A model generated the notes under the pieces. The model did not search any database. It was given only the letters and a program-made list of their open reading frames with translations, and was not told the origin of the DNA. From Patescibacteria group bacterium (lineage in GTDB: Bacteria; Patescibacteriota; Microgenomatia; UBA12405), in the NCBI GenBank assembly GCA_018902845.1, contig JAHIPV010000020.1, forward strand, positions 10,810 to 74,809: a stretch of 64,000 nucleotides of DNA, given 5' to 3'. Of this stretch, positions 1 to 64,000 are shown piece after piece (the first letter of the stretch is position 1; the number at the start of each line of letters is the position of its first letter). The translations under genes were made by a program, and so were the position numbers.

Positions 1-811
1 GATAATAATCATGCTGAATGTTGCCACCGGCGATTATGATGAAATAAAGACAAATTCCAAAAAGTGCAGCAAAACTGATTTTTTGAATATGTCTTTTTTT
101 GTAAATAAGGCCCAAAAAAAACGGTATGATGCCAAAAGTTCCCAGAATGAGTTTGGCAAGTCTTTCTGTAAATAACCAGCGGAACCAGTATGGTTTAAAA
201 GGAATAAGAGATTCTACGAAGCCGGACTCTGGATTGGGTTTCCAGTTGTTTTCGCTCAAAAATTTTCTTTGTTTGATAAAAAGCCATTTGTTGTAAGGGA
301 TGCCTTGGGGAAAATTTTGAATCCATTTTTGCCACAATAGAAATGGAATTAAAGATATAAGAGTAAATACAAGAAAGTGAAAAATAGTTTTCTTGTTTAA
401 TTTGCTTTTATATTTTTTTAGTCCGAGAACCAATAAAATTGGGAAAGCTACAATAATGGTGAATGGTTTTATTAAAATGGCAATGCTTAATGCCAGGCCT
501 GAAATGATTAGATTTTTTTCAAAAAGATAGAGCGAGAAAAGCATAAAAAAAATAGCCGTTGGTTCTGGTAATATGGTTCGAGAGTAGTAAATGTTAAACG
601 GTAAAAAAAGAAAAACTAACAGCGAAAGAAAAGCCGGCCAGAATTGGCTTGAATATTTTTTGACAAAAAGAAACAGAATATAAGAGGTCAGGATTGAGAA
701 AAGAATTGAGACAAGACGGGAACTGATTTCGATGGTGAATTGTGGGGAGATTGATTTTAAGATTTGATGGAGATTAGCGCAAATAATATTATAGATTGGC
801 AATTCAACCAT
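1..811 (-). CDS. Partial polytopic membrane protein, GT-C-fold glycosyltransferase-like (ArnT/PMT-like); N-terminal ~270 aa, C-terminus lies beyond the window start
   Basis: I translated the minus strand by hand. A frame is open from Met at 811-809 down to position 2, with a stop upstream at 890-892. The product is a string of hydrophobic helices (e.g. FGICLYFIIIAGGNIQHDYY, ILPEPTAIFFMLFSLYLFEK). The ORF track omits it because it has no stop inside the window. Confidence 0.4.
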   Translation of the reverse strand, partial: MVELPIYNIICANLHQILKSISPQFTIEISSRLVSILFSILTSYILFLFVKKYSSQFWPAFLSLLVFLFLPFNIYYSRTILPEPTAIFFMLFSLYLFEKNLIISGLALSIAILIKPFTIIVAFPILLVLGLKKYKSKLNKKTIFHFLVFTLISLIPFLLWQKWIQNFPQGIPYNKWLFIKQRKFLSENNWKPNPESGFVESLIPFKPYWFRWLFTERLAKLILGTFGIIPFFLGLIYKKRHIQKISFAALFGICLYFIIIAGGNIQHDYY

Positions 812-1063
812 GCGGTAACCGTTGGGATTATCGAGATTTGATTGGATATTTGAGATATCGTGATAAGTGGGGATAAAAAAAGTGCCGGTTTTATAAGTAA
901 GATTTTTTGTGACTGAAGCGGTATCCGCTTGTCTATGTGAATGCCAATCGGCAACTGGGGAATTTATTTTATAAAGACGGACTAAAAAACCCAGAGTAAT
1001 TGAGAATATTAATAAAAGTTTTTGATATGTTTTCATTTTTTGGGGTTATAAATTTGTTTTATT

Positions 1064-1218
1064 CGTCATTCCGAGTGAACGAAGTGAATCGAGGAATCTC
1101 TGAAATTGTTTCAGAATTCCGACTTTGTCGGAGACCTCGCATTCGCGAGACCTGCCTGTCGGTAGGCATGGGATCCTTCGACTTCTCCGCCAGTTGGCGG
1201 ATTCGCTCAGGATGACAG
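1064..1218. repeat. Family-B palindromic repeat element (~150 bp) with terminal inverted repeats GTCATTCCGAG...CTCAGGATGAC and an internal palindrome TCCGCCAGTTGGCGGA
   Basis: The termini are inverted copies of each other. Modules are shared with the copies at 9391-9507 and 61843-61933. The two small ORFs predicted here (1000..1215 +, 1046..1243 -) are encoded by the repeat itself. Confidence 0.6.
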
Positions 1219-1225
1219 GTGTTAT

Positions 1226-1336
1226 GTTTGTTTTATTCGTCATCCTGAACGTGAGTGAAGGATCTAGCGTTAGCGTTTATAATACGGCACTTTGTGCCTA
1301 GATTCTTCTCCCCCTGCGGGTGATCAGGATGACGAC
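1226..1336. repeat. Family-B palindromic repeat (TTCGTCATCCTGAACG ... GATTCTTCTCCCCCTGCGGGTGATCAGGATGACG)
   Basis: The 34-bp core GATCCTTCTCCCCCTGCGGGTGATCAGGATGACG recurs at 3460-3494 and 3770-3803. It overlaps the 3' end of CDS 1233..2711 and supplies its C-terminal residues (...RHPDHPQGEKN...). Confidence 0.6.
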
Positions 1337-2711
1337 TGTAAAATTTTAAAATTTTGTAATAGATTCCTATCATAATCCAAAAAAGATAAGCGGTTTTGGA
1401 GGCTTCAAAAACATCAATAAAAATAGCGTTGGCCAAAGTGGTCAAAAGACAGGCTAAAAATATGTAAATAAGATAATTTTGGTTTTTCTTTAGAGAGTGA
1501 ATGAAGAACCAAAAGAGAATGATAAAGAATGACAAAAAACCAAAAATACCCGATTCGCCCAGGAGTCTTAGATAATCATTGTCGGTGGCCAGTGTGATTG
1601 AACCGAGGCCGGTGCCAAGTAATGGGTTTTTGTAAAAAGCATTAAGGGCGCGGGGCCACTCAACGTTAAATCTGATTTCTCCGGAGCGGGAGACTCCGGC
1701 ATCAATATCAACTTCCGGATATTCTGGTGGTGTTGGATGTCTAAAAATTGTGGGAATGGGGGTGGTTTTTGACTTTGGTGTTGGGATTGGGGAAATTTTG
1801 AGTTTTAGTGTTGGTTGTGGTGACGGGGATGGAAGGATTACCGTTACTGTTGGCTTTGGCTTGAGTGTTTGAATAGTGGCAACAAGGCGGTCATTTAGTT
1901 GGTCGGATTTAAATAAATTTAAAATAACCAAAAGAGAAACAGGAATAATCCAGATCTTTTTTTTGATAAACAGAAGCATAAATATAGCTCCTCCCCAAAA
2001 AGCAAAAATTGAAATGCGGGAGACGGTAAAAACAAGCAATTGAAATAAAATTAACCAGATTATTAGAATTGGGATTTTTAATAAGCTTTTTTTTGATTTG
2101 AGAGTTATTCCAAGGATTAAAACAAGAATCACACTAAGAAAGGCGGCTAAATCGTAGTGGCCGGCAAAAGCAGCACTGATTCTTGACCACTTGGTTAAAT
2201 TTAAGATATAGCCTTTGGAAAATTCCTCATTCATGGTTGAAATGATGGGCCAGTTGAAATATTTTTGGCCATAACCATAAAGAGCCACAAATATGGAAGC
2301 TATTATCAAGAAAAAGAAGGGATATTTCAGATCTTTTTTAGACTGAACAGCGTCTATGGCTACAAAAGCAACAAGCATATATTCGATACGGCGAAGAAAG
2401 TGAAGAATCAGCAAATTAACAGGAGTGGTTTTTAGAATTAATATGGCATGAAGAGTAGAAAGAAAAATACCAGCAAAGTAAATTAAAAATAGTTTAAAAA
2501 GTGGGTTTTTAAAAACGGGTAATCTTTTTTTAATTTGTAAGATTGCCCAGATTAGTATAGAAACAGAGATAATAATGTCGTCGAGGCGAATGGCAACATA
2601 TGTATTTTTGACTGTAGATAGTGGAAATTTAGGATAAAGAGGGATAAAGAGGATAAGGATGGCTAAGACTGGCCTTAAGATATTGAACTTTTTTGTTATA
2701 TTTTTGAACAT
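1233..2711 (-). CDS. Polytopic membrane protein with internal Pro/Thr-rich linker, possible O-antigen ligase/polymerase-like (Wzy_C-like)
   Basis: 492 aa with many predicted TM helices and a PT-rich spacer (PKPTVTVILPSPSPQPTLKLKISPIPTPKSKTTPIP). Its C-terminal tail is encoded by a family-B repeat. Confidence 0.45.
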   Translation of the reverse strand: MFKNITKKFNILRPVLAILILFIPLYPKFPLSTVKNTYVAIRLDDIIISVSILIWAILQIKKRLPVFKNPLFKLFLIYFAGIFLSTLHAILILKTTPVNLLILHFLRRIEYMLVAFVAIDAVQSKKDLKYPFFFLIIASIFVALYGYGQKYFNWPIISTMNEEFSKGYILNLTKWSRISAAFAGHYDLAAFLSVILVLILGITLKSKKSLLKIPILIIWLILFQLLVFTVSRISIFAFWGGAIFMLLFIKKKIWIIPVSLLVILNLFKSDQLNDRLVATIQTLKPKPTVTVILPSPSPQPTLKLKISPIPTPKSKTTPIPTIFRHPTPPEYPEVDIDAGVSRSGEIRFNVEWPRALNAFYKNPLLGTGLGSITLATDNDYLRLLGESGIFGFLSFFIILFWFFIHSLKKNQNYLIYIFLACLLTTLANAIFIDVFEASKTAYLFWIMIGIYYKILKFYSRHPDHPQGEKNLGTKCRIINANARSFTHVQDDE

Positions 2712-3721
2712 AAGTTGCGATAGTTAGGTTTTATTATACTGCGTAAAAGAATTCCCGTTTTAATAAATAGTTTGGCAGTTTTGTATTGAAGTATGGATTT
2801 GTGTTTTTTAAAAAATGCTAGGATACCCTTGTATTCGTTGATTAGTTTATTCTGGTGGTGAGTGGCCGAGGCGCCACCCAGGTGAATTATTTGAGGGCCG
2901 ATTAAATACCAGATTTGAGTTTTGGGGTCAGATTTTTTTATACGATAGCACCATTCCAGTTCTTCGGCATACATGAAATAATTTTTATCAAAACCTTTTG
3001 TTTGGTTTATGGTTGATTTTCTAATAAGCATAAAAGCAGCGGTAACCCAGTCCTGTTGATGGTCTTTTTTATAAAAATTATCGTGAGTATAAAATTGAGG
3101 AGTGTGAGGGTGAATTGGGGGGATGAGTTTATTTATTAATGGCAAATCATCAAGTCCGATGGACCAGGCTAGAGTGTTTAAAAGATTGGGAAAGAAACCT
3201 CCGGAAGCTTGAATGGATTTATCCTTGTTTAGTAATTGGGCCGTACAGATGGAAGCTTCCGGATGAGCTGAGAGCCAGTTTAAAGATTGGCTGATGGCCG
3301 AATGAAGAATTAGAGTATCGGAGTTGAGAAAAAGAACATAGTTACCCTTGGCTAGTTTGATTCCTTGATTATTGGCACGGGCAAAACCTATATTTCGATT
3401 GTTTTTAATGATTGTAAAGTTAGGAACGTCATTCTGAGCAGAGCGAAGAATCTCAAGGGGATCCTTCTCCCCCTGCGGGTGATCAGGATGACGTTGTGTA
3501 AAAAATTTTTTGATAGCGGAAACTGAATCGTCTTTTGAGGCGTTGTCAATAACTATTATTTCGGTAGGGGTTTTGTGATCATCCTCCACAGGCGGACTAC
3601 GCGTTCGCTTGTTTTTTAGATTAAATTCCAGGCCTTTGTCTTTTAAAATTGATCTAAGGCAATCAATGGTAATTTTACTGGTATTGTAGGAAATAACGAT
3701 GATGGATAAAACGGGATTCAT
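2696..3721 (-). CDS. Glycosyltransferase family 2
   Basis: N-terminal motifs LSIIVISYNTSKITIDCLRSIL and IIVIDNASKDDS. The start is probably Met at 3721 (MNPVLSII); the upstream part of the ORF back to 3766 is repeat-derived (MTNKT). Repeats B (3426-3494) and D (3581-3618) are embedded in frame. Confidence 0.75.
   Translation of the reverse strand: MNPVLSIIVISYNTSKITIDCLRSILKDKGLEFNLKNKRTRSPPVEDDHKTPTEIIVIDNASKDDSVSAIKKFFTQRHPDHPQGEKDPLEILRSAQNDVPNFTIIKNNRNIGFARANNQGIKLAKGNYVLFLNSDTLILHSAISQSLNWLSAHPEASICTAQLLNKDKSIQASGGFFPNLLNTLAWSIGLDDLPLINKLIPPIHPHTPQFYTHDNFYKKDHQQDWVTAAFMLIRKSTINQTKGFDKNYFMYAEELEWCYRIKKSDPKTQIWYLIGPQIIHLGGASATHHQNKLINEYKGILAFFKKHKSILQYKTAKLFIKTGILLRSIIKPNYRNLCSKI
3426..3494. 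repeat. Family-B repeat copy inside the GT2 CDS
   Basis: CGTCATTCTGAGCAGAGCGAAGAATCTCAAGGGGATCCTTCTCCCCCTGCGGGTGATCAGGATGACG. It encodes HPDHPQGEKDPLEILRSAQNDV in the protein. Confidence 0.65.
3581..3618. repeat. Family-D repeat (CACAGGCGGACTACGCGTTCGCTTGTTTT)
   Basis: Near-identical copies at 5691-5728 and 8511-8532. It encodes KRTRSPPVE in frame. Confidence 0.55.
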
Positions 3722-3730
3722 ATTCAATGT

Positions 3731-3803
3731 TTTGTTCGTCATTCTGAACGAAGTGAAGAATCTCAATGGGATCCTTCTCCCCCTGCGGGTGATCAGGATG
3801 ACG
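3731..3803. repeat. Family-B repeat copy (between the GT2 start and the next CDS)
   Basis: TTCGTCATTCTGAACGAAGTGAAGAATCTCAATGGGATCCTTCTCCCCCTGCGGGTGATCAGGATGACG. Confidence 0.65.
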
Positions 3804-4353
3804 TGGGTGTTTGTTTTTTTGAAAATATAGATTTGTAAGTGTGGAAAGCGAAAAATAAAAAGGTTTCGAGAGATAAAAAGACGATTAGTCTATTGATAGG
3901 ATTAGTAGGAAAATGGCGGAGAGTAATCTTGGTTTTGAATTCCTGTTTTCCCACCATTAATCTGTTTTTAGCTCTTTTTTCCGGTATGGTAAATACGTCT
4001 TTTTCCCATTCAAAACCATTTATATATAAAGATTCTTTAAAAGGGATAATGATTTCTTCTAAGTAATAAGTTTGGATTGTGTCTTTTATAATTTCTTTGG
4101 CTTTTTCGGGGCGGTGGTTGATTTTTATGCTTAAGGGATGTTTTTTTTGGTAAGTGTTTACATAAAAATCTATAATTTGTTGCCTTTCTTGATCATTGTA
4201 AAAAGCTTTGACATTGGGAATTTGAACTGTATCACCCGGTTCGACAGATTTTAGTGAGTTAGGAAGATCTAGAATTTCAGGAGTGGGAATAAAAAGATAA
4301 TAGAGAGCAAGAGAATTAAAGATAATAAAAAGCAATATTTTTAGTTTTGACAT
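3793..4353 (-). CDS. Hypothetical protein with N- and C-terminal hydrophobic segments
   Basis: 186-aa ORF sitting in the operon between the acetyltransferase and GT2 genes. No motif recognised. Confidence 0.45.
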   Translation of the reverse strand: MSKLKILLFIIFNSLALYYLFIPTPEILDLPNSLKSVEPGDTVQIPNVKAFYNDQERQQIIDFYVNTYQKKHPLSIKINHRPEKAKEIIKDTIQTYYLEEIIIPFKESLYINGFEWEKDVFTIPEKRAKNRLMVGKQEFKTKITLRHFPTNPINRLIVFLSLETFLFFAFHTYKSIFSKKQTPTSS

Positions 4354-4357
4354 TACT

Positions 4358-4951
4358 TTACTGAAATAGCATGGGTCGGCCGAGCCGGTAACTTGGGTTT
4401 TTATTTTTTCTTTGTCCTATTTTTTTGGCTGGGACTCCGGCCCAGATTTCAAAATCAGGAATGTTTTTTGTTACCACTGCTCCGGCGGCTACAATTGCCC
4501 CTTTACCGATGGTGACATTGGGAAGAATAGTGGTTCGAGGGCCGATAAAAACATAGTCTTTTATAGTAACCGGTCCGTATTGATTTTCAAACTTCTTTGA
4601 ATGAATGTTGTGCTGATTAGTGTAGATTAAAACCTGGCTGGCTATGTCAACATGGTTGCCGATAGTAAGCTGGCCACGACCGTCCAAAAAAGCGTTATTT
4701 CCTACGATAGTCCCCTGCCCTATTTTTATTTTTGATGGTTTAAAAAAATTAGCACCAAGATGAATAGTGGAATTCCAAGGTAGTTCTATACCGGAGATGA
4801 TGTAGAAGAATTTGCGGATGGTGTGGGAAGGAATGTGTCCGATTATTTTTAAAATCAACAGCCAGAATTCGGAAAGAATGGTAAGAATGCGATTGGTGGC
4901 TTTTGGGATAAGGTTTTGAAAAGTGACTGGTTTGCCAATATAAGATTGCAT
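4358..4951 (-). CDS. Hexapeptide-repeat (left-handed beta-helix) sugar O-acetyltransferase
   Basis: Imperfect hexapeptide repeats: GQGTIVGNNAFLDGRGQLTIGNHVDIASQV ... IGPRTTILPNVTIGKGAIVAAGAVVTKNIP. Confidence 0.8.
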   Translation of the reverse strand: MQSYIGKPVTFQNLIPKATNRILTILSEFWLLILKIIGHIPSHTIRKFFYIISGIELPWNSTIHLGANFFKPSKIKIGQGTIVGNNAFLDGRGQLTIGNHVDIASQVLIYTNQHNIHSKKFENQYGPVTIKDYVFIGPRTTILPNVTIGKGAIVAAGAVVTKNIPDFEIWAGVPAKKIGQRKNKNPSYRLGRPMLFQ

Positions 4952-5325
4952 GGGTTAATTATAGTTGTTTTTGAGTTTTTATGCCACTGATGATATAATT
5001 GTTTATATGGGTACAACTAAGTGTGTTGAGTGCTTAGTGATTGGGTTGGGAAAATTGAGAGTTTTGGATGTGGAAAATAGGACCTATTTTAGAGGAGCTA
5101 GGCCAGATGGGAAATATTTACGTGTTAGTTTGAAGACTAAATTGCCTGTCAGGGGGGTTTTAATTGCTCGTGGTGGTGTTCCCATGGAAGGCACTACTGA
5201 TATTTTAGTTTTTCCAGATTAAGAGCGGTGTGTGGTTTTGGTTTAAAATCTTTTTTTGACCCAGTCGATAAGTTTGCCGATGTAAGATTGTATGAATTAA
5301 TTAAAGTTGTTTTTATGGATTTTGG

Positions 5326-6459
5326 CTATTTTTTGATTTCGATTGAATTAAATACCTGAATTATTCGTTTGGCGGCGATTGACCAAGTAAAATTTTTTGA
5401 GTTTTTTTGTCCCAGTTTGGAATATTTTTGGTGAATTTTGGGATTAATGATTTGGCGTATGGCGTTGACCAGCTCATCTTGTTTTCTTGGATTAAAAAAA
5501 ATAGCAGAATTACCAAGAACTTCTTTTAGTATAGAAATATTACTAGCCAAAACCGGAGTACCCAGTTTTTGGGCTTCGATGGCAATAATACCAAAGCCTT
5601 CGTAAGTACTGGGAATAACTAGGGCTTTGGCGTTTTTTAGCAAAACCCATTTTTGTTTTTCTGTGATGTAATCTGTAAAAATTATTTGTTCCACCAAAGG
5701 CGGACTGCGCGTTTGCTTGTTTGCGAGGTTTAATTTTTTGACGGTGGAAAAAATATTGTTAAAAAGCCAGCCTTTTTTACCGGCAATAACGAGTTGAAGA
5801 GAAGGAGAATTTTTCTTTGAGAATGATTTGATTAAAAATGGAATGTTTTTGGAAGGTTTAAGAGTGCCAAAATGAAGAAGATAGGGTTTTTGAATTTTAA
5901 ATTTTGATAGGATTAGCCTGCTTTGTTTGGCGGTGGTAGATATGGGAGTGGAAACGCCCGGATAAGCAACGGTAATTTTTTCTGTTTGGATGTTATATTT
6001 TTTTATAATTTGTCTTTTGGTGAATTTGGAGATGGCAATTATGTGGCTGGCTTTTTTGATTGAATGGTTGGTCCAATTAGTTAGTTGATATAGGTCTTTT
6101 TTAGTAAATTGGCCAGGATATCTTAAAAAGCCTAGATCCATTATGGAACAGATAGTGGGGCAGGAGGAAAAATAAGGTGAATAGTGGCTGAGTGAGAAAA
6201 AAAGGTCCAAAGGTGTGTTTTGGGTATACAGTTTAATAGGCAGAGCAAGTCGAGTCCAAAGTTTTTTGGGTCCAAATACACAATATTGCCAGTTTTTGGA
6301 TGGTTTTGGTAGATCATAAAGAGGCGGATTTTTTAGGTAGATGATGTAATTGTTGGTTTTGTCCAGCTTGTGAATATGAGTAAGAATATTGTAAGCATAT
6401 TGACCGATACCGACGCGATCCTTTATGTTTGCTTCGTTGCCATCGATTCCTATTAGCAT
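5326..6459 (-). CDS. Glycosyltransferase family 4 (GT-B, group 1)
   Basis: C-terminal E-x7-E motif PSTYEGFGIIAIEAQKLGTPVLASN. An in-frame family-D repeat encodes KQTRSPPLVEQ. Confidence 0.8.
   Translation of the reverse strand: MLIGIDGNEANIKDRVGIGQYAYNILTHIHKLDKTNNYIIYLKNPPLYDLPKPSKNWQYCVFGPKKLWTRLALPIKLYTQNTPLDLFFSLSHYSPYFSSCPTICSIMDLGFLRYPGQFTKKDLYQLTNWTNHSIKKASHIIAISKFTKRQIIKKYNIQTEKITVAYPGVSTPISTTAKQSRLILSKFKIQKPYLLHFGTLKPSKNIPFLIKSFSKKNSPSLQLVIAGKKGWLFNNIFSTVKKLNLANKQTRSPPLVEQIIFTDYITEKQKWVLLKNAKALVIPSTYEGFGIIAIEAQKLGTPVLASNISILKEVLGNSAIFFNPRKQDELVNAIRQIINPKIHQKYSKLGQKNSKNFTWSIAAKRIIQVFNSIEIKK
5691..5728. repeat. Family-D repeat copy inside the GT4 CDS
   Basis: CAAAGGCGGACTGCGCGTTTGCTTGTTTGCGAGG. 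Confidence 0.55.
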
Positions 6460-6474
6460 AATTTAATTAAATCA

Positions 6475-6535
6475 TAAATTCTAATATCTAAATTCTAAAT
6501 AATTTCAAAATTCAAATGTTCAAAACTCTAAACAA
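6475..6535. repeat. Family-C AT-rich intergenic module (TAAATTCTAATATCTAAATTCTAAA ... TTCAAATGTTCAAAAC), probable promoter region
   Basis: Near-identical copy at 48627-48685. Both copies are followed by a palindrome-E plus family-A hairpin module, and both lie upstream of minus-strand gene starts. Confidence 0.5.
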
Positions 6536-6607
6536 TTTTAAACAATTTTAAATAACTTTGTATTTTAGACAGGTTACAAACCTATTTCCAGACAAATATT
6601 GTTTTTT

Positions 6608-6635
6608 GCGGGCGACCGCAAGGGTCGCCCCTACA
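6608..6635. repeat. Family-A hairpin repeat GCGGGCGACCGCAAGGGTCGCCCCTACA
   Basis: Perfect 8-bp stem GGGCGACC/GGTCGCCC around a GCAAG loop. Four copies in the window; this one overlaps the 3' end of GT4 6631..7833. Confidence 0.7.
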
Positions 6636-7833
6636 GTAGCATTTTTTTGTAAATTTGCAATGTTTGGTGGGCGGTTTTGGTCCAGGAGAATTTGGAGGCT
6701 TGAATTAGACCTTTTTTGATGAGGGATTGGTGAAGCTTGGGAGAAATAGCTATTTTTTGAATAGCATTTTTAATGCTTTGGGTGGATTTTGGATTGATTA
6801 AAATTGTGGCGTTACCGGCTACTTCCGGCATGGAAGAAGTGTTGCTGGTGATAACCGGAGTACCGATAGACATGGCTTTTAGAATTGGCAATCCAAAACC
6901 TTCGTAAAGAGATGGATAAATAAGGGCGATAGCAGCGGCGTGAAGTGGAACCATGTCTTTTTCGGGAATATAGCCAAGAATTTTTATGGAGGATTGTTGA
7001 CAGATCCCTCGACTACGCTTCCAGCCAGAGGCGGACGCGGCGGGATGACATATGTCATTTCCCCAGCCGTATTTACCGGCGATGGCCAGTTGAAGGTTTG
7101 AGGTTGGATGTAAAAGTTTGAAGTTAGTAAATGCTTTGATTAATCGTGAGAGGTTTTTGCGGGGTTCACGGGTGCCTTGGGCGAGAATAAAATCGTCTAA
7201 TCCATATTTTTTCTTGATTTGATTAATTTGAATTTGCGGGCGACCGCAAGGGTCGCCCCTACACTTTTGTTTGAGTTGGTAAAATTTGGAATATTTTTTG
7301 GCTACGGCTTCGTAAATTACCGATGTAGTGTTGGAATTAATTTTTGGGAAAAGTTTAAGCAAATCTTTTTGAGTGTTTTTTGAAACACAAATAAAATGAG
7401 AACAGTGTTTTGTGGCTAGTTTCATTTTTTGAGTATGGGTGGAGATTATTTTTTGATCAAGCCATTGAGGATATATAAAAGGGGTAAGGTCGTGTATGGT
7501 GGTAATTAATTTAGCTTGTCTAGCTGGTGGTTGAGTCCAGTCAGAGGTATGAAAAACGTCGCATTTACCGATGAATGATTCTACGGGGAGAATATGGAGT
7601 TTGTTGAAAAGAATTTCTAGGAGTGTTATGGGTAGACGAAAATGAAAAATTTTTACATTAGAATGTTTTTTTAGCTTTTTGATTTCTGGTGGTAGTGGTT
7701 GACGGAGAGATGAAAAAAAAAGTTTATAAGTATTGGTTTTGTCTATTTTGACAAGATTTTTGACTAATTCTCGTGTGTAATTAGAAACTCCGGTGCCATA
7801 AGGGATAGATGAAATATCAATACCAATGATCAT
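6631..7833 (-). CDS. Glycosyltransferase family 4
   Basis: IYPSLYEGFGLPILKAMSIGTPVITSN. It carries an in-frame family-A hairpin (CRGDPCGRPQ) and a family-B-like insert (HPAASASGWKRSRG). Confidence 0.8.
   Translation of the reverse strand: MIIGIDISSIPYGTGVSNYTRELVKNLVKIDKTNTYKLFFSSLRQPLPPEIKKLKKHSNVKIFHFRLPITLLEILFNKLHILPVESFIGKCDVFHTSDWTQPPARQAKLITTIHDLTPFIYPQWLDQKIISTHTQKMKLATKHCSHFICVSKNTQKDLLKLFPKINSNTTSVIYEAVAKKYSKFYQLKQKCRGDPCGRPQIQINQIKKKYGLDDFILAQGTREPRKNLSRLIKAFTNFKLLHPTSNLQLAIAGKYGWGNDICHPAASASGWKRSRGICQQSSIKILGYIPEKDMVPLHAAAIALIYPSLYEGFGLPILKAMSIGTPVITSNTSSMPEVAGNATILINPKSTQSIKNAIQKIAISPKLHQSLIKKGLIQASKFSWTKTAHQTLQIYKKMLL
7003..7062. repeat. Family-B-like repeat fragment inside the GT4 CDS
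   Basis: GATCCCTCGACTACGCTTCCAGCCAGAGGCGGACGCGGCGGGATGACATATGTCATT, with the GGATGACA terminus and an ATGACATATGTCAT palindrome. Confidence 0.45.
7236..7264. repeat. Family-A hairpin copy inside the GT4 CDS
   Basis: TTGCGGGCGACCGCAAGGGTCGCCCCTACA. Confidence 0.7.
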
Positions 7834-7836
7834 GTT

Positions 7837-8097
7837 TTAGATAACTGTTTGAAAACTCCAGTTGTCTTTGTTTAATAAGACGGCCATTACCATGTTTTTA
7901 CTTCCTGTTTTTAACATTTTTTTCCCAAGTTTCCATGAACGTTGATATAAATTGCTGTTGACAGTGTCTATGGGGATTATTAGGGGTTGGGGTGGTAATT
8001 TTTTGAGAACTTGTGGATGTTCTAATAAATACTCGTTCATTTGATCCAAGAGGCGTTCGTTTGATTGATTTGATAATTTGTTAGTTTTTGTTTTCAT
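7837..8097 (-). CDS. Hypothetical protein
   Basis: 86-aa ORF packed between GT genes. No motif recognised. Confidence 0.35.
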   Translation of the reverse strand: MKTKTNKLSNQSNERLLDQMNEYLLEHPQVLKKLPPQPLIIPIDTVNSNLYQRSWKLGKKMLKTGSKNMVMAVLLNKDNWSFQTVI

Positions 8098-8491
8098 TTT
8101 TTTTAATGGTTTTCAAATAAATTCTAACATGTTTATTGTAATTTTTCCTTAAATATTTTCTTGTCCAAGATAGTGCTGTTTTTAAATCTTTAATTGGTGG
8201 GATATTTTCTAGGTTTTGTTTTCTTTTTAATAAATTATTGTAAATATGTCCGTGGAGATATATTTTTCCTTTGTGAAAAGTGTCAAAAACTAAAACATGT
8301 TTCCATTTATTCTGTATTAGACGAAGAAGTATGATTTTGAAATATAAAACCTCTTTTTTGTTTTTTGGATTGAGTTTGATTTTAATTATTTCTTTTGTTT
8401 TACCAGACCATCCCCTAAATGTTTCATAGCTGTGATCAAATTTTTTTGGTGGAAGTTTTGGAACTTTGGGATATTTATTTTTCTTAACCAT
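8081..8491 (-). CDS. Hypothetical basic protein
   Basis: 136-aa Lys-rich ORF in the operon. No motif recognised. Confidence 0.4.
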   Translation of the reverse strand: MVKKNKYPKVPKLPPKKFDHSYETFRGWSGKTKEIIKIKLNPKNKKEVLYFKIILLRLIQNKWKHVLVFDTFHKGKIYLHGHIYNNLLKRKQNLENIPPIKDLKTALSWTRKYLRKNYNKHVRIYLKTIKKNENKN

Positions 8492-8548
8492 TTCAATAAA
8501 TCTAAAATCTATCCACCACAGGCGGACTGAAGAATTTCTAAATAAATT

Positions 8549-9703
8549 CTAGACTTGTTTATATTTTAGTATATTTTTTCTTTTTTTAAGCATTTTGGGG
8601 AGATTTAGAATAATTTGTCCATAAGTAGTGATTAGGCTGGTTGGAAGAATATAAACAGATTTTAGCTTGTAAATTTTTATAGTTTGTTTTATTAAGCCAG
8701 AAAGATTGCGGAGGCGCTCTATAATAATTGGAAATAAATTATTTAGGATTTCTTTTTTGGAGTAATTTTTTATGATGATATAAAACCAGTTTTTGGCATC
8801 CATACGATTTCTAAAATTACCCATTTTAGAGCTGGTGGCGCCACCGATGTGGTAAGAAATTGCTTGGGGGATAAACAGAGTTTTATATTTTAAGTTATGC
8901 AAACGAAGAGCCAGGTCAACATCTTCTTCGTAAGCAAAAAAATCTGGATCAAACATGCCGATTTTTAAGAGTGTAGCTTTGTGATAGCAAACGATAGAAG
9001 CGGAGCTTCCCCAAACGAAATATGATGCGTCATTCTGAGACGAAGTCGAAGAATCTTTTTGTTGACTTTGATTCCGACGAGATTCTTCGTTGGCACTCAG
9101 AATGACGGGTTTTCCGTTGTCGATGTTGAGGGCTTTGCCTGAAATAAAAAATTTGAGTCCCCTGCTTTCTATCTTGGTACCGTTTTTATTTAGAACAGTG
9201 CCAAAAAAAGTAACAATTTTTGGATTTTTGTTGGTTCTTATAGCCAGAGAAATATGCTTGAACCAGTTTTTATCAATAGTCAAATCGTTATTGCAGATAA
9301 TTACATGATTGTATTTGGCTTTTAAAATTCCTTGGTTGACGGCTTTGGCAAAACCAAAGTTTGAAGAATTCTGGATGATTTGATAAGAAATGTCATTCCG
9401 AGTGGAACGAAGTGGAATCGAGGAATCTCTTGACTTGTTCAAGTTTCTCGCTTTGCGAGAATTCTGAGATAAACTCAGAGATCCCTCGACTTCGCTCGGG
9501 ATGACAGAGGGAGTATTTGTGATGATGGTTTCGAATGTTTGAATACTGTTATCAGTGGAGGCGTTGTCAACCAAAATAATTTCAAAATTTTTGATTTTGG
9601 CCAGTTTCAGAGATGACAAAAGAGAGTTAAGGCAATTAGGTAAAAATTTAGCGCCATTTAAGTTAGGAATGATGATGGAGACGGAAAAATCTTGATTTTT
9701 CAA
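8549..9703 (-). CDS. Glycosyltransferase family 2
   Basis: FSVSIIIPNLNGAKFLPNCLNSL ... IILVDNASTDNS. Two family-B repeats are inserted in frame. Confidence 0.8.
   Translation of the reverse strand: MKNQDFSVSIIIPNLNGAKFLPNCLNSLLSSLKLAKIKNFEIILVDNASTDNSIQTFETIITNTPSVIPSEVEGSLSLSQNSRKARNLNKSRDSSIPLRSTRNDISYQIIQNSSNFGFAKAVNQGILKAKYNHVIICNNDLTIDKNWFKHISLAIRTNKNPKIVTFFGTVLNKNGTKIESRGLKFFISGKALNIDNGKPVILSANEESRRNQSQQKDSSTSSQNDASYFVWGSSASIVCYHKATLLKIGMFDPDFFAYEEDVDLALRLHNLKYKTLFIPQAISYHIGGATSSKMGNFRNRMDAKNWFYIIIKNYSKKEILNNLFPIIIERLRNLSGLIKQTIKIYKLKSVYILPTSLITTYGQIILNLPKMLKKRKNILKYKQV
9037..9117. repeat. Family-B repeat inside the GT2 CDS, with inverted termini CGTCATTCTGAG / CTCAGAATGACG
   Basis: GCGTCATTCTGAGACGAAGTCGAAGAATC ... 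GAGATTCTTCGTTGGCACTCAGAATGACGG. Confidence 0.65.
9391..9507. repeat. Family-B repeat (~115 bp) inside the GT2 CDS
   Basis: TGTCATTCCGAGTGGAACGAAGTGGAATCGAGGAATCTC ... GATCCCTCGACTTCGCTCGGGATGACAG. The 5' module is nearly identical to 1071-1100. Confidence 0.65.
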
Positions 9704-9826
9704 ATTTCTAATTTCAAATTTCTAATTTTTAAACTAATTTTCTCCCTTTGGGTGACTTTGTTTACATGATTGCGCGCCCAAAAAAACATTACAGCGGTAA
9801 TTTGATAGTTCTGATTTTGGTAATTT

Positions 9827-10297
9827 TTAGATTTTATTTGGTAGATTAATTTTGTCTCCGACTTTTAGATTTAGTTTTTGGGCTTCACCGGCGTTTAATT
9901 CAATGACATAAAGGGAGAGAGTGGGGCAACTGTATCGTTTTAGTTGAAAAGCCGAAGTGTTTGGCTGGATTGGTGCTGTATGAATGGCAGTAATGTTTTT
10001 GTTTTCATCCAAAAAAATTATGTCAAGAGGAATTAGAGTGTTTTTCATCCAAAAAACATGATAATCAGGTTTTTTAAAAACAAAAAGCATGCCACAATTA
10101 GAACAAAGGCTTTTTCTGTCTGATAAGCCCTTGGCTCGCTGAGGAACGGTTTGAACAATTTCCAGTTTGTAGTTTTGATTTTTGATATTAACTTTTATTT
10201 TGTCGAGTTTTTGGGCTTTTAATATAGAAATGAGATAAAAAATAGAACACAGGATGGTGATTACTAAAGCTATTATTAAGAATTTTTTGATTGCCAT
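9827..10297 (-). CDS. DUF192-family protein (COG1430-like), secreted or membrane-anchored
   Basis: N-terminal hydrophobic segment and a conserved-looking core MLFVFKKPDYHVFWMKNTLIPLDIIFLD. Confidence 0.55.
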   Translation of the reverse strand: MAIKKFLIIALVITILCSIFYLISILKAQKLDKIKVNIKNQNYKLEIVQTVPQRAKGLSDRKSLCSNCGMLFVFKKPDYHVFWMKNTLIPLDIIFLDENKNITAIHTAPIQPNTSAFQLKRYSCPTLSLYVIELNAGEAQKLNLKVGDKINLPNKI

Positions 10298-10298
10298 T

Positions 10299-11690
10299 TT
10301 AGATGATTAGTTTATCTTGTTTAATTAAGAATATATTGTTTTTTTGTTTGGTTAAATCTAACAGTTTTTGGGTGAAACCGGATTTTGATAGTAATATGTA
10401 TTTTTCTTTTTTATAGTTTTTATTTAAATCAAGATTTTTGATTTTTTCTCTTAATTGCTTAAGTGTGTTGATGCCAACTTTTTTGTTTGACCATTTGGAT
10501 TCTATAAAAGCAATTTCGTTTTTAAGAGAGTTAGTGCCAATATTGTCAATCTCTGTTTCATTGTGCCAAAATCTACCAATTTTTTCAAAATTACCTATTT
10601 TTTTTGAGTATTGATTTATTATTTCCGGAGCGATTCTTTGGTAGTTCTCTTGGGTAATAGCCGGAAAATAGATTTTTAGTTTTGATTTAATTAAGTTGAT
10701 GTTTCCCAGTTCTATCTCTTGGCGATAAGGAAGAACAAAATTAAACCAAAAATTTACGAATTGATCTTTAATCCTATATATTCCCTTTCTTGGTTTTTGA
10801 GGTTGTTTTTCTGTAATTGGTATTTCTTTTTCTATAAGACCAAGATTTTCGAGTACAAAGAGATATTTATGTATAATTGTTTTTTTTAGGCCTGTTTGTT
10901 CGATAATATCGGAAATTTTATTTCTCTTAAAAGCAAGAGACTTTAGGATACTATAATAATTTTTTGGTTCTCTCAATTCTTCTTTTAGTAGAAAATCAAT
11001 TTCTTCATATAGAGGTGAGTTTTTGTTTAGTATTTCTTTTTCGATTGCTTTTTGTAGTTGAGTGTATTTTGAAAGTTTGTTTAGGTATTCAGGGTTCCCT
11101 CCTGTTATAGAAAAAAATGATAGAAAATTTGGGAATTTTAGTTTGGGGAAAAATTTTTTGGATTGGTAAAAATTTAATGGTTTGAGATGTATTTGGCCGG
11201 TTCTTCTTCCAAAAAGCGGGGCTTTTTCTGATAATGTTTCATTTATCATCATGCCGAAGCTGGAGCCGCAGAGTATTAGTTTGATATTTTTATTTCTTTT
11301 TAATTTTTCATCCCAGTATTGTTGAAAAATGGAACTTAATCCTGGTTGAGAGGAAACAAAATAAGGGTATTCATCGAAGGCTATGATGGTTTTTTTCTTT
11401 GTATTTCTGATAAGAAAATTAAAAAAATCATCCCAAGATTTAAATGGTTGATTTTCTAAAAGTGGTTGTTTGAATTTTGTAGCGCAGGTTTCTGATAATT
11501 GTTGTAGATTGTCTTTGTTGCCAACTTGACGGCCAAGAAAATAAATATAGTTTTTATTTTTGCAAAAATGTTTAATTAACTCTGTTTTTCCTACTCTTCG
11601 TTTTCCGTAAATTATAATCAATGAGGCGTTGTTGTTGGAGAATTCTGATTTTAGAAAAGATGTTTCTTGTGTTCTGTTTATAAATTTCAT
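10299..11690 (-). CDS. AAA+ ATPase (archaeal-type ATPase domain, DUF234-like C-terminus)
   Basis: Walker A LIIIYGKRRVGKTEL and Walker B IIAFDEYPY. Confidence 0.6.
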   Translation of the reverse strand: MKFINRTQETSFLKSEFSNNNASLIIIYGKRRVGKTELIKHFCKNKNYIYFLGRQVGNKDNLQQLSETCATKFKQPLLENQPFKSWDDFFNFLIRNTKKKTIIAFDEYPYFVSSQPGLSSIFQQYWDEKLKRNKNIKLILCGSSFGMMINETLSEKAPLFGRRTGQIHLKPLNFYQSKKFFPKLKFPNFLSFFSITGGNPEYLNKLSKYTQLQKAIEKEILNKNSPLYEEIDFLLKEELREPKNYYSILKSLAFKRNKISDIIEQTGLKKTIIHKYLFVLENLGLIEKEIPITEKQPQKPRKGIYRIKDQFVNFWFNFVLPYRQEIELGNINLIKSKLKIYFPAITQENYQRIAPEIINQYSKKIGNFEKIGRFWHNETEIDNIGTNSLKNEIAFIESKWSNKKVGINTLKQLREKIKNLDLNKNYKKEKYILLSKSGFTQKLLDLTKQKNNIFLIKQDKLII

Positions 11691-11723
11691 AGTCTACTTA
11701 TAAATAGTCTACTTACAAGTAGA

Positions 11724-13004
11724 CTATTTGTCAAGATGTTTTACCAGATTATTTATTATTTTATCCCATGTATGGTTTTGTTTTATATAGTTATAGCCGT
11801 TTTGGGAAAGTTTACGGTAGAGCTTGGGATTATTTAATAGTTTTTGGATTTGTTTGATCAAATCATTTAGTGAGTTTTTTTTGAATATCAGTCCCCCATT
11901 GGATTTATTTATTAATTCTTTGACCGGTGGAATATTAGCGCCGATTACCGGTTTTTGGCGGGCCATGGCTTCTATAAAAGTAAGGCCAAAACTTTCATGA
12001 ATGGAGGGATTGACCAAAATGGTGCAATTGTCTAAGTAGTACTTTAGGGTTTTGGGGTTATAGCGCTTGGGTGTAATAGTAATTTTTTGGCGGATATTTT
12101 TGGGGATATTGTTCAAAAGTTTTTGGATTTTGGGATAGTATAAAGTTTTTTGACCTGCTATTGTCAGGGTTAGACTTGGATATTTAATTGACAGTTTTTC
12201 AAAGGCTTGGATTAGTAGTTCAATGCGTTTGTGGGCGGAAAAATTACCAAGAAATAAAATAACTGGATTGTTCGGGCGACCGTAAAGGTCGCCCCTACAG
12301 TAGACTGGTTTTAAAAATGATTTGTCGATGCCGGCGCCGAGGGGTAAAAATTTTGATTTGAGGATATGATATTTTTTGGAAAGATAGTTGGCTTCGTGTT
12401 GGGTTAGGGTCCAGATTAAATTGGAATTTTGGAGGGTTTTTATAAGAGGTTTGCGAGAAAAGGCAAGGTCGAATTGATGAAAACAGGGAAGAGTCAACAG
12501 TTTAGATTTGGTGAGCTTCTGAACAAGTTTTGAATATAAAACTATGGTGGTTGGAAGAGGGCCGGCTATAACCCAGTCGGGTTTGAATTTATGAATTTTG
12601 ATTAGAGCTTTTATAAATGGAATGAATTTGAAAATAGGGCCGAGTTGAAGGATGCCAAGAAGATTTAAAAAAAAAGATCCTTCACTGTGTTCAGGATGAC
12701 GTGGAGACAGTTTTTGAGAAATTAATGAGAGTAGTTTGAGGGGGCGACGAAGGTGTTTGTAGACGGGAAGGCGGATTGTTGGACGACTGCTCCGATGCTC
12801 ACTGTGTTCGAGCGGAGTGCCTTTGGCAGATGATTGGATGACTGGTGATTTAGATGTGACAAAATCATCGGTTGAATAACAGTTGGTAGTCAGGACCATG
12901 ATTTGATGGCCTTTTTTGCCAAGGTACTCCCCTGTTTTGGCTATGATTTTTGATCCGCCGTCAACAGCGGGAGGGAAAATGTGGGTTAGGAGTAAGATTC
13001 GCAT
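11724..13004 (-). CDS. Glycosyltransferase family 4
   Basis: VNPSIHESFGLTFIEAMARQKPVIGAN. It carries a family-A copy (CRGDLYGRPNNP) and family-B-like inserts (PRHPEHSEGS). Confidence 0.8.
   Translation of the reverse strand: MRILLLTHIFPPAVDGGSKIIAKTGEYLGKKGHQIMVLTTNCYSTDDFVTSKSPVIQSSAKGTPLEHSEHRSSRPTIRLPVYKHLRRPLKLLSLISQKLSPRHPEHSEGSFFLNLLGILQLGPIFKFIPFIKALIKIHKFKPDWVIAGPLPTTIVLYSKLVQKLTKSKLLTLPCFHQFDLAFSRKPLIKTLQNSNLIWTLTQHEANYLSKKYHILKSKFLPLGAGIDKSFLKPVYCRGDLYGRPNNPVILFLGNFSAHKRIELLIQAFEKLSIKYPSLTLTIAGQKTLYYPKIQKLLNNIPKNIRQKITITPKRYNPKTLKYYLDNCTILVNPSIHESFGLTFIEAMARQKPVIGANIPPVKELINKSNGGLIFKKNSLNDLIKQIQKLLNNPKLYRKLSQNGYNYIKQNHTWDKIINNLVKHLDK
12273..12304. repeat. Family-A hairpin (degenerate: CGGGCGACCGTAAAGGTCGCCCCTACA) inside the GT4 CDS
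   Basis: Same stem as the other A copies, with a variant loop. Confidence 0.6.
12675..12702. repeat. Family-B fragment inside the GT4 CDS
   Basis: GATCCTTCACTGTGTTCAGGATGACG. A related degenerate copy lies at 12787-12826. Confidence 0.5.
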
Positions 13005-13070
13005 TAATCGATGCTATAAAGTATATATTTTATATTACTATGTGGAATCGATTGAAGTGAATTTCCTGTC

Positions 13071-13120
13071 TTGACACGTCTTCGTATACTTTAGATAATA
13101 TAAAGTATATGAAGACGTAT
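13071..13120 (+). promoter_or_regulatory. Putative abiEi promoter and operator: TTGACA-N17-GATAAT overlapping a 17-bp inverted repeat
   Basis: The arms CGTCTTCGTATACTTTA and TAAAGTATATGAAGACG differ by one mismatch and flank the -10 element and the ATG. An extra half-site ATAAAGTATAT lies at 13014-13030. Confidence 0.5.
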
Positions 13121-13702
13121 GATTTAGCATTATTAACTAAAGAGTTGGCAGAATCGGGAATATTGTTTTTTGATTTAAAAACTTTAAGAGATATTTTGAA
13201 TATTAAAAATGAAGATTCTTTTTTTGATGTAATAAAAAGATTGAGACGATCCGGAGTTATAAAAAAGATTGAACGAAACAAATATTTATTAAAAGGCAAG
13301 CTGGAGTTTAATGATTTTGCTTTGGCGAATTTTATTTATAGTCCTTCTTATGTTTCTTTTGAATCAGCTTTGAATTTTCATGGTATTTTGTCTCAATTCC
13401 CTTTGGAAATAAGTTCTGCTACCACTAAAAATACAAAGAAAAAATCAGTTGAAGGAAGGCACTTTTTTTATTGCCAGATTAAGAAGAGTTTGTTTTGGGG
13501 TTATGTTAAAAAAGATTCTTATTTGATGGCTGTGCCGGAAAAAGCATTGATAGATCAATTTTATTTATATACAAAAGGTTTGAAATCGTTTGGGGTTGAT
13601 GAATATGATTTATCTTTAATTAACAAGAGAGTTTTAAAGAAATATTTAATACGAATACCTGAAATTAAAAATAAATTGTTAAAAATTTGCGGGTTTTTAT
13701 GA
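13109..13702 (+). CDS. abiEi: AbiEi-like antitoxin / transcriptional regulator (type IV TA, abortive infection AbiE)
   Basis: It lies upstream of and overlaps a clear AbiEii-family gene, has the size expected for AbiEi, and has an inverted-repeat operator in its promoter. Confidence 0.55.
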   Translation: MKTYDLALLTKELAESGILFFDLKTLRDILNIKNEDSFFDVIKRLRRSGVIKKIERNKYLLKGKLEFNDFALANFIYSPSYVSFESALNFHGILSQFPLEISSATTKNTKKKSVEGRHFFYCQIKKSLFWGYVKKDSYLMAVPEKALIDQFYLYTKGLKSFGVDEYDLSLINKRVLKKYLIRIPEIKNKLLKICGFL

Positions 13703-14469
13703 TTGATAAAACTCAATTAAACAGTTTAGTAAAAAAATTTAAAATAAATGAAACTACTGTACTGAGGGAATATTTACAGGTTTGGTTTTTACAAAGATTA
13801 TATTCTGAATCAAAAAGTAAAAATATTTATTTTAAAGGAGGCACTGCCATTCATTTGATTTATAAGGCGCCTCGTTTTTCTGAAGATTTGGATTTTACGG
13901 TTAATATGGATGAAAAAGAGTTTTTGAAGTTTATTGAAAAGTTTTTTTCTGCTTTATCCGGGCTTGAACCTGTCAGTTTTAAACAAAGAAAAGTCTTGGC
14001 CGGTTTTAGATTTTTACTAACTTGCAAGTCAAGTGTGGTGAGTTATCCTGTTTTTATAAACCTTGATTTTTCTTTTAGGGAAATGGCATTGAAACCGGAA
14101 AAGTCGATTATAGAAACTGATTTTCCAATTATTTTTAATTCATATATTTATCATTTGTCTGCCGAGGAGATGTTGGCGGAAAAAGTAAGAGCTATTTTGA
14201 GCAGAAAGAAAGGAAGAGATATTTATGATTTGTGGTATTTATTGAATTTGGATACGAAATTTAACCGTGAATGGATTTTAAAGAAATTAGAATATTACAA
14301 AATGAAAAGTGTAGACATGGAAGAAATTGTGGGGCGAATAAATGGATTTGGGGCAAAACAATTTGTTTTGGATATGAGGCCTTTTGTTCCAATAAATGAA
14401 AAAGACAAGTTAGAATCTCTTTATGCTTATATTTGTGACTATATAAAGAGGAAACTAAAGGATAAGTAG
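13687..14469 (+). CDS. abiEii: AbiEii/AbiGii-family nucleotidyltransferase toxin (DUF1814)
   Basis: Motif YFKGGTAIHLIYKAPRFSEDLDF characteristic of the family; 16-bp overlap with the upstream gene. Confidence 0.75.
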   Translation: MRVFMIDKTQLNSLVKKFKINETTVLREYLQVWFLQRLYSESKSKNIYFKGGTAIHLIYKAPRFSEDLDFTVNMDEKEFLKFIEKFFSALSGLEPVSFKQRKVLAGFRFLLTCKSSVVSYPVFINLDFSFREMALKPEKSIIETDFPIIFNSYIYHLSAEEMLAEKVRAILSRKKGRDIYDLWYLLNLDTKFNREWILKKLEYYKMKSVDMEEIVGRINGFGAKQFVLDMRPFVPINEKDKLESLYAYICDYIKRKLKDK

Positions 14470-14471
14470 AT

Positions 14472-15389
14472 ATGTTGAAGAGGATTTTGAAATCAAGGTT
14501 AATTAAGATTTTGTTTTCGGGGGTATTGCTTTATTTGGTATTTAGAAAAATAGACCTGGGAAGTTTGTTAATGGAAATGAGAAGGGTACCGTGGTGGTTT
14601 TTATTGGCAATGGTTTTGTATGGTTTTTTGTGCGCTTTAATTGGGGCTTTAAGGTGGAGTTTGCTTTTATTAAAAAAGCCAAGATTTAAGGATATTTTAT
14701 TTTTTACCAAAATTATTTATATTGGGTCTTTTTATAGTTTGTTTTTGTCTTCCAGTGTAGGCGGCGACCTAGTTAAATGGTTGCCACTTTTAAAGAAGTA
14801 TCCAAAATTGTCAAAAGTCAAAATTGCCAGTTCGGTTTTGGTGGATAGGATTATTGGCATGTCTGCTTTGGTTTTTGGAGCATTTGGGGCGGTTTTGTTG
14901 GGGAAATTTTTGAAGTTTGATTTTCCGGATTATTTGTTTTGGCTGTTTTTGGTTTTGTTTGTTGGAGTGTTGGGTTTTTATGTTTTGATTTGGTTTTTTG
15001 ATCTTGATAATTTTTTTAGCAGATTTTCAGTTTTAAGAAAGTTGTCCGAGGTGGTTGATTTTTTGAAAAATGAGAATAAAAAAAGAATTATTTATGGTTT
15101 TTTGATTTCTTTGTTTGGGGTGATGATTTGGAATTTGCCAATGTGGTTTTATAGTTTGGTTTTTGATGCAGGGATTGGGTTGTTGCCGATTTATATATTT
15201 ATGCCAATTATCAGTTTGATTTTGATTTTACCGGTGTCAGTGGCCGGGTTTGGAGCCAGAGAAGCTTTGTTTTTGTATTTTTTTGGTAAGCTGGGAATTG
15301 AGAGTGAAAAGATTTTGTTGGTATCGACTTTTACGGGAGTGTTTGGTGTTTTGGTGGCATTGGTTGGCGGGGTTTGGGGGATGGTGTAG
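14472..15389 (+). CDS. Flippase-like polytopic membrane protein (UPF0104 / lysyl-phosphatidylglycerol-synthase TM-region family)
   Basis: 305 aa with about 8 TM helices. The N-terminus RLIKILFSGVLLYLVFRKIDL is typical of this family. Confidence 0.55.
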   Translation: MLKRILKSRLIKILFSGVLLYLVFRKIDLGSLLMEMRRVPWWFLLAMVLYGFLCALIGALRWSLLLLKKPRFKDILFFTKIIYIGSFYSLFLSSSVGGDLVKWLPLLKKYPKLSKVKIASSVLVDRIIGMSALVFGAFGAVLLGKFLKFDFPDYLFWLFLVLFVGVLGFYVLIWFFDLDNFFSRFSVLRKLSEVVDFLKNENKKRIIYGFLISLFGVMIWNLPMWFYSLVFDAGIGLLPIYIFMPIISLILILPVSVAGFGAREALFLYFFGKLGIESEKILLVSTFTGVFGVLVALVGGVWGMV

Positions 15390-15442
15390 GACAAATTTAA
15401 GGTTGTACTTGAAATTTGTCCAAAATTGTTTTAGAATAAATC

Positions 15443-16588
15443 ATGTTTAAAAGAACTTTGTCATCTTTGATAGTTAAAGCCAGTAAGCAGTATTCTGTAA
15501 TTTCTATTACCGGGCCCAGACAGTCGGGTAAAACTACTTTAAGTAAAGGTTTGTTTTCTGATTTCGCTTATTTTAATTTAGAAAATCCCTTAACAAGAGA
15601 GTTTGCGAAAAATGATCCGAAAGCTTTTTTGGCTCAAGACAAAAAAATGGTTATAGACGAGATTCAGCGTGTGCCAGAACTTTTTTCCTACCTTCAAGTG
15701 ATAGTTGATAATGAAAAAAAAAGAAAATTTGTTATTACCGGTTCGCAAAATTTTTTAATTTCAGAAAAAATTTCTCAAACCTTGGCTGGCAGAATAGCTA
15801 TTTTTAGACTTTTGCCTTTGTCTTTAAAAGAATTGCAAAATAACAAGATTGCTCCGGTTGATATTTATAAACTTTTGGTTAAGGGTGGTTATCCGAGATT
15901 ATATGATGAGAAATTGGATTTTTCGGAATGGTATGCAAATTACATTGAAACTTATCTTCAAAGAGATGTGAGAGAAATCAAAGAGATTAAGAATTTATCT
16001 GATTTTCAAACCTTTTTGGGTTTGTGCGCAGGTAGGACCGGACAAATATTAAATCTTTCTTCTTTGGCTAATGATGCAGGAGTTTCTGTGCCTACAATTA
16101 AAGAATGGTTATCGGTTTTAGAGGCTAGTTATGTAATTTATAGATTGCAACCTTTTTACGAAAATTTTAATAAAAGGCTTATCAAGTCTCCAAAAATTTA
16201 TTTTTACGATACGGGTTTGGCTTGTGCTTTGCTTGGTATTAAGACTGAAAAAGAATTGGCAAAACATCCATTAATGGGTAATATTTTTGAAACTTTTGTT
16301 GTTAGTGAATTGCAAAAACAAAATTTACACAGGCAGATGAGATTAAATTTTTATTATTTGAGAGATAAACAAGGAAATGAAGTAGATCTTTTATACAAAA
16401 CAGGGCAAAAACTGCATCTTTTGGAGATTAAGTCTGCCCAGAGTTTTAGGCTGGATTTTGTTAATGCCTTTGATTATTTTGCTAAAATTTCCGGTAAGGA
16501 AACAGAAAATCAAATAATTTATGGAGGGGATCTTAAGCAAAAAAGGAGTAATTTTGTCTTATTGCCATGGAGGGAGATGTGTTTGTAG
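15443..16588 (+). CDS. AAA+ ATPase with DUF4143 C-terminal domain
   Basis: Walker A ITGPRQSGKTTL and Walker B MVIDEIQ. It is a paralogue of 17891..19021. Confidence 0.75.
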   Translation: MFKRTLSSLIVKASKQYSVISITGPRQSGKTTLSKGLFSDFAYFNLENPLTREFAKNDPKAFLAQDKKMVIDEIQRVPELFSYLQVIVDNEKKRKFVITGSQNFLISEKISQTLAGRIAIFRLLPLSLKELQNNKIAPVDIYKLLVKGGYPRLYDEKLDFSEWYANYIETYLQRDVREIKEIKNLSDFQTFLGLCAGRTGQILNLSSLANDAGVSVPTIKEWLSVLEASYVIYRLQPFYENFNKRLIKSPKIYFYDTGLACALLGIKTEKELAKHPLMGNIFETFVVSELQKQNLHRQMRLNFYYLRDKQGNEVDLLYKTGQKLHLLEIKSAQSFRLDFVNAFDYFAKISGKETENQIIYGGDLKQKRSNFVLLPWREMCL

Positions 16589-16633
16589 GAGACGGATGGG
16601 GTTGGTTTTTAAAAACAGTTGCTATAATAAATT

Positions 16634-16825
16634 ATGGTTGATTTAAAAAGTGGGTTTTATAAAACTTTTGCCAATTTACCATTGGGAGTAAGAGATGGGA
16701 TAGTATTGGTAATAGACGGTCAGCCGACAACTTGGAATGTGATCAAATTGGAGGTTGATACAGACAGTAAAACATCAAAGAAGGCCTTAAAATTGTTAGA
16801 TGAGTTGAGATTAATTAAGAAATAG
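16634..16825 (+). CDS. Small hypothetical protein
   Basis: 63-aa ORF immediately upstream of the octamer array. Weak support. Confidence 0.3.
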   Translation: MVDLKSGFYKTFANLPLGVRDGIVLVIDGQPTTWNVIKLEVDTDSKTSKKALKLLDELRLIKK

Positions 16826-16940
16826 ATAATTAGACAACTAGACAACTAGATAACTAGATAACTAGATAACTAGATAACTAGATAACCGGATAACCGGATA
16901 ACCGGATAACCGGACAACTAGATAACCGGATAACCGGATA
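16823..16940. repeat. Periodic 8-bp tandem array, about 14 units (AACTAGAT / AACCGGAT / GACAACTA)
   Basis: Sequence reads AGATAATTAGACAACTAGACAACTAGATAACTAGATAACTAGATAACTAGATAACCGGATAACCGGATAACCGGATAACCGGACAACTAGATAACCGGATAACCGGATAA. The same octamer family occurs at 47113, 47763, 49489 and 58071. Confidence 0.8.
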
Positions 16941-16945
16941 AAAAC

Positions 16946-17182
16946 ATGATGAAAAAAGGTAAAAAAATAAATATAAACGAAAAAGAAATTGTAATGGCTC
17001 AAGTCAGAACTTATGATAGTGATTTTGAATTAAGTATTGGAAGTTTTGGAACTTTTTCAAAAAAAGAATTGCTGGAAAATATCGAAAAAGAAAGTGAAGT
17101 TGGCAAGCAAATTGTTGAAATTCAGATGAATTATTTGAGGGATTTGGTCAGTGGAGATATTTACAAAATTTTGGAAGATTAA
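16946..17182 (+). CDS. Small hypothetical protein, translationally coupled to the downstream caspase-like gene
   Basis: 78-aa ORF whose stop overlaps the next start in a TAATGG junction. Confidence 0.4.
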   Translation: MMKKGKKININEKEIVMAQVRTYDSDFELSIGSFGTFSKKELLENIEKESEVGKQIVEIQMNYLRDLVSGDIYKILED

Positions 17183-17811
17183 TGGTTTTGATAACCCGAC
17201 CCAATCATGATTTGGCTACAAGGTATCTTTATCATTTTAGTAAGAAAGTAGTTGATTACTGTCAAAAAAAATCTATTTCCTTGGTAGATTTAAAAGGCAA
17301 AAAGGCCAATAGGAAATTATTTTTGAGTTATGTCAAGAAAGGAAAATTAAAGTTTGTTTTTGTAAATGGACATGGAAATGATGATATTGTGTGTGGTTAC
17401 GATAATGAAGTAATAGTTGACAAATACGAAAAGGATTTTAAAAAAACTATTTTTTATTGCAGGAGTTGTCGATCGGCAAAGATATTGGGGAAGAAATTGG
17501 TCAAAGGTGGAATCAGCGCATTTGTCGGTTATACAAAAGATTATTATGTATTGATGTCCAGAAAGAAGAATACCAATCCCCTGTCTGATAAGACTGCCAG
17601 ATTATTTTTAGACCCTTCAAATTTGGTGGCCATGTCGATATTAAAAGGAGATAATGTTGGCGAAGCAGACAAAAAGTCAAAAAAATTATTGAAGAAAAAT
17701 ATTAAAGAAGTGATTGGTAGCAAGATGAGATTTAAAGATGATGTGGTGGCCTATTTGCTTCATGATTTAAAAGCCCAAGTAGTCATTGGTGACAAAAGCG
17801 CGAAGTTGTAG
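17182..17811 (+). CDS. Mini caspase-like cysteine peptidase (clan CD-like His-Cys dyad)
   Basis: KFVFVNGHGNDD matches the hydrophobic-strand-plus-(S/N)HG pattern, and KTIFYCRSCRS matches QACRG-like. The His and Cys are about 40 residues apart, as in caspases. Confidence 0.4.
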   Translation: MVLITRPNHDLATRYLYHFSKKVVDYCQKKSISLVDLKGKKANRKLFLSYVKKGKLKFVFVNGHGNDDIVCGYDNEVIVDKYEKDFKKTIFYCRSCRSAKILGKKLVKGGISAFVGYTKDYYVLMSRKKNTNPLSDKTARLFLDPSNLVAMSILKGDNVGEADKKSKKLLKKNIKEVIGSKMRFKDDVVAYLLHDLKAQVVIGDKSAKL

Positions 17812-17890
17812 GTGGGAGAGTAGTGTGAAATGGGATAAGAAATTGGTAGAATGGACTTGACAACTCCATTCTACATTGTAAAATGGAGTT

Positions 17891-19021
17891 GTGTACACTA
17901 GAATTTTAAAGCCGGTAAAAGATAAATGTTTCTTTTTGTTTGGTCCACGCGGTACAGGCAAGACCACTTGGGTCAAGACAACGTATTCGGATGCTATATA
18001 TTTGGATTTGTTGCGATCAGAATTATTTACCAGGTTAATATCTGATCCCGGCAGATTAGAACAGTACATTTTGCCTAATTATCAAGGATATGTGGTGATC
18101 GACGAAGTTCAACGGGTGCCAGAGTTGCTTAATGAAGTTCATCGTTTAATTGAAGATAGAAAAATTAAATTTGTTTTGACCGGTAGTAGCGCTCGAAAAA
18201 TTCGTCGCGGTGGTTATAATTTGTTGGCGGGAAGGGCATTGTCATATCAAATGTATCCATTGACGGCAATAGAAATGGGCGATGATTTTAATTTAGGTAG
18301 AAGTGTGATTCGAGGGATGTTGCCAATGGCGCAAGTTGATGGTTATGGTGAGTACTTGAAAAGTTACATTCAAACTTATTTAGAACAAGAAATAATGCAA
18401 GAAGGATTGACTCGAAATTTGTCGGCTTTTGCCAGATTTTTAGAAGTGGCCAGTTTTTCTCAAGGACAGTTGTTAAATATGGCCTCCATATCTCGAGATG
18501 TGGGAGTAGGACGCAAAGTGATAAGTGGTTATTTTACTATTTTGCAAGATTTGCTGATTGGATATTTGATCAAACCGTTTACCAAGAGGTCAAAAAGAAG
18601 GTTGGTGTCGCATGCAAAGTTTTATTTTTTTGATTGTGGAGTATATCGGGCGATTAGGCCAACCGGACCGCTTGATTCCGGTGATGAGGTGAGTGGAATA
18701 GCAACGGAGTCTTTGGTGTTGAGCCAGTTGATGGCAAATAATGATTTGTTAAAACTAGGGTACGAAGTAAACTATTATCGAACTGCAACCGGGGTGGAGG
18801 TAGATTTTGTGTTGTATGGCAAGAGAGGTCTGGTGGCAATTGAAGTCAAAAAAAGTGGCAAATTTAAAGAGGGAATGATTAGTGGACTAAAGAGATTTAA
18901 GCTTGATTATCCTGAAGCTAAGTTGTATTTATTGTATGGAGGTAGCCAGGAATTATATGTCAATGGGGTGACGGTGATGTCTTTGGAGAAGGCACTGAAA
19001 GAGATGGATAAGTGGTTGTAG
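17891..19021 (+). CDS. AAA+ ATPase with DUF4143 domain
   Basis: LFGPRGTGKTTW and VVIDEVQ. Confidence 0.75.
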   Translation: MYTRILKPVKDKCFFLFGPRGTGKTTWVKTTYSDAIYLDLLRSELFTRLISDPGRLEQYILPNYQGYVVIDEVQRVPELLNEVHRLIEDRKIKFVLTGSSARKIRRGGYNLLAGRALSYQMYPLTAIEMGDDFNLGRSVIRGMLPMAQVDGYGEYLKSYIQTYLEQEIMQEGLTRNLSAFARFLEVASFSQGQLLNMASISRDVGVGRKVISGYFTILQDLLIGYLIKPFTKRSKRRLVSHAKFYFFDCGVYRAIRPTGPLDSGDEVSGIATESLVLSQLMANNDLLKLGYEVNYYRTATGVEVDFVLYGKRGLVAIEVKKSGKFKEGMISGLKRFKLDYPEAKLYLLYGGSQELYVNGVTVMSLEKALKEMDKWL

Positions 19022-19047
19022 AGGTAAGGATTAGGGACAATAAAGAT

Positions 19048-20109
19048 TTAGGGAGTTTGTTTGAAAACAAAATAATTGTCGACCGAAAATTGGCATTGAT
19101 CTATAAAGATTGATTTAAAAAGATCGAGATTGTTTTGTTCGTAAAATAACAGAGTAGCTTGTTTGTATAGTTTTTCGTCAACACTTCTAAATGGAATTGG
19201 AAAGTGATTGTGGGCGAGCAAGATGGCATTGCCGATAATACGACCGGTTCTTTTGTTGCCATCTTCAAAGGGTTGAATATAACTAATTAAGATCATACTT
19301 AGCAAAGATTTGGTAAAAATATTATCAGTAGAGTTGATTAACCGGCACATTTTTTGCATGCTTTCTCTAATTTGGTATTGATTGTCTAGAGGTTTGTATT
19401 TGGTGCCGGTAATGCCTACCAGGGTTTTGCGTAAGTTTTTGGAAACATTGAGTTTGTAGGTAATTATTCTGTGAATTTCTTGAATGGTGGGCAGGTCTGT
19501 TTTTTTAAAATATTTTTTTTGGTTGAAAATCAGATCTATGGCATCTTTGTGGTTTAGAAGCATGATGGTTTCGCTTTTTTGTTTACCTTTAGCTTCGATG
19601 CCTTTTTTTAACAGGAGTTCAGTGTCTAACAGGCTGTATGTGTTGCCTTCGATGAGGCTAGATTTCCAACTTAATTCAATGGTTATTCTTTCGATTTCTT
19701 TTTGAATTATGGTTGGTGATAACTTTTTGAAATTTTGCAGATATTTTTTTTGAAGTTTAAGTAATTGTTTTGTTTCGTCTTTGTTGAAGATATCAGAATT
19801 TTTTAGAGTTGAAAAAATTGAAAAATTAAAGTTTGGCAGTATGTTTCGTGAATCAATCGGTATAGAAAAATATTTGTCAATATCTATAGGTCTGAATAAT
19901 AATCCCTTGTTTGTAAGTTTGTAGGTTGTTTTTGGACCATGACCAATACGAAGCAAATAGTTTTTGGAAAGTAGAAGAGACAGATCTCTTGATAGAGTTA
20001 TGGTTGTAATTTCTTTATCTAAGAGATTTGAGAGTTGTTTTGGGGATAATGGTTTATCCTGGGAAAAGACGGATAATATTTTGGTTTGTCTGTGATTAAG
20101 TTGATTCAT
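19048..20109 (-). CDS. Fic/Doc-family protein with N-terminal winged-HTH-like region; its motif has Gln in place of the catalytic His
   Basis: The motif reads IQPFEDGNKRTGR where the canonical Fic motif is HPFx(D/E)GNGR. The His is replaced by Gln and it has NKR as in Doc. Confidence 0.65.
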   Translation of the reverse strand: MNQLNHRQTKILSVFSQDKPLSPKQLSNLLDKEITTITLSRDLSLLLSKNYLLRIGHGPKTTYKLTNKGLLFRPIDIDKYFSIPIDSRNILPNFNFSIFSTLKNSDIFNKDETKQLLKLQKKYLQNFKKLSPTIIQKEIERITIELSWKSSLIEGNTYSLLDTELLLKKGIEAKGKQKSETIMLLNHKDAIDLIFNQKKYFKKTDLPTIQEIHRIITYKLNVSKNLRKTLVGITGTKYKPLDNQYQIRESMQKMCRLINSTDNIFTKSLLSMILISYIQPFEDGNKRTGRIIGNAILLAHNHFPIPFRSVDEKLYKQATLLFYEQNNLDLFKSIFIDQCQFSVDNYFVFKQTP

Positions 20110-20250
20110 AATGCAATCATATCATCTTAATTAAATAATCATATCATTTTAATTAAATAATCATATCATTTTGATATGATTATTGAGGGTAAATGATGTG
20201 ATTTGGGAAATTTTTTTTGGAGAAGATAGGGGGATAGTATAATTATAAGA
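20110..20250. promoter_or_regulatory. Divergent intergenic region with direct repeats (TAATTAAATAATCATATCATTTT x2-3) and a palindrome AATCATATCATTTTGATATGATTA
   Basis: Read directly from the sequence. It lies between the divergent Fic and GT-C genes. Confidence 0.4.
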
Positions 20251-21828
20251 ATGAAGGTTAAAACCGGTAATTTGTTTTTTGGTTGTTGTGTATTTTTTTT
20301 GTGTTTGGTTTATTTTTTGCTTGCTTTTAAAAATCCTTTTAAAACAAATTCATTGGTATCTAATTTAGAGCCTTATCCCGATACTTTGTATTATTCTGTG
20401 CCTGCTTGGAATTTGGTGAATGGCAGAGGTTTTAAAATGTCAGCATATGGTCATGAGATTAAGAAAATTACACCACCGATTTATAGTTTGTATTTAATCC
20501 CCTTTTTTGCTTTATTTGGAGATATCAGATCGTATTATTTTGCTAATTTATTATTGTCTTTTGTTTCGATATTGGTTTTTGCAGGAATTATAAGAAAAGT
20601 TTTTGGTAATAGTTTGTTTAGTTTGGCGATTGTTTTGTTTTTGGGATTTTTGTTTGTGACTAATTATTATTTTTATAATTTACCTTCTTTGTTGATGGCA
20701 GAGAATTTGACCTTGTGTGTACTGTTGATATTGGCTTTCCTTTTGTTTGTTGATATTAGTCTTAAGTCTGTATTGATTTCAAGTTTTTTGGGGGTGTTTT
20801 TTGGCTTAATTAAATTTTCTAATTTATCTTTATCTTTGGTGTTTTTGTTTTTGTATACAGTAAAAGTTTTTGTTGGAAACAAAAATAAAAAATTTAAATT
20901 TTGGTATGTGGGGTTTTTACTTTTATTTTCATTATTTTTTATATTTTATTTAATCAGTTCGGGAATTTTTAGTGGGCACGTGAATTTAAACAAAGAAACC
21001 GGTTTTTCTTTTGGATATTTTATAAAAAATTTGAGTTTTTATTTATCTGCTTTAATGGGGAAGGACACCAGATATTTGTGGTATACAAAAAAATTAATGG
21101 CAAGAAGTGTGGTTGTATTGGCTTTTTGCGGTGTGGTAGCAGGGTTATTGATGAAAAAATTTAGAGTTTTGGTTTTAAAATTGCTGTTTTTTTTATTTGT
21201 TCCTGTTATTTGTGTTTGTTTTTTTTATTATGCTGATGCCAGATATATTTTTATGGTTTTGCCCTTGGTATTAATTTTAATCGGTTTTTTGTTTTTTGTA
21301 TTAATGAAGAAATTTGGAGCAAGGCTAAGTTATTTACTGATGTTTTTACTGATGGTTTTTTATGTTTTTGAAAAGGATGAAGGAGAGAGAAGAATTGTGT
21401 TTTTTAAGAAGCAGGTTGGATTGAATTTTAGACACAAAGAGGATCCGTGGAATTATTTGGCAATTGAGAATTTTAATAATTATTTTAAAAATAAAAATAA
21501 GGATGTTTATTTAGGAAGTTTTTTGCCGCCTTTTTATGTTGATATTTTTTCCAATCATAATTATGAGTATTTGCCAATATTTGAAAAACAGGAATTTTCC
21601 AGCGGACAAAAGAAAGTTTTAGACAAGTTTTATTCCGGTGAATTGGTTGAATATTACAAGAGTTTGGTTAAAAATGAAAAAAAAGTATTTGTATCTAATT
21701 ATTATGTGAACAATAGCGTGGGGTGGAGAAAAGTTTTTGATGATTTATTGGCAAACTTTGATACAGAATTAGTAAGGGATGGTTGTTTGGGAAGTTGTAA
21801 TATTTATAAATTGAGTTTGAAAAGGTAA
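20251..21828 (+). CDS. Polytopic membrane protein, GT-C-fold glycosyltransferase-like (ArnT/PMT-like)
   Basis: 525 aa with at least 10 TM helices. Its first extracytoplasmic loop reads PYPDTLYYSVPAWNLVNGRGF. Confidence 0.5.
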   Translation: MKVKTGNLFFGCCVFFLCLVYFLLAFKNPFKTNSLVSNLEPYPDTLYYSVPAWNLVNGRGFKMSAYGHEIKKITPPIYSLYLIPFFALFGDIRSYYFANLLLSFVSILVFAGIIRKVFGNSLFSLAIVLFLGFLFVTNYYFYNLPSLLMAENLTLCVLLILAFLLFVDISLKSVLISSFLGVFFGLIKFSNLSLSLVFLFLYTVKVFVGNKNKKFKFWYVGFLLLFSLFFIFYLISSGIFSGHVNLNKETGFSFGYFIKNLSFYLSALMGKDTRYLWYTKKLMARSVVVLAFCGVVAGLLMKKFRVLVLKLLFFLFVPVICVCFFYYADARYIFMVLPLVLILIGFLFFVLMKKFGARLSYLLMFLLMVFYVFEKDEGERRIVFFKKQVGLNFRHKEDPWNYLAIENFNNYFKNKNKDVYLGSFLPPFYVDIFSNHNYEYLPIFEKQEFSSGQKKVLDKFYSGELVEYYKSLVKNEKKVFVSNYYVNNSVGWRKVFDDLLANFDTELVRDGCLGSCNIYKLSLKR

Positions 21829-21839
21829 AATTTTAAATA

Positions 21840-22010
21840 TGAAAATTTTTGTTGTAGTGCCGAGTTGGAATGAGGGAAAAAGAGTAGTCAAGACAGTCAG
21901 AAAAGTTTTAAAAAATACAAAAAATAGCGTGATAGTTGTTGATGATGGTTCCAGTGATAATTCTTTTGTTTTGCTAAAAAAGATTTTGTCTGCCCTTTTT
22001 TGTTTTGCGT
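21840..22010 (+). pseudogene. Truncated GT2 glycosyltransferase 5' fragment
   Basis: Encodes MKIFVVVPSWNEGKRVVKTVRKVLKNTKNSVIVVDDGSSDNS, then runs into a stop after about 56 codons. Confidence 0.45.
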
Positions 22011-22245
22011 AGTTGATTAAGAATTTGATTAGTTTTGTACCAAGACCTTTTCTTCGTGCGTTCTTGAGGATAGCAATACGTTCCAGTTTCATCTTGTTAT
22101 TTGGGTATCTTATTCTGGCGCAACCGACAGCTTTGTTTTTGTAATAAAGGATGACATGTTCGGAGGTGTCGTCTAATCCGTCCTTCTCTTTTTTGAGGGG
22201 ACAATGCCTTGATCTTTAACAAATACTTCTCTTCTGATTTTTAGT
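21975..22245 (-). pseudogene. GNAT acetyltransferase remnant lacking a start
   Basis: Hand translation gives ...EHVILYYKNKAVGCARIRYPNNKMKLERIAILKNARRKGLGTKLIKFLINYAKQKRADKIFF, which includes GNAT motif A. There is a stop upstream with no Met, and the predicted ORF 21769..22092 continues antisense into the GT2 fragment. Confidence 0.45.
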
Positions 22246-22422
22246 ATTTGGTTGATTTCACTTTGGTTTTTAGTAATGTGTATGTTGATCATGTTGGTTT
22301 TTTTGAGGTTGTTTTGATTTAACGTTGTTTATGCTATCAAAGTTTGTATGTTTTGAGAAGCATAAACAAGAATTTGGGTGTATTTGTCAGAGGAGCAAAT
22401 ATTGTGGTAGTATAATTTCATT

Positions 22423-23202
22423 ATGAAAGTGATTATTTTGTGTGGTGGAATGGGAACGAGGTTGAGGGAAGAGACTGAGTTTAGGCCGAAGCCGATGGTG
22501 TTTATTGGTAATAAGCCGATGCTCTGGCATATTATGAAAATATATGCACATTATGGTTTTAACGAGTTTATATTAGCATTGGGATATAGGGCTGATTATA
22601 TAAAGCGGTTTTTTTTGGACCAAAAGGCATATACCTCTGATTTTATTTTAGATACTAAAACATGTAAAAGAAGATTTTTTTTGCAGAGCAGGAATAATGT
22701 TGATGATTTTAAGATAACCTTTGTGGATACGGGTTTGGAGACGTTGGTAGGTGAGAGAGTCTTGAGGTGTCGGAGGTATGTTCCGGATGCCGATAGAAAT
22801 TTTATGGTAACTTATGGTGATGGAGTTGCAGACGTAAACATTAAAAAGTTGCTTGATTTTCATAAGAAACAAAAGACTTTGGGTACGATTTTGGGTATTC
22901 ATTCAAGGTCAAAATTTGGAGTATTAAAGGTTGATAAAAATAATTTAATTAAGATGTTTTCTGAAAAACCGGTAACAAATAATTGGGTTAATGGGGGTTT
23001 TATGGTTTTCAAGAAGGAGGCCTTCAATTATTTTAAACTAGGAATTTCGGAACATCCGGTGCTAAAATCTTTGGCAAAAGAAGACCAGTTGTCTGTTTAT
23101 AAACATGAAAGTTTTTGGTTTGCTATGGATACTAATAAAGAGATGGTAACATTAAATAATTTGTGGTTGTTAGACAAACCTCCATGGAAAATATGGAAAT
23201 AA
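22423..23202 (+). CDS. rfbF: Glucose-1-phosphate cytidylyltransferase
   Basis: MKVIILCGGMGTRLREETEFRPKPMVFIGNKPMLWHIMKIYAHYGFNEFILALGYRADYIKRFF, a full-length match to the RfbF/DdhA pattern. Confidence 0.85.
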   Translation: MKVIILCGGMGTRLREETEFRPKPMVFIGNKPMLWHIMKIYAHYGFNEFILALGYRADYIKRFFLDQKAYTSDFILDTKTCKRRFFLQSRNNVDDFKITFVDTGLETLVGERVLRCRRYVPDADRNFMVTYGDGVADVNIKKLLDFHKKQKTLGTILGIHSRSKFGVLKVDKNNLIKMFSEKPVTNNWVNGGFMVFKKEAFNYFKLGISEHPVLKSLAKEDQLSVYKHESFWFAMDTNKEMVTLNNLWLLDKPPWKIWK

Positions 23203-24170
23203 ATAAAAAATTTAATGGTAAAAATGTTTTAGTAACTGGTGGAACGGGTTTTGTGGGATCACATTTAATAGAAGAACTGGTTAAACAAGGAGCTAATGTT
23301 GTAACTACTTTTGAGTACACTGATCCTTATTCATATTTTATGAAGAAGGAATTGGATAAAAAAGTAACTATGGCTAATGTTGATGTTGGTCATTTTGATA
23401 AAGTTTTTGATTTGGTAACTAAGTTTGAGGTTGAATATATTTTTCATTTAGCAGCACAAGCAATTGTTACTACAGCTTATAGTAATCCAAGGAGAACTCT
23501 AGAATCAAATATAATGGGAACTACAAACATATTAGAAAGTGCTAGGCTTTATTCAAAAATAAAAGCGGTGGTGGTAGCTTCTTCAGATAAAGCTTATGGA
23601 AAGTTGGGAATTAAAAAAAATACTTATATTGAAACTGATCCTCTTAAGGGAGATCATCCTTATGATGTTTCAAAATCGGCCACTGACTTAATTGCTAATA
23701 TGTATTTTAAGACTTATCAAGTGCCAGTTGCAACAACTCGTTTTGGCAATATTTATGGTGAAGGAGACAATAATCCTTCACGGATAATACCTGGGATTAT
23801 GACTTCATTAATTAATAATGAAAAATTAGAATTGAGAAGCGATGGAAAAGCAGTAAGGGATTATTTATACGTTAAAGATGTTGTGAATGGTTATCTAATG
23901 TTGGCAGAGAAAATAAACAAAACTAAAGGTGAATCTTTTAATTTTGGGTCTAGTGATACTCTTTCAGTAATTGAGCTAATTGAAGAAATTCAAAAAGCAC
24001 TAAAAGTGAAAGTTCCTTATAAGGTTTTAAATATTGCTAAGAATGAAATACCATATCAATCATTGAATTATGAAAAGATTAAAAAAATTGGTTGGAAAAA
24101 TAAAGAAAATGTAAAAACTACCACAGAGAGAATTTATAAATGGTACGAGCAAATAATTGAAAAAGATTAA
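23184..24170 (+). CDS. rfbG: NAD-dependent NDP-sugar 4,6-dehydratase, probably CDP-glucose 4,6-dehydratase
   Basis: Rossmann motif NVLVTGGTGFVGSHL and an extended-SDR Y-x3-K (DVSKSATD). It follows rfbF with an overlapping start. Its A-ending codon usage differs from neighbouring genes. Confidence 0.65.
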   Translation: MENMEINKKFNGKNVLVTGGTGFVGSHLIEELVKQGANVVTTFEYTDPYSYFMKKELDKKVTMANVDVGHFDKVFDLVTKFEVEYIFHLAAQAIVTTAYSNPRRTLESNIMGTTNILESARLYSKIKAVVVASSDKAYGKLGIKKNTYIETDPLKGDHPYDVSKSATDLIANMYFKTYQVPVATTRFGNIYGEGDNNPSRIIPGIMTSLINNEKLELRSDGKAVRDYLYVKDVVNGYLMLAEKINKTKGESFNFGSSDTLSVIELIEEIQKALKVKVPYKVLNIAKNEIPYQSLNYEKIKKIGWKNKENVKTTTERIYKWYEQIIEKD

Positions 24171-24184
24171 AAGTTAAATAATTT

Positions 24185-25720
24185 ATGAAAAAAAATATAC
24201 GCGAAATATTTAAACTTGTTGTTTCAACTGTTAAACCTTTATTTATTTTGGAAATGGCGAATAATCATATGGGTGATGTTGGGCATGGTTTAAAAATAAT
24301 TAGAGAATTTCATAAAATAACCAAGAAATTTGATTTTCATTTTGCTTTCAAGTTTCAGTATCGAAACATAGACACCTTTATCCATCCTGAGTATAAAAAC
24401 AGAATGGATATAAAGTATGTTAAACGGTTTTCGGAAACTCGGCTTAGCCCAAGTGAATTTTTGAGTCTAAAAAAAGAAGCTGAAAGTTTGGGGTATATCA
24501 GTATTTGTACACCGTTTGATGAGGAGTCTGTCGATTTGATAGAAAAGCATAATTATTCGGTTATAAAAGTTGGTAGCTGTTCTTTTGCTGACTGGCCATT
24601 ATTGGAAAGAATTATTAAAGTGGATAAACCGGTGGTGCTATCCACTGGTGGGGCGAGTTTACAAGATATAGACAATGTGGTTTCATTTTTTCATCATAGG
24701 AAAAAGAAATTTGCAATTATGCATTGCGTGGGGGAATATCCGACGGTGGCAGAAAATCTTCAATTAAACCAGATTACCTTTTTTAAGAATAGATACGCTG
24801 ATGTGGTGGTGGGTTTTTCGACACACGAAGATCCGGATGATTTTGTTCCAGTCCAGTTAGCGGTTGCAAAAGGTGCCCAGATTTTTGAAAGACATGTGGC
24901 CATAAAGACCAAGAAATATGATATTAATGCTTATTCCTCTCTTCCCAGTCAAGTGGAAAGTTGGCTTGTCGCCGCTCAAAGAGCAATAAAAATCGGAGGA
25001 GTGGTAGAAGAGAGAGTTGATCATAGTAAAAAAGAGATGGTGGATATCAGACAATTTAAGAGGGGTGTTTTTGCTAAAAGATCTTTTAAGAAAGGGGAAC
25101 TTATTAAGACAGAGGATGTATTTTTTGCCTTTCCCAATCAACTAGGCCAATTAGTTGCAAATCAGATATCTAAATACAAGTATTATTATGCTAAAAAAGC
25201 AATAAAGAAAAACGGAGTTATAAAAGATGTGCGGTTGGACGACACCAGAGAGGAAGTGTATGCCATAGTTAAAAGGATTGATAAACTTTTTAAGAAAAGT
25301 GGTGTTGTATTTCCCAACAGAGTTGATTTGGAAATATCTCATCATTACGGGCTTGATAAATTTGATAAGTATGGGATTTGTATGGTGACTTGTGTTAATA
25401 GAGGTTATTGTAAAAAATTAATAATCATGTTTCCCGGTCAGTTACATCCCGAACAATATCATCGCAAAAAAGAAGAAACATTTCATGTTTTGTATGGTAA
25501 GTTTATTGTTTGGTTAAACGATAAGAAACATATTTTTTTACCAGGTGACGTGGTTGTTATAGAGCCTACTGTCAGACATCGTTTTACTACGGTAAATGGG
25601 GGCATTCTCGAGGAAATTTCCTCGACCCATTTTGTTAATGATTCTTTTTATATCGATGAAAAGATTTCTTTGAATAAGAATAGGAAGACCCATGTTCGTT
25701 ATTGGAGAAACGTGGTTTAA
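24185..25720 (+). CDS. NeuB/PseI/SpsE-family sugar-acid (sialic-acid-type) synthase fused to a C-terminal cupin domain
   Basis: N-terminal TIM barrel (FILEMANNHMGDVGHGLKIIREFHKITKKFDFHFAFKFQ), a SAF-like segment (GELIKTEDVFFAFPNQ), then about 180 extra residues with cupin-like H/E/H content (MFPGQLHPEQYHRKKEETFHVLYGKF...GDVVVIEPTVRHRF). Confidence 0.65.
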   Translation: MKKNIREIFKLVVSTVKPLFILEMANNHMGDVGHGLKIIREFHKITKKFDFHFAFKFQYRNIDTFIHPEYKNRMDIKYVKRFSETRLSPSEFLSLKKEAESLGYISICTPFDEESVDLIEKHNYSVIKVGSCSFADWPLLERIIKVDKPVVLSTGGASLQDIDNVVSFFHHRKKKFAIMHCVGEYPTVAENLQLNQITFFKNRYADVVVGFSTHEDPDDFVPVQLAVAKGAQIFERHVAIKTKKYDINAYSSLPSQVESWLVAAQRAIKIGGVVEERVDHSKKEMVDIRQFKRGVFAKRSFKKGELIKTEDVFFAFPNQLGQLVANQISKYKYYYAKKAIKKNGVIKDVRLDDTREEVYAIVKRIDKLFKKSGVVFPNRVDLEISHHYGLDKFDKYGICMVTCVNRGYCKKLIIMFPGQLHPEQYHRKKEETFHVLYGKFIVWLNDKKHIFLPGDVVVIEPTVRHRFTTVNGGILEEISSTHFVNDSFYIDEKISLNKNRKTHVRYWRNVV

Positions 25721-25727
25721 TTTTGTG

Positions 25728-26591
25728 ATGAGAGTGCTTATAACCGGGGGAACCGGCTTTATTGCCAGAAATTTATTTGAGCAGTTGAAAGATAAGTATA
25801 ATGTAATTTGTTTGGGGAGAAAGAAGCTTAACCTTTTGAATTTTGGTAGAGTTTTAGCTTATATAAAGAGTAACAGATTTGATGTGGTAATACATACGGC
25901 TACATATGATGTGGCGCCAAAACATTCGGTAAAAGACCCATCTAAGGTTTTGGAATATAATTTAAAAATGTTTTTTAATTTGACCAGATGTAAAGATTAT
26001 TTTGGTAAGATGATTTATTTTGGTTCAGGGGCGGAGTATTGTCGGGAAAACTGGAAGCCGAGGATGAGGGAGAGTTATTATGACAAATATGTGCCAATGG
26101 ATCAATATGGGTTTTCCAAATATTTGATGACAAAGCATACACAATTAAGCGATAATATTTATAATCTTCGGTTGTTTGGAATGTTTGGTAAATATGATGA
26201 TTGGAGAACAAGACTTATTCCAAATGTGTGTTATCGTGCCGTGATGAATTTACCAATTGTTATAGATCAAAATAAATTTTATGATTTTTTGGATGTTAAT
26301 GATTTGGTAAAAATTGTAAGTTGGTTTATTGACAATAATCCTCAAGAGAAGGTTTACAATGTTTGTACAGGCAAGGCGATTGCTTACAAATCATTAGTTG
26401 AAAAAATAATTAAGATATCGGGTAAAAATTTGAGTTTTCGAATAAAGAATAAAGCCTTGGGGAGGGAATATAGTGGAGATAACGACTTGCTCATGAAGGA
26501 ATTGAAGGGTTTTGAGTTTATTCCGATTGATGAATCAATAAAATCATTATATGATTGGTATAATCAAAATAAGATGAAAATTTTTATATGA
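25728..26591 (+). CDS. Short NAD(P)-dependent sugar epimerase/4-ketoreductase (RfbS/RfbJ-like size)
   Basis: MRVLITGGTGFIARNL, about 288 aa. The start is probably Met at 25728 rather than the predicted 25692. Confidence 0.65.
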   Translation: MRVLITGGTGFIARNLFEQLKDKYNVICLGRKKLNLLNFGRVLAYIKSNRFDVVIHTATYDVAPKHSVKDPSKVLEYNLKMFFNLTRCKDYFGKMIYFGSGAEYCRENWKPRMRESYYDKYVPMDQYGFSKYLMTKHTQLSDNIYNLRLFGMFGKYDDWRTRLIPNVCYRAVMNLPIVIDQNKFYDFLDVNDLVKIVSWFIDNNPQEKVYNVCTGKAIAYKSLVEKIIKISGKNLSFRIKNKALGREYSGDNDLLMKELKGFEFIPIDESIKSLYDWYNQNKMKIFI

Positions 26592-27085
26592 ACATAGATG
26601 AATCAATAAAATTTATTGAGAAGCAAATAGGAGATCCAAAACTGGGTTTGCCAGAGGAGGTGTTTTTTTTTGCCAGTAGGATTGTGCCGATGGTTAATGT
26701 TGATTTATTAATAAAGGATGAAAAGAAACGGATTTTGTTGGCGTGGAGGGATGATCAATATGCGGGAGCAGGGTGGCATGTCCCTGGGGGAATAGTTCGT
26801 TACAAGGAAAATTGGGAACAAAGAGTGAGAAAGGTGGCAGAAATGGAGATTGGAATGATGGTTGAATTTGATCTTAGGCCAATTGCTTTCAATCAAATTT
26901 TCCTTGATCATAAAACACGAGGGCATTTTATTTCAATATTATTTAGATGTTTTTTGTCAGGTAAGTTTATTCCAAAAAACGAAGGGTTAAAGCAAGATGA
27001 CGTGGGTTATTTGAGGTGGCATGATACTTGCCCAAAAAACTTAGTTGAAGTGCAAAAGATATATAGGAAATTTATAAAAAGATGA
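26588..27085 (+). CDS. NUDIX-like hydrolase (degenerate Nudix box; GDP-mannose mannosyl hydrolase-like)
   Basis: GWHVPGGIVRYKENWEQRVRKVAEMEIGM matches G-x5-E-x7-R...E...G only partially. Confidence 0.45.
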   Translation: MNIDESIKFIEKQIGDPKLGLPEEVFFFASRIVPMVNVDLLIKDEKKRILLAWRDDQYAGAGWHVPGGIVRYKENWEQRVRKVAEMEIGMMVEFDLRPIAFNQIFLDHKTRGHFISILFRCFLSGKFIPKNEGLKQDDVGYLRWHDTCPKNLVEVQKIYRKFIKR

Positions 27086-27137
27086 GAAGAAAGAGGCGTC
27101 GCTTTATTCAACAGTGTAAAAATATGGAGAGTATGCG

Positions 27138-28277
27138 ATGAAGATTAATGTTTGCAGGGTATGTGGCCAAAAGTTTTTTGATAAATCTTTGTTGGTATAT
27201 AAAAATATGCCGGCGGTAGCACAAAACTTTCCAGACGAAAAATCTTTGAAAAGTGATATGGGAATTGAAATGAAGGTGTATCAGTGTAGCGGTTGTGGCT
27301 TGGTTCAGTTAAGTAATGAGCCGGTGTCTTATTATAAGGAGGTGATACGAGCGGTAGCGTTTTCTCCGGAAATGAGAAATTTTCGGGTTAAACAATTTGG
27401 GGATTTTGTAAAAAAATATTCTTTGAAGAATAAAAGAGTGATTGAGATAGGTTGCGGTAAGGGCGAATATTTGTCGATTATGAAACAGTGTGGAGTGTCG
27501 GTATACGGGTTGGAACAATCAACGGAATCGGTTAGTCGGTGTGTGAAAGATGGATTGAAAGTTTTTCAAGGATTTGTTAAAGACAGTAGATATAAAATAA
27601 AAAATGCTCCCTATGATGCCTTTTTTATTTTGAGTTTTTTAGAACACTTACCTGATCCAAATTCAGTTCTCGGTGGTATATGTGATAATTTGTCGGATAA
27701 TGCGGTTGGAATTATTGAAGTACCTAACTTTGATATGATTTTAAAACAGAATCTTTTTTCCGAGTTTACCAGAGATCATTTGTTTTATTTTACAAAAGAT
27801 ACTTTGGTAAGATTGTTGGGTTTAAATGGTTTTGATGTTATTGGTTGTCGGGTGGTGTGGCATGAGTATATAATTTCGGCGATTGTTAAAAAGAGGGCAA
27901 GAATATCGGTTGAACATTTTTATAAAAAACAAGAAAAACTTAAGCTGGAGATTAGTCGGTATATAAGTAGATTTAAGGATAATAAAGTTGCCATATGGGG
28001 GGCCGGACATCAGTCGTTGGCTGTTATGGCTATGTTGGACTTGGCTGGTAAGATTAAATATGTGGTCGATTCGGCGCCCTTTAAACAGGGTAAATATACT
28101 CCGGCGACACATATTCCAATAGTTTCACCTGAAACACTTAACTTGGATCCAGTGGCGGGTCTGATTGTGATGGCGGCCAGTTATTCGGATGAGGTGGTAA
28201 GTATTTTGCGAAAGAGGTTTGATAAAAATTTTTCTATTTCTGTGGTGAGAGACTATGGTTTGGAAATAATCAGATAA
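27138..28277 (+). CDS. NDP-hexose C-methyltransferase (TylCIII/EryBIII-type: Zn-ribbon + class I SAM MTase + C-methyltransferase C-terminal domain)
   Basis: N-terminal C-x2-C...C-x2-C (VCGQ...CSGCGL), a SAM-binding motif VIEIGCGKGEY, and a long C-terminal domain. Confidence 0.7.
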   Translation: MKINVCRVCGQKFFDKSLLVYKNMPAVAQNFPDEKSLKSDMGIEMKVYQCSGCGLVQLSNEPVSYYKEVIRAVAFSPEMRNFRVKQFGDFVKKYSLKNKRVIEIGCGKGEYLSIMKQCGVSVYGLEQSTESVSRCVKDGLKVFQGFVKDSRYKIKNAPYDAFFILSFLEHLPDPNSVLGGICDNLSDNAVGIIEVPNFDMILKQNLFSEFTRDHLFYFTKDTLVRLLGLNGFDVIGCRVVWHEYIISAIVKKRARISVEHFYKKQEKLKLEISRYISRFKDNKVAIWGAGHQSLAVMAMLDLAGKIKYVVDSAPFKQGKYTPATHIPIVSPETLNLDPVAGLIVMAASYSDEVVSILRKRFDKNFSISVVRDYGLEIIR

Positions 28278-28347
28278 TTGCAATTTATGAAATTTTTTTA
28301 TGGGGGGATGTATAATAGGAACAGTTAGAGTTTAAAAGATAAATAAT

Positions 28348-29436
28348 ATGCCTATTAGATTAGAGCGGGGGCTTACACAAGCGGAAGTAAAAGGTAGGGC
28401 TAGGTTGGCTGAGAAAAAGCCGGCGGTAGCCGAGAAGTATGAGTTGTTTGACGCTAGGGTTGAAGAAGGGAAAAGTAATGCAATAATTCAATTTCAAGTT
28501 GACTATAGGTGTAATTTTCGTTGTGAGCATTGCTGTATAACAGGATTACGAAGATCGAGACAAGAAGAGAGTTTTGATGTGGGTAAGGTTAGAGATCTGG
28601 CAGATCAAGCCGACGAAATGGGGTTGGCGGAATTTGTAATTACCGGGGGAGAGCCTCTAATTATCCCCTGGTACGATGAATTGGTAGAGGCGATTGGTCC
28701 GGATCGGTTCTATATAGCCTCTGATACCAATGGGTGGTACCTGGATGAAAAAATGGCAAAGCATTTGGTTGATATAGGAGTAGATAAGACCCAGATTAGT
28801 CTTGATAGTTTATCAGCGGATGAGCATGATGCTTTTAGAAGACATAAAGGAGCTCATGAAAGAGCCGTTAGGGGAATAAGAGCATCTTTAGATGCGGGTT
28901 TAAGTACTTTGGTGCAGACCGTAGTGACCCGCGATAGGATAAGATCATCGGAGTTTGAAGGTTTTTTAAAATTTATCAATGAGATGGGGGCGCCGGTGTT
29001 TGTAACTTATGCTAAGCCTGTTGGTGCTTGGGAAAGGAATTACGGTGCTATGGTAAGTAGGGCTGATATGGATTATATGCGGGAGTTGGAGGAAAAATAT
29101 AGAGTTTTTACACATTTGACACCTGCCTATGGTTGGGATTTGGGTTGTATTGCGGTAAAGAGAATGATTTCGGTTACGCAATATGGTGATGTGATGCCGT
29201 GTCCATACACACATATTTCGTTGGGGAATGTTTTTGACGAGTCATTGGAAGAGATTGTTGAAAGAGGTATGAAAATTAGACATTTTGGGGAGCATAGGGA
29301 TACATGTTTAATGGCGGAAGATGTAATGGCAAGGCCGGGAGGTTTTGTTAAAGAGTATATTGAGCCTAGGGTGTATGATAAGGTGTTACCGGTACCCTGG
29401 AATCAGGTATTTATGGATGAAGATTTTATTAAGTGA
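28348..29436 (+). CDS. Radical SAM enzyme
   Basis: CNFRCEHCC (CxxxCxxC) near the N-terminus, plus a glycine-rich SAM motif VITGGEP. G+C is noticeably higher than in flanking genes. Confidence 0.75.
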   Translation: MPIRLERGLTQAEVKGRARLAEKKPAVAEKYELFDARVEEGKSNAIIQFQVDYRCNFRCEHCCITGLRRSRQEESFDVGKVRDLADQADEMGLAEFVITGGEPLIIPWYDELVEAIGPDRFYIASDTNGWYLDEKMAKHLVDIGVDKTQISLDSLSADEHDAFRRHKGAHERAVRGIRASLDAGLSTLVQTVVTRDRIRSSEFEGFLKFINEMGAPVFVTYAKPVGAWERNYGAMVSRADMDYMRELEEKYRVFTHLTPAYGWDLGCIAVKRMISVTQYGDVMPCPYTHISLGNVFDESLEEIVERGMKIRHFGEHRDTCLMAEDVMARPGGFVKEYIEPRVYDKVLPVPWNQVFMDEDFIK

Positions 29437-30331
29437 AATTAAACCAAAAATAAAAGCTTTTGTTTTTGATTTTGATGGTACGATAAAAAGTTCTAAAGAA
29501 CCGGATTGTTTGCCGTTGGAACTAATAGAAAGAATTGTGTCTGCCGGTAAAAAAGTGGCAATTGTGACTGCTTCTGGAGTATCGGCATTGAATGGTTTAG
29601 GGCAACAAATAACAAGGTTATTGTTGGAGGGTAATTATTCGACGAGGGTATATTTGGGAATTGCCAATGGAATGGGTCTGTATGGATTGGATAAACAGGG
29701 AAAATGCGAGTTATATAGTTATCCAATAGAGATTATTGATGTTAAAAAGATTTTGAAGGCTTGGGAAAAGGCGGTAAGTTTAGTTGGGATTAAAGACGAA
29801 GATTTAGTGGAGAAGGGACTGACAACATTCAAGAGGTTTTTAGAAAAAGATTGGGGAAGGTACATCCCGAAGGATTATTTGTCATTGGTTAAAAGCCGGA
29901 AGGGAAAATGTTTTGCGGAGAGGTTGAAGGTGACATTGGTTATGCCCAGAAGTGAGGTCTTTTCTCAAGTGGAATTTGTGAGAATGGTACAGGAAGAAAT
30001 AGATAAATTGACGGGTAAGGAGAAATTTGTGATAGAGACGGGTGATGATGTTTTTGCCCATGTGACTTGTTGGCCGAGGATGGAACCGAAGTTGTTTGCT
30101 TTAAATAGGATTAAGCTGGAGTTAGAGTTGAAAGATAGGGAGTTGGTTGTTTTTGGTGATATGCCATTTGGTAATGATAGAGGAATGTTGATAGACAGTA
30201 ATTTACCTTATACCTTTACTAATAGATATTTTAAAAAGAAGGATGTTAAAAAACCACCCTATTTTTTATCGGGACTAGCGGAGAGGCCGGTGTTGAGCGT
30301 TTACCGAGCTGTTAATTATTTGATAAACTAA
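29417..30331 (+). CDS. HAD-superfamily hydrolase/phosphatase
   Basis: Motif I FVFDFDGTI. The start is probably ATG at 29417, overlapping the radical SAM stop. Confidence 0.6.
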   Translation: MKILLSEIKPKIKAFVFDFDGTIKSSKEPDCLPLELIERIVSAGKKVAIVTASGVSALNGLGQQITRLLLEGNYSTRVYLGIANGMGLYGLDKQGKCELYSYPIEIIDVKKILKAWEKAVSLVGIKDEDLVEKGLTTFKRFLEKDWGRYIPKDYLSLVKSRKGKCFAERLKVTLVMPRSEVFSQVEFVRMVQEEIDKLTGKEKFVIETGDDVFAHVTCWPRMEPKLFALNRIKLELELKDRELVVFGDMPFGNDRGMLIDSNLPYTFTNRYFKKKDVKKPPYFLSGLAERPVLSVYRAVNYLIN

Positions 30332-30361
30332 AACTATAATTATAAATTGGGATATATTAAT

Positions 30362-32026
30362 ATGAAACTGAGTGATTATGTATTTAAATTTTTAGAAGAT
30401 TATACAGATATGGTTTTTTTACTTTCCGGTGGTGGAATAATGCATTTGGTTGATTCTTTGGGTAATTCAAAATTACATGCAATTTGCTGTCATCATGAAC
30501 AAGCATGTGCAATTGCAGCAGAGGGTTATGCTCGAATTAAAAATAAGGTTGGAGTGTCTTTAGTAACTACTGGTCCGGGTGGAACAAACGCAATTACCGG
30601 AGTGGCTGGAGCATGGCTAGACAGTATTCCGATGTTAGTTATTAGTGGTCAAGTTAAGACTGGTGATATAACTCCCAAAGTAAGGGGTATCCCAATAGTT
30701 AGGGCTACTGGTTTTCAAGAATTAAATGTGGTTGATTTAGTTAAACCAATTACTAAATATGTTGTAACAATAAATAAACCAAATGAAATTAAGTATCAGT
30801 TGGAGAAGGCTTTATATTTGGCTACAAATGAACGTCCAGGGCCGGTTTGGGTAGAAATACCATTGGATATTCAGACTGTTGAAATTGATATTAGAAAATT
30901 AAAAGGATTTAAAAAACCATTAATTAAAAAAAATTACCAGAGCGAAAAAATTAATTTAATTGCAAAAAAACTTAATGAGGCAAAAAGACCATTGTTAATG
31001 GTCGGAAATGGAACAAGATTAGTTGGTGGGGAAAAAATATTACAAAAAATACTGGATAAATTAAAAATTAATGCAGTTACACCGATTTTTACGGCTGATG
31101 ACTTAGTAACAAGTGATTATTTATATTATTTAGGTAGGCAAGGAATGCCTGGTAATGAAACCGCAAATTGGGCAATGGATAATTGTGATTTATTGTTGAT
31201 TATTGGTGAAAGAATGCAACTAACACAGGTATCTTATGATTATAAAAAATTTTCACCAGATGCTTTTAAAATTATGGTGGATATTGATGAAAATGAGATA
31301 AATAAAAAAACACTAAAGATTGATTTGCCTGTATGTATGGATGCTAAATTGTTTTTGGAAGAATTATTTAAAAAAGATATTAAATTAAATAGGTGGAATG
31401 TTGAAGTTAAGCCAATAAATGTCAAAAAATATGAAAGCAGTGGAAATTTTGTAAATGTTTATAGTTTTTTTGAAGGACTTAATAAAAATATATTTGGACT
31501 TAATATAGCAACTACCAATGGAATGGCCAGTGTGGCGACTCACCAGGCTATAAAAATAAAAAATGGACAACGTATTATTACTAATGCTGGATTAGGTCAT
31601 ATGGGATCAGGATTACCTTTAGCCATTGGGGTTTGTTTAGCCTCAGGTAAATCCCCTACTATTTGTATGGAGGGCGATGGTTCACTTATGCTTAATATTC
31701 AAGAATTGCAGACGATAATTTATCATAAGTTACCGATAAAAATATTTATTTTTAACAATGGCGGTTATTATTCCATTAGAAATACGCATCAAAATTATTT
31801 TCAGAGGGTTTTTGCGGCTGATGTAAAAAGTGGGCTTAGCTTACCTGATTTTGAAAAATTAACAAAAGGATGGGGTTTAAAGTATATTAAAATTGCCAAT
31901 AATAAAGAGATTTATAAAATCAAGAAGGTTATTGATTATCCGGGTCCGATTGTTTGTGAGCTTATAATTGATCCTCAACAAAAGATGTTACCAAAGTGGT
32001 CTGCCGGTAATTTAAAAGAAAATTAA
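30362..32026 (+). CDS. Thiamine-diphosphate-dependent enzyme of the acetolactate-synthase large-subunit family (YerE-like sugar two-carbon branching enzyme candidate)
   Basis: N-terminal Pyr domain (SLVTTGPGGTNAITGVAGAWLDSIPMLVISGQV) and a C-terminal TPP motif (MEGDGSLMLNIQELQT ... NNGGY). Confidence 0.75.
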   Translation: MKLSDYVFKFLEDYTDMVFLLSGGGIMHLVDSLGNSKLHAICCHHEQACAIAAEGYARIKNKVGVSLVTTGPGGTNAITGVAGAWLDSIPMLVISGQVKTGDITPKVRGIPIVRATGFQELNVVDLVKPITKYVVTINKPNEIKYQLEKALYLATNERPGPVWVEIPLDIQTVEIDIRKLKGFKKPLIKKNYQSEKINLIAKKLNEAKRPLLMVGNGTRLVGGEKILQKILDKLKINAVTPIFTADDLVTSDYLYYLGRQGMPGNETANWAMDNCDLLLIIGERMQLTQVSYDYKKFSPDAFKIMVDIDENEINKKTLKIDLPVCMDAKLFLEELFKKDIKLNRWNVEVKPINVKKYESSGNFVNVYSFFEGLNKNIFGLNIATTNGMASVATHQAIKIKNGQRIITNAGLGHMGSGLPLAIGVCLASGKSPTICMEGDGSLMLNIQELQTIIYHKLPIKIFIFNNGGYYSIRNTHQNYFQRVFAADVKSGLSLPDFEKLTKGWGLKYIKIANNKEIYKIKKVIDYPGPIVCELIIDPQQKMLPKWSAGNLKEN

Positions 32027-32031
32027 TTTAT

Positions 32032-32970
32032 ATGGAAAAGAAAAAGATAACTATTGGAGTCCCATGTTTTAATGAAGAGAAAAATGTAATTAATATGTAC
32101 AATAAATTGAAATGTGTAGTAGAAAAAATAAAGAAATATAAATTTGAATTTTTATTTGTAGATAATGGCAGTAGTGATAAAACCAGGGAAAAAATAATGT
32201 TTTTGACTAAAAAGGATAAAAATGTAAAAGGAGTATTTTTGTCTCGTGATTTTGGACCCGAAGGTTCTGGTGCAGCTATTTTATATAATACTAATTCAGA
32301 TGGATTAATTATTGTCGCTTGTGATTTTCAAGATCCACCGGAATTAATTTCTAAATTTATAAAAAAATGGGAAGATGGCTATGAAGTTATTTTGGGTCAA
32401 TATAATAAAATAGAAGATTCTCCTTTTATGACTTTAATGAGAAAGATGTTTTATAAGTTGTTTAAGAATATATCAAATATAGATGTTCCAATAAATGTAA
32501 CTGGATTTGGATTGTTAGATAAAAAGGTTATTGATGCGATGAAATCATTACCAGAAAAATTTAGATTTGGTAGAGGCTTAATTTCTTGGGTTGGTTTTAA
32601 AAGAATTTTTGTATCCTACGAAAGACAAAAAAGGGAAAATGGGAAAAGTTCGTATGATTTTTTTGCTTATGTAAAACATTCCGAGCGAGGTGTTTTTGGA
32701 TTTTCTTATCTTCCGTTAGACTTAATAGTTTATGTTGGTTTTATAATAACCATTCTTTCTTTCTTGTTTGTTATTGGTTATTTGTTTACAGTCTTTGTCT
32801 TTGGAAATCCAATAAATGCATCAATACCAATTTTATTGGCAATAGTATTTTTTGGTGGAGTTAATTTAATGGCATTAAGTATTATTGGAAAATATATTCA
32901 GGTAATAGTAGAAGAGACAAAAAATAGACCCATGTATATTGTTGATAAAAAAATAAATTTTAAAAACTAA
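32032..32970 (+). CDS. GtrB/ArnC-like GT2 polyprenyl-phosphate sugar transferase with C-terminal TM helices
   Basis: ITIGVPCFNEEKNV ... FVDNGSSDKT, plus two C-terminal TM helices. Confidence 0.75.
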   Translation: MEKKKITIGVPCFNEEKNVINMYNKLKCVVEKIKKYKFEFLFVDNGSSDKTREKIMFLTKKDKNVKGVFLSRDFGPEGSGAAILYNTNSDGLIIVACDFQDPPELISKFIKKWEDGYEVILGQYNKIEDSPFMTLMRKMFYKLFKNISNIDVPINVTGFGLLDKKVIDAMKSLPEKFRFGRGLISWVGFKRIFVSYERQKRENGKSSYDFFAYVKHSERGVFGFSYLPLDLIVYVGFIITILSFLFVIGYLFTVFVFGNPINASIPILLAIVFFGGVNLMALSIIGKYIQVIVEETKNRPMYIVDKKINFKN

Positions 32971-32973
32971 TTT

Positions 32974-34233
32974 ATGAAAAAAAAATTTATACCAGGTGAA
33001 ACATATGTTTCAGTTTCAGGGAAAGTGTTTGATAAAGAGGAAATTAACAACGCCATAGAGGCGGCAAAGGATGGATGGTGGACGGAAGGGCGGTTTGCAT
33101 TGAAATTTGAGGAAAAATTTAAAAAGTATTTAGGAGTTAAACATGTCTCGTTGGTTAATTCTGGTTCATCGGCAAATTTAGTGGCCTTAGCGGCGCTGAC
33201 ATCGGACTTATTTGGTGAAAAGAGACTTAAGGCCGGTGATGAGTTTGTGACGACGTCGGTGGCTTTTCCGACGACGGTTAATCCGGGTATTCAGTATAGA
33301 TTAAAGCCGGTGTTTGTTGATGTTGGGGTTGGAGATTTAAATATTGATATGGCAAAGATTGAAAAGGCGATTACAAAAAAGACCCGGTTAATTATGCTGG
33401 CTCATACTTTGGGTTTTCCCTTTGATTTGACCGAAGTGATGCGTTTAGTAAAAAAGTATGATTTGTGGTTGATTGAGGACTGCTGTGATGCTTTGGGGAC
33501 GAAATATGGTAATAAGTACGTGGGTCAGTATGGCCATATAGCAACATTTAGTTTTTATCCGGCTCATCATATAACGATGGGAGAAGGGGGGGCGGTGATT
33601 ACCAACAATCGGTTGATTCATAAGGCAATTAGGCGGTTTAGGGACTGGGGGAGGGACTGTTGGTGTGGGACAGGTCAGGATAATAGTTGTGGTAGGAGAT
33701 TTAAATGGAAACTGGGTGAGTTGCCGTATGGTTATGATCATAAATATATTTATTCTGAGTTGGGGTACAATCTTAAACTGACAGATTTTCAAGCGGCAAT
33801 TGGAGTGGCTCAGTTAAAAAAACTGCCGGGTTTTATAAAAAAGCGACGAGCTAATTACAAGAAATTATATGAGTTTTTTAAAAAATATGAAGAATATTTT
33901 GTGTTGATGCGGGAGGATGAAAAGACAGAGGTGTCGTATTTTGGTTTTCCGATAGTGGTAAAGAGTGGAGCGCCTTTTACCAGAAATGAAATGTCTGAAT
34001 ATTTGGAGAAGAATAAGGTGGGGACTCGGAATGTGTTTACCGGGAATTTATTAAGACATCCCGCGTATGTAGACTTGCGGAAGAGTTTTAGATTAGTGGA
34101 GGGGATGGAAAACGCTGATGCTATTATGAACAATGCATTTTGGATTGGAGTGTGGCCGGGGATTGATGGAGTGAGGATGAAGTATATGAAGATGGTGATA
34201 ACGAAATTTCTTAAAACGCAGGGGATTTTTTAG
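32974..34233 (+). CDS. rfbH: CDP-6-deoxy-L-threo-D-glycero-4-hexulose 3-dehydrase (E1, DegT-family PMP enzyme with Fe-S cluster)
   Basis: His replaces the PLP-binding Lys (SFYPAHHITMGEGG), and a C-x-C-x7-C cluster motif is present (DCWCGTGQDNSC). Both are E1 hallmarks. Confidence 0.8.
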   Translation: MKKKFIPGETYVSVSGKVFDKEEINNAIEAAKDGWWTEGRFALKFEEKFKKYLGVKHVSLVNSGSSANLVALAALTSDLFGEKRLKAGDEFVTTSVAFPTTVNPGIQYRLKPVFVDVGVGDLNIDMAKIEKAITKKTRLIMLAHTLGFPFDLTEVMRLVKKYDLWLIEDCCDALGTKYGNKYVGQYGHIATFSFYPAHHITMGEGGAVITNNRLIHKAIRRFRDWGRDCWCGTGQDNSCGRRFKWKLGELPYGYDHKYIYSELGYNLKLTDFQAAIGVAQLKKLPGFIKKRRANYKKLYEFFKKYEEYFVLMREDEKTEVSYFGFPIVVKSGAPFTRNEMSEYLEKNKVGTRNVFTGNLLRHPAYVDLRKSFRLVEGMENADAIMNNAFWIGVWPGIDGVRMKYMKMVITKFLKTQGIF

Positions 34234-34262
34234 AGAAAGAATTTTGTGGACAGAAGGTTGTT

Positions 34263-35810
34263 TTATTGGTTTTGCAGTTCACAGGGAATTGTGAGTATTT
34301 GTTGATTCCAATTAGGTTTGCCAATGGGGCAGTAATCTGGCATTAAGTCAGTGACCGGACTGAATATGATTGGTTTATTTTTAATAACATAATCTGATAA
34401 TTTCTCGGTATAATTGGGATAAACCGATTTGTTAATACCTAACCAGTTGACATACATGGGGTGGAAATTTATTGTGTTTGGTTTAAGGGTGCCGTAAATT
34501 GCATCCGGGCCGTTGGTAATGATGTTTTTTTCGGGATAAGTGTTGATGATGTCAAAAGCGTTGTTGTAAAATAAAACCTCATCCATGCTCATCTTCATGT
34601 GCTTTAATGTTGGTAGTTGGGTGGTGTAATAGACGGTTTGAAGTTTTGTAACAGCGTTAGACATTCTGATAGATATTTCCAAATAAATGATAGGTAATAG
34701 GAGAATAATTAATGTGATAGCGGAAATGATTTTATTGGGTTTAGTTTTATTAAAAATAAACATGTGTTGAAAATCATGGACAAATTTTGGCAATAGGCCC
34801 ATCATGGGAGTGGCGGCCCAAAAAAGGTGTCTGAAACATGGGACCGGATAATATTGCATCCAAGAGGAAATTGAGACAAGAGATAGTATTATTTGAACGT
34901 TGTCGGAATTATTGCTTTGATGACGTATTTTTTTTATTATAGATCTTAATAGATAAAGCACAGAGAAGATTGGTAGTAATTTCCAAAGTGAAAGAATGCC
35001 GACTGAATTGGTAAAAAGGTTTTGAAAAATAACCTTGATTTGAAAGTTTTGACCAACGGTTCGACCGAAGACAACAGCTGACACGATGGATTGTAGCCAC
35101 CAGTCGTGGAAAGCCCCATTGATGGTAATCCATGACAATATAGGGATAGATATGGTTAACAGACCAAGGATGATAAAGATTGTTTCTCTAAAAACGGTAT
35201 GTAGTTTTGTTTTGTTTTTTGGAAGAGTTAGTAAAAATGATAAATATGAAAATATTAGGAGAAATATACCGACTGGCTGTCTTGTCCAAAAAGTCGCACC
35301 GATAGTTATGCCTGAAAAAAATAGATATTTATGGCGATGTTTTTGTAAGCTAAGGATTAAAAAATAGAGGGTCAAGACCAAGAAAAAAAGAGAGTAAACC
35401 GAGGACCAAGGTAGAAATAGGTATATGTAAAATGGGGCCATGGCTAACCAAATTAAACAAGAGAGTAAAGATAACCATTTTTTTTCGTAAATAGTCCAAA
35501 TTTTAAATAGAAAAAATGAAGTAAGGGCGTAGAAAAAAGATGTTTGGAGTTTAATAACTATTAAGTATTTACCAAAAATCAGCAAAGATAATGATTGTAG
35601 GATGGTAAGTAGGGCACCATATTGGGTATATGAATTTTTAAAGAGTATTTTGCCTTCAAGTAAGTCTATGGCTGGTTTAAAGACGATACCGTCGTGGTGT
35701 GGATCAACTCCAATTCTAGAAAAGATGGCGGAGATCAAGAAGGTGAAAATGGCGACAGATAGGGGTAGCGCTTGAGTAGTAAAAAATTTTTTGATGTTGA
35801 GTTTTTTCAT
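34263..35810 (-). CDS. Polytopic membrane protein, GT-C-fold glycosyltransferase-like (ArnT/PMT family)
   Basis: 515 aa with about 12 TM helices. It sits beside the GtrB-like GT2. Confidence 0.5.
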   Translation of the reverse strand: MKKLNIKKFFTTQALPLSVAIFTFLISAIFSRIGVDPHHDGIVFKPAIDLLEGKILFKNSYTQYGALLTILQSLSLLIFGKYLIVIKLQTSFFYALTSFFLFKIWTIYEKKWLSLLSCLIWLAMAPFYIYLFLPWSSVYSLFFLVLTLYFLILSLQKHRHKYLFFSGITIGATFWTRQPVGIFLLIFSYLSFLLTLPKNKTKLHTVFRETIFIILGLLTISIPILSWITINGAFHDWWLQSIVSAVVFGRTVGQNFQIKVIFQNLFTNSVGILSLWKLLPIFSVLYLLRSIIKKIRHQSNNSDNVQIILSLVSISSWMQYYPVPCFRHLFWAATPMMGLLPKFVHDFQHMFIFNKTKPNKIISAITLIILLLPIIYLEISIRMSNAVTKLQTVYYTTQLPTLKHMKMSMDEVLFYNNAFDIINTYPEKNIITNGPDAIYGTLKPNTINFHPMYVNWLGINKSVYPNYTEKLSDYVIKNKPIIFSPVTDLMPDYCPIGKPNWNQQILTIPCELQNQ

Positions 35811-35837
35811 GGTGGTGTTGATATATTTAATTGAAAA

Positions 35838-37970
35838 TTAAAACGGGTCTTTTAATTCTATTTCAAATTCGATGAAATCGATATAAAGTTTTCTGGGGTC
35901 ATCGATAGTAATTACTTGTGGCGCGTTGGTTTTGAATGAAAGTGTGTTTATGCCGGGATTGATAGTGATGGTTTTGTTATATTTGGCACCTTGATTATTA
36001 ATGTCTACTTTATCGGTATATTTGTTAATTTTTATAAAAAGGTCAGAAACTTTTGGATATCCGCTATTGGCGATAAAACGAAGACTCATTTGCGTTTTTT
36101 TTTCAAAAGGATTGTAAATGTTTAATTTGCTTTGTCGGGAACACCAACGGTGAGGTTGATTGGTGGCTTCAAGTTCATAACAACCTTCTTTCCACTCATA
36201 TATGGGATGGCTCAGTATTTGTTTTTTCAGGTTTGTTATTTCTGTTGGTTGATATTGACTTAAGAACTTTTTTTTGAAGTTTTGTATGTTAAAAAACACG
36301 AGACGTTGGTTGGAACTAACGGTTGGTTTTGAAGTGATTAGCGATGAGATGTCTTTTTCCAGTTGTTGACCGTTATCAACATAACCGAAGCGGTCGATGT
36401 ATATACCGTCAAAGTCAAGGAGACATAAGGTTTCCAATAATTTTTGTGTTGAATAAGCAGAAATCTTTTCCATCACTCGTCCGCTATATCTTCCTTTAAT
36501 AGTGGCATAACTCCATTTTATTTTTTGAGATTGAACAAAACCCTTGAAGAGATCATAGTCCCCTAATTTGTGGATAGGCAGGGTTTCAGGAAAGTCTTTG
36601 TATGGTAACTGTAGAATGTTGGCTTGTTGAGGAAGTGATTTTTCAATTTCTTTGATAAAGAGTTGGTCATTTATAAATTCTTCGTACAAAGCCGTAAAGG
36701 AGTTTTTGTTTCTGACGAGAGGGGGTACTTGGTCTTGAACGGTAACAATGGTTAAAATGATTATTGTTAAATATATGAAAAGTTTTAATATCTTATTTTT
36801 TATTTTTTGGAGTTGGTATTTAATAAAATATAATAGAGAAAAAATACAAATAAATAATATAAAAGGGCTGATTCGGTTATAACACCTAATTTGTGGACTA
36901 ACGAAATACGCAAAAGTTGTCCCAAACCCTCCGGTAGTGGCGAATAGCAATATAAAAATGTTAACGACGGATAGTTTGTATAGAAGTTTATGTTTTTTTG
37001 AGTTGGTGAGAAAAAAAGCGCTAAACATAGAAATCATAAAACCAAATATTCCAAATATTCCCAGGTATTCGGTTTTTTCGCCGCGTGGTTCCAAACCTTG
37101 GTTATTGTATTTAGTTTGGAGATTTATCAAAAATGGTAATCTGTGATTGTTAAGAGGTATAAGGAGCTGAGTGATTCTGAGTCCATAATATTCGGATTCG
37201 GCTGGATGTCTGAGTCCAACGATTTCGTTTTTGCCGTTTTTAATTGAATAAAGCAGGCTTGGTGTAATGCTTAAAAATACAGTGATAATTATGATAATAG
37301 GAGCAATGAGATACGTGTTAAGATTTTTTGGTTTGGGAGAATTGAAGATAGATATCAGATAGGAAAAGAAAATAAGAATAACGGAAAAAAAAGCATAGTA
37401 TATGCCACTTGATCCAATTATGAGAGACAGAAATATAAGTGTTTTTATGCAAATTTTTTTCTGTTTAAGTATTTTAAAAATAATAAAAAATGTTAATGGG
37501 ATGCAAAAATAAGCTGCTAGGAATAGATGATCTTCTCCTCTGATTAAGTGATACGACGAAAATGTAAATATTATTTGTCCTGTCAGAGATAGAAATATTG
37601 ATTTGGTTTTTTTATAAAACACATAGAAACTGGTGATGGATATTAGTAAGTAGGAGATAAGATAGAAGATGTTAGTTAGCAAAAAATGGTCTTTTACAAT
37701 GATTGACAATAGATAGATTTGTAGTAGAAATGACCAGTCAGAGGTGGGAAAATCATTCATGATATATTTAAATGGGTATCCCAGTTTGTCGGTAATGAGA
37801 GAATTTTTATTTTCTATAATATTTTTGATTGATACTATATTCCACAAGTTGTCTCCGGAATAGGAGATGGGGATGTTGAAATGAGAAAGCCACGGGTGAT
37901 AGATGATAAAAAAGATGATGAGGGTGGTGATAATTGGCAAGAGAAAGAGTAGGTTTTTTTTATGAATCAT
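35838..37970 (-). CDS. Large membrane protein, YfhO-like (N-terminal ~420-aa TM domain + C-terminal extracytoplasmic domain)
   Basis: 710 aa. The architecture fits the YfhO/GT-C partner of GtrB-like enzymes. Confidence 0.4.
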   Translation of the reverse strand: MIHKKNLLFLLPIITTLIIFFIIYHPWLSHFNIPISYSGDNLWNIVSIKNIIENKNSLITDKLGYPFKYIMNDFPTSDWSFLLQIYLLSIIVKDHFLLTNIFYLISYLLISITSFYVFYKKTKSIFLSLTGQIIFTFSSYHLIRGEDHLFLAAYFCIPLTFFIIFKILKQKKICIKTLIFLSLIIGSSGIYYAFFSVILIFFSYLISIFNSPKPKNLNTYLIAPIIIIITVFLSITPSLLYSIKNGKNEIVGLRHPAESEYYGLRITQLLIPLNNHRLPFLINLQTKYNNQGLEPRGEKTEYLGIFGIFGFMISMFSAFFLTNSKKHKLLYKLSVVNIFILLFATTGGFGTTFAYFVSPQIRCYNRISPFILFICIFSLLYFIKYQLQKIKNKILKLFIYLTIIILTIVTVQDQVPPLVRNKNSFTALYEEFINDQLFIKEIEKSLPQQANILQLPYKDFPETLPIHKLGDYDLFKGFVQSQKIKWSYATIKGRYSGRVMEKISAYSTQKLLETLCLLDFDGIYIDRFGYVDNGQQLEKDISSLITSKPTVSSNQRLVFFNIQNFKKKFLSQYQPTEITNLKKQILSHPIYEWKEGCYELEATNQPHRWCSRQSKLNIYNPFEKKTQMSLRFIANSGYPKVSDLFIKINKYTDKVDINNQGAKYNKTITINPGINTLSFKTNAPQVITIDDPRKLYIDFIEFEIELKDPF

Positions 37971-38556
37971 TGTTTGTTTTTAGTATAACGAGATTATTCA
38001 TGCCCAGTTCAAAGTATCTTTTTTGAACAATTTCAAGACCGTAGACAGAAAATATTTTTTCTATTTCTTGAAGATTGTAGTAATGTTTATGTTCCTTGAT
38101 TTCTCTTTTAGAGATTATTTTTAATTTGTATGATAAAAACTCAAGTATTGGTTTGGCTATTTTGGTTGGAGTGGTTATTATCAGGTAGGAGTTTTTTTTG
38201 AGTATTTTTGACAGGAAGGAAAAATCGTGGTTGGGGTAATCTAAGTGTTCCAATACGGCAAACATGGTTATTAGATCATATTTCTGATTAAGTATTTTTT
38301 TGAAATTTGAAGTTGTTTTTTGTTTTTTGTTAGTAGTGTTGTTTTTATTTAGTGGATCATATCCGATATATTTTTTGAAACGGATATTTTTGTCTTTAAG
38401 ATATTTATAGAATTTGGCTTTTGGTCCGCATCCATAGTCTAAAATTAACCATTCGTTTTGGTTTTTATTAAGTAAAAATTTTTTTATGACATTAAATCTT
38501 ATCTTTCTTAATATCGGTTCTAAAAATGGTTCTTTTCCATTGGAATATTCAAACAT
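37960..38556 (-). CDS. Class I SAM-dependent methyltransferase
   Basis: LILDYGCGPKAKF ... MFAVLEHLDYP. Confidence 0.7.
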   Translation of the reverse strand: MFEYSNGKEPFLEPILRKIRFNVIKKFLLNKNQNEWLILDYGCGPKAKFYKYLKDKNIRFKKYIGYDPLNKNNTTNKKQKTTSNFKKILNQKYDLITMFAVLEHLDYPNHDFSFLSKILKKNSYLIITTPTKIAKPILEFLSYKLKIISKREIKEHKHYYNLQEIEKIFSVYGLEIVQKRYFELGMNNLVILKTNNDS

Positions 38557-39253
38557 TGTATTTTATGATTTGGTAAATTGTTTTTAGACCGTCTATCCAG
38601 TTGATGTGTTTTCCTTCTTCATAGGTTCTTCCATAATATGAGATGCCAACTTCGTAAAAACGAATTCCTTTAATTTTGGTTAAGCGGGCAGTGATTTCAG
38701 GTTCAAAGCCAAATCTATTTGATTGAAGCTGGAGAGCAATTTTGCGTATTATTGGGCCTGAAAATACCTTGTAACAGGTTTCCATATCGGTCAAGTTAAT
38801 GTTGGTTAACATGTTAGAAAAGGTGGTTAAGGTTTTGTTTACCAATGAATGCCAATAGTAAACAACACGATGAGGTTTCCCTCCCATAAACCTGGATCCA
38901 TAGACTACGTCAGCTTTGCCATCTAAAATAGGTTTTAATAACATAGGATATTCACTTGGATCATATTCAAGATCAGCATCTTGAATCAGAACAATGTCTC
39001 CGGATGATTTTTTGAAACCTGTTTTTAGAGCACTGCCTTTGCCGGTATTTTTTTGATGGAAAACTATTTTTAATTCCTTTCTTTTTCTAATTTTTTTTAG
39101 TATTTCTCTGGTTCCATCGGTGCTTCCATCATCGATGATTATAATTTCCTTTTTTAGGCCTAGCGAGTTGGCTTTTTGAGCTTTTTTTAGGATCTCCAAA
39201 ATTGTTTTAGATTCGTTATAACAAGGAATTACAATGGATAGTGTTTTCGCCAT
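38549..39253 (-). CDS. Glycosyltransferase family 2 (Dpm1/GtrB-like, soluble)
   Basis: LSIVIPCYNESKTI ... IIIDDGSTDGT ... IQDADLEYD. Confidence 0.8.
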   Translation of the reverse strand: MAKTLSIVIPCYNESKTILEILKKAQKANSLGLKKEIIIIDDGSTDGTREILKKIRKRKELKIVFHQKNTGKGSALKTGFKKSSGDIVLIQDADLEYDPSEYPMLLKPILDGKADVVYGSRFMGGKPHRVVYYWHSLVNKTLTTFSNMLTNINLTDMETCYKVFSGPIIRKIALQLQSNRFGFEPEITARLTKIKGIRFYEVGISYYGRTYEEGKHINWIDGLKTIYQIIKYNV

Positions 39254-39254
39254 A

Positions 39255-40664
39255 TTAATGTGAAGGTATTTTTTTGTATTTTTTAAGTTTTGTAAATAAT
39301 ACCAGAAGTAATAAAAAATATGGCAGTGTTGCCGTTGTTTTGAATTTTATGGCGTCGATGACGTTTTTATACAAAATGGGATTCTTCCGCCAAATCAGCT
39401 CGTTAATGGATTGATAGTAATATGCTTGGTTTTGTTGAATGACGGCTGGGGTAGGAAATTTTGGACTTGGAGCAAAAAGTTGATTAAGTGATTCTTGCGG
39501 GAATATTAAAGTGGCGTAGTTGGAGATTCCCGTTATGGCAAAAAATAAAAAGAATCCGATTGTTAATATTTTTTTTGAGAAGATTTTTTGGATGATTGTG
39601 TTAATTTTTTTTTGGTTGATAATGAGCAATAGGAGCAGACATGAAGGTAAAAGAGGTAAGGTAAGTCTCGGTCCCCAGGCAATCCATCCAAAAGGGGCAA
39701 ACCATTGAGCTAAACCGATGTTTTGAATTATTAATACCAAGACTACTAATAAGTTCAAATAGTTTTGTTTCCATTGGTGGATAATTGTAGATATTGAAAA
39801 AATAATTAGGGCACTTAGTGATGGCCAGAAAAACAAGAGGCCACCACTGGATGAAAAAAATAGGCCTAAGAAGAAACTTGTTGAGTTTCTATTGTTTTTA
39901 ACCATAAATAGCGGATTCATCAGTATGGGGTTTGTTATTGTTCCATATCTGTACAGGTTAAAGAGACTATTAATAATTATTGAAAAGACAATCCCTAAAA
40001 TTGTGGGGGTAATGCTTCTAAAAAATTTTTTGATTGATAGTTTTTTTGTCAGTTGAGCCGTAGTGTTAAGTAAAATGATGATGGGCCAGGCTACTTCTTT
40101 TGATATTCCAGCCATGATTGAAAAAAATATTATTTTAGGCCAGTTGGTCTTTGTTTTTAGATTGGTGATTAAGGCTATTAATATTAATGTGGATGTTGTT
40201 AGTTCATTAAACGATGAGTAGGCATAATAAAGATTAAAGCCGGTTAAAAAGATTAATAAACCTAAAATAGCGATGTTGATGGATGTTTTTTTTAGTAATA
40301 TCCTGAATAACAAAACACACGACAGACTAAAAGAAAACAGATTGATAAAAGAGAGCAGTTTTGCGTTGTTAGTAGGATTTTTGCTGACGGGAGATACTAT
40401 TAGTGATATCAAATGTTGAAGAAGGGGAAAGTGTGTTAGGTTAGGACAATGAGTAAATTCATTGTTTTTTAAGCATTTTATAATTTGATAACTACTGTCT
40501 ACCAGAACTTTTGTATCGCCTTCGATATATGGTTGATAGTTTATGAAAAATGTAAGAGAAAAGACCAGAATTAATATTCCGTAAAAAAACAAATTATTGT
40601 TGATTGACACTAGGTTTTTGACAGACAAGATAGATATTGTCACCCAAGTTTTGTGTATTGGCAT
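39255..40664 (-). CDS. Polytopic membrane protein (possible GT-C / polymerase-like)
   Basis: 469 aa, hydrophobic almost throughout. The N-terminus overlaps the upstream methyltransferase gene, so the true start is uncertain. Confidence 0.4.
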   Translation of the reverse strand: MPIHKTWVTISILSVKNLVSINNNLFFYGILILVFSLTFFINYQPYIEGDTKVLVDSSYQIIKCLKNNEFTHCPNLTHFPLLQHLISLIVSPVSKNPTNNAKLLSFINLFSFSLSCVLLFRILLKKTSINIAILGLLIFLTGFNLYYAYSSFNELTTSTLILIALITNLKTKTNWPKIIFFSIMAGISKEVAWPIIILLNTTAQLTKKLSIKKFFRSITPTILGIVFSIIINSLFNLYRYGTITNPILMNPLFMVKNNRNSTSFFLGLFFSSSGGLLFFWPSLSALIIFSISTIIHQWKQNYLNLLVVLVLIIQNIGLAQWFAPFGWIAWGPRLTLPLLPSCLLLLLIINQKKINTIIQKIFSKKILTIGFFLFFAITGISNYATLIFPQESLNQLFAPSPKFPTPAVIQQNQAYYYQSINELIWRKNPILYKNVIDAIKFKTTATLPYFLLLLVLFTKLKKYKKIPSH

Positions 40665-41505
40665 TTATTAGTTTCAAATTGCTAATCAGATCATTTTTTT
40701 TATAGAATGTTTTTTTGATGCCGTGGTAGCCTACAGTATAAATATTAATTAGATTGTAATCAAACCTATCGTGAGTTTTGCAATATTTGATTTTAAAGTT
40801 GTTATCAGTGACGAGTTTTTTGAGTTCTTGAAGAATAAATTCTCTGTTATGTCTGCCGTAAACTCCATTTTCTGGATGGTAAAGGTCGAAGATATTTTCG
40901 CCCTTGAGTATGGTAGCGATGTTTGTGAGTCTGGCGGCATTGGGTGTGGTAATAATAAGTTGACCGCCTTTTTTTAATATTCTGTAAAATTCGGAAAAGA
41001 CGGATAGTGGATTGATAATTAAGTGTTCCAAAACTTCACAAAACAAAACGGTATCAAAGGTGGCCGTTTTGAATGGATATGGGATATGTTCAATGTTAAG
41101 GCCAATTGAATTGAATTTATATGATTCATTGTATTTATGATTGGTGATCGATTGGGTGATATCCTTTGTTTTTTTTAAATATATGTTATGGTCGAAAAAG
41201 TTGGTGCTTGTGATCTTGTAGTTGAAAATTTTTTTAATCAAGATCGTAAGTAAGTATGGATTGGAACCGATTTCTAAAAGAGTACCATTGTCTTTATAAG
41301 GAATAAGGCTAAGGGTGTGTAAAAAGCGAGCGATGGCATCCTGAACATAGTTTTTTATGAAGTTCGAGGGTTGATTTTCTAGTGAGAAGTTTTTTAGGTA
41401 GCCTATGATTTCTTCGGCGTGACTATAGATAGTGGTTAGTTTTTTGTCAAAGGTAGCATGTCGGAAAACGTGTGTAATTTGTTTGAAATCTATTGTTTTG
41501 GTCAT
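40594..41505 (-). CDS. Class I SAM-dependent methyltransferase
   Basis: LEIGSNPY ... VLFCEVLEHLIINP ... LKKGGQLIITTPN. Confidence 0.7.
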   Translation of the reverse strand: MTKTIDFKQITHVFRHATFDKKLTTIYSHAEEIIGYLKNFSLENQPSNFIKNYVQDAIARFLHTLSLIPYKDNGTLLEIGSNPYLLTILIKKIFNYKITSTNFFDHNIYLKKTKDITQSITNHKYNESYKFNSIGLNIEHIPYPFKTATFDTVLFCEVLEHLIINPLSVFSEFYRILKKGGQLIITTPNAARLTNIATILKGENIFDLYHPENGVYGRHNREFILQELKKLVTDNNFKIKYCKTHDRFDYNLINIYTVGYHGIKKTFYKKNDLISNLKLINANTQNLGDNIYLVCQKPSVNQQ

Positions 41506-41526
41506 ATAATTAAGAAATGCGATAAC

Positions 41527-43434
41527 CTACAATTTCGATTGAATTTTGATCAATCTATCCTTGACCCTATTGGTGATAGTTTCGATGGAAAAATTTTGGT
41601 GGATGAACGTTGAAGCAATTTTACCCTTTTTTCGAGCTGAAGAATAATTTGTGTAGACTTGCCTCATTTGTTTTTTAAGGTGATCTGTATCAGGGTCGGC
41701 CCATTTGAATCCTTTGTAATAGGGGCATTTTGCCGTTGCCGGTATTAGACGGGCAACTTTGATGGGATATGCGATTTTGTTGTCGATAAAGTCGGTTTGA
41801 GAGCTCCAGTTGGTGGCTATTGTGGGAATTCCACAGGCCATGGCCTCCATAATCGGGAGACCCCATCCTTCTCCCCGTGTTGGCATTACGAATGATTGGC
41901 AACTGCGATAAAGACATGCCATTTGGTAGGTGGGAAGCATTTGGTTATAGAGGATGACAATGTTTTTGCCCCCATTTTTAAGATTTAATTTTTTTATTTC
42001 TTCTCTGACATTAATACTGCCATCGTTATTATTTACTTTGCAGATTAATTTAACTTTTTTGTTGTTTCCGAACAGATCGTCAAACGTTTTTAGGAGTATG
42101 TCGGGGGCTTTGCGTTTTCCCCATTCGAAGCATGTCATGAATTTAAAATGATCTGGAAATAATTCGATGGGTTTAATCTTTGGATTAAAATGATGGATGT
42201 CGATCCCCAGTGGCATTACGTGTATGGGTTTTTTTACACCGCTGTCTTGAAAGGTCTTTTTATTGAAAGTGGAAGGAACCCAAATTTCGTCCATGAGATT
42301 CGATTGTCGTACCCACTCTTTTGGTATACCTGTAGTCTCCATCATGGTGTAGCCGATTTTATATTTGCCCGTATTTTTTCTAAATACGTCCCCCTGACCG
42401 TAAACAACTTCGATATTGCTTTTGACGAATCCTTTGTTTTGATAATAGGAAATATATCGGTCAGAAGATGGTTTTTCTTGAAGCGGAAATGGTGTGTTGT
42501 GACCATATAGATATTTATAACCAACATTAACATTGTTCTTGGTTAATTCTTTTATTATATGCAGAGAAGTTAGTGCGTACCCGGAATACCAATTAATTAA
42601 GGAGTGCCAGTTTACGGAAATATCGAAATCGCGAAGTTGTTTTTGCCATTTTGACAGAAACACTTTTCTTGACCTTTGGTATACTTTATTGAAGTTTAAT
42701 TGGTTAATTTTTGAAGTAATATTTTCGTAATGAATTAAGGTTACGGTGCCGGAACAAAAAGTGTTAAAACCGGCCTTTTTAGCCCTTAAACAATAGTCTG
42801 TATCTTCGTAGTAGGCAAAGTATTTTTCATCTAAATTACCGATTTTATTGATGACGTTTCTTTTAATGTAAACCATAGCGAAGACAATACTTTGTTCAAT
42901 GTGGGGTTGATTATATTGGTTGACATCTTTTTCTGTTAAACTACCGATTTGGTAACCGGTGAAATTATCATCAAACATAGTTGCGCCTACATGAAGAAGC
43001 CTGTTTTTATCGTTAACCAATCGGCATCCCAATAATCCCGCTTGGGGTAGACTATATATTTCTTTTTTAAGTTTTGTTATCCAATTTTTCGTTATTACTT
43101 TTATGTCGTTATTTAAGAGAATGATGTCGTTATTTTTTTTTGCTTTTTTTATACCGATGTTATTTCCTTTTGAGAAGCCAAAATTTTTGTTTTGTAGGGA
43201 GAGTTTAATATTTTTTTTGCCTTTAATAAATCCTTTGAGAACTTGAATGGTCTTCGGTTGGCTTCCGTTATCAATAATTATGATTTCGTCGTAAGTTTGG
43301 TCTGAGTTTTGTATTGAATCTATACATTGTGTGGTGTACTCGGGACCGTTGTAGGAAAGGATAATAATACTAACCTTTTTTTGTTTTTTACTGCGGTTTT
43401 TATTTGTAGGTTTATTTGGTCGCGATGACGCCAT
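41527..43434 (-). CDS. Bifunctional glycosyltransferase (N-terminal GT2 + C-terminal GT4)
   Basis: VSIIILSYNGPEYT ... IIIDNGSQP in the N-terminal half, and PTRGEGWGLPIMEAMACGIPTIATN in the C-terminal half. Confidence 0.7.
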   Translation of the reverse strand: MASSRPNKPTNKNRSKKQKKVSIIILSYNGPEYTTQCIDSIQNSDQTYDEIIIIDNGSQPKTIQVLKGFIKGKKNIKLSLQNKNFGFSKGNNIGIKKAKKNNDIILLNNDIKVITKNWITKLKKEIYSLPQAGLLGCRLVNDKNRLLHVGATMFDDNFTGYQIGSLTEKDVNQYNQPHIEQSIVFAMVYIKRNVINKIGNLDEKYFAYYEDTDYCLRAKKAGFNTFCSGTVTLIHYENITSKINQLNFNKVYQRSRKVFLSKWQKQLRDFDISVNWHSLINWYSGYALTSLHIIKELTKNNVNVGYKYLYGHNTPFPLQEKPSSDRYISYYQNKGFVKSNIEVVYGQGDVFRKNTGKYKIGYTMMETTGIPKEWVRQSNLMDEIWVPSTFNKKTFQDSGVKKPIHVMPLGIDIHHFNPKIKPIELFPDHFKFMTCFEWGKRKAPDILLKTFDDLFGNNKKVKLICKVNNNDGSINVREEIKKLNLKNGGKNIVILYNQMLPTYQMACLYRSCQSFVMPTRGEGWGLPIMEAMACGIPTIATNWSSQTDFIDNKIAYPIKVARLIPATAKCPYYKGFKWADPDTDHLKKQMRQVYTNYSSARKKGKIASTFIHQNFSIETITNRVKDRLIKIQSKL

Positions 43435-44455
43435 ATTCTCTTGCTCCGTTTATTAATTTATCAAAAGGGGTGTTGATCTTTTTTTTAAAAGGAGACAAAT
43501 ATTTGATTTTGATGTTTTTGAAACCAATATAAGTCATAATTGTCTCTAATAGTTCGGCTGGTACTTTAGTTTTGTGGGTATAGTCGTAGTAAAAGCTATA
43601 ACTGCTTACCTGTAGATTGTTAGGGTTTGGAGTTTCAATAATGATTATGCCATTTGGTGCTAGTTTGTTGTATGAGAGCTGAAGCAGATCGTATATTTCA
43701 GGAAAAAGCATGTGTTCAATAAGGTGAAATATAGAAATTCCGCAGAAAAGTTTTTGGGTTTGCTTAAGATAGGCTATGGCATCGCGTTTGTAAACTTTAT
43801 ATCCTGACTGTTTGGCTATATAAACGCATTCTTGGTTGATATCTATTCCGATGACCCTTTTGAGGCCGTATTGTGTCAGGATGGAAAGGAATTCTCCATT
43901 TCCAAAGCCAATATCTAGAAATGGGTATTTTTTGGAAAGAGAAGTGCAGGGTTTCAGATATTTTGTGTATTGTTGCTGTCTGGTGGTTATTAGTTTTGAC
44001 GAACCGCGAAAAATATTTTCAAGGTAGTTGTATAGTTTATCTGATTCTTGATCAAAAAAAAGAGGTTGATATTCTAATTGTCTTTTTTTGTTGAGATTAT
44101 TATGTAGAGTGATAATCTCGCTACTTATTTTTGCTTGGTTTTTAGTGATGTCACTTAGTGTATCCTTGATGTTTTGGATAATTTTTACTGTGAGATCGTT
44201 GAAGTGCGTCTGAATAGTGGTATACACTTTTATTATTCTAAGAGTGATCAGTTTTAAGAACCTAAATTTAGTTTTGGGAGGTAATAACATTCGTGGGTTT
44301 TTATAACTGTTGAGGACAAAAATGTTGTTTTCTAAAGCACTAATCTTATTGTGGAGATTAGTGCTGAAAGTCGAGATGTTTTTCTTTGAAAACAAGCTTT
44401 TGAGATTCCGTTCTAGGTCAAAAATGTCTTTATTTGGTTCATTGTAAAAAATCAT
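43412..44455 (-). CDS. Class I SAM-dependent methyltransferase with N-terminal coiled-coil-like region
   Basis: FLDIGFGNGEFL ... IFHLIEHMLFP ... LAPNGIIIIETPN. Confidence 0.7.
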   Translation of the reverse strand: MIFYNEPNKDIFDLERNLKSLFSKKNISTFSTNLHNKISALENNIFVLNSYKNPRMLLPPKTKFRFLKLITLRIIKVYTTIQTHFNDLTVKIIQNIKDTLSDITKNQAKISSEIITLHNNLNKKRQLEYQPLFFDQESDKLYNYLENIFRGSSKLITTRQQQYTKYLKPCTSLSKKYPFLDIGFGNGEFLSILTQYGLKRVIGIDINQECVYIAKQSGYKVYKRDAIAYLKQTQKLFCGISIFHLIEHMLFPEIYDLLQLSYNKLAPNGIIIIETPNPNNLQVSSYSFYYDYTHKTKVPAELLETIMTYIGFKNIKIKYLSPFKKKINTPFDKLINGAREYGVIATK

Positions 44456-44457
44456 AT

Positions 44458-45678
44458 TTATATGTGAATGGTTTGTAATAATTTATTTTTAAATATGTCA
44501 AAGTTGTATTTTTCAAGTAGGTTGTTTTGTATGTTAATTATTGACCGGATTCGGTCTGGTTTATTGATTAAATCTTTGAGTATTTTATTTATATCTTCAA
44601 TATTATCATACGTATATATGTTATTATTTTGGGTAATTTGGGAAAAGGCGCTGTTTCGATTAATAATTAAGGGAATGCCGTGGTAAATTGCCTCAAAATT
44701 GACTATACCCAAGCTTTCTTCAATTGAAGGGTTAATAAATATGTCAATTTTTTCGAATTTTCTTTGTTTTTCTGATTTTTTAAAATTATAGTTTATTTTA
44801 ACTATATTTTGTTTAATATATTTTTTAAATTCTTTTTCTATTAAGCTAGAGGAGTTTGTTTTGGCACCGGAAAAGTAAAGAGTTAATTTGTAATTTTGTT
44901 TTTGCCAATATAGTAGGTATTTATCTAAATAGTTTTTAAAGATAATCAGATTTTTTCTAAGGGTGATTTGTCCGATAAAACCGATATTTATTTGTTTGTT
45001 GTGAATCCTTTTTAATTTTTTAGAGATAATTTTGTTAAGGTTTGTTTGTTGTTTTTTTATTTGCTTGATGGTGTATGGGCAAAAAGTGGTTTGGATAAGT
45101 TTTGATTTATTAATTTTGTAGTTTTTGATAAGTTGTAATTTTTCCATGGGAGAGAGGTAAAGAATTTTGTGGGAATAATTAAGAGATTTTTGAAAAAAAG
45201 GACAATTGTTGTAGTAATTAACATTATGGTAAGCAGGAATTAGGATTAGTTTTTGGTTGAATTTCTTGGCAAAAATATAGCTGTCATAAAACATTTTAGT
45301 TGGCATGCCTGTACCGATAATAATATTTGAGTTTTTGATTATATTTATAATTTTGGGAGTATATTCTAAAATTGGGCCGAAATAAAAAGGAGAAAAGAAG
45401 CCAACTTTGAGTATAATTTTATTTAGAAATTTATTGGCTATTCGTTGCCAGAAGAAATTTAACTTTAGTCTGTGGATGTTGTTTTTTTTATCTGTTTTAT
45501 TGTTTGGTAAAAAGTCTTTGAAGGTTTTATAGCTATCCAGAGTTGATCCTTTGCCTGTAATAATATGGACAGTATATTTTTCATCTAAAATTTTTTTAGT
45601 TTCTTCTATTAAATATTCGAGACCGCCTTTGGCTGGTGGAAAGCAATGAACAAAAATACAAATACTTTTATTTTTCAT
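44458..45678 (-). CDS. Glycosyltransferase family 4
   Basis: INPSIEESLGIVNFEAIYHGIPLIINRN. Confidence 0.75.
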   Translation of the reverse strand: MKNKSICIFVHCFPPAKGGLEYLIEETKKILDEKYTVHIITGKGSTLDSYKTFKDFLPNNKTDKKNNIHRLKLNFFWQRIANKFLNKIILKVGFFSPFYFGPILEYTPKIINIIKNSNIIIGTGMPTKMFYDSYIFAKKFNQKLILIPAYHNVNYYNNCPFFQKSLNYSHKILYLSPMEKLQLIKNYKINKSKLIQTTFCPYTIKQIKKQQTNLNKIISKKLKRIHNKQINIGFIGQITLRKNLIIFKNYLDKYLLYWQKQNYKLTLYFSGAKTNSSSLIEKEFKKYIKQNIVKINYNFKKSEKQRKFEKIDIFINPSIEESLGIVNFEAIYHGIPLIINRNSAFSQITQNNNIYTYDNIEDINKILKDLINKPDRIRSIINIQNNLLEKYNFDIFKNKLLQTIHI

Positions 45679-46405
45679 TAGTATATTTTTTTATAATGGT
45701 TTCTGGGTTACCGTGGGAAATTAGTTTGGATTTGTCTAGATAAATTGCTTTGGTGCAGAAGGATTGGATTGATTCCATGGAGTGGGAAACATAAATAATA
45801 GTGATGCCGGATTTTTTGAATTGTTCCATTTTGGCGAAGCATTTGGCTTGAAAAGCAGTATCGCCTACTGCTAGGATTTCATCAATTAATAGTATTTGGG
45901 GGTTTACGTGAATGGCTACTGAGAAAGCCAGGCGCATGTACATGCCGGAGGAATAGTGTTTGATGGGTTGGTTTATAAATTGGTGAAGTTCGGAAAAGTT
46001 TAAAATATCTTGGTAATAATTATCGATTTGTTTTTTGGAGAGGCCTAAAATAGAGCCGTTTAGGTATATGTTTTCTTTGCCGGTCAGTTCGGGATGAAAA
46101 CCGGCGCCGAGTTCGATTAAGGGTGAGACTTTACCGTTTACAATAACTTTGCCTTTGGTAGGTGACATGACGCCGGCTATGAGTTTTAAAATAGTTGATT
46201 TGCCGGCTCCGTTGGGGCCGATGATTCCCAGAGTCTCTCCTTTATTGACTGAAAAGGAGATGTTTTTTAGAGCGGTGAAATTTTGTTTAGTTTTTTGACG
46301 GCCAAAGAGAGCCGGGAGGAATTCTTTGAAGGTTTTTTGGGAGTATAAAGAGAATTCTTTAGTGACATTGGTGAATTTGATGATGGGGTGGTTGTTTTTT
46401 GACAT
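45668..46405 (-). CDS. ABC transporter ATP-binding protein for polysaccharide or teichoic-acid export (Wzt/TagH/KpsT-like, no C-terminal carbohydrate-binding domain)
   Basis: Walker A GIIGPNGAGKST, ABC signature YSSGMYMRLAF and Walker B ILLIDE. Confidence 0.85.
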   Translation of the reverse strand: MSKNNHPIIKFTNVTKEFSLYSQKTFKEFLPALFGRQKTKQNFTALKNISFSVNKGETLGIIGPNGAGKSTILKLIAGVMSPTKGKVIVNGKVSPLIELGAGFHPELTGKENIYLNGSILGLSKKQIDNYYQDILNFSELHQFINQPIKHYSSGMYMRLAFSVAIHVNPQILLIDEILAVGDTAFQAKCFAKMEQFKKSGITIIYVSHSMESIQSFCTKAIYLDKSKLISHGNPETIIKKYTNEK

Positions 46406-46517
46406 GATTTTGTTGATTTTTGGTACTTATTTAATTTTACTTTAACTTGACAATCACTTTGTATAAATGTAAACTATTGTTAATCATCAGGGAGAATACG
46501 ACCCTTAGACTACGTGT

Positions 46518-47102
46518 CTATGAGTGACGCCTCCCGATTTTTTTTGGCCTAATTTTAGGGCTTTCTAAATATTCTAATTTTTCTTTCTCTCGGTATAAAA
46601 AGAGTTTGTACAGTTGGAGATTCTTTAATAAGCTTGATTCGGAGTGTTTATTGGGAATAATAATTTTTAATAATTTTTTGTTTTTTATTAAATATTGGTG
46701 TAAGCAGAAAAAGTCTCCGTCTCCTGAAACAATGACGGCCTTTTGGTAATTTTTAAATTCAATGGCGGCAGAATGCAAAACTAGTTCGGCATCAACATTT
46801 CCCTTTGGTTTGTTGTGATTGTCTTTGACTGTGGGTTTAAATACTAGTTGATAACCAAATGAGCACAGACTTTTATAAAGACCTTCATATTGTTTCAGAT
46901 ATCCGATAAACAAAAAGGCCTTAGTAACTCTAAATTTGTCTGAGAGAAATCGATGAAATTTTTTAAAATCTAGTTTCCAGCCTTTGTAAATTAACTGTCT
47001 GTTTCTATAGATATTTTTAGAAGTACCTAGATTTAGGTTTTGGCTGTCAATGAAAGCATAGATTGGCTTATTTTTTATTTTTTGGATTATTTTTTTAGAC
47101 AT
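46518..47102 (-). CDS. NYN-domain (LabA-like, PIN-related) protein
   Basis: PIYAFIDSQNLNL ... KGNVDAELVLH ... AVIVSGDGDFFCL. Confidence 0.7.
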   Translation of the reverse strand: MSKKIIQKIKNKPIYAFIDSQNLNLGTSKNIYRNRQLIYKGWKLDFKKFHRFLSDKFRVTKAFLFIGYLKQYEGLYKSLCSFGYQLVFKPTVKDNHNKPKGNVDAELVLHSAAIEFKNYQKAVIVSGDGDFFCLHQYLIKNKKLLKIIIPNKHSESSLLKNLQLYKLFLYREKEKLEYLESPKIRPKKIGRRHS

Positions 47103-47112
47103 ACGGGTGTTA

Positions 47113-47143
47113 TAGCTGGATTACTGGATAACCGGATGATGGG
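47113..47143. repeat. Octamer-family array (CTGGATTACTGGATAACCGGATGA)
   Basis: Same 8-bp periodicity and units as 16823-16940. It lies upstream of NYN gene 1. Confidence 0.6.
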
Positions 47144-47211
47144 GTTGTTTTTTTAATTGACATGGAGTTGTTGATTTAGTATAATTTGATTATCACGATG
47201 AGAGGGTACGC

Positions 47212-47751
47212 CTAAGGTCTTGTCCGAAGGTTGCTCCCTCTTTTTTTTGTTGATAATTTCTTTTTTAGGTCGTTTATATAAACGAAGTATTTTCTAAATT
47301 TTCTTAATAAGGCCGAGTATTTTTTTGGATTTGGAATGATAATGTGGGAGAGTTTGTTTTTCTTTTTGAGATATTCTATTAAGCAGTGAAAGTCTCCGTC
47401 GCCTGAAACAATGATTGCTTTGTTGTAATTGGGATATTGGATCATGGTGTGTAAAACCAGATCAGCGTCTACGTTGCCCTTGGTGTATCTTTTATCGTCT
47501 TTTTTGTATTCCAGTGTTGGTTTAAAAACAACTATATAGTCGGATTCTTGCAGATATGTGTAAAGTATTTGGTTTCCGGGAATGTAACCAATGAATAAAA
47601 AGGCTTTTTCAACTTTGTATTTATCTTTGAGGTAAATACGGAATCTTTTGAAATCTAGTTTCCAGCCTTGAGATCTGATGGAGAGGTTTAGGTTTTGGCT
47701 GTCAATGAAAGCGTAAATGGGCTTGGTTATTTTTTTATTTTTTTTAGACAT
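47212..47751 (-). CDS. NYN-domain (LabA-like) protein, tandem paralogue
   Basis: PIYAFIDSQNLNL ... KGNVDADLVLH ... AIIVSGDGDFHCL. Confidence 0.7.
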   Translation of the reverse strand: MSKKNKKITKPIYAFIDSQNLNLSIRSQGWKLDFKRFRIYLKDKYKVEKAFLFIGYIPGNQILYTYLQESDYIVVFKPTLEYKKDDKRYTKGNVDADLVLHTMIQYPNYNKAIIVSGDGDFHCLIEYLKKKNKLSHIIIPNPKKYSALLRKFRKYFVYINDLKKKLSTKKRGSNLRTRP

Positions 47752-47762
47752 ATGGGTATTAT

Positions 47763-47796
47763 AGCTGGATTACTAGATTACTGGACAACTAGACTG
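47763..47796. repeat. Octamer-family array (GCTGGATTACTAGATTACTGGACAACTAGAC)
   Basis: It lies upstream of NYN gene 2. The flanking sequence CATATGGGTATTATAGCTGGATTACT is duplicated at 47101-47125. Confidence 0.6.
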
Positions 47797-47806
47797 TTTG
47801 GGCATT

Positions 47807-48604
47807 TTAGATGTTGTCGGCGAAGGTTTTTTCTTGAGTTTTGAAATATTTAAGACCGATTAAAAGAGTAAGAATAGAAACTAAAAGGGCGATGAACAGA
47901 CTGGTAATGTTTGGCATTCCCCTGCCTAGAATTGATTGGCGGTAAGCGTTGGTAAGAACGCTTAAGGGATTGAGCTGGAATATGAAGCGAAGATGGGCCG
48001 GAACTATGTCTATCGGGTAAATAATGGGAGTTAGGTACATCCAGAGCATAAGAATAAGACCAAGCATGTATTGGACATCACGATAAATTAGATTGGCGGC
48101 AGAGAAAAAAAGAGAAACACCCAGAGTGAAAATTTGTTGAATCAGAAATATGGGTATGAACCACAAGACATTTAGATTGATTGGGATTTTGTAGATAAAG
48201 AAAAAAGCGATTAAGATGGTAGAAGCGAAAAAGAAATCAATGATTTTGGCAATGATGGTAGCTAGGGGTAAAATAGTTCTGGGAAAATATATTTTTGTGA
48301 TTAAGTTAGAACTGTTGACAAGTGAATTGGTGGCCGAAGAAAGAGAATTTGAAAAAAGAGTCCATGGCAAGAGAGCGGTGTAAAGGAAAATTGAATATGG
48401 GATTTTGGAATTGGCGTGAGTGGGAATACGCATGATGACAGAAAAGGCGAAGCTCATAACCAGCATTTGTAAGAAAGGGTTTAAGATTACCCAGAAGTAG
48501 CCTAGAATTGATTGTTTGTAACGGGCTTTGATTTCGCGACCGACCATTTGAAAAAGCAGTTCTTTGCGAGCTAGGATGGCTTTGGTTTCGGTGATGAGGA
48601 GCAT
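47807..48604 (-). CDS. ABC-2-type polysaccharide export permease (Wzm/TagG/KpsM-like)
   Basis: 265 aa with 6 TM helices, typical ABC-2 topology. It is the partner of the ATPase at 45668..46405. Confidence 0.75.
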   Translation of the reverse strand: MLLITETKAILARKELLFQMVGREIKARYKQSILGYFWVILNPFLQMLVMSFAFSVIMRIPTHANSKIPYSIFLYTALLPWTLFSNSLSSATNSLVNSSNLITKIYFPRTILPLATIIAKIIDFFFASTILIAFFFIYKIPINLNVLWFIPIFLIQQIFTLGVSLFFSAANLIYRDVQYMLGLILMLWMYLTPIIYPIDIVPAHLRFIFQLNPLSVLTNAYRQSILGRGMPNITSLFIALLVSILTLLIGLKYFKTQEKTFADNI

Positions 48605-48626
48605 GAAGGTAGTATAAAGGAATAAA

Positions 48627-48685
48627 TCCTAAATTCTAATATCTAAATTCTAAACAATATTTAAATTCAAATGTTCAAAACTTAA
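48627..48685. repeat. Family-C AT-rich module, second copy
   Basis: CCTAAATTCTAATATCTAAATTCTAAACAATATTTAAATTCAAATGTTCAAAAC. Confidence 0.5.
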
Positions 48686-48727
48686 AATAAATTTAATGTT
48701 GTTATTGGGAGGAATGAAGTGATGCGT

Positions 48728-48757
48728 CTGCGGGCGACCGCAAGGGTCGCCCCTACG
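48728..48757. repeat. Family-A hairpin copy, intergenic
   Basis: CTGCGGGCGACCGCAAGGGTCGCCCCTACG. Confidence 0.7.
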
Positions 48758-48785
48758 AAGGGTGTGATGATGGGTGTTTTTCTGG

Positions 48786-48822
48786 GGGGATTCTTCGTGG
48801 AAACCTCAGAATGACGGTGGGA
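48786..48822. repeat. Family-B fragment, followed by palindrome E at 48843-48875 (TTAGACAGGTTAGAAACCTGTCTCTA)
   Basis: GGATTCTTCGTGGAAACCTCAGAATGACGGTGGGA. The palindrome-E arms AGACAGGTT/AACCTGTCT are perfect. Confidence 0.5.
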
Positions 48823-48952
48823 TGGGGTTGGGAGGAAGAGTTTTAGACAGGTTAGAAACCTGTCTCTACACGGAGGCTGGTGGATTAAAAAGAAAAAGCA
48901 ACTGTTGCAAATTTTGCAACAGTTTAAATAGTTGGGTTTGGTAGAATGAGGA

Positions 48953-49492
48953 ATGGATGAAGAGAGTAAAAAAGAATTAGCTGTAATAATTTCTGACTAT
49001 ATTGAGTCGTTGTCTTTGTTGAAGCAGTATGATGATAGGAAAATAAGGGTTTCTGGTTTGTCTGAGAAAGTAAAGTATGTTTTGGAATATAAAAAAGTGG
49101 TTGGTCTGGTGATGGAGCTGAGACAAGACTTGATTAAAAAGAATTTGGCTACAGAATTATTTGGAGTTGAAAATAGTAAAAAACTGGATGGGTTGATTGG
49201 GGCTATTAATCAAACTTTTGATGGAAAAAATTTGTATTCAAGTATTGAAGAAAAAGCGGCTAATTTGTTGTATATGGTTATTAAAGATCATCCTTTTGTC
49301 GATGGAAATAAAAGGACGGCGGCGACTTTGTTTGTATATTTTTTGAATAGAAATGGATATTTGTTTAAGAAGAATGGCGAAAGAAAGATTGATGATAGGG
49401 CTTTGGTGGCTTTGACTTTGTTGATTGCGGTCAGTGATCCAAGGGAGAAGGAAATGATGGTTAAGTTGACGATGAGTTTGATAAAGAATTAG
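48953..49492 (+). CDS. Doc-type Fic-fold protein (death-on-curing toxin family)
   Basis: DHPFVDGNKRTAATLF matches the Doc motif H-x-F-x-D-G-N-K-R. Confidence 0.65.
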   Translation: MDEESKKELAVIISDYIESLSLLKQYDDRKIRVSGLSEKVKYVLEYKKVVGLVMELRQDLIKKNLATELFGVENSKKLDGLIGAINQTFDGKNLYSSIEEKAANLLYMVIKDHPFVDGNKRTAATLFVYFLNRNGYLFKKNGERKIDDRALVALTLLIAVSDPREKEMMVKLTMSLIKN

Positions 49493-49545
49493 ACAATTAG
49501 ATAACTAGACAACTAGATTACTGGATTACTGGATGACTGGATAAA
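49489..49545. repeat. Octamer-family array (AGACAATTAGATAACTAGACAACTAGATTACTGGATTACTGGATGACTGGATAA)
   Basis: 8-bp periodic units. Confidence 0.7.
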
Positions 49546-49547
49546 AT

Positions 49548-49704
49548 GTTGTCATTGCGAGGAGTCCAACGACGTGGCAATCCCGCAGGAAGAGTAAAAA
49601 GGTGTTGATTAAAATCCCGACGGGATCCTCCAGAGGCGGACACGTTGCCATGTTGTCACGTAATAAATTAAGAAATTTAAACGTGATTTCCTCGCAATGA
49701 CAGG
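49548..49704. mobile_element. MITE-like element, ~157 bp, with 14-bp terminal inverted repeats TGTCATTGCGAGGA / TCCTCGCAATGACA
   Basis: The perfect termini are related to the family-B termini (GTCATTCYGAG). There is no coding capacity. Confidence 0.5.
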
Positions 49705-49706
49705 TT

Positions 49707-51539
49707 TTGGAGTTTGGTAGAATTGGAGATATGGGACAGAGGAAGATAAAAGCAGAAAGACGAAAAAAGAAAAACAAGGAGATCCTTCGCTACACTCAGG
49801 ATGACGGTGGGAGGCAGAATGACGGTGGGAGGATTCAGAACGACGGTGGGAGGCAGAATGACGGGGGGAGGGATTCGGGACGGGCTCGGTTTTGGTTTGG
49901 CAAGGTTGGAATAAGGGGAATATTGAGGGAGAATTGGAAGTTTTTGGTGATATTAACGATGGGGATTGTTTTGCTTTATTTGAATGCAATGAGAGGAGAT
50001 TTTGTGTCTGATGATTATGCCACTATTCCAAACAATCCTTTAATCAAGGATATGTCAGCCGGTTTTAAGGGTTTGAACGTTGTTTATATAAGCAATGTGA
50101 TTATCGCCAGACTTTTTGGAGTTACTCCCCTCCCTTTTCATTTGTATAGCCTCTTTTTGTTTATTTTGACTTGTGTGGTGGCTTTTCTTTTTTTGCGAGT
50201 TTTGTTTGGTGAAAAAGTAGCCAAATTAACGACAATTATTTTTGCCGTTCATCCGATTCATGTTGAGGCGGTTTCTTGGATTTCGGGAAAACCCTATACT
50301 TTGGCTTCTATGTTTATGTTGGCGGCTTTGCTGGTTGGAGTGTTTTTGGTGGAGACAAGGAAAAGAAAATATTTGATTTGGATGATAATTTTTGCTCTTT
50401 TGGCTTATCAGTCCGATGCGGCTAGGTCTTTATCTTTTATATTTTTGTTTTTGCTGTATTTGTGGTTTAGAGGTGGACTTGGAGGGATGAAAAAGCAGTT
50501 TTATAGATATTTGCCTTTTGTATTGGTTGTTATAACAACGGGAATTGTAATTTTGTGGCCTGGTATTAAGACAAGAATTGAGTCTGTTAATTCGGGATAT
50601 AATCGAGTTGGAAGTATTTTTTATAATCCGTTTTTTCAATATCCGACTTCGGTAACAAAGTATTTACAATTAATGCTGATTCCGGCTGATTTGACACTTT
50701 ATCACACTATGTATACTGTTCCGGTTTGGCTGAATTGGTTGGTTTTGGTGACATTTTTGTCTTTGTTGATATATTCTTTTTTTAGAGATAGAAAGATTTT
50801 TTTTGGATTGAGTTTTATGTTTTTGGCTTCGGTGGCTTCAATGGCGCCGGTTAAGGTTGGCTGGCTGGTGGCAGAAAGGTATATGTTTTTGGGGAGTTTG
50901 GGATTTTGCCTGGTACTGGTTTTGTTTTGGGACAGGATTCCTAAAAAACTGAAATTAGTAAAATTGACAGTTTTTGTATGTTTAATTATTGGTTTTACGG
51001 TTAGAACTTTTGTGAGAAATATTGATTGGCAAACTAATCATAAACTTTGGGTAAATACTGTTCAGACATCTCCAAACAGCCATAATGCTTGGAATAATAT
51101 TGGAGATGATTACGATAAATTAAAAGACTATGAAAACGCCATAAAGGGATTTACTCAATCAACTGTGATGAAGGCCAATTATGCCGATGCCTATCATAAC
51201 AGGGCCAATATTTATTTGAAAACCGGACGTTTGGATTTGGCCAGAGACAGTTATTTGACTGCTTTAAAATATTCCCCCGGTTTGTTTCAGACTTATGTGA
51301 GCTTGACTCAGGTTGAATTGATGCAGAAAAAACCTGAAAAGGCAATGGAATATGCCAAAAAAACGGTTGAGATGCAACCAAACAATTTTCAAGCCCATTA
51401 TGTTTTGGGGGTAGTTTTGGCTCAGTCGGGAAATAGAGAGGAGGCTTTAAAAGAGATAAAGATTTCTTTACAACTGAACCCTAATTTTGGGCCGGCTAAA
51501 GATGCGTTGGTTAAACTAAATTCAGATGAATCAAAATAA
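49707..51539 (+). CDS. Transmembrane + C-terminal TPR-repeat protein (TMTC/GT-C-like architecture)
   Basis: About 9 TM helices followed by 4-5 TPR units (NAWNNIGDDYDKLKDYENAIKGF ... AYHNRANIYLKTGRLDLARDSY ...). The first ~60 codons are repeat-derived, so the true start may be internal, for example near 49951. Confidence 0.55.
   Translation: MEFGRIGDMGQRKIKAERRKKKNKEILRYTQDDGGRQNDGGRIQNDGGRQNDGGRDSGRARFWFGKVGIRGILRENWKFLVILTMGIVLLYLNAMRGDFVSDDYATIPNNPLIKDMSAGFKGLNVVYISNVIIARLFGVTPLPFHLYSLFLFILTCVVAFLFLRVLFGEKVAKLTTIIFAVHPIHVEAVSWISGKPYTLASMFMLAALLVGVFLVETRKRKYLIWMIIFALLAYQSDAARSLSFIFLFLLYLWFRGGLGGMKKQFYRYLPFVLVVITTGIVILWPGIKTRIESVNSGYNRVGSIFYNPFFQYPTSVTKYLQLMLIPADLTLYHTMYTVPVWLNWLVLVTFLSLLIYSFFRDRKIFFGLSFMFLASVASMAPVKVGWLVAERYMFLGSLGFCLVLVLFWDRIPKKLKLVKLTVFVCLIIGFTVRTFVRNIDWQTNHKLWVNTVQTSPNSHNAWNNIGDDYDKLKDYENAIKGFTQSTVMKANYADAYHNRANIYLKTGRLDLARDSYLTALKYSPGLFQTYVSLTQVELMQKKPEKAMEYAKKTVEMQPNNFQAHYVLGVVLAQSGNREEALKEIKISLQLNPNFGPAKDALVKLNSDESK
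49797..49872. repeat. Tandem 21-bp repeat x3.5 (GGGAGGCAGAATGACGGTGGG-type), derived from a family-B terminus
   Basis: It would encode DDGGRQNDGGRIQNDGGRQNDGGR in frame. Confidence 0.7.
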
Positions 51540-52926
51540 GGTTTTAATTTTAAATCTTTTTTGTAGAGATAAGAATATCAATCGGGATATGGCCGGTGGT
51601 TTGGGTTATAGCGCTGGTGATGGGGTAATTTTGCCTCCTTTGGATTTATTGATAATTGCTTCTACTTTGAGGCAATTGGGCAAGAAAGTTTTTTTTGTTG
51701 ATGCAATTGCGGAAGGGATTAATGATTTTGAGGTTATTAAAGATTTGATTGTTAAAGAAAGAATTGGGATTTTGATTGGTAATTTGGCTTTGCCGACACT
51801 TAAAGAAGATGTGGAATTTTATAAAAAGGCAAGGGAAGAATTTGGTGATATTAAAATAGTTGTTAAAACAGGAATAAATTATAAGGAAATTTTGGTGGAT
51901 GTGTTTGAGAAATCCGGAGTGGATGTAATTGTTTTTGCTGAGTGTGATCTGGATATCATGGATTATATTGAGGGAAAAAAGAAACAGGGTTCAGTGCAGA
52001 AGATTAAAGGAGAGTTAAGATTTTTTCCGGTTAAAGAAAGGTTTAACAAAATGGATTTATTGCCGGTGGCGGCCAGGGATTTGGCTAAAAATGAATTGTA
52101 TAAATATGTCTTATTGCCTGAAGGTAAAATGACTACCATGCAAACAAGCAGAGGTTGTCCTTTTGCCTGTTGTTATTATTGCCCCTACCCCCTGGTTCAG
52201 GGGAAAAAGTGGAGAGCAATGTCTGTTTTAAGAGTGATTAAAGAGGTTAAGGCAATAGTTTTTTTGGGGATTAAGAATGTTTTTTTTAGAGATGCCACTT
52301 TTACTTTGGATATGGCAAGAACGGAGAAAATTTGTGAGTTGTTGATTAAAAAAAAGATCAAAATTAATTGGTGGTGTGAAACAAGGATAAATGTTTTGAG
52401 TGAAGTTTTGTTGAAAAAAATGAAGAGGGCTGGTTGTCTTGGAATAAACATTGGGGTGGAAACAATGGATAGAGATTTAATAAGAATTGAGGGCAAGCCG
52501 GGGGTGACTTTGGATGATGTGATTAAAATCAGGAATTTGGCCAAGAGAATTGGAGTTAAACTGCATTTTTTGATGGTAGTGGGATTACCGGATGACAATG
52601 CTTTGTCTTTGTATAATACTTTTAAGTATTTGACGGAATTAAATCCGGAAACGATGGGTTTTACTGTAATAACTCCCTATCCCGGCACTGAAATGTTTAA
52701 AGAGGCGTTTAAAAAAGGGTTGATTAAAAATTTTAATTGGAATAATTTTGATGGCTCCGGGATAAACATGAGAACAAAGTATTTATCCAGAATAGAGATT
52801 GGATTAGCAAAACATCTTTTGTCGGCCAGTTCTTATTTCTTAAAAAGAAATTTGATTTTGAAGAGTTTTGGAATATTTTTGATTGATAAGATTTTTAGAA
52901 TTTGGATTTTATTGAGAAAAAAATGA
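51526..52926 (+). CDS. B12-binding-domain radical SAM protein (class B-like) with an atypical Cys motif
   Basis: N-terminal Rossmann-like B12-type domain. The cluster motif is SRGCPFACCYYCPY, with Cys at positions 0, 4, 5 and 8 rather than the canonical CxxxCxxC. Confidence 0.7.
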   Translation: MNQNKVLILNLFCRDKNINRDMAGGLGYSAGDGVILPPLDLLIIASTLRQLGKKVFFVDAIAEGINDFEVIKDLIVKERIGILIGNLALPTLKEDVEFYKKAREEFGDIKIVVKTGINYKEILVDVFEKSGVDVIVFAECDLDIMDYIEGKKKQGSVQKIKGELRFFPVKERFNKMDLLPVAARDLAKNELYKYVLLPEGKMTTMQTSRGCPFACCYYCPYPLVQGKKWRAMSVLRVIKEVKAIVFLGIKNVFFRDATFTLDMARTEKICELLIKKKIKINWWCETRINVLSEVLLKKMKRAGCLGINIGVETMDRDLIRIEGKPGVTLDDVIKIRNLAKRIGVKLHFLMVVGLPDDNALSLYNTFKYLTELNPETMGFTVITPYPGTEMFKEAFKKGLIKNFNWNNFDGSGINMRTKYLSRIEIGLAKHLLSASSYFLKRNLILKSFGIFLIDKIFRIWILLRKK

Positions 52927-53840
52927 AGATTTTTGTAACCGGGGCTACTGGAAAAATAGGTAAAAAAATTACCAGACTTTTAGTTGAAAATAGATATAGC
53001 GTGGTTGCTTTGTATAGAGATAAAAAAAGGATATTTTTGAAGGATAAAATTGAATGGGTTAAAGGAGATTTGTTGGATTTGCCGAAAAAAGCAAGCGAAT
53101 GGTTGAAAGAATGTGATTTGATTGTGCATATGGCCGGGAAATTGGGTATGTTTGATAGAGATTGTTTGCGGGTTAATGTTGAGGGCACTAAAAAATTGTT
53201 ACTGTCAATAGATGGGGGAAAAAGGATTAGATTTATTTATTTTAGTTCCATTGATGCCTTTGGAACTACCGGTAAAAAACAGGTTAATGAAAAGGATACT
53301 GCTCTGCCCTATTGTGTTTATGGAAAGTCAAAACTTCTAGCAGAAAAAGCGATAGTTAATTATAGAAAAAAGCATAAATCTTTTTCTTATGTAATTTTGC
53401 GTTTGGGTAATGTGGCTGGATTTGGTGGTGAAGATTTGTTGTCTTGTTTGTATTCAATTAAAAAAAAGAATTTTTTGTTAAAGAAAATATTAATTGGTCT
53501 TTTTGGTGAAAATGAGCTAAATATTGTTTGTATCAACGATATTAAAAGAGTGTTTTTGCAAGTTATTAAAAAAAAGAAGTATAAAAACAGGGTACGGTTT
53601 TTGACAGGAAAGAATGTTAGTTTGTTAATGCTGGTGAGTGGCAGTAGTGGTAGTTTTTTGTTTAAATGTTTTAAAATTGTTTTGCTTTGTTTAATGAAAG
53701 TTAGCAGGAGGGGTGGTTTTTATTACTATTTGGGAGCGGGTGGAGTTTTGAGACCATACAGAAGATACTCCAATAAAATATATGAGGAATTAAAGGTGAA
53801 ATTAAAAAATGAATGTATCAATAATAATAGCAACTTATAA
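52923..53840 (+). CDS. NAD-dependent epimerase/dehydratase (extended SDR)
   Basis: MKIFVTGATGKIGKKI. The start overlaps the previous gene's stop in an ATGA junction. Confidence 0.7.
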   Translation: MKIFVTGATGKIGKKITRLLVENRYSVVALYRDKKRIFLKDKIEWVKGDLLDLPKKASEWLKECDLIVHMAGKLGMFDRDCLRVNVEGTKKLLLSIDGGKRIRFIYFSSIDAFGTTGKKQVNEKDTALPYCVYGKSKLLAEKAIVNYRKKHKSFSYVILRLGNVAGFGGEDLLSCLYSIKKKNFLLKKILIGLFGENELNIVCINDIKRVFLQVIKKKKYKNRVRFLTGKNVSLLMLVSGSSGSFLFKCFKIVLLCLMKVSRRGGFYYYLGAGGVLRPYRRYSNKIYEELKVKLKNECINNNSNL

Positions 53841-54729
53841 CAGAGCTGATATTTTAAAAAAGGCTGTTGTTTTGTTAAAAAAACAAAAAACAGATGTAGA
53901 TTTTGAGGTATTGATAGTTGACGATGGTTCGGATGAAAAAAATAAAAAGAAGTTGAAGTTATTAGAGAAAGATTCCAGATTCAGATTTTTTTATAGAAAA
54001 AAAAGGGGTCCGGCCGGAGCCAGAAATTTTGGGATTTTAAAATCAAAAAATGATGTTTTGATATTTATGAATGATGATACTTTTGTGTCAACGGATTTTG
54101 TAAAAAGGCATTTTGAATTTCACAAAACGAATAAAAATGAGGAAGTTTTTTTAACCGGTCCAATGATAAATTATCCTAAATTTAGAATTAGTCCGGCCAT
54201 GGAGTGGCTTTTGAGCAGGAGCAATTTGCATTTTGATTATAGTAATACGGATAACGCTAATTTAGATTGGGGATTTTTTTGGACATGCAATGTGTCTTTG
54301 AAGAAAAAATTTTTGTTAAAAAATAATTTGTTTTTTGATGAGAATTTTCCAAAAGCGGCTTGGGAAGATTTTGAATTTGCTTATAGAGCCAGTTTAAAAG
54401 GAATGAAACTTTTTTATGACGAAAAGTTAACTGTTTATCATTATCATAAATTTAATTTTGATGATGTTTTGAATAGATTTTTTAATCATGGAAGAGGATT
54501 GTATTTTTTGGAACAAAAGGTACCGGCAAAATATTTGCCCCCTATGGGTAAAGATAAATCCAGAAAATTGCTTAGATTTTTTTTGTTTATAAGCATGAGT
54601 TGCTTTTGGTTAAAAATTTCTGAAAAAAGATTAAAAAAGAGTAAAAAAATTTCTAATATATTGATGCAGTTATTAGTTTTGGCTGAAAAATTGAAGGGCT
54701 ATGACTTTGAAAAAAGAAAAATACGATAA
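53809..54729 (+). CDS. Glycosyltransferase family 2
   Basis: VSIIIATYNRADIL ... VLIVDDGSDE. Confidence 0.75.
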   Translation: MNVSIIIATYNRADILKKAVVLLKKQKTDVDFEVLIVDDGSDEKNKKKLKLLEKDSRFRFFYRKKRGPAGARNFGILKSKNDVLIFMNDDTFVSTDFVKRHFEFHKTNKNEEVFLTGPMINYPKFRISPAMEWLLSRSNLHFDYSNTDNANLDWGFFWTCNVSLKKKFLLKNNLFFDENFPKAAWEDFEFAYRASLKGMKLFYDEKLTVYHYHKFNFDDVLNRFFNHGRGLYFLEQKVPAKYLPPMGKDKSRKLLRFFLFISMSCFWLKISEKRLKKSKKISNILMQLLVLAEKLKGYDFEKRKIR

Positions 54730-55444
54730 GGATTATTATAATCGGGGCATAATAGGAAAAGGATTGGAAGATATCTTGATTAGATTGGCGAATCTTGGAG
54801 TATTGAGAGGAGTTAAGGATGGGGCTAGGATTTTGGACTTGGGATGCGGGCAGGGGTTGTGGTTAGAATATTTAAGGAAAAAAGGTTTTGATGGTTGGGG
54901 ATTAGATACCTCTAGGGCGGCGATTGGGGAAGCGGTTAAACGGTTGGGGAAAAAGAAATTGATAGTTGGTGAGTTAGAGAGGGTTGGATTTAAAAAGAAT
55001 TTTTTTGATGCAGTAACTTGTTTCCATGTTTTGGAACATGTAAAGAAAGCTGATAGTTTAGTAAAGGAAGTTTTTGGAATACTTAAAAAAGACGGGTTGT
55101 TTGTTTTGAGACTACCGGATTTTTCTTCTTGGGAGGTGAAGTTGGCTGGTGAGAGATGGTTTCATGGCGATGCTTTGTACCATGTAAAAAATTATGATAA
55201 AAAATCGGTTGTAAAGTTATTGAAAAAAGCGGGTTTTGAGCAAATTGAAGTTAAGCCGGCTTTGTTTGAGTATAGACAGACTTTGTTGTATTCACTGATT
55301 AATTTTTGTGGGGTTGAAAAGATTAGTAGATTTTGGCGGTTTTTGCTTTTGCCTTTGCAGTTATTTTTTGCGCCTTTGTCGTTTTTTTTGGCAGTGGTTT
55401 TTGCCAATAGCGGGACAATGGAAGTTAGAGCTTTGAGAGGATAA
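54701..55444 (+). CDS. Class I SAM-dependent methyltransferase
   Basis: ARILDLGCGQGLW ... VTCFHVLEHV ... LKKDGLFVL. Confidence 0.75.
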   Translation: MTLKKEKYDKDYYNRGIIGKGLEDILIRLANLGVLRGVKDGARILDLGCGQGLWLEYLRKKGFDGWGLDTSRAAIGEAVKRLGKKKLIVGELERVGFKKNFFDAVTCFHVLEHVKKADSLVKEVFGILKKDGLFVLRLPDFSSWEVKLAGERWFHGDALYHVKNYDKKSVVKLLKKAGFEQIEVKPALFEYRQTLLYSLINFCGVEKISRFWRFLLLPLQLFFAPLSFFLAVVFANSGTMEVRALRG

Positions 55445-55453
55445 GATAAATAA

Positions 55454-56902
55454 GTGAGTAAAAAGATTAAAGTATTAATAGCTAATTCTGTAGGAAAAGA
55501 TGAAAATGGAAATAATTTTATTTTGTTTCCCAGTCGGTGGACAGCCAATGTGGGCAAGACAAAGTCTTTTAATTTTTATCCCTATGAATTGGCTTATTTG
55601 TCAAGTATTTTAAAAAAAGAAAATTGCTGGGATGTATTAATGGTGGATGGGAATTTTGAGGCTTTGGATTGGAAAAAATATTTTGAAAAATATAAATTTG
55701 TGAAACCGGATTTTTTGGTGATGGAAACTTCCAGTGTGGTGTATGAAATGGATTTGAAATTTGGACTGGCTTTTAAGAAGAAATATGGAACAAAATTGAT
55801 TTTTTGTGGCCAGCACCCCAGCGCTTTTGCCAAAGAGGTAATGAAGGATGGGGTGGATTATGTTTGTTTGGGTGAATATGAATTGACGGTTTTGGATATT
55901 TTGAAAGGAAAAAAGAGATCGAAAATCAGGGGTTTGTATCCGAATGAAAGGAGGGAGCTTTTGGAGGTTGATTGTTTGCCTTTTCCTGAAGATGATGATA
56001 TTTCTCGAATAAATTATGCTGACATTGGCGGTTGTGATTATAAGGAAATAGAATTTTTTGCCAGCAGAGGGTGCATGATGAATTGTAATTTTTGTGTAGC
56101 TTCTCAGTTGTATTATAAAAAACCGAATTGGAGAGGAAGGAAAATTGAGAATATTGTGGAAGAAATTAAGTATTTGAAAAATAAATATCCAGAGATGGAG
56201 GGGATATTTTTTGATGAGGAATACCACAATACCAAAAAAAGTTTTATTTTGGATTTGTGTAAAGGCATAATTGATAATGGTTTGGCGGATTTAAAGTATG
56301 ACGCCATGTGTGGTTATTGGACTTTGGACAAAGAGATGCTTGAAGCTATGAAAAGAGCCGGTTATTACAAAATTAGGATTGGGATTGAGTCGGTGGATAT
56401 GAAAACGGCTAAAGGTATAAAGAAAAATATTAATATAAAAAGGCTTTTGAAAGTGTTAAATTTGGCCAAAAAAGTGGGGATGAGAATGTATGGCACTTTT
56501 ACTTTTGGGGCTTTGGGATCGACTGCCAAAAGCGACAGGAAGACGATTAATTTTTTGTCTGAGCTTTTGGATAAGAATTTGCTTTATGATTTTCAAACAT
56601 CAATATGTACTCCTCAACCGGGGACAGGATTTTTTGATTGGCTGGATAAGAATAATTATTTGTTTACCAAAGATTGGTTGAAATATGATGGGAAGACGGC
56701 GGTTTATGAATACCCTGATTATTCAAAAAAAGAGATTGAAGATAATTTAAAATTGGCTCATGTAATTTATGCAAAGAAAGAATTGAAAGACAAGGGATAT
56801 TTAAAATTGATTGGTGATGAAATCAAAAAGTCCGGTTTATTGGGTTTTTGCCGTAAAAGTTTTGAATTGGGGAAAAGCTACTTTTTTTCAGTTAGGCGGT
56901 AA
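55454..56902 (+). CDS. B12-binding-domain radical SAM protein (class B)
   Basis: ASRGCMMNCNFCV (CxxxCxxC), probable GTG start, and an N-terminal B12-type domain. Confidence 0.8.
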   Translation: MSKKIKVLIANSVGKDENGNNFILFPSRWTANVGKTKSFNFYPYELAYLSSILKKENCWDVLMVDGNFEALDWKKYFEKYKFVKPDFLVMETSSVVYEMDLKFGLAFKKKYGTKLIFCGQHPSAFAKEVMKDGVDYVCLGEYELTVLDILKGKKRSKIRGLYPNERRELLEVDCLPFPEDDDISRINYADIGGCDYKEIEFFASRGCMMNCNFCVASQLYYKKPNWRGRKIENIVEEIKYLKNKYPEMEGIFFDEEYHNTKKSFILDLCKGIIDNGLADLKYDAMCGYWTLDKEMLEAMKRAGYYKIRIGIESVDMKTAKGIKKNINIKRLLKVLNLAKKVGMRMYGTFTFGALGSTAKSDRKTINFLSELLDKNLLYDFQTSICTPQPGTGFFDWLDKNNYLFTKDWLKYDGKTAVYEYPDYSKKEIEDNLKLAHVIYAKKELKDKGYLKLIGDEIKKSGLLGFCRKSFELGKSYFFSVRR

Positions 56903-58070
56903 AGATTTGTTGATAAATACGCTTGGTTCTTTTTTTCCAGTCCCAGGTATGGATTATAAGATCGTAGGCGTCTTTAGATGTTTTTTTGTAGAGAGTTGGA
57001 TTATCCAGTAATTTTATTATGTTTTGGGCGAATTTATCCAGGTCGTATTTTGGGGTTTTTAATATGCCTTTGGGGTAATAGGTTTTTAGCGATTCCAGGT
57101 CAAAAGAAACTGCCGGTAATTTGTATGCCATACCTTGAGCGGCTGACATTCCCCCGCTATCAAAAGTGGCCGGATGGAGAATCATTTTGCTTTGTTTGAA
57201 AATATTTTGTGTTTGGGTATTTTCTTTGAAGCCAGTAAGAATAATATTATTTTTTAGACCAAGTTTTTTTATCTTGTTTTTTACCTTATTCATTAATTCT
57301 CCATCGCCTATCATGACCAGTTTGGCATTTGGTTTTTGGGCAACGACTTTTTTCCAAATATCTATTAACTCTAAAACTCCTTTTTGAAAATGGAATCTGC
57401 CCATGAAACAGGCGTCGTATTGAGGTTTCTCCCTTCGGGTGACTTGGGCTTTGCATGTGATTGAATTTGGAATATCAACTCCTCCCTGGACAATTATGAC
57501 CTTTTTGTGGGGGAATTTTTTTGTGTCGGGTTTTGAAGTGACCAAAACAAAATCAGCCCATTTTTTGACTATAAACAAACTTGGTTGTTGCATTGTCCAG
57601 TAGAGAATACCTTTGATTTTATTAATACCCTTGTATGGAGAAGAGTGTGAAAAAGGAGGAGGGGCGAGGAGATAATATCCGGCTATCCATTTTATCTTGG
57701 GATTGATTAATTTGGAGTAAAAAGCAGGCAGTAAATCGGGATAAAAGTCTGAGGCTGAGTAAATAAAGTGGCTATTATTGATAATATTGCCGTGCTTTTG
57801 TGCAGTTTTTAATCCTTTGATTGTTCTTCTGACAGTATGTTTTAGTATATTGAATGTTGAAAAATGGTTCGGATTAGTATTTTTTGTATCTGTTTTGATT
57901 ATTTTTATGTTTGATAATTGATGGCGATTAAAAATATTAATAGTTTCTTGGCTGGCCAGAACAGTAATTTTTAGTTTTTTTTGCCAGTGTTTGATGAAGT
58001 TGATAAGTATAGTATCGCCGCCGCTAAGACCGTTGCCGAGGTTGTTGTTGGCTATGATTAATAGATTCAT
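56892..58070 (-). CDS. Glycosyltransferase family 4
   Basis: C-terminal GT-B motifs LHPATFDSGGMSAAQGMAYKLPAVS. Confidence 0.7.
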   Translation of the reverse strand: MNLLIIANNNLGNGLSGGDTILINFIKHWQKKLKITVLASQETINIFNRHQLSNIKIIKTDTKNTNPNHFSTFNILKHTVRRTIKGLKTAQKHGNIINNSHFIYSASDFYPDLLPAFYSKLINPKIKWIAGYYLLAPPPFSHSSPYKGINKIKGILYWTMQQPSLFIVKKWADFVLVTSKPDTKKFPHKKVIIVQGGVDIPNSITCKAQVTRREKPQYDACFMGRFHFQKGVLELIDIWKKVVAQKPNAKLVMIGDGELMNKVKNKIKKLGLKNNIILTGFKENTQTQNIFKQSKMILHPATFDSGGMSAAQGMAYKLPAVSFDLESLKTYYPKGILKTPKYDLDKFAQNIIKLLDNPTLYKKTSKDAYDLIIHTWDWKKRTKRIYQQIFTA

Positions 58071-58125
58071 GGTTACTGGACAATTAGATAACTGGATTAC
58101 TAGATTACTGGATAACTAGATAAAG
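58071..58125. repeat. Octamer-family array in a divergent promoter region
   Basis: GGTTACTGGACAATTAGATAACTGGATTACTAGATTACTGGATAACTAGATAAAG. Confidence 0.7.
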
Positions 58126-58150
58126 AATAATTTGTATTAAGATATTATAA

Positions 58151-58807
58151 ATGGTTAAAGTTAATCTTGGTTGTGGGCCTAGTGGAATAGAGGGGTGGTT
58201 GAATTATGATTGGGGGATTTTACCGTTGTTATCCAAATTTACAGGTTTTAGAAAATGGCTAGTGGGTTTAGGATTACTTCCGAGGGATTATGATATTGGT
58301 TGGCCAAAATTAAGGCTTTGGGATATAAGATGGAGGTTACCGTTAAAAAATAATAGTGTGGATTTTATTTATTGTTCGCATGTATTGGAGCATGTGGAGT
58401 ATTGGCAAAGTAAAAATATTTTAAAGGAGTGTAGGAGAGTTTTGAAAAGAAATGGTGTTTTGAGAATAGTGTTACCGGATATGGGGTTGATTGTTAAAAA
58501 ATATTTCTCCGATGGTCCGATGAATCGGACAGCGGAGTGCCTGCGGCAAAAAGAGTTTAATATGAATGTTTTTGGGGTTGATAGGAGTAAATTTAATGAT
58601 GGGTTTTTGAGCAAATTGCAAAAATTTTTTATTCGGGAACACAGGTGGATGTACGATGAAAAGGATATGGTGTTTTTGTTAAAAAAGGCGGGTTTTAGAA
58701 AAATAAAAAAATGTAGTTTTAGAAAAGGGAAAATGGCCGATATTGATAAGTTGGATTTAAAAATACATAAGGAACTGAGTATGTATTTTGAAGTGGAAAA
58801 GATATGA
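58151..58807 (+). CDS. Class I SAM-dependent methyltransferase (Methyltransf_11-like)
   Basis: VNLGCGPSGIEGW ... IYCSHVLEHVEY ... LKRNGVLRIVLPD. Confidence 0.7.
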   Translation: MVKVNLGCGPSGIEGWLNYDWGILPLLSKFTGFRKWLVGLGLLPRDYDIGWPKLRLWDIRWRLPLKNNSVDFIYCSHVLEHVEYWQSKNILKECRRVLKRNGVLRIVLPDMGLIVKKYFSDGPMNRTAECLRQKEFNMNVFGVDRSKFNDGFLSKLQKFFIREHRWMYDEKDMVFLLKKAGFRKIKKCSFRKGKMADIDKLDLKIHKELSMYFEVEKI

Positions 58808-60384
58808 AAACTTTACTTGTATGTGTTGGTAGTTTTTATTCTCATAGATATGAGAAGTTTAAGCATTATATATCTCCTTTGGGTATTTCTTCAATCAGTG
58901 CTTATTTAAAGGCCAATGGAATGGATTGTTATTTAATTGACATGAAGTTGCTTTCGGGTTGGAAAGAGTTTGGAGAAAAAGTACTGGCCATATCTCCAGA
59001 TGTTGTTGGTTTGTCGTTGATGACAAGTGAAATGGGCAATACTGCCGGAGTGATAAATTTTATTAAAAAAATAAGGCCGAAAGCTAGAATTATAGTTGGT
59101 GGGCCTCATGTTACGGTTTTACCAAAAGAAACAGTTAGCATGTCAGGTGTTGATGTCGGAGTAATTGGAGAGGGCGAAGTTACATTTTTGGATTTGTTGA
59201 GATGTTTTGAGAAGAATGGAAAACTAAACTTTGTTAATGGGATTGTTTTTAAGTTAAAGGATAAAATAGTTTTTACTAAAGCACGTCAATATATCAGGAA
59301 TCTTGATAAATTGCCTTTTGTTGATCGAAACATTATCGGATCAGAAGGTTGGTATTCCAAGGCTTATGGTTTGTTTTTTCCTATGAGATATCCATTTGCA
59401 AATGTTATTGTGAGTCGTGGCTGTCCGGGGAGGTGTACTATGTGTCAGCCAACTTTGGATTTAATTTTTGGTAGACCGGCCAGATTTAGAAGTCCTGAGA
59501 ATGTTGTTGGTGAAATCAGAGAGTTGATTGAAAAATACAAGATTAAAAGTATTATCTTTTGGGACGATACTCTGACTGCTAATGTAAAGTGGCTTGAAAA
59601 GTTTAGTAATTTACTTATTAGAAAAAAAATCAATATAGATTGGTGGTGTTATTCCAGAGTTAACAATATAAATGACGATATTTTGGAGATAATGAAAAGG
59701 TCCGGGTGTAAAATGATATGTTTTGGTGTTGAGTCCGGGTGTCAACGGATATTAAATGAAGTGATGAGAAAAGGTACGACTGTGAAGCAAAATATTAAAG
59801 CTGTGAGTCTTTGTCGTAAACATGGAATTTTGGTGAATGCCAATGTAATGATAGGTTCACCGACTGAGACTTTAAAGGAGGTTAAGATGACTGATGCTTT
59901 ATTAAAAATAACTAAACCGGATATTGTTTGGGCTTCTGTAACTTCGCCTTTGCCCGGAACATATTTAGAGGAAGATGCCAGAAAAAAAGGCCTAATTATT
60001 ACAAAAAAGTGGGGAGATTTTACCAGAGGGCAGATTGGAAAAACCAAGTTGAAGTTGAAAATTAGTCTTGATGAGATGGTTAAATATCAAACGCGTTGGC
60101 ATCAAACAAGATTTAAACCAATATATATTTTTAGAAAGTATTATCTAGTTGCCTGTTTACGGCTTTTTTTGTGTCATATCAAGCAATTTCATTTTGAAAG
60201 GATTTTTTTGGATTTTTTAGTTGGGCCGATTATTGAGTTTGGACGCAGGATTTATTGGCGATATTATTTTAGATTTAAGACTAGACTACATAAGTCCGGC
60301 GTGTTTGTAGACGAGAGTGAAGAGATAGTAGTCCAGGGGGAAATCAAAAAATTTGAATTTCCAGCGGAGTTTTACCGGGATTAG
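58804..60384 (+). CDS. B12-binding-domain radical SAM protein (class B)
   Basis: VSRGCPGRCTMCQ. Confidence 0.8.
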   Translation: MKTLLVCVGSFYSHRYEKFKHYISPLGISSISAYLKANGMDCYLIDMKLLSGWKEFGEKVLAISPDVVGLSLMTSEMGNTAGVINFIKKIRPKARIIVGGPHVTVLPKETVSMSGVDVGVIGEGEVTFLDLLRCFEKNGKLNFVNGIVFKLKDKIVFTKARQYIRNLDKLPFVDRNIIGSEGWYSKAYGLFFPMRYPFANVIVSRGCPGRCTMCQPTLDLIFGRPARFRSPENVVGEIRELIEKYKIKSIIFWDDTLTANVKWLEKFSNLLIRKKINIDWWCYSRVNNINDDILEIMKRSGCKMICFGVESGCQRILNEVMRKGTTVKQNIKAVSLCRKHGILVNANVMIGSPTETLKEVKMTDALLKITKPDIVWASVTSPLPGTYLEEDARKKGLIITKKWGDFTRGQIGKTKLKLKISLDEMVKYQTRWHQTRFKPIYIFRKYYLVACLRLFLCHIKQFHFERIFLDFLVGPIIEFGRRIYWRYYFRFKTRLHKSGVFVDESEEIVVQGEIKKFEFPAEFYRD

Positions 60385-61827
60385 GGCCAGTTTGTAAGTG
60401 ATTTTGAAAAGGAGTTGGTAGAATTTTGATGGAATTCTTTTTTGCAGGAGATCGTAAGTATCTTTGTCCATGAGGCCAAAAATATATTGGGTCAACATAG
60501 CTGTTAACCTGCTTTGTTTATGCGTAATCCATTTTTGCTTATTAGTTATTTTAAAGGCATCTTCGGGAGACATAAGATAAGTACTCCAGCTTTTGAGATT
60601 TTTTGGATATTTTAGGCCTAGTTTAACTGCTCTTTTGAAAAGTGGAGCTCCGGGGTAGGGTAAGAAAACATAGTAAGTGTAGCGGTTTCTGTCACAAATT
60701 TTTAATAATTTATCTATTAAAGAAAGTGTGGTGGCGTATTCTTGTTTTACAAATTTTTTATTTTCTATCGCCTTTTTTGACCATGGCAGGCCAACTAAAA
60801 ATGAATAAAGAATTTTGATTTTGTATTTTTTGCAAAGACGAGTAAATTTTATTATTTCTTTTACATCCATGTCTTTTTTTATAAAATCAAGGGCTTTTTG
60901 AGAGCCGGATTCGGCTCCGGTTAAAATCATGACACAGCCGGTTTTTTTCATTAGTTTCCAGACTTTTTCTTTATATTGACTGAGTTGTCTGATCCTGCCG
61001 TTGGCATTTCCCCATTTTATGGAGATTTTATTTGTCAATAAGCCTTGGCAGATTTTGTAAACTCGGTTTTGATCGACAAAAAAGTTGCTGTCATAAACGG
61101 CAATGGAGTCAATCTGGTATCTTTTGTAAAGATATTGCCATTCTTTAACCACTTTTGTAGCGTTTAGGGCTGACCAGCGTCTTTTGTTGACTACTTGTTC
61201 TACGCAAAAACTACAGCGATGAGGACAGCCGTAACTTGAGATGTAGCTAAGTGTTCTTTTGCCGTATTCAGTGTTAATAAGACATTTTTCTATGTCTACC
61301 AAGTGGTAAGGCAGTGGCGGAAGTTTGTTTAAATTTGGCATGGGTTGATCGGGATTGGTATGAATGATATTGGCCTTTTTATAGGTAAGACCGGAGATGG
61401 TTGTCAAACTTTTTTTATTTTCCAGAGCAAAGACAAGTTTTGGGAAAACCTCGTCGGCGGGACCTCTTATAATCATGTCAACGAATTTATTTTTTATGCT
61501 TTCTATCGGTAGAATGGAAACATGCCAGCCGCCCCAGACTATTGGGGTTTTGGGAAAATGTTTTTTAAAAAGTTTGGCTATTTTTAGACCATCGTATATT
61601 TGAAAGCCGGTCATAGCAGAAATACCCAGACAAATGCTGTTTTGGCCGTGTTTGATTATTTCTTTTTCTAGGTTATTTTGTAAAAATCTTGAAAAGATTT
61701 TGACTTGATAACCTTTTTTGTCTAATACTCTGGAAATGGCCAGTAGGGACAGGGGGATGCCTTTCCATGAGCGGTTGTATGGAAGTGGGTTGGGGAAATA
61801 AAGAATGACTTTTTTAGTTTTTTTCAT
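60286..61827 (-). CDS. B12-binding-domain radical SAM protein (class B)
   Basis: SSYGCPHRCSFCV. Its 3' end converges on and overlaps 58804..60384 by about 100 bp. Confidence 0.8.
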   Translation of the reverse strand: MKKTKKVILYFPNPLPYNRSWKGIPLSLLAISRVLDKKGYQVKIFSRFLQNNLEKEIIKHGQNSICLGISAMTGFQIYDGLKIAKLFKKHFPKTPIVWGGWHVSILPIESIKNKFVDMIIRGPADEVFPKLVFALENKKSLTTISGLTYKKANIIHTNPDQPMPNLNKLPPLPYHLVDIEKCLINTEYGKRTLSYISSYGCPHRCSFCVEQVVNKRRWSALNATKVVKEWQYLYKRYQIDSIAVYDSNFFVDQNRVYKICQGLLTNKISIKWGNANGRIRQLSQYKEKVWKLMKKTGCVMILTGAESGSQKALDFIKKDMDVKEIIKFTRLCKKYKIKILYSFLVGLPWSKKAIENKKFVKQEYATTLSLIDKLLKICDRNRYTYYVFLPYPGAPLFKRAVKLGLKYPKNLKSWSTYLMSPEDAFKITNKQKWITHKQSRLTAMLTQYIFGLMDKDTYDLLQKRIPSKFYQLLFKITYKLALIPVKLRWKFKFFDFPLDYYLFTLVYKHAGLM

Positions 61828-61842
61828 GATGTGAGATGAAGT

Positions 61843-61933
61843 GCGTCATTCTGATCCGCCAGTTGGCGGAGAAGAATCCCAAGGGGAATTTGGTTCCGAG
61901 GGGATCCTTCGTTGCACTCAGGATGACGGCGGA
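61843..61933. repeat. Family-B palindromic repeat, intergenic
   Basis: GCGTCATTCTGATCCGCCAGTTGGCGGAGAAGAATCCC ... GGGGATCCTTCGTTGCACTCAGGATGACGG. It shares the TCCGCCAGTTGGCGGA module with the copy at 1183-1198. Confidence 0.65.
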
Positions 61934-61949
61934 TGGGCGATTGTAAAGG

Positions 61950-63104
61950 TTAATAATAGGTGTTTTCGATGGTTTGGGCATTTTTTATACTAAAATTATT
62001 TTTGGCGTATTTAAGGCAGTTTTTGGTTAGTTTTTTTAGTTGGTTTGGATTTTTATAAAAGAAACTTAATTCTTGTTTGAAATTTTTTAATGTAGGTGGA
62101 ATAATTTTGCCGACTTTATTATTAATTACATCAGGGATGGCCCCTTTGTTTGAAGCCAGGACCGGAGTACCGCAGAACAAAGATTCTATCGCCACTTTAC
62201 CAAAAGCTTCGTTATAAAGGGAAGGAAAAAGGAGAAGATCGGCCGATGAGTAGTAAAGGCTGAGTTTTTTGGGATTGATTTTTCCGGCGTAAAAAGTAAT
62301 GTTGGGAAACTTAATTGCTTTTTTTTCTAATTTTTCTTTTAATGGTCCGTGGTCGCCGATAACAATAAAGTGGATGTTGGGAAAGATAGAAATTAGTTTG
62401 ATAATTATTTTGATTCCTTTAATTGGGATAAGACGGCCGACAAAAATGGCGGTGAATTTGTTGGGAAGGTTTAGTATTTGACGGGCTTTGGACTTTGGAT
62501 GAGCTTTGAATTTTGTGTCATCAACCCAAAGGTAGTAAGTAGAGATCTTGTTGTTGTCGATTCCAATTTTAATCAGTTCTTTGGTTGAGGGTTGGGCTAG
62601 GGCCAAAATTTTGTCAAAAGAAGACAGAGTAAAAGAAGTTATTTTTGAGAATAATGAGGACTTTTGGAAGTTATAGATTGCGTAGGTGGAAGCGACAGTG
62701 CGAATTTTGAATATTTTTTTTAAGAGCATGGTAACAAAAGAGGCGTTTAGACCATGGGCATGAATAAGATCAAATCTCTGTTTTGTAAATATTAAAAAAA
62801 TGAAAGAACGTAAAAAAAGATATGGAGTCAGATAAAGAAATTCCAGAAACGGATATGGTTCCAGTTTGTGAAAAAGATTATGGCCCGGCCAACAAAAGCG
62901 ATGGATGGTGATGCGTTGTTTTTTTTCAAAACGAGGGGCGGGTGTGTTGATGGTTAACGGAGTAAAGGTAAGAACAGTAATTTGGTGACCATTCTTACTT
63001 AGATAGTTACATAAATCATCGAGATGGTTTTCTACTCCGCCTATATTAGGTTTGAAGAAAGGGGTGATCATTAATATTTTTTTTGGTTTTTTTATTGTTG
63101 CCAT
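61950..63104 (-). CDS. Glycosyltransferase family 4
   Basis: LFPSLYNEAFGKVAIESLFCGTPVLASN. The likely start is MATIKKPKKILMITPF near 63104; the predicted extension to 63206 overlaps the upstream gene. Confidence 0.75.
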   Translation of the reverse strand: MATIKKPKKILMITPFFKPNIGGVENHLDDLCNYLSKNGHQITVLTFTPLTINTPAPRFEKKQRITIHRFCWPGHNLFHKLEPYPFLEFLYLTPYLFLRSFIFLIFTKQRFDLIHAHGLNASFVTMLLKKIFKIRTVASTYAIYNFQKSSLFSKITSFTLSSFDKILALAQPSTKELIKIGIDNNKISTYYLWVDDTKFKAHPKSKARQILNLPNKFTAIFVGRLIPIKGIKIIIKLISIFPNIHFIVIGDHGPLKEKLEKKAIKFPNITFYAGKINPKKLSLYYSSADLLLFPSLYNEAFGKVAIESLFCGTPVLASNKGAIPDVINNKVGKIIPPTLKNFKQELSFFYKNPNQLKKLTKNCLKYAKNNFSIKNAQTIENTYY

Positions 63105-64000
63105 TTGGTGCGTGAAATTGGTTTTAATAATTTTAGGTGATATTTTATTGTTGTTAAGGAATAAGCAAAAAAAGAAATGAAACAGGCTAGTGGGTGAAAA
63201 AACCAAGCAGGATCCGGTTTTTTAAAATAGCCACGAAAAGAATCGATTATGGGGGGAAAGATAGTAAGAGTGTAGAGGGAGAATTTGATGATGCCGATGC
63301 GGTTAGTTTTTGACCAGTTGAATTGACGGATTGGTAGATAAGTGTAGTAATCAGTAAGACGGCGGAATTGTTTGCGGATAAATTTTGAAATTGATGATTC
63401 ACAATAAGAATGGATGATGCCGGTTTTGACTTTGGCAAAGTATAAGGGTTTTTGAGTTTTTTGTAGAATGGAAGAAATTAGATCGATGTCGAAGAAGTAA
63501 TTTGAAGGAGATCCTTCGACAGGCTCAGGATGACGGTGGAGGAAGGAAGAGCGAAGAATAGTTCCGTTGGCGCCGATGGTGGGAAGGGTGGAGTTTGGTT
63601 TTAGAGTAATTTTTATATATTGATCTTTATCTATTTGATCTATTTTTAGGCCAGTCCAAGTATTGGTTAAATATGAGAAGCGGTCATAGACCTTCGTAAC
63701 AAAAGCATAGGGGTCGTTGGCGCCGATTAATGCAGAGTAGCGTTCGATAAAGCCACCTGATTTGCGATAAGTAAATTTTATTGGTTCAGAGCCAATTAGA
63801 GAGGAGTCTTTTTCTAATGGTTTAATCATTTTTTTGAGCCAAGATTTGTTTGGTAAGATATTGTCTGAATCAATTAGGACAATATAGCGGTTTTTGGCCT
63901 TTTTTATGCCGATTGCTTTGGCGGACTCTCCCGTTTTTAGAGGGTTTTTGAAAATTTTGCATTTGTATCCTTTGGCGATTTTGATGGTTTTGTCGGTTGA
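63092..64000 (-). CDS. Glycosyltransferase (GT2-like), partial; N-terminus lies beyond the window end
   Basis: The frame stays open to the window edge and encodes ...NRYIVLIDSDNILPNKSWLKKMIKPLEKDSS with a DxD-like IDSDN. A family-B insert at 63508-63541 encodes HRHPEPVEGSP. Confidence 0.55.
   Translation of the reverse strand, partial: STDKTIKIAKGYKCKIFKNPLKTGESAKAIGIKKAKNRYIVLIDSDNILPNKSWLKKMIKPLEKDSSLIGSEPIKFTYRKSGGFIERYSALIGANDPYAFVTKVYDRFSYLTNTWTGLKIDQIDKDQYIKITLKPNSTLPTIGANGTILRSSFLHRHPEPVEGSPSNYFFDIDLISSILQKTQKPLYFAKVKTGIIHSYCESSISKFIRKQFRRLTDYYTYLPIRQFNWSKTNRIGIIKFSLYTLTIFPPIIDSFRGYFKKPDPAWFFHPLACFISFFAYSLTTIKYHLKLLKPISRTKWQQ
63508..63541. repeat. Family-B fragment inside the CDS
   Basis: GAGATCCTTCGACAGGCTCAGGATGACGGTGGAGG. 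Confidence 0.55.

Follow-up and report, generated by a model that had tools for sequence, protein, structure and literature searches.

Octamer arrays at gene junctions of a Microgenomates genome: putative docking sites for an oligomeric protein

Five arrays of an octamer unit lie within 41 kb of the 64,000-nucleotide stretch of DNA analysed here (the window), which comes from a Patescibacteria / Microgenomates (CPR) host. All are read on the plus strand. A1 (16823-16942) contains 15 units in the order TAGATAAT, TAGACAAC (twice), TAGATAAC (five times), CGGATAAC (three times), CGGACAAC, TAGATAAC, CGGATAAC and CGGATAAA; the initial annotation had recognised this array and counted about 14 units, one too few. 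A2 (47117-47140) has three units (TGGATTAC TGGATAAC CGGATGAT), A3 (47766-47797) has four (TGGATTAC TAGATTAC TGGACAAC TAGACTGT), A4 (49490-49545) has seven, each different (TAGACAAT TAGATAAC TAGACAAC TAGATTAC TGGATTAC TGGATGAC TGGATAAA), and A5 (58077-58124) has six (TGGACAAT TAGATAAC TGGATTAC TAGATTAC TGGATAAC TAGATAAA), preceded by a partial unit of 7 nt, TGGTTAC (58070-58076). Period 8 was returned by TRF at all five sites. A degenerate two-unit pattern with at most one mismatch gave 28 matches against 0.06 expected from shuffles, and 27 of these fall in A1-A5, all on the plus strand. A three-unit scoring scan of the window recovered only A1-A5, with no minus-strand copies of the array, and found nothing in shuffled sequence. 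The octamer arrays reported earlier at these five sites are thus present as a single family, far above chance, and only their limits were slightly refined. The 35 units are contiguous in A1-A5, with no CRISPR-like spacers between repeats; they do not match the alternative identity named at the outset, an already annotated family of spacer-containing repeats.

The unit consensus is YRGAYWAC, which is non-palindromic and corresponds to the RGAYWACY first proposed, read in another register. G3, A4, A7 and C8 are fixed in all 25 internal units of the window arrays; positions 1, 2 and 5 have two states each, and position 6 is A or T with a single G. There are 17 unit types among the 35 units, with runs of identical units only in A1 and no identical neighbours in A4 or A5. 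The same unit family is shared with L174, L229, L254 and L260, and is not found in most relatives. In the arrays of these diverged genomes G3 is kept in 54/54 units and A4 in 51/54, and unit order and type are fully replaced. Fixed positions amid unit turnover are the pattern expected under purifying selection on a recognition code, unlike microsatellite decay, and recent copying from a few master units could be a partial cause.

The arrays sit at gene boundaries. The first TAG of A1 terminates a 63-aa ORF (16634-16825), and 3 nt separate the end of the array from the start codon (ATG) of a 78-aa ORF (16946-17182). A2 starts 15 nt upstream of the NYN1 ATG (47102; NYN1 is on the minus strand) with 17 nt between its other end and the downstream -35 element of a consensus plus-strand promoter. 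A3, which is 10 nt away from a stop codon, makes up most of the 55-nt gap between the NYN2 ATG (47751) and the stop codon of an ABC-2 permease gene (47807-47809). The first TAG of A4 is the stop codon of a Fic gene (48953-49492), and A4 precedes a PMT_2-TPR gene; in L229, an array of the same family lies upstream of the equivalent TPR gene. A5 separates divergent GT4 (56892-58070, minus strand) and methyltransferase (58151-58807, plus strand) genes, and the partial unit shares its T with the minus-strand GT4 start codon. TATAAY boxes occur 6-7 nt before the ATGs beside A2, A3 and A5. The initial annotation placed all copies just upstream of genes. The gene-boundary location holds, but the upstream claim is not supported: upstream placement is little informative where genes are packed with hardly any intergenic space, and A1 and A4 begin at the preceding stop codon. 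The chromosome is extremely strand-asymmetric, and every window array points the same way along it.

The A3 insertion is flanked by two minus-strand junction copies, ATGTCTAAAA (47742-47751), which contains the NYN2 start codon, and ACATCTAAAA (47806-47815), which contains the permease stop codon. The copies are identical at 8/10 positions and resemble a target-site duplication. In relatives that carry only the NYN gene at this place, a single copy (GACAATGTCTAAA in L185 and L188) contains the stop codon of the permease together with the start of NYN, and A3 is absent from all of them.

Mutable repeats are expected to vary in unit number between or within populations. A2 is identical in 6 independent assemblies from different samples, A3 in 6, A4 in 9 and A5 in 12. 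In this comparison only the homogeneous TAGATAAC run of A1 differs, by one unit (five in the window and four in two ENA assemblies), and since three short-read contigs terminate within A1, the difference is perhaps a short-read collapse. The constancy of A2-A5 speaks against the slipped-strand hotspot that had been offered as an alternative, and slippage is further disfavoured by the heterogeneous units. Between genomes, the arrays do turn over. In L174 (95% identity) A5 is present with different units, and in the 74% relatives L175, L176 and L179 it is absent, the two start codons lying 14 nt apart. Since orthologous junctions of close relatives lack arrays, the arrays do not belong to the conserved makeup of these promoters, and the conserved shared operator proposed initially is not upheld. 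The orthologous genes of these relatives work without arrays, so any array function is dispensable. The window arrays are thus genuine insertions at gene junctions, and recently gained.

Period 8 is not peculiar to the window. In 583 kb of relatives' DNA there are 17 period-8 arrays, with none in shuffles, and periods 6, 7, 9, 10, 11 and 12 give 5, 0, 1, 0, 0 and 0 arrays. Exact 8-bp phasing had been called unusual; it is instead the dominant short period in this clade, and ribbon-helix-helix (RHH) sites are spaced at 7-8 bp as well. In sister lineages, a slot between the ABC-2 permease and ABC ATPase genes holds a PF05635 gene (Pfam E-values of ~1e-40), and in every lineage where PF05635 occupies that slot, inverted period-8 arrays bracket the gene directly. 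In the first set of relatives, arrays flank PF05635 on either side at 12/12 loci where it occupies the slot, and arrays are absent at ~35 uninterrupted and ~13 NYN-only loci. This arrangement recurs in further lineages, some of whose loci have other accessory genes in the slot as well, with only PF05635 bracketed. Cassettes of this kind are present in relatives L201-L277. PF05635 is the "23S rRNA-IVS protein" family, a four-helix bundle distantly resembling Avd.

The cassettes are linked to the window by their unit: the arms in L229, L254 and L260 are TRGAYnAC / GTnRTCYA arrays, the window's own unit. Each genome uses one unit family at unlinked sites, and the families differ by lineage (TAGAACnn, TAGnnCTC/CCAGAGCA and nnGAnnAC among them), which fits co-evolution with a trans-acting factor. 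PF05635 clades follow the unit families, a pattern that common descent would produce by itself, and given the single syntenic slot, all 13 lineages may derive from one insertion. The left arm has exactly five NAG-N5 units in 10/13 lineages, and the right arm falls within the coding sequence of the ATPase, past the ATG, where it adds a translated N-terminal extension to the protein. No PF05635 homolog was found in the window or in ~30 kb same-organism extensions (tblastn, E<=10), and the window has no inverted complementary arms, its five arrays being single-orientation "solo" copies. The window's unit counts (15, 3, 4, 7 and 6) are mostly not multiples of five; both this and the missing homolog count against the reading favoured below.

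A universal octamer motif across phyla was also considered and rejected. In viral contigs the target octamer occurs at 10 loci, its mirror-image control at 9 and a shuffled control at 4; with control octamers about equally frequent, genome-scan matches are no evidence of a conserved family. PF05635 is close to just 3/119 genome-scan loci.

Several known systems share features with the arrays. RHH proteins bind tandem 7-8 bp sites (8-bp metboxes for MetJ, 7-bp heptads for omega and 4+4-bp boxes for ParG) in arrays of 2-10 or more units, direct or inverted, with one oligomer per unit or unit pair. The window units are likewise head-to-tail at period 8 with an invariant core, but no cognate RHH protein was identified beside them. 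The metbox AGACGTCT matches AGACAACT at 6/8 positions, yet the window unit is non-palindromic and unrelated in sequence, and MetJ is a gammaproteobacterial protein. Cyanobacterial short tandemly repeated repetitive sequences (STRR), which have heptamer units and, to our knowledge, no known function, are also dispersed, intergenic and lineage-specific, with a very short unit and several family variants per genome. The window arrays differ in their strict period 8, their CPR host and their position exactly at stop/start junctions, and arrays in their relatives are tied to PF05635 genes. The ring-shaped RNA-binding attenuation proteins TRAP (11 (G/U)AG repeats) and HutP (UAG-N4 repeats) provide a further parallel. 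The relatives' left arms, A1 and A4 would present (U/C)(A/G)G triplets at fixed spacing in the sense transcript, and the five repeats of the left arms equal in number the subunits reported for the candidate binder. However, the spacing is 5 nt (period 8) rather than 2-4 nt, the PF05635 fold is unrelated, and transcription of A2 and A3 would yield the complement.

The closest counterparts of the relatives' cassettes are the 23S rRNA intervening sequences (IVS) with an S23p / PF05635 ORF found in Leptospira, Coxiella and Salmonella. In both, a PF05635 gene is inserted in a transcription unit and bordered by inverted, partly complementary arms, and the sporadic occurrence of the relatives' locus is consistent with a selfish cassette. 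The relatives' insertion site is, however, a protein-coding operon (ABC-2 permease/ATPase) and not 23S rRNA; their arms are arrays of 8-nt units, typically five in the left arm, rather than a unique 28-bp stem, and the right arm is translated. The window shares the arm unit of such IVS-like cassettes, but it has only solo arrays and no PF05635 gene. Pairing of the relatives' arms in a polycistronic transcript, with RNase III excising the PF05635 message, would extend this parallel; in the window, oppositely transcribed arrays (A1, A4 and A5 against A2 and A3) would have to pair in trans. IVS elements with the same protein family do have complementary, RNase III-cut arms (PMC4990558). Duplex energies at the clearest loci are -29 to -53 kcal/mol, compared with -13 to -19 (sd ~3.5) for shuffled partners, and an additional adjacent inverted pair in L254 and L260 makes a local hairpin possible. 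Nevertheless, the energies for L244, L254 and L233 fall inside the shuffled range, Watson-Crick pairs form at only ~65% of arm positions, and mismatches on the sense strand are mostly A.C (50 versus 9 G.U), the reverse of what selection for pairing in sense RNA predicts. With this A.C bias, the arms resemble a pair of oppositely oriented arrays built from a single degenerate unit, rather than a tuned RNA stem. With no complementary partner in cis in the window, RNA pairing is an improbable account of these arrays.

Four further explanations were weighed. The arrays may be selfish or neutral repeat insertions without function, spread by template switching, gene conversion or a transposition-like event and surviving only at junctions because other positions are lethal in a compact genome. 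Their gain and loss among close relatives (A5 at 74% identity, A3 in NYN-only relatives), the rapid turnover of unit order at 95% identity, the duplication-like copies around A3, the blocks of identical neighbouring units that show local duplication in A1, and adjoining accessory and defence-candidate genes typical of variable regions all fit such an origin. Against this, the same four positions are kept in genomes whose protein sequences have diverged by ~30%, when the rest of the arrays turns over, the five-unit left arm persists in 10 lineages despite sequence change, and A1, A4 and A5 come with no transposase, terminal inverted repeats or clear duplication. We consider a purely selfish origin possible but somewhat doubtful. 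Operators of a dedicated transcription factor, for example an RHH protein, co-regulating the adjoining envelope or accessory genes were the main idea of the initial annotation; they would explain the constrained consensus and the arrays' location where -35 or upstream elements of leaderless-type promoters would sit, and MetJ and ParG have tandem operators of 8-bp period. This is unlikely, since no RHH or helix-turn-helix (HTH) regulator lies beside any window array, the two ORFs flanking A1 have no family match in Pfam, NCBIfam or PADLOC (the AlphaFold model of the 78-aa ORF, at a low-confidence pLDDT of 61, shows no RHH/HTH or other DNA-binding fold), relatives' orthologous promoters lack arrays, array orientation tracks the chromosome strand and not the adjoining gene, and promoter-like matches within the arrays are weak, at shuffle level.

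Simple-sequence contingency loci, in which slipped-strand changes of 8-bp units switch neighbouring genes, resemble the arrays in being short tandem repeats, placed at the promoters or 5' sides of genes for surface glycans and defence-type functions. The extra TAGATAAC unit of A1 would agree with such switching, as would the relatives' right arm, where a one-unit change would shift the ATPase reading frame. Yet the window units are heterogeneous, copy number in A2-A5 is stable over many independent assemblies, and the A1 difference could be artefactual, which makes switching very improbable. Least credible are DnaA-box clusters serving to titrate DnaA or to control replication. The initial annotation correctly noted that the reverse complement contains TTATCCAG/TTATCCGG, and TTATCCAGT, obtained from TGGATAAC in the same way, agrees with TTATCCACA at 7/9 positions; the shared orientation on a strongly strand-asymmetric chromosome would also suit a replication role. 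The resemblance to a DnaA box does not survive comparison, however. No array 9-mer is within one mismatch of TTATCCACA, only three array sites have 2 mismatches, most units have 3-4, and box positions 8-9 are mismatched in every unit, whereas 22 one-mismatch sites lie elsewhere in the window. The period-8 units of sister lineages are unrelated in sequence, and arrays are gained and lost between close relatives. A DnaA-box cluster of the oriC, datA or DARS type is contradicted by the sequence, with neither box enrichment nor conservation in relatives.

Protein docking sites are more likely than DnaA boxes or mutation hotspots. The earlier interpretation is partly supported overall: a shared protein-binding array stays plausible given the constrained consensus, and the conserved operator is not supported. 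We tentatively favour the view, based on sequence patterns, that the arrays are clade-specific octamer elements dispersed to junctions, putative docking platforms for an oligomeric nucleic-acid-binding protein. Short arrays of T/C-R-G-A-Y-W-A-C would be recent acquisitions, inserted exactly where one gene meets the next in a cell-envelope glycan and accessory-gene island of this Microgenomates genome. Each octamer may be contacted by one subunit of an oligomeric binder, at 8-nt spacing. The best candidate is a PF05635 protein, which would necessarily be encoded elsewhere in this genome; a family member from Xanthomonas campestris reportedly crystallises as a homopentamer (PMC4990558). Binding of such a protein to DNA, or to the transcript, at the junction would insulate the adjoining genes or modulate their expression.

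All five octamer arrays described in the initial annotation were found, and TRF calls period 8 at each of them. Built from the unit YRGAYWAC and all lying on the + strand, they are A1 (16823-16942, 15 units), A2 (47117-47140, 3 units), A3 (47766-47797, 4 units), A4 (49490-49545, 7 units) and A5 (58077-58124, 6 units and a further 7 nt of a partial unit). When one mismatch was tolerated, a two-unit pattern gave 28 matches in the window against 0.06 expected; 27 of the 28 fell within the arrays, every one of these on the + strand. A three-unit scoring scan of the window likewise returned exactly the five array sites and nothing on the - strand. Within the unit, G3, A4, A7 and C8 are invariant (25/25 internal units of the window arrays), positions 1, 2 and 5 each take two states, position 6 is A or T with a single G, and nearly all combinations occur. 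The array observation is real and statistically solid, and the 35 units of the window arrays are not decayed copies of a single octamer.

The window has a GC content of 34%, with no tRNA or Rfam (known RNA family) matches within it, and codes for a large envelope-glycan island of GT2/GT4 glycosyltransferases, methyltransferases, radical-SAM enzymes, PMT_2 proteins and an ABC-2 exporter. Accessory and defence-candidate genes are scattered through this island (AbiEii, two AAA_14/DUF4143 ATPases, three Fic and two NYN). Near the arrays, the AAA_14/DUF4143 ATPase at 15443-16588 matches the phage-defence candidate PDC-S01 of PADLOC (E 2e-102), its paralog at 17891-19021 being assigned by Pfam scan only; Fic-179 (48953-49492), one of the three Fic genes, matches PDC-S23 (E 8e-61), and the NYN gene at 47212-47751 also has a match among the PADLOC phage-defence candidates. 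The arrays are fitted closely to gene boundaries. A1 runs from the TAG that closes a 63-aa ORF to 3 nt short of the ATG of a 78-aa ORF, A4 starts at the TAG stop codon of the Fic gene, and A5 directly abuts the GT4 start codon. The two NYN genes, NYN1 and NYN2, occupy the slot between the ABC-2 permease and ABC ATPase genes; A3 fills most of the 55-nt gap from the permease stop to the NYN2 start, and A2 lies 15 nt from the NYN1 start.

Other repeat families occur in the same intergenic regions as the arrays. A perfect 14-nt inverted repeat (TGTCATTGCGAGGA / TCCTCGCAATGACA, 49550-49563 / 49689-49702, 125 nt apart) begins 5 nt past the end of A4, and an 18-nt tandem repeat (CAGAATGACGGTGGGAGG, ~4 copies) covers 49796-49876 at the TPR gene's 5' end; one more copy lies ~1 kb upstream (48807-48833). 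A perfect 12/12 sigma-70 consensus promoter (TTGACA-17-TATAAT) was also noted at 47157-47185 (+), with A2 ending 17 nt upstream of its -35 element, and a hairpin with a T-run lies downstream at ~47200-47250 (RNA fold -18.3 kcal/mol, z = -2.2). Together these features (47157-47252, +) mark a candidate ~60-nt small RNA, or a candidate bidirectional terminator, antisense to the NYN2 3' end. Promoter mimicry within the arrays themselves (TRGACA-18-TAGATT) was considered and rejected, since it reaches only 9/12 matches, which is at shuffle level, and is not conserved in the close relative L174.

GC skew is +0.2 to +0.47 over the whole window regardless of gene strand, and therefore the common orientation of the arrays is inseparable, within the window, from strand or replication polarity. 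Extreme GC skew is shared by every relative fetched (L174-L277), and in all of them the C-rich strand carries the ABC-2 permease. Extreme strand disparity has been documented for the Microgenomates order UBA1400, for which unidirectional replication was proposed (PMC7143001).

The stability of the arrays can be judged from other assemblies of the same sequence. By exact-protein look-up, the window sequence belongs to Patescibacteria MAGs (GCA_018895715.1 among others) and recurs in numerous independent assemblies from ENA, JGI and Logan. Copies of A2 and A3 are identical in 6 assemblies each, those of A4 in 9 and those of A5 in 12. The sole variation among the five arrays is in the TAGATAAC run of A1, which counts five units in the window but four in two assemblies from ENA; this difference is limited to one homogeneous run and may reflect assembly collapse. 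The earlier suggestion of a slipped-strand hotspot is contradicted by these comparisons. In L143 (SRR7080196), gene order differs from window 58800-61800 on the 3' side of the 526-aa radical-SAM gene, where the methyltransferase and radical-SAM pair is present as an inverted copy; this is either a rearrangement or a chimeric contig.

At orthologous sites in relatives, array content turns over rapidly. L174, whose methyltransferase is 95% identical, carries an array at the A5 site, but its units differ in sequence, order and number (TGGATTAC CGGATGAC TGGACAAC TAGATAAC TAGATTAA). The 74% relatives L175, L176 and L179 have no array there; their divergent start codons are separated by a 14-nt gap, TTATAATATTATAG (L175 1387-1400, L176 4278-4291, L179 895-908), with TATAAT 7 nt before each ATG. 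The NYN genes of the window have TATAAY 6 nt before the ATG (47752-47765, 47103-47116), and this spacing of 6-7 nt suggests that leaderless mRNAs may be common in the lineage. NYN homologs elsewhere, at 75-83% identity, have no array, so an array is not a conserved element of the NYN promoter. Where relatives carry NYN in the permease-ATPase slot, the permease stop overlaps the NYN start (GACAATGTCTAAA), and at A3 the window has an array-containing 54-nt insertion between two 8/10-identical copies of this junction. A duplication of this kind, resembling that of a target site, is seen only at A3, and none was seen at A5 or at the boundaries of the PF05635 cassettes of relatives described below. 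The NYN paralogs are just 51% identical as proteins but near-identical in DNA from the array through the TATAAY box to ~75 nt into the coding sequence (46980-47260 and 47630-47860), suggesting either gene conversion or that the 5' region is under strong constraint. Judging from array absence or altered content at the A5 and A3 sites of relatives, the arrays are recent gains that are dispensable to adjoining genes and fast-evolving in content, with the consensus nonetheless kept.

The period and its genomic setting were surveyed by a metagenome scan with the ABC-2 permease, which yielded 583 kb of sequence in 80 loci of relatives at 65-78% identity. A column-conservation detector found 17 period-8 arrays in these 583 kb and none in shuffles; periods 6, 7, 9, 10, 11 and 12 gave 5, 0, 1, 0, 0 and 0 arrays. 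Exact 8-bp phasing, called unusual in the initial annotation, is thus enriched clade-wide. Unit sequences are lineage-specific (families including TAGAACTT/CTAAAGTT, nnCTCTAG/CACCAGAG and CCAGCGAA), and the window's own family is present in L229 and L254. Across the clade, the permease-ATPase slot is a variable hotspot for accessory genes (Fic, NYN, DUF5674, PF05635 and others). The permease and ATPase genes abut in ~35 loci and the slot holds NYN, or Fic and NYN, in ~13 loci, and in neither set are arrays present. When the slot holds a ~118-aa PF05635 gene, period-8 arrays lie on both sides in 12/12 loci, and the same bracketing is present in further lineages found through PF05635 homologs. 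In Shapirobacteria loci the slot also holds Fic, NYN and other small genes, and PF05635 alone is bracketed. PF05635 is the '23S rRNA-intervening sequence protein' family, distantly similar to bAvd.

The bracketing arrays, or arms, have a regular architecture. The left arm, with units NAG-N5, begins at the permease stop codon or shortly upstream of the PF05635 ATG. Across 13 lineages (L201, L204, L221, L233, L235, L244, L254, L260, L271 and L277; L229, L261 and L255) it has exactly five units in 10, four in two and six to seven in one, and this five-unit length is held despite complete turnover of the unit sequence. The right arm is the reverse complement of the left and falls within the ATPase ORF at its 5' end; since the sole ATPase ATG is upstream of the arm, a one-unit (8-nt) change would frameshift the ATPase. 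CTAG is avoided in the right arm because it is translated. The right-arm arrays are read as an N-terminal extension of the ABC ATPase (L229 8822-8903, L244 1996-2036, L235 1196-1236 and others), where gene callers annotate repeat-encoded peptides such as SSNPSVQLSSNP. Arm-arm duplex energies are more favourable than those of shuffled controls in most loci. Only ~65% of arm positions are paired, and sense-strand mismatches are A.C in 50 cases versus G.U in 9; the arms therefore resemble two inverted arrays of one degenerate unit rather than a tuned RNA stem.

The arms of L229, L254 and L260 are built from the unit family of the window, and the fixed positions agree (G3 54/54, A4 51/54). No PF05635 homolog is encoded in the window, where the slot holds the two NYN genes and all arrays are solo and of one orientation; nor was a PF05635 gene found in this organism's own samples, every homolog fetched having come from other samples. 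Solo arrays also occur in relatives (L229, L215, L225, L234 and L270), that of L229 lying upstream of the equivalent TPR-PMT gene, as A4 does in the window. By our reading of the sequences, the YRG-N5 strand is on the G-rich strand in 9/10 solo arrays, and cassette left arms have the opposite polarity.

What is directly observed, then, is that the 8-bp unit is constrained, that each genome uses one unit family, that period 8 is enriched across the clade, that the arrays are inserted at gene junctions and turn over rapidly around a conserved core, and that PF05635 genes in relatives are consistently bracketed. We tentatively propose that an oligomeric nucleic-acid-binding protein recognises the arrays and docks on them. 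Each unit would be bound by one subunit; arrays would have spread from cassette arms to other gene junctions where, once bound, they would insulate the adjoining genes or modulate their expression. The best candidate for this protein is PF05635; a Xanthomonas campestris member is reported to crystallise as a homopentamer (PMC4990558), matching the five-unit arms. The small ORFs beside A1 were rejected as binders, having no family matches and a poor, low-confidence structure model. A more specific version seems rather unlikely: PF05635 proteins would be sequence-specific pentameric binders of (NAG-N5)x5, gene and arms would form an unrecognised in-operon cassette, and dispersed arrays would serve as trans-controlled insulators or switches of envelope-glycan and defence-candidate genes. 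PF05635 sequence does co-vary with unit family, although this is confounded with phylogeny.

Neutral or selfish insertion at junctions is somewhat doubtful: it accounts for array gain and loss and for the A3 duplication, but leaves the long-term fixity of four unit positions and the conserved arm length unexplained. RNA pairing followed by RNase III processing, as in rRNA IVS elements, is improbable given the A.C bias of arm mismatches and the lack of pairing partners for the window arrays. There is a similarly slim chance that the arrays are a conventional local operator: a search beside the arrays turned up no regulator, orthologous promoters do not conserve them, and array orientation tracks the chromosome strand. 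Contingency loci are very improbable in view of the identity of A2-A5 across 6-12 assemblies, and DnaA-box clusters, rejected on sequence by comparison within the window, are hardly credible at all. From the initial annotation, a shared binding array therefore stays plausible, while its DnaA, rare-phasing and slippage suggestions do not stand.

A wider, cross-phylum conserved motif was also considered. When 596 Gb of genomes were scanned with a degenerate four-unit pattern, at least 119 loci turned up across many phyla, some of them with window-like mixed units. At equal degeneracy in a viral collection, the target gave 10 loci, its mirror image 9 and a shuffled version 4; with controls so near the target, the cross-phylum matches were not taken as a conserved family. 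Orientation statistics of these loci were set aside (crude ORF caller, heterogeneous set). PF05635 is near only 3/119 of them. One is L032 (5700-6132), a Saprospiraceae MAG (Bacteroidota, outside CPR) with a (CAGACTAC)n array 36 nt past the PF05635 stop codon; this proximity, as one of so few cases, may be coincidence. Vibrio europaeus PP-638 carries at least 12 (TGGATAAC)n arrays of 6-17 units with conserved flanks gatgcggaaacggacttcgtccta ... taaagttgctccgc (L015, L021, L026, L029, L034, L039, L041, L069, L077, L104, L109 and L117), a separate multicopy repeat element of a cultured Vibrio, possibly related to integron cassettes.

By the defining tests of each class, the window arrays fall outside DnaA clusters, contingency loci, CRISPR and complete IVS-like cassettes. 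Like rRNA IVS elements that carry an ORF of the PF05635 family, the cassettes of relatives have inverted arms and a selfish character; their host site and the architecture of their arms are different, and no such ORF is present in the window. The STRR heptamer arrays of cyanobacteria are similarly dispersed, lineage-specific and of no known function, but differ in period and host. Ribbon-helix-helix operator arrays with tandem 7-8-bp units, and the RNA sites with spaced triplets that TRAP and HutP bind, are mechanistic analogies only. Literature searches on octanucleotide repeats and the unit sequences returned nothing relevant, the Geobacter GTTGCTYN sites being a different, paired-site family. 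The literature searched, which was incompletely covered, yielded no account of period-8 arrays on the flanks of PF05635 genes or in CPR genomes, which is absence of evidence only. The arrays are best filed as dispersed short tandem repeats tied to an IVS-like PF05635 cassette system of Microgenomates.

In practice, the arrays break short-read assemblies (three contigs end inside A1), and they are open in all reading frames in one orientation, so gene callers fuse them to neighbouring ORFs, as in the ATPase extensions of relatives. Even if neutral, they are fast-evolving markers that tell apart closely related CPR populations. To our knowledge, PF05635/Avd-like four-helix-bundle proteins have had no known role outside diversity-generating retroelements since the early 1990s, and we know of almost nothing on CPR gene regulation. 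The function suggested here for the arrays is a proposal only, drawn from sequence, but the ligand hypothesis is concrete and testable. If true, it would give the widespread PF05635 family a defined ligand of five tandem 8-nt units, the arrays would be a lineage-specific class of cis-element in CPR bacteria, placed exactly at gene junctions, and IVS-like cassettes, known from rRNA genes, would also colonise protein-coding operons.

Follow-up and report, generated by a model that had tools for sequence, protein, structure and literature searches.

The window, by which we mean the whole 64,000-nucleotide stretch of DNA analysed here, contains a compact operon of three genes, here called g1, g2 and g3, together with a promoter-like box and a tandem repeat (Table 1). 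An earlier note on this DNA had described g2 and g3 as a two-gene module preceded by the repeat. Both ORFs are present and both are real genes, given that homologues were found for each, and the g2 stop and g3 start overlap with one base in common (TAATG). The module has three genes rather than two, since the 63-aa ORF upstream of g2 is its conserved first gene, with a homologue in first place at each related locus. The claimed DUF4143 and Fic neighbours are there: the cassette is flanked on both sides by DUF4143/AAA_14 ATPase genes, with a Fic gene adjacent. AbiEii is also near.

Table 1. Features of the three-gene operon, in window coordinates
Feature	Position	Strand	Description
-10-like box, extended (TGcTATAAT)	16620..16628	+	read from sequence; g1 ATG 5 nt downstream
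g1	16634..16825	+	63 aa, small soluble protein encoded first in the operon
Octamer tandem array (YRGAYAAC), 14 units	16823..16942	.	non-coding, between g1 and g2
g2	16946..17182	+	78 aa, acidic partner protein, pI 5.0
g3	17182..17811	+	209 aa, basic (pI 9.8), very probable single-domain clan CD cysteine peptidase homologue
His64 codon (NGHG)	17371..17373	+	predicted catalytic His, C-terminal end of beta3
Cys96 codon (ARSC)	17467..17469	+	predicted catalytic Cys, C-terminal end of beta4

The repeat exceeds all other such arrays in the window in length, as the earlier note stated, and it provides the stop codon of g1; it lies inside the operon and therefore does not simply precede the module. 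TRF reports 14.0 copies of the 8-bp unit at 16823-16934, and a pattern search with GAYAACYRGAYAAC, one mismatch allowed, gives 24 matches against 0.17 expected. A sigma-70 consensus scan inside the array found no promoter, and no terminator was found there. The array is confined to this lineage, being absent from all other loci save those of the same species, one of which, from another sample (L056), has an array one unit shorter. In a relative (L040), g1 and g2 overlap by 4 nt where the window has the array, and at every other locus but L036 the two genes overlap or almost touch. This locus, the sole other one with large intergenic gaps, has 133 nt between g1 and g2, a gap that is not repetitive and holds no octamer repeats. 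When metagenomes were scanned with a degenerate 30-nt form of the array, at least 119 contigs matched; their GC content is 0.17-0.69 and half of the matches lie in open frames, and this heterogeneity means that the contigs do not demonstrate a widespread element.

Wherever a locus has enough upstream DNA, the order g1-g2-g3 is kept, in Patescibacteria as well as DPANN archaea, and the same triad was recovered when sampling was begun from g1 or g2 homologues. The modes of the gene junctions are -4 and -8 nt, with stop and start codons usually overlapping, and the tight coupling of the 78-aa gene to g3, first seen in the window, is conserved (junction of -8 in 22 of 55 loci). A -10-like hexamer is found 4-14 nt before the g1 ATG in 22 of 41 bacterial loci; the figure for the starts of neighbouring ORFs is 24% (Fisher p 1.6e-4). 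An SD-like motif precedes g1 in only 5 of 54 loci. Read from its sequence, the g1 start in the window is of a putative leaderless type, with a promoter-like box just upstream. No conserved fourth gene was found beside the triad, which we regard as very probably an obligate functional unit.

In the AF2 model of g3 (pLDDT 97.6), helices flank six main strands (E2-6, E34-38, E58-62, E90-94, E113-117 and E199-203). Clan CD peptidases are defined by an alpha/beta/alpha sandwich with a central six-stranded sheet, in which the catalytic His and Cys are placed after strands beta3 and beta4 (PMC4357240, where MARTX-CPD is also discussed). In the g3 model, H64 comes directly after strand E58-62 (FVFV-NG-H64-G) and C96 after strand E90-94 (IFYCRS-C96), as the clan requires. 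The best Foldseek match in the PDB is the SAVED-CHAT structure 8tl0_C (E 8e-5, TMq 0.60), next come 1cvr gingipain R (E 2.5e-4), 6i9a Kgp and 7y84 Craspase CHAT, and gingipains are the second to fifth best matches. All of the top seven are clan CD enzymes (TMq 0.44-0.60), and further down, at E 0.05-0.08, other clan CD matches (GPI transamidase, separase, C11) are interspersed with unrelated folds. Structure prediction, which the earlier note had named as a check, thus returned a clan CD (caspase/gingipain/CHAT) fold.

The proposed His-Cys pair had been read from two stretches of g3, KFVFVNGHGNDD (residues 57-68) and TIFYCRSCRS (residues 89-98). Both motifs are present, and across 145 diverse homologues the invariant columns are G63, H64, G65 and C96, with no others, so that both a His and a Cys are conserved in the family, the point on which the proposal had been staked. 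Only one of the two candidate cysteines qualifies: at the first Cys of YCRSCRS (C93) the consensus is Ala, and the family motif is (Y/F)A(R/I)SC with C96 as the conserved residue. The spacing between His and Cys is 32 residues, not about 40. No transmembrane segment is predicted and the N-terminus is not hydrophobic (maximum KD19 0.69). Taken together, the computations support g3 as a soluble protein with one clan CD domain and a predicted His64-Cys96 dyad, and we are confident that it is a genuine clan CD peptidase homologue. Specificity in clan CD peptidases is dominated by P1. Two conserved acidic residues, D10 in the loop that follows beta1 and D136 at the end of the one that follows beta5, hint at a preference for a basic P1 residue; cleavage after Arg or Lys may be possible because the S1 pocket of other clan CD enzymes is built from these loops.

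In keeping with the claim that the 209-aa protein has no other domains, Pfam detects no domain in it at all; the window g3 has no Peptidase_C25 match even at E<=1 and no CHAT match. Among the 145 homologues, the most frequent Pfam match is Peptidase_C25 (9/145), followed by CHAT (3/145, best E 0.0098), and one homologue has a weak match to Peptidase_C13; Peptidase_C14 is not among the top 25 Pfam families matched. A single homologue (P0049), 39% identical to the window g3, exceeds the Peptidase_C25 cut-off (23 bits) with an alignment to profile positions 215-374 that scores 29.2 bits. The other C25 matches are sub-threshold, and g3 is better seen as a distant relative of C25 than as a member. 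The description of g3 as caspase-like stands at the clan level, whereas by sequence the nearest families are gingipain C25 and then CHAT, not C14. The family is large, with 47 word-indexed homologues, 2553 clusters at 50% identity (E<=1e-3) and at least 1376 such clusters at E<=1e-10, and is uniformly about 205-220 aa long without fused domains. Profile searches of PDB sequences, built from 43 or 145 homologues, retrieved no clan CD entry; their top match, an aspartate aminotransferase, looks spurious. Scans of all three proteins against NCBIfam, PADLOC and PHROGs gave nothing meaningful, and the three-gene cassette is not represented in any family library searched. The sole notable item from these scans is a weak PDC-S63 match (E 0.0054). 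A literature search for DUF7713, PDC-S63, clan CD proteases in CPR and caspase-like toxin-antitoxin (TA) toxins found no description.

The two small partners resemble no described family. For g1 there are 2429 homologous clusters, all of about 60 aa and none annotated, with the invariant residues F8, P16, R20 and W34, of which P16 and R20 lie within a predicted loop. Family searches with g1 gave no confident match, just scattered sub-threshold ones to DUF7713 and winged-helix-type families. Homologues of g2 (309) are present in all loci, and the AF2 model of g2 (pLDDT 90.2) consists of a helix, a beta-hairpin and three helices behind a disordered, Lys-rich N-terminal tail, with no significant structural match in the PDB or BFVD. 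Neither the family searches with g1 nor the structure searches with g2 established a DNA-binding fold. The C-termini of both proteins vary in length among homologues and carry no conserved Gly-Gly or sorting-signal-like motif. A comparison of g1 with g2 by hhalign is too weak (P 0.0095, probability 4%) for the two to be called paralogues. Median pI values across loci are 5.7 for g1, 5.1 for g2 and 9.3 for g3, although the window g1 is itself basic (pI 9.4), against the acidic median of its family.

All annotated homologues and all loci found come from Patescibacteria (CPR) and DPANN archaea, with 46 loci among 185,579 species representatives under a narrow search pattern. Most loci lie amid housekeeping or cell-envelope genes (GT2, PMT_2, tRNA synthetases, FtsZ/FtsA) rather than in defence islands, and among the 149 flanking ORFs surveyed at 51 non-redundant loci no partner recurs, the Pfam families present being 167 in number. 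TA or RM genes surround the cassette at some loci (window, L004, L007, L059), two copies occur in single MAGs (L010/L011, L016/L049), and decaying copies are seen in L048 (frameshifted) and L045 (truncated). Searches for g3 in phage, plasmid and IMG/VR collections were negative and so give no sign that the cassette is mobile. Five archaeal-labelled copies (L044, L047, L050, L051, L052) group at the base of a midpoint-rooted NJ tree, which suggests that inheritance may be old and vertical.

Gingipains (MEROPS C25, PF01364; RgpB/Kgp subdomain B), the closest family to g3 by sequence, have the same His-Gly...Cys order with a spacing close to that of g3 in RgpB, whose catalytic pair we take to be His211-Cys244. 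They are secreted, multi-domain zymogens in which a signal peptide and prodomain come with a catalytic part of about 430 residues (including subdomain A), Ig-like domains and a C-terminal sorting domain, and they carry a signal for type IX secretion, whereas g3 has no signal peptide or prodomain and corresponds to the caspase-like subdomain only. The best structural match is to the CHAT proteases of prokaryotic immunity (SAVED-CHAT 8tl0; Craspase TPR-CHAT/Csx29 7y84), which resemble g3 in being intracellular clan CD enzymes encoded alongside small partner proteins, these partners being the proteins on which they act. CHAT proteases carry SAVED or TPR sensor domains and need a CRISPR or cyclic-nucleotide signal; in contrast, g3 has no extra domain and no linked signalling genes were found. 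With caspases, metacaspases and orthocaspases (C14), g3 has in common the clan CD fold and the dyad after beta3/beta4, so the analogy of its motifs to caspase NGHG and QACRG is right at the clan level, but its Cys motif is ARSC and not QACxG and it lacks the p20/p10 linker. The cysteine protease domain of MARTX, TcdA and TcdB (C80), a clan CD domain of about 200 residues, is a precedent for the size of g3. C80 domains, however, belong to very large toxins that are secreted; InsP6 activates them, and they cut in cis after Leu. Unlike them, g3 is free-standing in a three-gene operon, and neither Foldseek nor the Pfam families of the homologues gave a C80 match. In overall layout the cassette is like tripartite TA operons, e.g. 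omega-epsilon-zeta and PaaR2-PaaA2-ParE2, which also have three short packed genes in the order small-small-larger, acidic small and basic large proteins, a promoter of their own, a variable chromosomal location and several copies per genome. No homology of g1, g2 or g3 to known TA components was detected in the Pfam, NCBIfam and PADLOC scans.

Our main reading, to which we assign a probability of about 0.35-0.4, is that the cassette is a self-contained, TA-like latent protease restrained by g1 and g2. The three proteins would form a complex, with charge complementarity between the usually acidic g1 and g2 and the basic g3, in which the small proteins hold the protease latent in the manner of an antitoxin, and g1 might also regulate the operon. 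If the partners were lost or displaced, g3 would become free to cut cellular proteins, perhaps after Arg or Lys. The small adjacent genes, overlapping junctions and promoter-like box of their own are as in TA modules, and the charge pattern, variable genomic position, two-copy MAGs and TA/RM neighbours at some loci are further TA-like features. Against this reading stand the mostly housekeeping surroundings of the loci, the negative phage, plasmid and viral searches, the basic g1 of the window and the failure of the searches to establish a DNA-binding fold for g1 or g2. The literature search found no TA toxin with a clan CD fold, and the analogy is therefore without precedent.

The main rival, which we consider less probable, keeps g3 as a protease and turns g1 and/or g2 into its specific substrates instead of inhibitors, in a dedicated processing or signalling module. 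Cleavage might fall, for example, after Arg20 of g1, in the loop NLPLxxR|xEI that also holds the invariant Pro16, and release an active fragment or regulator; the disordered, Lys-rich tail of g2 also speaks for this reading. Such an arrangement has analogues in Craspase (Csx29), which cuts Csx30, and CalpL, which cuts CalpT, and the CHAT proteases nearest to g3 in structure each have a single dedicated protein as their target. The strict co-occurrence of the three genes and their stoichiometric coupling would be expected of an enzyme with its substrates no less than of an enzyme with its inhibitors. However, g3 lacks a sensor domain (TPR, SAVED) to time cleavage, neither g1 nor g2 shows a detectable effector or DNA-binding function, and without some other gate on the enzyme, substrates translated together with it would be cut constitutively. 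We think it quite unlikely that g3 is not a protease at all, and is instead a non-catalytic scaffold or an enzyme (a transpeptidase or ligase) that joins g1 or g2 to a target. GPI transamidase and legumain ligases provide a precedent for ligation, PIG-K of the former is among the fold matches, the weak Peptidase_C13 match of one homologue points the same way, and g1 and g2 might be the transferred moieties. Against this, the best structural matches are hydrolytic peptidases, the small proteins have no terminal motif of the kind noted above, and retention of the full His-Gly...Cys dyad in 145/145 representatives argues against a pseudo-enzyme.

The genomic context bears on two further explanations. 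A housekeeping role in ultra-small episymbionts, such as protein maturation or quality control with g1 and g2 as adaptor subunits, is consistent with the mostly housekeeping and cell-envelope flanks, the restriction to CPR and DPANN genomes without copies in phage or plasmid collections, and the basal archaeal group, yet we hold it to be unlikely, because a patchy distribution, unconserved synteny, paralogous copies within single MAGs and decaying copies are atypical for essential housekeeping genes. The earlier note had proposed a two-gene protease effector with an inhibitor or sensor, acting in defence together with the DUF4143 ATPases and Fic. An inhibitor or sensor role for the small protein is a reasonable inference. 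Joint action with the ATPases and Fic is suggested by the flanks in the window, and a DUF4143 ATPase adjoins the cassette in L011 and L059 too, but the link is not conserved: across about 55 loci DUF4143 occurs at these three only, and in the survey of flanking ORFs it accounts for 3 of the 149, two of them from the window itself. In a relative (L001), the outer neighbours are the same, with LPG_synthase_TM on the upstream side and a 511/525-aa membrane protein on the downstream side, and there is neither ATPase nor Fic, which indicates that these genes are lineage-specific insertions, and the ATPase downstream of g3 has a strong promoter-like site of its own (17857-17884). Together with the three-gene make-up of the module and the lack of a meaningful PADLOC match, the comparative context largely refutes joint defence with the ATPases, and we consider it very improbable.

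Cell death and immune signalling are run by clan CD proteases in organisms as far apart as animals, with their caspases, and bacteria, with CHAT and gasdermin-activating proteases. The g3 family is a large unannotated branch of this clan, reduced to the catalytic core and always accompanied by two small uncharacterised proteins, in ultra-small organisms, most of them uncultured, whose genes are for the most part unexplained. Whether the partners are restrainers or substrates, the three protein families deserve Pfam/MEROPS entries, and all three proteins are small enough for direct biochemistry and structural work. If the partners are substrates, the cassette would be a minimal protease-signalling relay. 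If, as in our main reading, they restrain the protease, it would be a TA-type system with a clan CD enzyme, for which the literature search found no precedent, and a compact model of latency in a caspase-fold enzyme. More tentatively, the cassette could represent a new class of TA-like or suicide switch in CPR and DPANN, with a minimal caspase-fold protease as toxin and two small restrainers; as a free-standing death or dormancy module of protease plus inhibitor it would be about the simplest so far, tied to an ultra-small, episymbiotic lifestyle.

The 209-aa clan CD peptidase homologue of the window (g3) lies in a three-gene operon. It had earlier been described as half of a two-gene module, together with the 78-aa ORF upstream (g2); both ORFs are present, and the stop of g2 and the start of g3 have one base in common in the sequence TAATG, but comparison with distant loci adds a third gene, a 63-aa ORF (g1). 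In the first distant loci inspected, two small genes rather than one precede g3, and g1 and g2 of the window are 43–53% and 30–51% identical to the first and second of these, respectively. Scanning a single genome for each GTDB species gave 46 loci. In profile searches, g1-g2-g3 are found in the same order on one strand in every fetched locus with upstream sequence, so the co-occurrence of g2 and g3 across genomes holds and includes g1; a gene is missing in two loci only, both cut by a contig end. The same triad is reached from homologues of g1 (P0409, P0429) or of g2 (P0237, P0263). The commonest junctions are −4 nt for g1/g2 (22 of 54 loci) and −8 nt for g2/g3 (22 of 55). Only this window has a large repeat-filled g1/g2 gap (120 nt, an octamer array), and in locus L036 the gaps measure 133 and 104 nt and are not repetitive. 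Computation therefore supports the triad as an obligate, autonomous, tightly coupled unit.

Positions in the window of the cassette, its neighbours and the repeats
Feature	Position	Strand	Remark
g1	16634..16825	+	63-aa ORF
g2	16946..17182	+	78-aa ORF
g3	17182..17811	+	209-aa ORF
-10-like box TGcTATAAT	16620-16628		5 nt before g1 ATG
AbiEii	13687-14469		Pfam
DUF4143/AAA_14 ATPases	15443-16588 and 17891-19021		paralogous pair; Pfam
Promoter-like site TTGACA-16-TAAAAT	17857-17884		strong; downstream ATPase's own
Fic	19048-20109	−	Pfam
22-bp tandem repeat AATCATATCATTTTAATTAAAT	20115-20172		2.6 copies, 97% match
YRGAYAAC arrays	16823-16942, 47112-47137, 47768-47793, 49487-49542, 58075-58124		same orientation, intergenic
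NYN-domain genes by arrays	46518-47102 and 47212-47751	−	
Short Fic/Doc gene by array	48953-49492		
GC-rich 18/39-bp tandem repeat CAGAATGACGGTGGGAGG	49796-49876		within 5′ part of TPR/PMT_2-like gene
TPR/PMT_2-like gene	49707-51539		610 aa

Within g3, KFVFVNGHGNDD spans residues 57–68 and TIFYCRSCRS residues 89–98. A word-indexed search gave 47 homologues, all of ~210 aa and from Patescibacteria wherever named, and a profile-based search across 1.84 billion cluster representatives gave 2553 clusters at E<=1e-3, 1376 at E<=1e-10 and 391 at E<=1e-30. The best 150 matches are nearly all single-domain proteins of ~200–220 aa, with one of 246 aa and a few shorter, probably partial, sequences. In 43 homologues N62, G63, H64, G65, G72, C96, G116, D136, A139 and F142 are invariant; across 145 more diverse representatives the sole invariant residues are G63, H64, G65 and C96. 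The histidine–cysteine pair of the earlier note is thus conserved, at a spacing of 32 rather than about 40 residues, and the conserved cysteine is the second of YCRSCRS (family consensus Y-A-R-S-C). The AlphaFold2 model (mean pLDDT 97.6, pTM 0.92) has six main strands, with H64 directly past strand E58-62 and C96 directly past strand E90-94. Clan CD is defined by a dyad that follows beta3 and beta4 at their C-terminal ends (PMC4357240), and the modelled g3 dyad occupies this position.

Foldseek against the PDB ranks SAVED-CHAT (8tl0_C, E 8e-5, TMq 0.60) first and gingipain R (1cvr, E 2.5e-4) second, followed by gingipain K (6i9a), RgpB (4ief) and Craspase TPR-CHAT (7y84 and 8d9h); GPI transamidase, separase and C11 peptidases come lower, weakly (E 0.05–0.08) and amid unrelated folds. 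Sequence profile searches of the PDB with g3 found no clan CD entry. Peptidase_C25 is the commonest Pfam match of the homologues (4/43 and 9/145), and CHAT matches 3/145. P0049, an ordinary family member of 215 aa, 39% identical to the window g3, reaches 29.2 bits (E 7.2e-7) with PF01364, exceeding the curated cut-off of 23, over profile positions 215–374, the C-terminal part of the profile. Structure prediction thus bears out the label 'caspase-like' at clan level, but its nearest relatives are the gingipain and CHAT families rather than C14 caspases. Computation supports a clan CD fold for g3, with the dyad invariant, and we predict that the protein is catalytically active as a cysteine endopeptidase. 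D10 is located in the loop that follows beta1, and D136 at the end of the one that follows beta5; in other clan CD enzymes these loops supply the S1 residues, which hints that g3 prefers a basic P1 residue. With a maximum KD19 of 0.69, the protein lacks hydrophobic segments and is therefore presumably intracellular.

Both small proteins are conserved families. For g1 there are 2429 homologous clusters, all of ~60 aa, with invariant F8, P16, R20 and W34; family matches are all sub-threshold (DUF7713 in 8/42 members, and scattered winged-helix-type families). The 309 g2 homologues (67–91 aa) share invariant G32, G53 and L64. The g2 model (pLDDT 90.2) comprises a disordered Lys-rich tail, a helix (10–21), a hairpin (28–38) and helices 39–47, 51–69 and 72–77, with no significant match in the PDB or BFVD (best in the PDB, prefoldin beta, E 0.36). 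In hhalign the hairpin-helix cores of g1 and g2 align only weakly (P 0.0095, probability 4%). Median pI is 5.7 for g1, 5.1 for g2 and 9.3 for g3, and the window g1 is atypically basic (pI 9.4).

The operon seems to have a promoter of its own. A -10-like hexamer lies 4–14 nt upstream of the g1 start in 22/41 bacterial loci, against 24% of neighbouring ORF starts and 7% of random positions (Fisher p 1.6e-4). In loci L001–L055, with 30 nt taken upstream of g1, SD-like motifs precede g1 in 5/54 loci, g2 in 17/55 and g3 in 21/56. The box near the g1 ATG and the few SD-like motifs point to a leaderless-type transcript beginning at g1.

The octamer array, which the earlier note placed ahead of the module, is indeed the longest of five in the window but lies between g1 and g2. 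Tandem Repeats Finder gives 14.0 copies at 16823–16934, and, allowing one mismatch, GAYAACYRGAYAAC has 24 occurrences where 0.17 would be expected. The unit, YRGAYAAC, has stop codons in all frames; the array provides the stop codon of g1, and 4 nt separate its end from the g2 ATG. Among fetched loci it occurs in same-species loci only, and in L040, whose g3 is 74% identical, g1 and g2 overlap; the array therefore arose recently, by insertion or expansion, and uncoupled g1 from g2. It may be a variable-number repeat, because an assembly from another sample (L056) has one unit fewer and two short-k assemblies end within it; copy-number variation is plausible, although it could be an assembly artefact. 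CTAG and CCGG occur within the units, so many alternative hairpins are possible in the transcript (z = −7.7); no consensus promoter or terminator was found inside the array. Three of the other four arrays adjoin accessory genes (two NYN-domain, one short Fic/Doc), and a metagenome scan with a degenerate version returned heterogeneous, mostly unrelated arrays. The repeat AATCATATCATTTTAATTAAAT, in the divergent intergenic region between the Fic start and a 525-aa membrane protein gene (20251), is a possible operator or promoter element. The window (GC 34%) also contains the GC-rich repeat CAGAATGACGGTGGGAGG.

Bacterial record titles name Roizman-, Shapiro-, Davies-, Gottesman-, Levy-, Woese-, Beckwith-, Berkel- and Uhrbacteria, and DPANN titles Micrarchaeaceae, Aenigmatarchaeota, Woesearchaeota and Iainarchaeum. 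At least L051 has a genuine archaeal context, because the next gene encodes TFIIB. Five archaeal-labelled g3 (L044, L047, L050, L051, L052) group at the base of a midpoint-rooted neighbour-joining tree, and that of L027, labelled Bathyarchaeia, nests inside the bacterial part. The titles 'uncultured Gammaproteobacteria' or 'Pseudomonadales' (L013, L014, L015, L022, L031, L033, L035–L037, L039, L040, L043, L046, L048) look like placeholder taxonomy, since these g3 intermix with Microgenomates-type sequences in the tree. Two MAGs hold two copies each (L010/L011 and L016/L049). In L048 (4950–5638) g3 is split over two frames by a frameshift or assembly error, and L045 (4965–5459) has a truncated g3 matching residues 61–207 only; both may be decaying cassettes. 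At the sensitivities used, g3 was not found in IMG/VR, INPHARED phage records or PLSDB plasmids.

The stretch 13687–20109 around the cassette is crowded with toxin-antitoxin or defence-type genes (AbiEii, two ATPases, Fic). The DUF4143 ATPases and Fic are neighbours in the window, as the earlier note said, but a defence system linking the protease to them is one of the less likely explanations. Among 149 flanking ORFs of 51 loci, 167 different Pfam families occur, the commonest being GT2 (5), class I tRNA synthetases (3), DUF4143 (3, two from this window) and PMT_2 (3), and no conserved fourth gene was found among fetched loci. L001 has the same outer flanks, with LPG_synthase_TM upstream and a membrane protein of 511/525 aa downstream, but neither ATPases nor Fic between them, so the DUF4143/Fic context is a local insertion. 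In L059 (616–5258) the cassette lies in a toxin-antitoxin-rich patch with MazG, a DUF4143 ATPase, two HicB-like antitoxins, a DUF433/DUF5615 pair and an MNT-type nucleotidyltransferase.

We propose that g3 would be a latent protease, toxin-antitoxin-like, restrained by g2 and g1 (probability about 0.35–0.4). The grounds are the usually acidic partners of a basic enzyme, the stoichiometric coupling, the cassette's own apparent promoter, its variable location with extra and decaying copies, and its occasional residence among toxin-antitoxin or RM genes (the window, L004, L007, L059); together these traits suggest it as the most economical reading. The main rival, which we consider unlikely, is a dedicated protease–substrate relay like Craspase-Csx30, in which g1 would be cut in its invariant Arg20 loop or g2 in its tail. 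For g3, a role as transpeptidase or scaffold is less likely, as is a lineage-specific housekeeping role.

No model of Pfam, NCBIfam, PADLOC or PHROGs was matched above threshold by g1, g2 or g3 of the window; g3 weakly matches the candidate defence family PDC-S63 of PADLOC (E 0.0054), with residues 23–99, the His/Cys region, on positions 74–146 of a 228-position profile, about the length of g3. Our literature search found no paper describing the three proteins. Clan CD peptidases are already known as a kind; what is new is a free-standing, core-only member fixed in a three-gene cassette with two small proteins, common to CPR and DPANN. It is possible, if somewhat doubtful, that the cassette is a toxin-antitoxin or suicide switch with a clan CD protease, used by ultra-small symbionts.

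What the first reader, a model, noticed from the sequence alone, without database searches (positions are those of the whole stretch)
22423..34233. Compositional and codon-usage mosaic within a single operon
By eye there are three different compositions inside the one operon. The radical SAM + HAD block (28348-30331), rfbH (32974-34233) and to a lesser extent the C-MT (27138-28277) are visibly G+C-richer, about mid-40s percent, with G/C-ending codons. rfbG, the TPP enzyme and the GtrB-like GT2 are very A-rich with A-ending codons (tta, gca, gga, aca). The surrounding genome and rfbF show the host-typical G+T-rich style (ttg, gtg, ttt). This points to piecewise horizontal assembly of the pathway from at least three donors
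Basis: seen in the sequence. Interest (0 to 1): 0.55.

Follow-up and report, generated by a model that had tools for sequence, protein, structure and literature searches.

The report
Mosaic sugar operon in a Parcubacterium
An 11-gene sugar-synthesis operon in a tiny uncultured (CPR/Parcubacteria) bacterium is a conserved cassette in which a few genes were swapped in place for copies from other lineages, a known kind of gene exchange that is documented here unusually clearly.

Summary

**Composition.** After controlling for strand and amino-acid content, rfbG, the TPP enzyme and GT2 have the three lowest GC3 values of 72 genes (0.18-0.21; z -4.7 to -6.4). rfbH is the highest of the + strand genes (0.42; z +4.8). 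The radical SAM, HAD-like and C-MT genes are host-like at synonymous sites. The radical SAM gene is G+C-rich only at codon positions 1 and 2. Change points fall near gene starts: 0.36 | 0.17 | 0.35 | 0.20 | 0.43.

**Not assembled piecewise.** Ten of the 11 genes co-occur in at least 40 genomes of more than 15 phylum-level groups. A syntenic sister genome carries the same operon with uniform GC3 (0.30-0.36).

**In-place replacement.**
- TPP and rfbG are 77-81% identical to a 27-28% G+C relative lineage. Neighbouring genes are 51-73% identical to it.
- The radical SAM gene is a distant xenolog: 51-54% identical to clade-mates that are 71-92% alike among themselves.
- rfbH has an internal recombination breakpoint near codon 96 (p<0.0005).

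**Verdict.** This is a mosaic operon formed by in situ gene displacement, a new member of a known kind.

The parts
22423..23202 (+). rfbF-like glucose-1-phosphate cytidylyltransferase; host-like GC3 (.358).
   Evidence: Matches Pfam NTP_transferase. Its best NCBIfam match is TIGR02623, at 260 bits, below the 300-bit cut-off. z(GC3) is +1.2. It is 64% identical to L098.
23193..24170 (+). rfbG-like CDP-glucose 4,6-dehydratase; a low-GC3 gene, probably replaced by a copy from a low-G+C relative.
   Evidence: GC3 is .175-.182, z -5.8. It is 81% identical to L098 (28% G+C), against 64% and 73% for its two neighbours. Its C-terminal 97 aa are 83% identical to L098 and 71% to sister L100. The codon likelihood ratio favouring the low-G+C lineage is +20.9.
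23199..24348 (+). First low-GC3 tract (GC3 .172). It covers rfbG and about the first 55 codons of NeuB-cupin.
   Evidence: Change points fall at 23199 (log-likelihood gain 14.5) and 24349 (11.0). The first 50 codons of NeuB-cupin have GC3 .18, against .24-.42 for the later 50-codon bins.
24185..25720 (+). NeuB-family synthase fused to a cupin domain. It looks resident, but has an unusually weak third-position G/C skew.
   Evidence: Pfam NeuB plus Cupin_2. Trio informative sites are 41/49/49, a trichotomy. C3 is .109 and the codon log-likelihood z is -3.9.
25728..26591 (+). Short-chain dehydrogenase/reductase of the epimerase family; a candidate YerF-like reductase; host-like composition.
   Evidence: Pfam Epimerase. 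z(GC3) is +0.9.
26588..27085 (+). NUDIX hydrolase; resident.
   Evidence: Pfam NUDIX. Trio counts are about equal.
27138..28277 (+). Sugar C-methyltransferase; resident, host-like codon usage.
   Evidence: Pfam Methyltransf_23/_14/_13. z(GC3) is +1.8. Trio counts are 57/48/35.
28348..29436 (+). Radical SAM/SPASM enzyme. A xenolog sitting in the orthologous position; host-like GC3; G+C-rich at codon positions 1 and 2.
   Evidence: It is 51-57% identical to all CPR copies, while L100, L097 and L098 are 71-92% alike. At 97-99 sites the two relatives agree against the window. It grouped with CPR loci in 0 of 200 bootstraps. The best homolog anywhere is 62% identical. GC12 is .452, 4.3 sd above the ortholog regression.
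29417..30331 (+). HAD-like hydrolase (DxDGT motif). Found only in the CPR versions of the cassette; GC3 is host-like or slightly high.
   Evidence: It has no Pfam hit and only a weak match to TIGR01484 HAD-IIB. The motif is visible in the translation. Orthologs are seen only in L071, L072, L082 and L097-L100.
30362..32026 (+). Thiamine-diphosphate enzyme (YerE-like, inferred). Low GC3; replaced by a copy from the low-G+C relative lineage.
   Evidence: GC3 is .207, z -6.4. It is 80% and 77% identical to L097 and L098, against 71% to sister L100. Trio sites are 73 vs 23, p=3e-7. GC12 implies a source of about 26% G+C. The codon likelihood ratio is +20.1. The best solved structure is 8rph.
32032..32970 (+). 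GT2 glycosyltransferase (GtrB-like). Low GC3; its source is not resolved by phylogeny.
   Evidence: GC3 is .182, z -4.7. GC12 implies a source of about 24% G+C. The codon likelihood ratio is +19.4. However, its closest homolog is sister L100, at 78% identity and 99% bootstrap.
30373..33047 (+). Second low-GC3 tract (GC3 .196). It covers TPP, GT2 and about the first 25 codons of rfbH.
   Evidence: Change points fall at 30373 (log-likelihood gain 27.1) and 33048 (16.6).
32974..34233 (+). rfbH (CDP-6-deoxy-4-hexulose 3-dehydrase, E1). It has the highest GC3 of the + strand genes and is an intragenic mosaic with a breakpoint near codon 96 (about nt 33262).
   Evidence: It scores 624 bits against NCBIfam RfbH, above the 423-bit cut-off. 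GC3 is .419, z +4.8. Left of the breakpoint the window agrees with L100 at 18 sites and with L113 at 4. Right of it the window agrees with L113 at 59 sites and with L100 at 13. Max chi-square is 31, with 0 of 2000 permutations reaching it. Third-position identity to L113 rises from .43 to .61-.67.

Best explanation
The operon is an old, widely distributed cassette for a CDP-activated, probably branched 3,6-dideoxyhexose. This Parcubacteria (CPR) lineage inherited it as a unit.

Within the intact operon, individual genes or short tracts were later overwritten by homologous copies from other genomes. This is in situ gene displacement, most likely by recombination between diverged copies of the same cassette.

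- Two tracts came from a relative with about 27-28% G+C and still carry its A/T-ending codons. They are rfbG with the start of NeuB (23199-24348), and TPP with GT2 and the start of rfbH (30373-33047).
- The 3' three-quarters of rfbH came from another relative, similar to L113.
- The radical SAM gene was replaced earlier by a distant ortholog. Its synonymous sites now look like the host's.

**Shown:** the composition classes, the conservation of the cassette, the uniform sister operon, the discordant similarities, and the breakpoint inside rfbH.

**Inferred:** the direction and timing of the transfers, recombination as the mechanism for the low-GC3 tracts, and the identity of the sugar.
For: **Host.** NCBI names for exact-match proteins are 'Candidatus Parcubacteria bacterium' and 'Patescibacteria group bacterium'.

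**The cassette is conserved.**
- Orthologs of 10 of the 11 genes cluster around the rSAM ortholog in most of 80 loci. These come from Nitrospirota, Omnitrophota, Elusimicrobia, Firestonebacteria, Planctomycetes, Bacteroidales, Fibrobacteres, Lentisphaerae, Thermotogae and Patescibacteria, among others.
- In those genomes GC3 is even across the cassette. The sd of the per-gene deviation is .03-.05.
- TPP and rfbG orthologs tend to be slightly high, +.026 and +.017. Low GC3 is therefore not a property of these families.

**The sister operon is uniform.**
- Sister contig L099/L100 has 35.1% G+C and the same strand skew.
- It has the same gene order, through PMT_2, DUF6311, MT, GT2 and further downstream genes.
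- Its GC3 is .30-.36 throughout: TPP .347, GT2 .304, rfbH .324.

**A low-G+C lineage matches the atypical genes.**
- Relatives L097 and L098 (27.5% and 28.3% G+C; GC3 .15-.20) hold the closest TPP, at 80% and 77%, and the closest rfbG, at 81%.
- Their other cassette genes are only 51-73% identical to the window.
- Trio informative sites for TPP: the window agrees with L097 at 73 sites and with L100 at 23 (p=3e-7).
- NeuB, NUDIX and C-MT give roughly equal counts.
- Only rfbG, TPP and GT2, of 27 + strand genes, clearly fit the low-G+C lineage's codon preferences better than the host's (+19 to +21 log units). One small non-operon gene, 13109-13702, is marginally positive at +2.1.
- Codon positions 1 and 2 of TPP and GT2 also imply a source of 24-26% G+C.

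**rSAM.**

**rfbH breakpoint.**

**Not an assembly artefact.** The sequence is 100% identical, or within one mismatch, in all 13 contigs compared. These come from NCBI, ENA, JGI and Logan assemblies of several samples.
Against: - No donor with near-identical DNA was found. The closest relatives of the low-GC3 genes are 77-81% identical in protein, so the actual donors are unsampled and the direction of transfer is inferred.
- GT2 groups with the G+C-normal sister L100 (78% identity, 99% bootstrap), not with the sampled low-G+C contig L101 (70%).
- Bootstrap support for TPP grouping with L097/L098 to the exclusion of L100 is only 72%. The trees are neighbour-joining, not maximum likelihood.
- No higher-G+C source explains the GC3 of rfbH. 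Its best relative, L113, has GC3 .367.
- The rSAM of L100 also has raised GC at codon positions 1 and 2. The '57% G+C source' implied for the window's rSAM is therefore weak.
- The HAD-like gene leans towards the low-G+C lineage (44-46 vs 23-26 sites, p about 0.02) yet has host-like GC3. This is unexplained.
- The baseline consists only of about 90 kb of glycan-related and accessory genes, with no housekeeping genes.
Confidence: 0.7

Rival explanations
1. Piecewise assembly. The pathway was put together in this genome by successive acquisition of unrelated gene blocks from three or more donors.
For: There are several composition classes with sharp boundaries near gene starts. Gene affinities are discordant.
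Against: The same gene set is clustered in at least 40 genomes of many phyla. The same order, extending into the flanking genes, is present in sister genome L099/L100. The atypical genes sit exactly where their orthologs sit in the relatives.
Confidence: 0.08
2. Selection rather than transfer. Codon usage of rfbG, TPP, GT2 and rfbH was tuned within the operon, for example for translation rate or mRNA stability, without any gene exchange.
For: The genes are co-transcribed in tight spacing, so differential translation could be useful (spacing). No mobile-element scars lie at the boundaries.
Against: The sister operon is uniform. Orthologs in about 50 other genomes show no such pattern. Non-synonymous positions of TPP and GT2 are shifted the same way. 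Protein similarity itself is discordant for TPP, rfbG, rSAM and rfbH.
Confidence: 0.06
3. Normal variance. The per-gene differences are within what this genome shows anyway.
For: Other window genes are also low, for example 8081-8491 (GC3 .21) and 10299-11690 (.25). Minus-strand genes reach .44-.45. rSAM, HAD-like and C-MT are indeed within the range.
Against: The three lowest of 72 genes all lie in one operon. Their z values are -4.7 to -6.4, against an sd of 1.7. All four change points are significant.
Confidence: 0.04
4. Metagenome assembly chimera. Reads from co-occurring low-G+C relatives were spliced into the contig.
For: The source is a metagenome-assembled genome, and relatives with the same cassette occur in the same sample series (L113 and L098 from the ENA ERZ2724/ERZ2725 series). 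Fragmented assemblies break near 27076-27090, 30305-30320 and 34223.
Against: All 13 contigs compared, from NCBI, ENA, JGI and Logan assemblies of several samples, match the window at 100% or with a single mismatch. Several of them cross the junctions. All reading frames are intact with tight gene spacing.
Confidence: 0.03

Closest known systems
Mosaic operons formed by horizontal transfer and in situ gene displacement (Omelchenko et al. 2003, Genome Biol 4:R55, as cited and applied in PMC2783167)
   Same: The operon architecture is conserved across genomes, while single genes inside it have discordant phylogenetic affinities and occupy the position of the ortholog they replaced. In PMC2783167 homologous recombination within the operon is proposed as the mechanism. 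Here an intragenic breakpoint in rfbH is direct evidence for it.
   Different: The host is a CPR/Parcubacteria genome. Most exchange partners are relatives within the same clade that differ by 7-8 points of G+C, so the replaced tracts are visible as composition steps. Displacement here acts on tracts that cross gene borders, not only on whole genes.
Compositionally atypical, recently acquired genes and their amelioration (Lawrence and Ochman model; from my own knowledge)
   Same: The low-GC3 tracts keep a donor-like codon signature. The rSAM xenolog looks host-like at synonymous sites but not at positions 1 and 2, which is what an older acquisition would show.
   Different: No mobile element, tRNA gene or repeat marks the tract ends. 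The amelioration reading for rSAM is weakened because the sister's rSAM also has raised GC at positions 1 and 2.
O-antigen and other surface-polysaccharide gene clusters, known for atypical G+C and recombinational mosaicism (from my own knowledge)
   Same: It is a nucleotide-sugar pathway with rfbF/rfbG/rfbH genes inside a very large glycan-synthesis region. It shows gene-level composition differences and exchange between related lineages.
   Different: There is no evidence here for serotype-like polymorphism within the population. All contigs of this population are identical. The acceptor of the sugar is unknown.
Gene clusters for acyl-branched 3,6-dideoxyhexoses: yersiniose, erwiniose, caryophyllose (PMC9306805)
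   Same: Genes for the CDP-4-keto-3,6-dideoxyglucose acceptor (rfbF, rfbG, rfbH) lie next to a ThDP enzyme, an NAD(P)H-type reductase and a SAM methyltransferase. PMC9306805 describes this layout.
   Different: A NeuB-cupin fusion stands where those clusters have a pyruvate aldolase. The cassette also has a radical SAM/SPASM enzyme, a NUDIX hydrolase and, in CPR, a HAD-like hydrolase. No E3 reductase gene was seen. The product is unknown.

Membership tests
Mosaic operon by in situ gene displacement | The operon's gene set and order are conserved in other genomes. | tested here: met
   Ten of 11 genes cluster in most of 80 loci. The same order, including flanking genes, is present in L099/L100.
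Mosaic operon by in situ gene displacement | Individual genes of the operon have phylogenetic affinities that disagree with their neighbours. | tested here: met
   rSAM is an outlier at 97-99 sites against 24-33. TPP gives 73 vs 23 sites. NeuB, NUDIX and C-MT form a trichotomy. See also the pairwise matrices and the neighbour-joining bootstraps.
Mosaic operon by in situ gene displacement | The displacing gene occupies the position of the displaced ortholog, and the operon stays intact. | tested here: met
   rSAM, TPP and rfbG sit in the same relative positions as in L098 and L100. Reading frames are intact, with gene gaps of 70 nt or less or small overlaps.
Mosaic operon by in situ gene displacement | There are recombination breakpoints in or next to the replaced genes. 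| tested here: met
   rfbH has a breakpoint near codon 96, with max chi-square 31 and 0 of 2000 permutations reaching it. For the low-GC3 tracts there are only composition change points, not sequence breakpoints.
Recent horizontal acquisition recognised by atypical composition | Synonymous-site composition lies outside the resident range. | tested here: met
   rfbG, TPP and GT2 have z -4.7 to -6.4 and are the lowest three of 72 genes. This is not met for rSAM, HAD-like or C-MT.
Recent horizontal acquisition recognised by atypical composition | A candidate donor lineage has matching composition and closest similarity. | tested here: inconclusive
   Met for TPP and rfbG: L097 and L098 have 27-28% G+C and are 77-81% identical. 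Not met for GT2, whose closest homolog is the G+C-normal L100. No near-identical donor was found.
Recent horizontal acquisition recognised by atypical composition | The resident baseline is taken from the whole genome, including housekeeping genes. | not testable with these tools
   Only about 90 kb of this genome could be reached, all of it glycan-related or accessory genes.
Acyl-branched 3,6-dideoxyhexose pathway (YerE type) | Genes are present for the CDP-4-keto-3,6-dideoxyglucose acceptor (cytidylyltransferase, 4,6-dehydratase, E1 and E3). | tested here: inconclusive
   rfbH passes the NCBIfam RfbH cut-off. rfbF and rfbG have the right best matches but score below the cut-offs. No E3 (AscD/RfbI-type) reductase gene was recognised in the operon.
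Acyl-branched 3,6-dideoxyhexose pathway (YerE type) | A ThDP enzyme transfers an acyl branch to the 4-keto sugar. | not tested
   A three-domain TPP enzyme is present. It is closer to PDB 8rph, 'thiamine pyrophosphate-binding protein' (E 3e-101), than to acetolactate synthases. The identity of 8rph and the enzyme's activity were not checked.

The most novel reading that the evidence does not exclude
Related Parcubacteria lineages that differ by 7-8 points of genomic G+C may routinely exchange kilobase-sized pieces of one shared surface-sugar cassette by homeologous recombination. Under this reading the operon acts as a shuffling hotspot for diversifying an as yet undescribed branched sugar. 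That sugar would be made by a cassette combining NeuB-cupin, a radical SAM enzyme, a ThDP enzyme and a C-methyltransferase, spread over more than 15 phyla. Recombination would then be an important and measurable force in CPR genome evolution, and the cassette would point to a new widespread glycan.
Probability: 0.25. Interest if true: 0.55.

Novelty: new member of a known kind. Interest (0 to 1): 0.35.

Why it matters
Gene-by-gene replacement inside intact operons is a known route of bacterial evolution. Clean cases with a uniform sister operon, an identified donor-like lineage and an intragenic breakpoint are uncommon. I found none reported for CPR bacteria in the one literature search I ran on this, but that search was not exhaustive.

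The case shows that these small-genome, uncultured organisms exchange DNA with relatives at the surface-glycan locus.

It also carries a practical warning. In a genome with extreme strand skew, composition scans must be strand-matched and conditioned on amino-acid content. Otherwise they call the wrong genes foreign. Here, total G+C flags rSAM for a reason unrelated to codon usage. Conversely, codon usage alone does not flag rSAM as foreign.

Tried and rejected
- **Strain-level comparison.** Every contig that carries these proteins is 100% identical to the window or differs by one mismatch. This gave no population-level information.
- **Near-identical variant contig.** Proteins P0001 and P0138, from a near-identical JGI contig, are not on record for contig look-up.
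- **Metagenome scan with GT2.** It found nothing closer than 70% identity and missed known relatives.
- **Apparent GT2 variant with a different 3' end (P0127, L114).** This is an assembly artefact. The tail is an inverted copy of window 33081-33175.
- **Apparent absence of GT2 and rfbH from several NCBI genomes.** This was suggested by consecutive protein accessions. It is only an annotation gap, because the DNA is identical.
- **Promoter and terminator scan.** Promoter-like sites were 54 against 50.9 expected, and terminator-like sites 11 against 6.4 +/- 2.3. This does not help to define transcription units.
- **Repeat search.** There are no repeats, insertion-sequence remnants or tRNA-like landmarks at the tract ends.
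- **'rSAM plus HAD' as one foreign block.** Rejected. The HAD-like gene is 55-60% identical to clade-mates, in line with a fast-evolving resident gene. rSAM alone is the outlier.
- **A 57% G+C source for rSAM from codon positions 1 and 2.** Downgraded, because the sister's different rSAM type is also high at those positions.

Full report
**What is there**

The interval 22423-34233 holds eleven same-strand genes with small gaps or overlaps.
- rfbF-like cytidylyltransferase
- rfbG-like 4,6-dehydratase
- a NeuB-family synthase fused to a cupin domain
- a short-chain reductase
- a NUDIX hydrolase
- a sugar C-methyltransferase
- a radical SAM/SPASM enzyme (rSAM)
- a 304-328 aa protein with a DxDGT motif, which is HAD-like with only a weak family match
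- a three-domain thiamine-diphosphate (TPP) enzyme
- a GT2 glycosyltransferase
- rfbH

These assignments rest.

Exact-match proteins are named by NCBI as 'Candidatus Parcubacteria bacterium' or 'Patescibacteria group bacterium'. The host is therefore a CPR bacterium.

The whole window, plus about 16 kb beyond it on both sides, encodes glycan-synthesis genes interspersed with toxin-antitoxin, Fic, NYN and ATPase genes. No housekeeping gene is within reach.

**Background composition**

The window is 34.2% G+C with an extreme strand asymmetry: G is 22.8% and C is 11.4% on the + strand. GC skew is positive in every 1-kb bin, whatever the gene orientation.

Third-position G and C therefore depend on gene strand. 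In + strand genes G3 is about .28 and C3 about .06, and minus-strand genes show the reverse. Any codon test has to be strand-matched.

**Check of the observation**

Raw GC3 along the operon is .358.182.309.327.337.345.372.389.207.182.419. The window mean is .334 with sd .060. Sixteen more genes of the same genome range .285-.423.

I simulated each gene from its own amino acids and the pooled synonymous preferences of the other same-strand genes.

| Gene | z(GC3) |
|---|---|
| rfbG | -5.8 |
| TPP | -6.4 |
| GT2 | -4.7 |
| rfbH | +4.8 |
| rSAM | +1.9 |
| HAD-like | +2.2 |
| C-MT | +1.8 |

The sd of z among non-operon genes is 1.7. The other extremes are -3.9, -3.4 and +3.2.

Binary segmentation of third-position G+C gives change points at 23199, 24349, 30373 and 33048. 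The segments have GC3 .360 | .172 | .346 | .196 | .434. Two change points lie within a few codons of the rfbG and TPP starts. The other two lie 55 and 25 codons inside NeuB and rfbH.

- The 'G+C-richer' genes are 36.6-42.5% G+C, not mid-40s.
- Only rfbH stands out at synonymous sites.
- The G+C of rSAM, the highest in the window, comes from codon positions 1 and 2 (.518 and .386).

**Is low GC3 a property of these gene families? No.**

An alignment of rSAM homologs retrieved 80 loci from species-representative genomes. In most of them, orthologs of rfbF, rfbG, NeuB-cupin, the reductase, NUDIX, C-MT, TPP, GT2 and rfbH lie beside the rSAM gene.

The loci come from Nitrospirota, Omnitrophota, Elusimicrobia, Firestonebacteria, Planctomycetes, Bacteroidales, Fibrobacteres, Lentisphaerae, Thermotogae and Patescibacteria, and from one MAG labelled Methanosarcinales. 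The pathway is therefore an old, widely spread cassette, not something assembled in this genome.

Within those cassettes GC3 is even, with an sd of per-gene deviation of .03-.05. TPP and rfbG orthologs tend to be slightly above the cassette mean. The window's deviations of -.13, -.10, -.13 and +.11 are 3-4 times that spread.

**The decisive comparators**

The TPP search gave a graded series of closer homologs (80, 77, 75 ... 71%). The rSAM has nothing above 62% among 5.8 billion proteins. I fetched three contigs.

*L099/L100, the sister genome.*
- It is a 274-305 kb contig with 35.1% G+C and the same strand skew.
- It has the same gene order, from rfbG through rfbH and on through the minus-strand PMT_2, DUF6311, methyltransferase and GT2 genes.
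- Its cassette is compositionally uniform, with GC3 .295-.360: TPP .347, GT2 .304, rfbH .324.

*L097 and L098, the low-G+C lineage.*
- They carry the cassette in 27.5% and 28.3% G+C backgrounds, with GC3 .15-.20 in every gene.

Identity of the window's genes to these comparators:

| Gene | Low-G+C lineage (L097/L098) | Sister L100 |
|---|---|---|
| TPP | 80% / 77% | 71% |
| rfbG | 81% (L098) | only the last 97 aa available |
| rfbF (neighbour of rfbG) | 64% (L098) | not available |
| NeuB (neighbour of rfbG) | 73% (L098) | 75% |

Over the last 97 residues of rfbG, the only part available in L100, identity is 83% to L098 and 71% to L100.

Informative-site counts in trios of window, low-G+C relative and sister:

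| Gene | Window agrees with low-G+C relative | Window agrees with sister | Relatives agree against window |
|---|---|---|---|
| NeuB (L098) | 41 | 49 | 49 |
| NUDIX (L098) | 20 | 14 | 21 |
| C-MT (L098) | 57 | 48 | 35 |
| TPP (L097) | 73 | 23 | 44 |
| TPP (L098) | 68 | 36 | 49 |
| rSAM (L098/L097) | 24 | 31-33 | 97-99 |

- NeuB, NUDIX and C-MT form a trichotomy.
- The TPP bias is significant (p=3e-7 with L097, p=0.002 with L098).
- For rSAM the window is the outlier.

A likelihood ratio compared the synonymous preferences of the low-G+C lineage with those of the host's + strand genes.
- It is clearly positive only for rfbG (+20.9), TPP (+20.1) and GT2 (+19.4) among 27 + strand genes.
- One small non-operon gene is marginally positive (+2.1). 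All others are -7 to -89.

I also regressed ortholog G+C at codon positions 1 and 2 on host-locus G+C (r .87-.96).
- TPP and GT2 fall at an implied source of 24-26% G+C (z -2.8 each).
- The implied source for rfbG is 30%, and for rfbF 25%.
- NeuB, the reductase, NUDIX, C-MT, HAD-like and rfbH fall at 32-35%.

**rSAM**

The rSAM genes of L100, L097 and L098 are 71-92% identical to one another, like their TPP and NeuB genes. The window's copy is 51-53% identical to them, 55-57% to other CPR copies, and 61-62% to copies in Holophaga, Nitrospirae, Firestonebacteria and a Methanosarcinales-labelled MAG.

In an 81-sequence neighbour-joining tree it never grouped with CPR loci (0 of 200 bootstraps). 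It paired with Holophaga in 64%. Replacement by a distant ortholog on the window's branch is the most economical reading, because the other genes show no long stem shared by L100 and L097/L098.

Its G+C at positions 1 and 2 is 4.3 sd above the regression. The different rSAM type in L100 is also high. I therefore treat the 'high-G+C donor' idea as suggestive only.

**rfbH**

Its closest homolog is L113 (84% identity), from a 34.8% G+C contig with the same skew.

Site patterns switch near codon 96.
- Left of that point the window agrees with L100 at 18 sites and with L113 at 4.
- Right of it the window agrees with L113 at 59 sites and with L100 at 13.
- Max chi-square is 31, and none of 2000 permutations reaches it.
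- Third-position identity to L113 rises from .43 to .61-.67.

This is a direct recombination signature inside the operon. It does not explain why GC3 is as high as .42-.43, since L113's copy is .367.

**Interpretation**

The best reading is in situ gene displacement within a conserved cassette. The concept is that of Omelchenko et al. 2003, cited and applied in PMC2783167.

- The cassette was inherited as a unit.
- Two tracts, together about 3.8 kb, were overwritten from a relative with about 27% G+C.
- Most of rfbH was overwritten from an L113-like relative.
- rSAM was replaced earlier from a distant source.

**Weak points**
- The donors are unsampled, with best matches of 77-81% protein identity.
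- GT2 groups with the G+C-normal sister (78% identity, 99% bootstrap).
- The neighbour-joining bootstrap for TPP is 72%.
- The HAD-like gene leans towards the low-G+C lineage (p about 0.02) but has host-like GC3.
- The baseline lacks housekeeping genes.

**Rivals**
- *Normal variance* is excluded for four genes.
- *Codon tuning by selection* is contradicted by the uniform sister operon, the shift at non-synonymous positions, and the discordant protein similarities.
- *Assembly chimerism* is contradicted by matching sequence, 100% or a single mismatch, in all 13 contigs compared from NCBI, ENA, JGI and Logan assemblies. Several of these cross the junctions.

**Function (inferred)**

rfbF, rfbG and rfbH would make a CDP-4-keto-3,6-dideoxyhexose. 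That compound is the acceptor used by the ThDP enzyme YerE and its relatives in acyl-branched sugar pathways. Those clusters also carry a reductase, an aldolase and sometimes a SAM methyltransferase (PMC9306805).

Here a NeuB-cupin fusion stands where the aldolase would be. The cassette also has rSAM, NUDIX and HAD-like enzymes, and no E3 reductase was recognised. The product is probably an undescribed branched sugar. The GT2 enzyme would hand it on, possibly to the PMT_2-family transferase encoded next door. None of this was tested.

**Verdict**

The finding is a real, well-delimited mosaic operon of a known evolutionary kind, in a poorly studied lineage. It is of moderate interest.

Noticed in passing
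window 1-64000: There is an extreme strand asymmetry: G 22.8% against C 11.4% on the + strand. GC skew is +0.09 to +0.53 in every 1-kb bin, regardless of gene orientation. About half the genes lie on the C-rich strand. Relatives L097-L100 and L113 share this asymmetry, but other CPR loci (L071, L072) do not.
   Followed up: partly
window 1-64000 plus L094 and L095 flanks: About 90 kb of contiguous glycan-related genes sit in a CPR genome. They include many GT1, GT2 and GT4 transferases, methyltransferases, at least six B12-type or other radical SAM enzymes, an ABC-2 exporter pair, Wzy_C-like and PMT-like membrane proteins, and no housekeeping gene.
   Followed up: partly
loci L005-L084: The cassette of rfbF, rfbG, rfbH, NeuB-cupin, reductase, NUDIX, C-MT, rSAM, TPP and GT2 is conserved in at least 40 genomes of more than 15 phylum-level groups. 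Its rSAM enzyme sits on a flat plateau of 54-62% identity to the window across all of them. I found no description of its product.
   Followed up: partly
window 13109-21828: Immediately upstream of the operon lies an accessory island. It holds an AbiEii-type toxin with a small partner gene, two AAA/DUF4143 ATPases, a Fic protein and a 525-aa membrane-like protein with no family match. Several of these genes have low G+C.
   Followed up: no
window 8081-8491 and 10299-11690: Two non-glycan genes (DUF7718; ATPase_2 with DUF234) are the next-lowest GC3 outliers (z -3.4 and -3.9) and are A-ending rich. They may also be imports.
   Followed up: no
window 24185-25720: NeuB-cupin has a much weaker third-position G-over-C skew than its neighbours (G3 .199, C3 .109). 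It also has the least host-like codon usage in the operon by likelihood (z -3.9), although its GC3 is normal.
   Followed up: no
window 32026-34263 (L092 11680-13917): In several NCBI genomes of this population, GT2 and rfbH have no protein records. The accessions for TPP and PMT_2 are consecutive, although the DNA is 100% identical to the window. One other genome annotates both genes.
   Followed up: yes
window ~23500, 27076-27090, 30305-30320, 34223: Fragmented assemblies of the same population break at these points, and two independent assemblies give the same 27076-30305 contig. The break at about 30310 lies next to the composition change point at 30373. This could mean that a co-occurring strain shares only part of the operon.
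   Followed up: partly
L099/L100 5579-9116; L098 6353-8008; L097 1-3403: Relatives carry one or two B12-binding radical SAM genes inserted inside the cassette, between rSAM and HAD-like or before rSAM. The window lacks these insertions. L097 also has an extra HAD_2 gene and no GT2 between TPP and rfbH.
   Followed up: no
window 29417-30331: The HAD-like gene shares more informative sites with the low-G+C lineage than with the sister (44-46 vs 23-26, p about 0.02). Yet its GC3 is host-like or high, apart from a low first 50 codons (.22).
   Followed up: partly
L114 3390-3484: A Logan contig ends with an inverted copy of window 33081-33175 fused to the end of GT2. This produces a false 335-aa GT2 'variant'. 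It is an example of a contig-end artefact entering protein clusters.
   Followed up: yes
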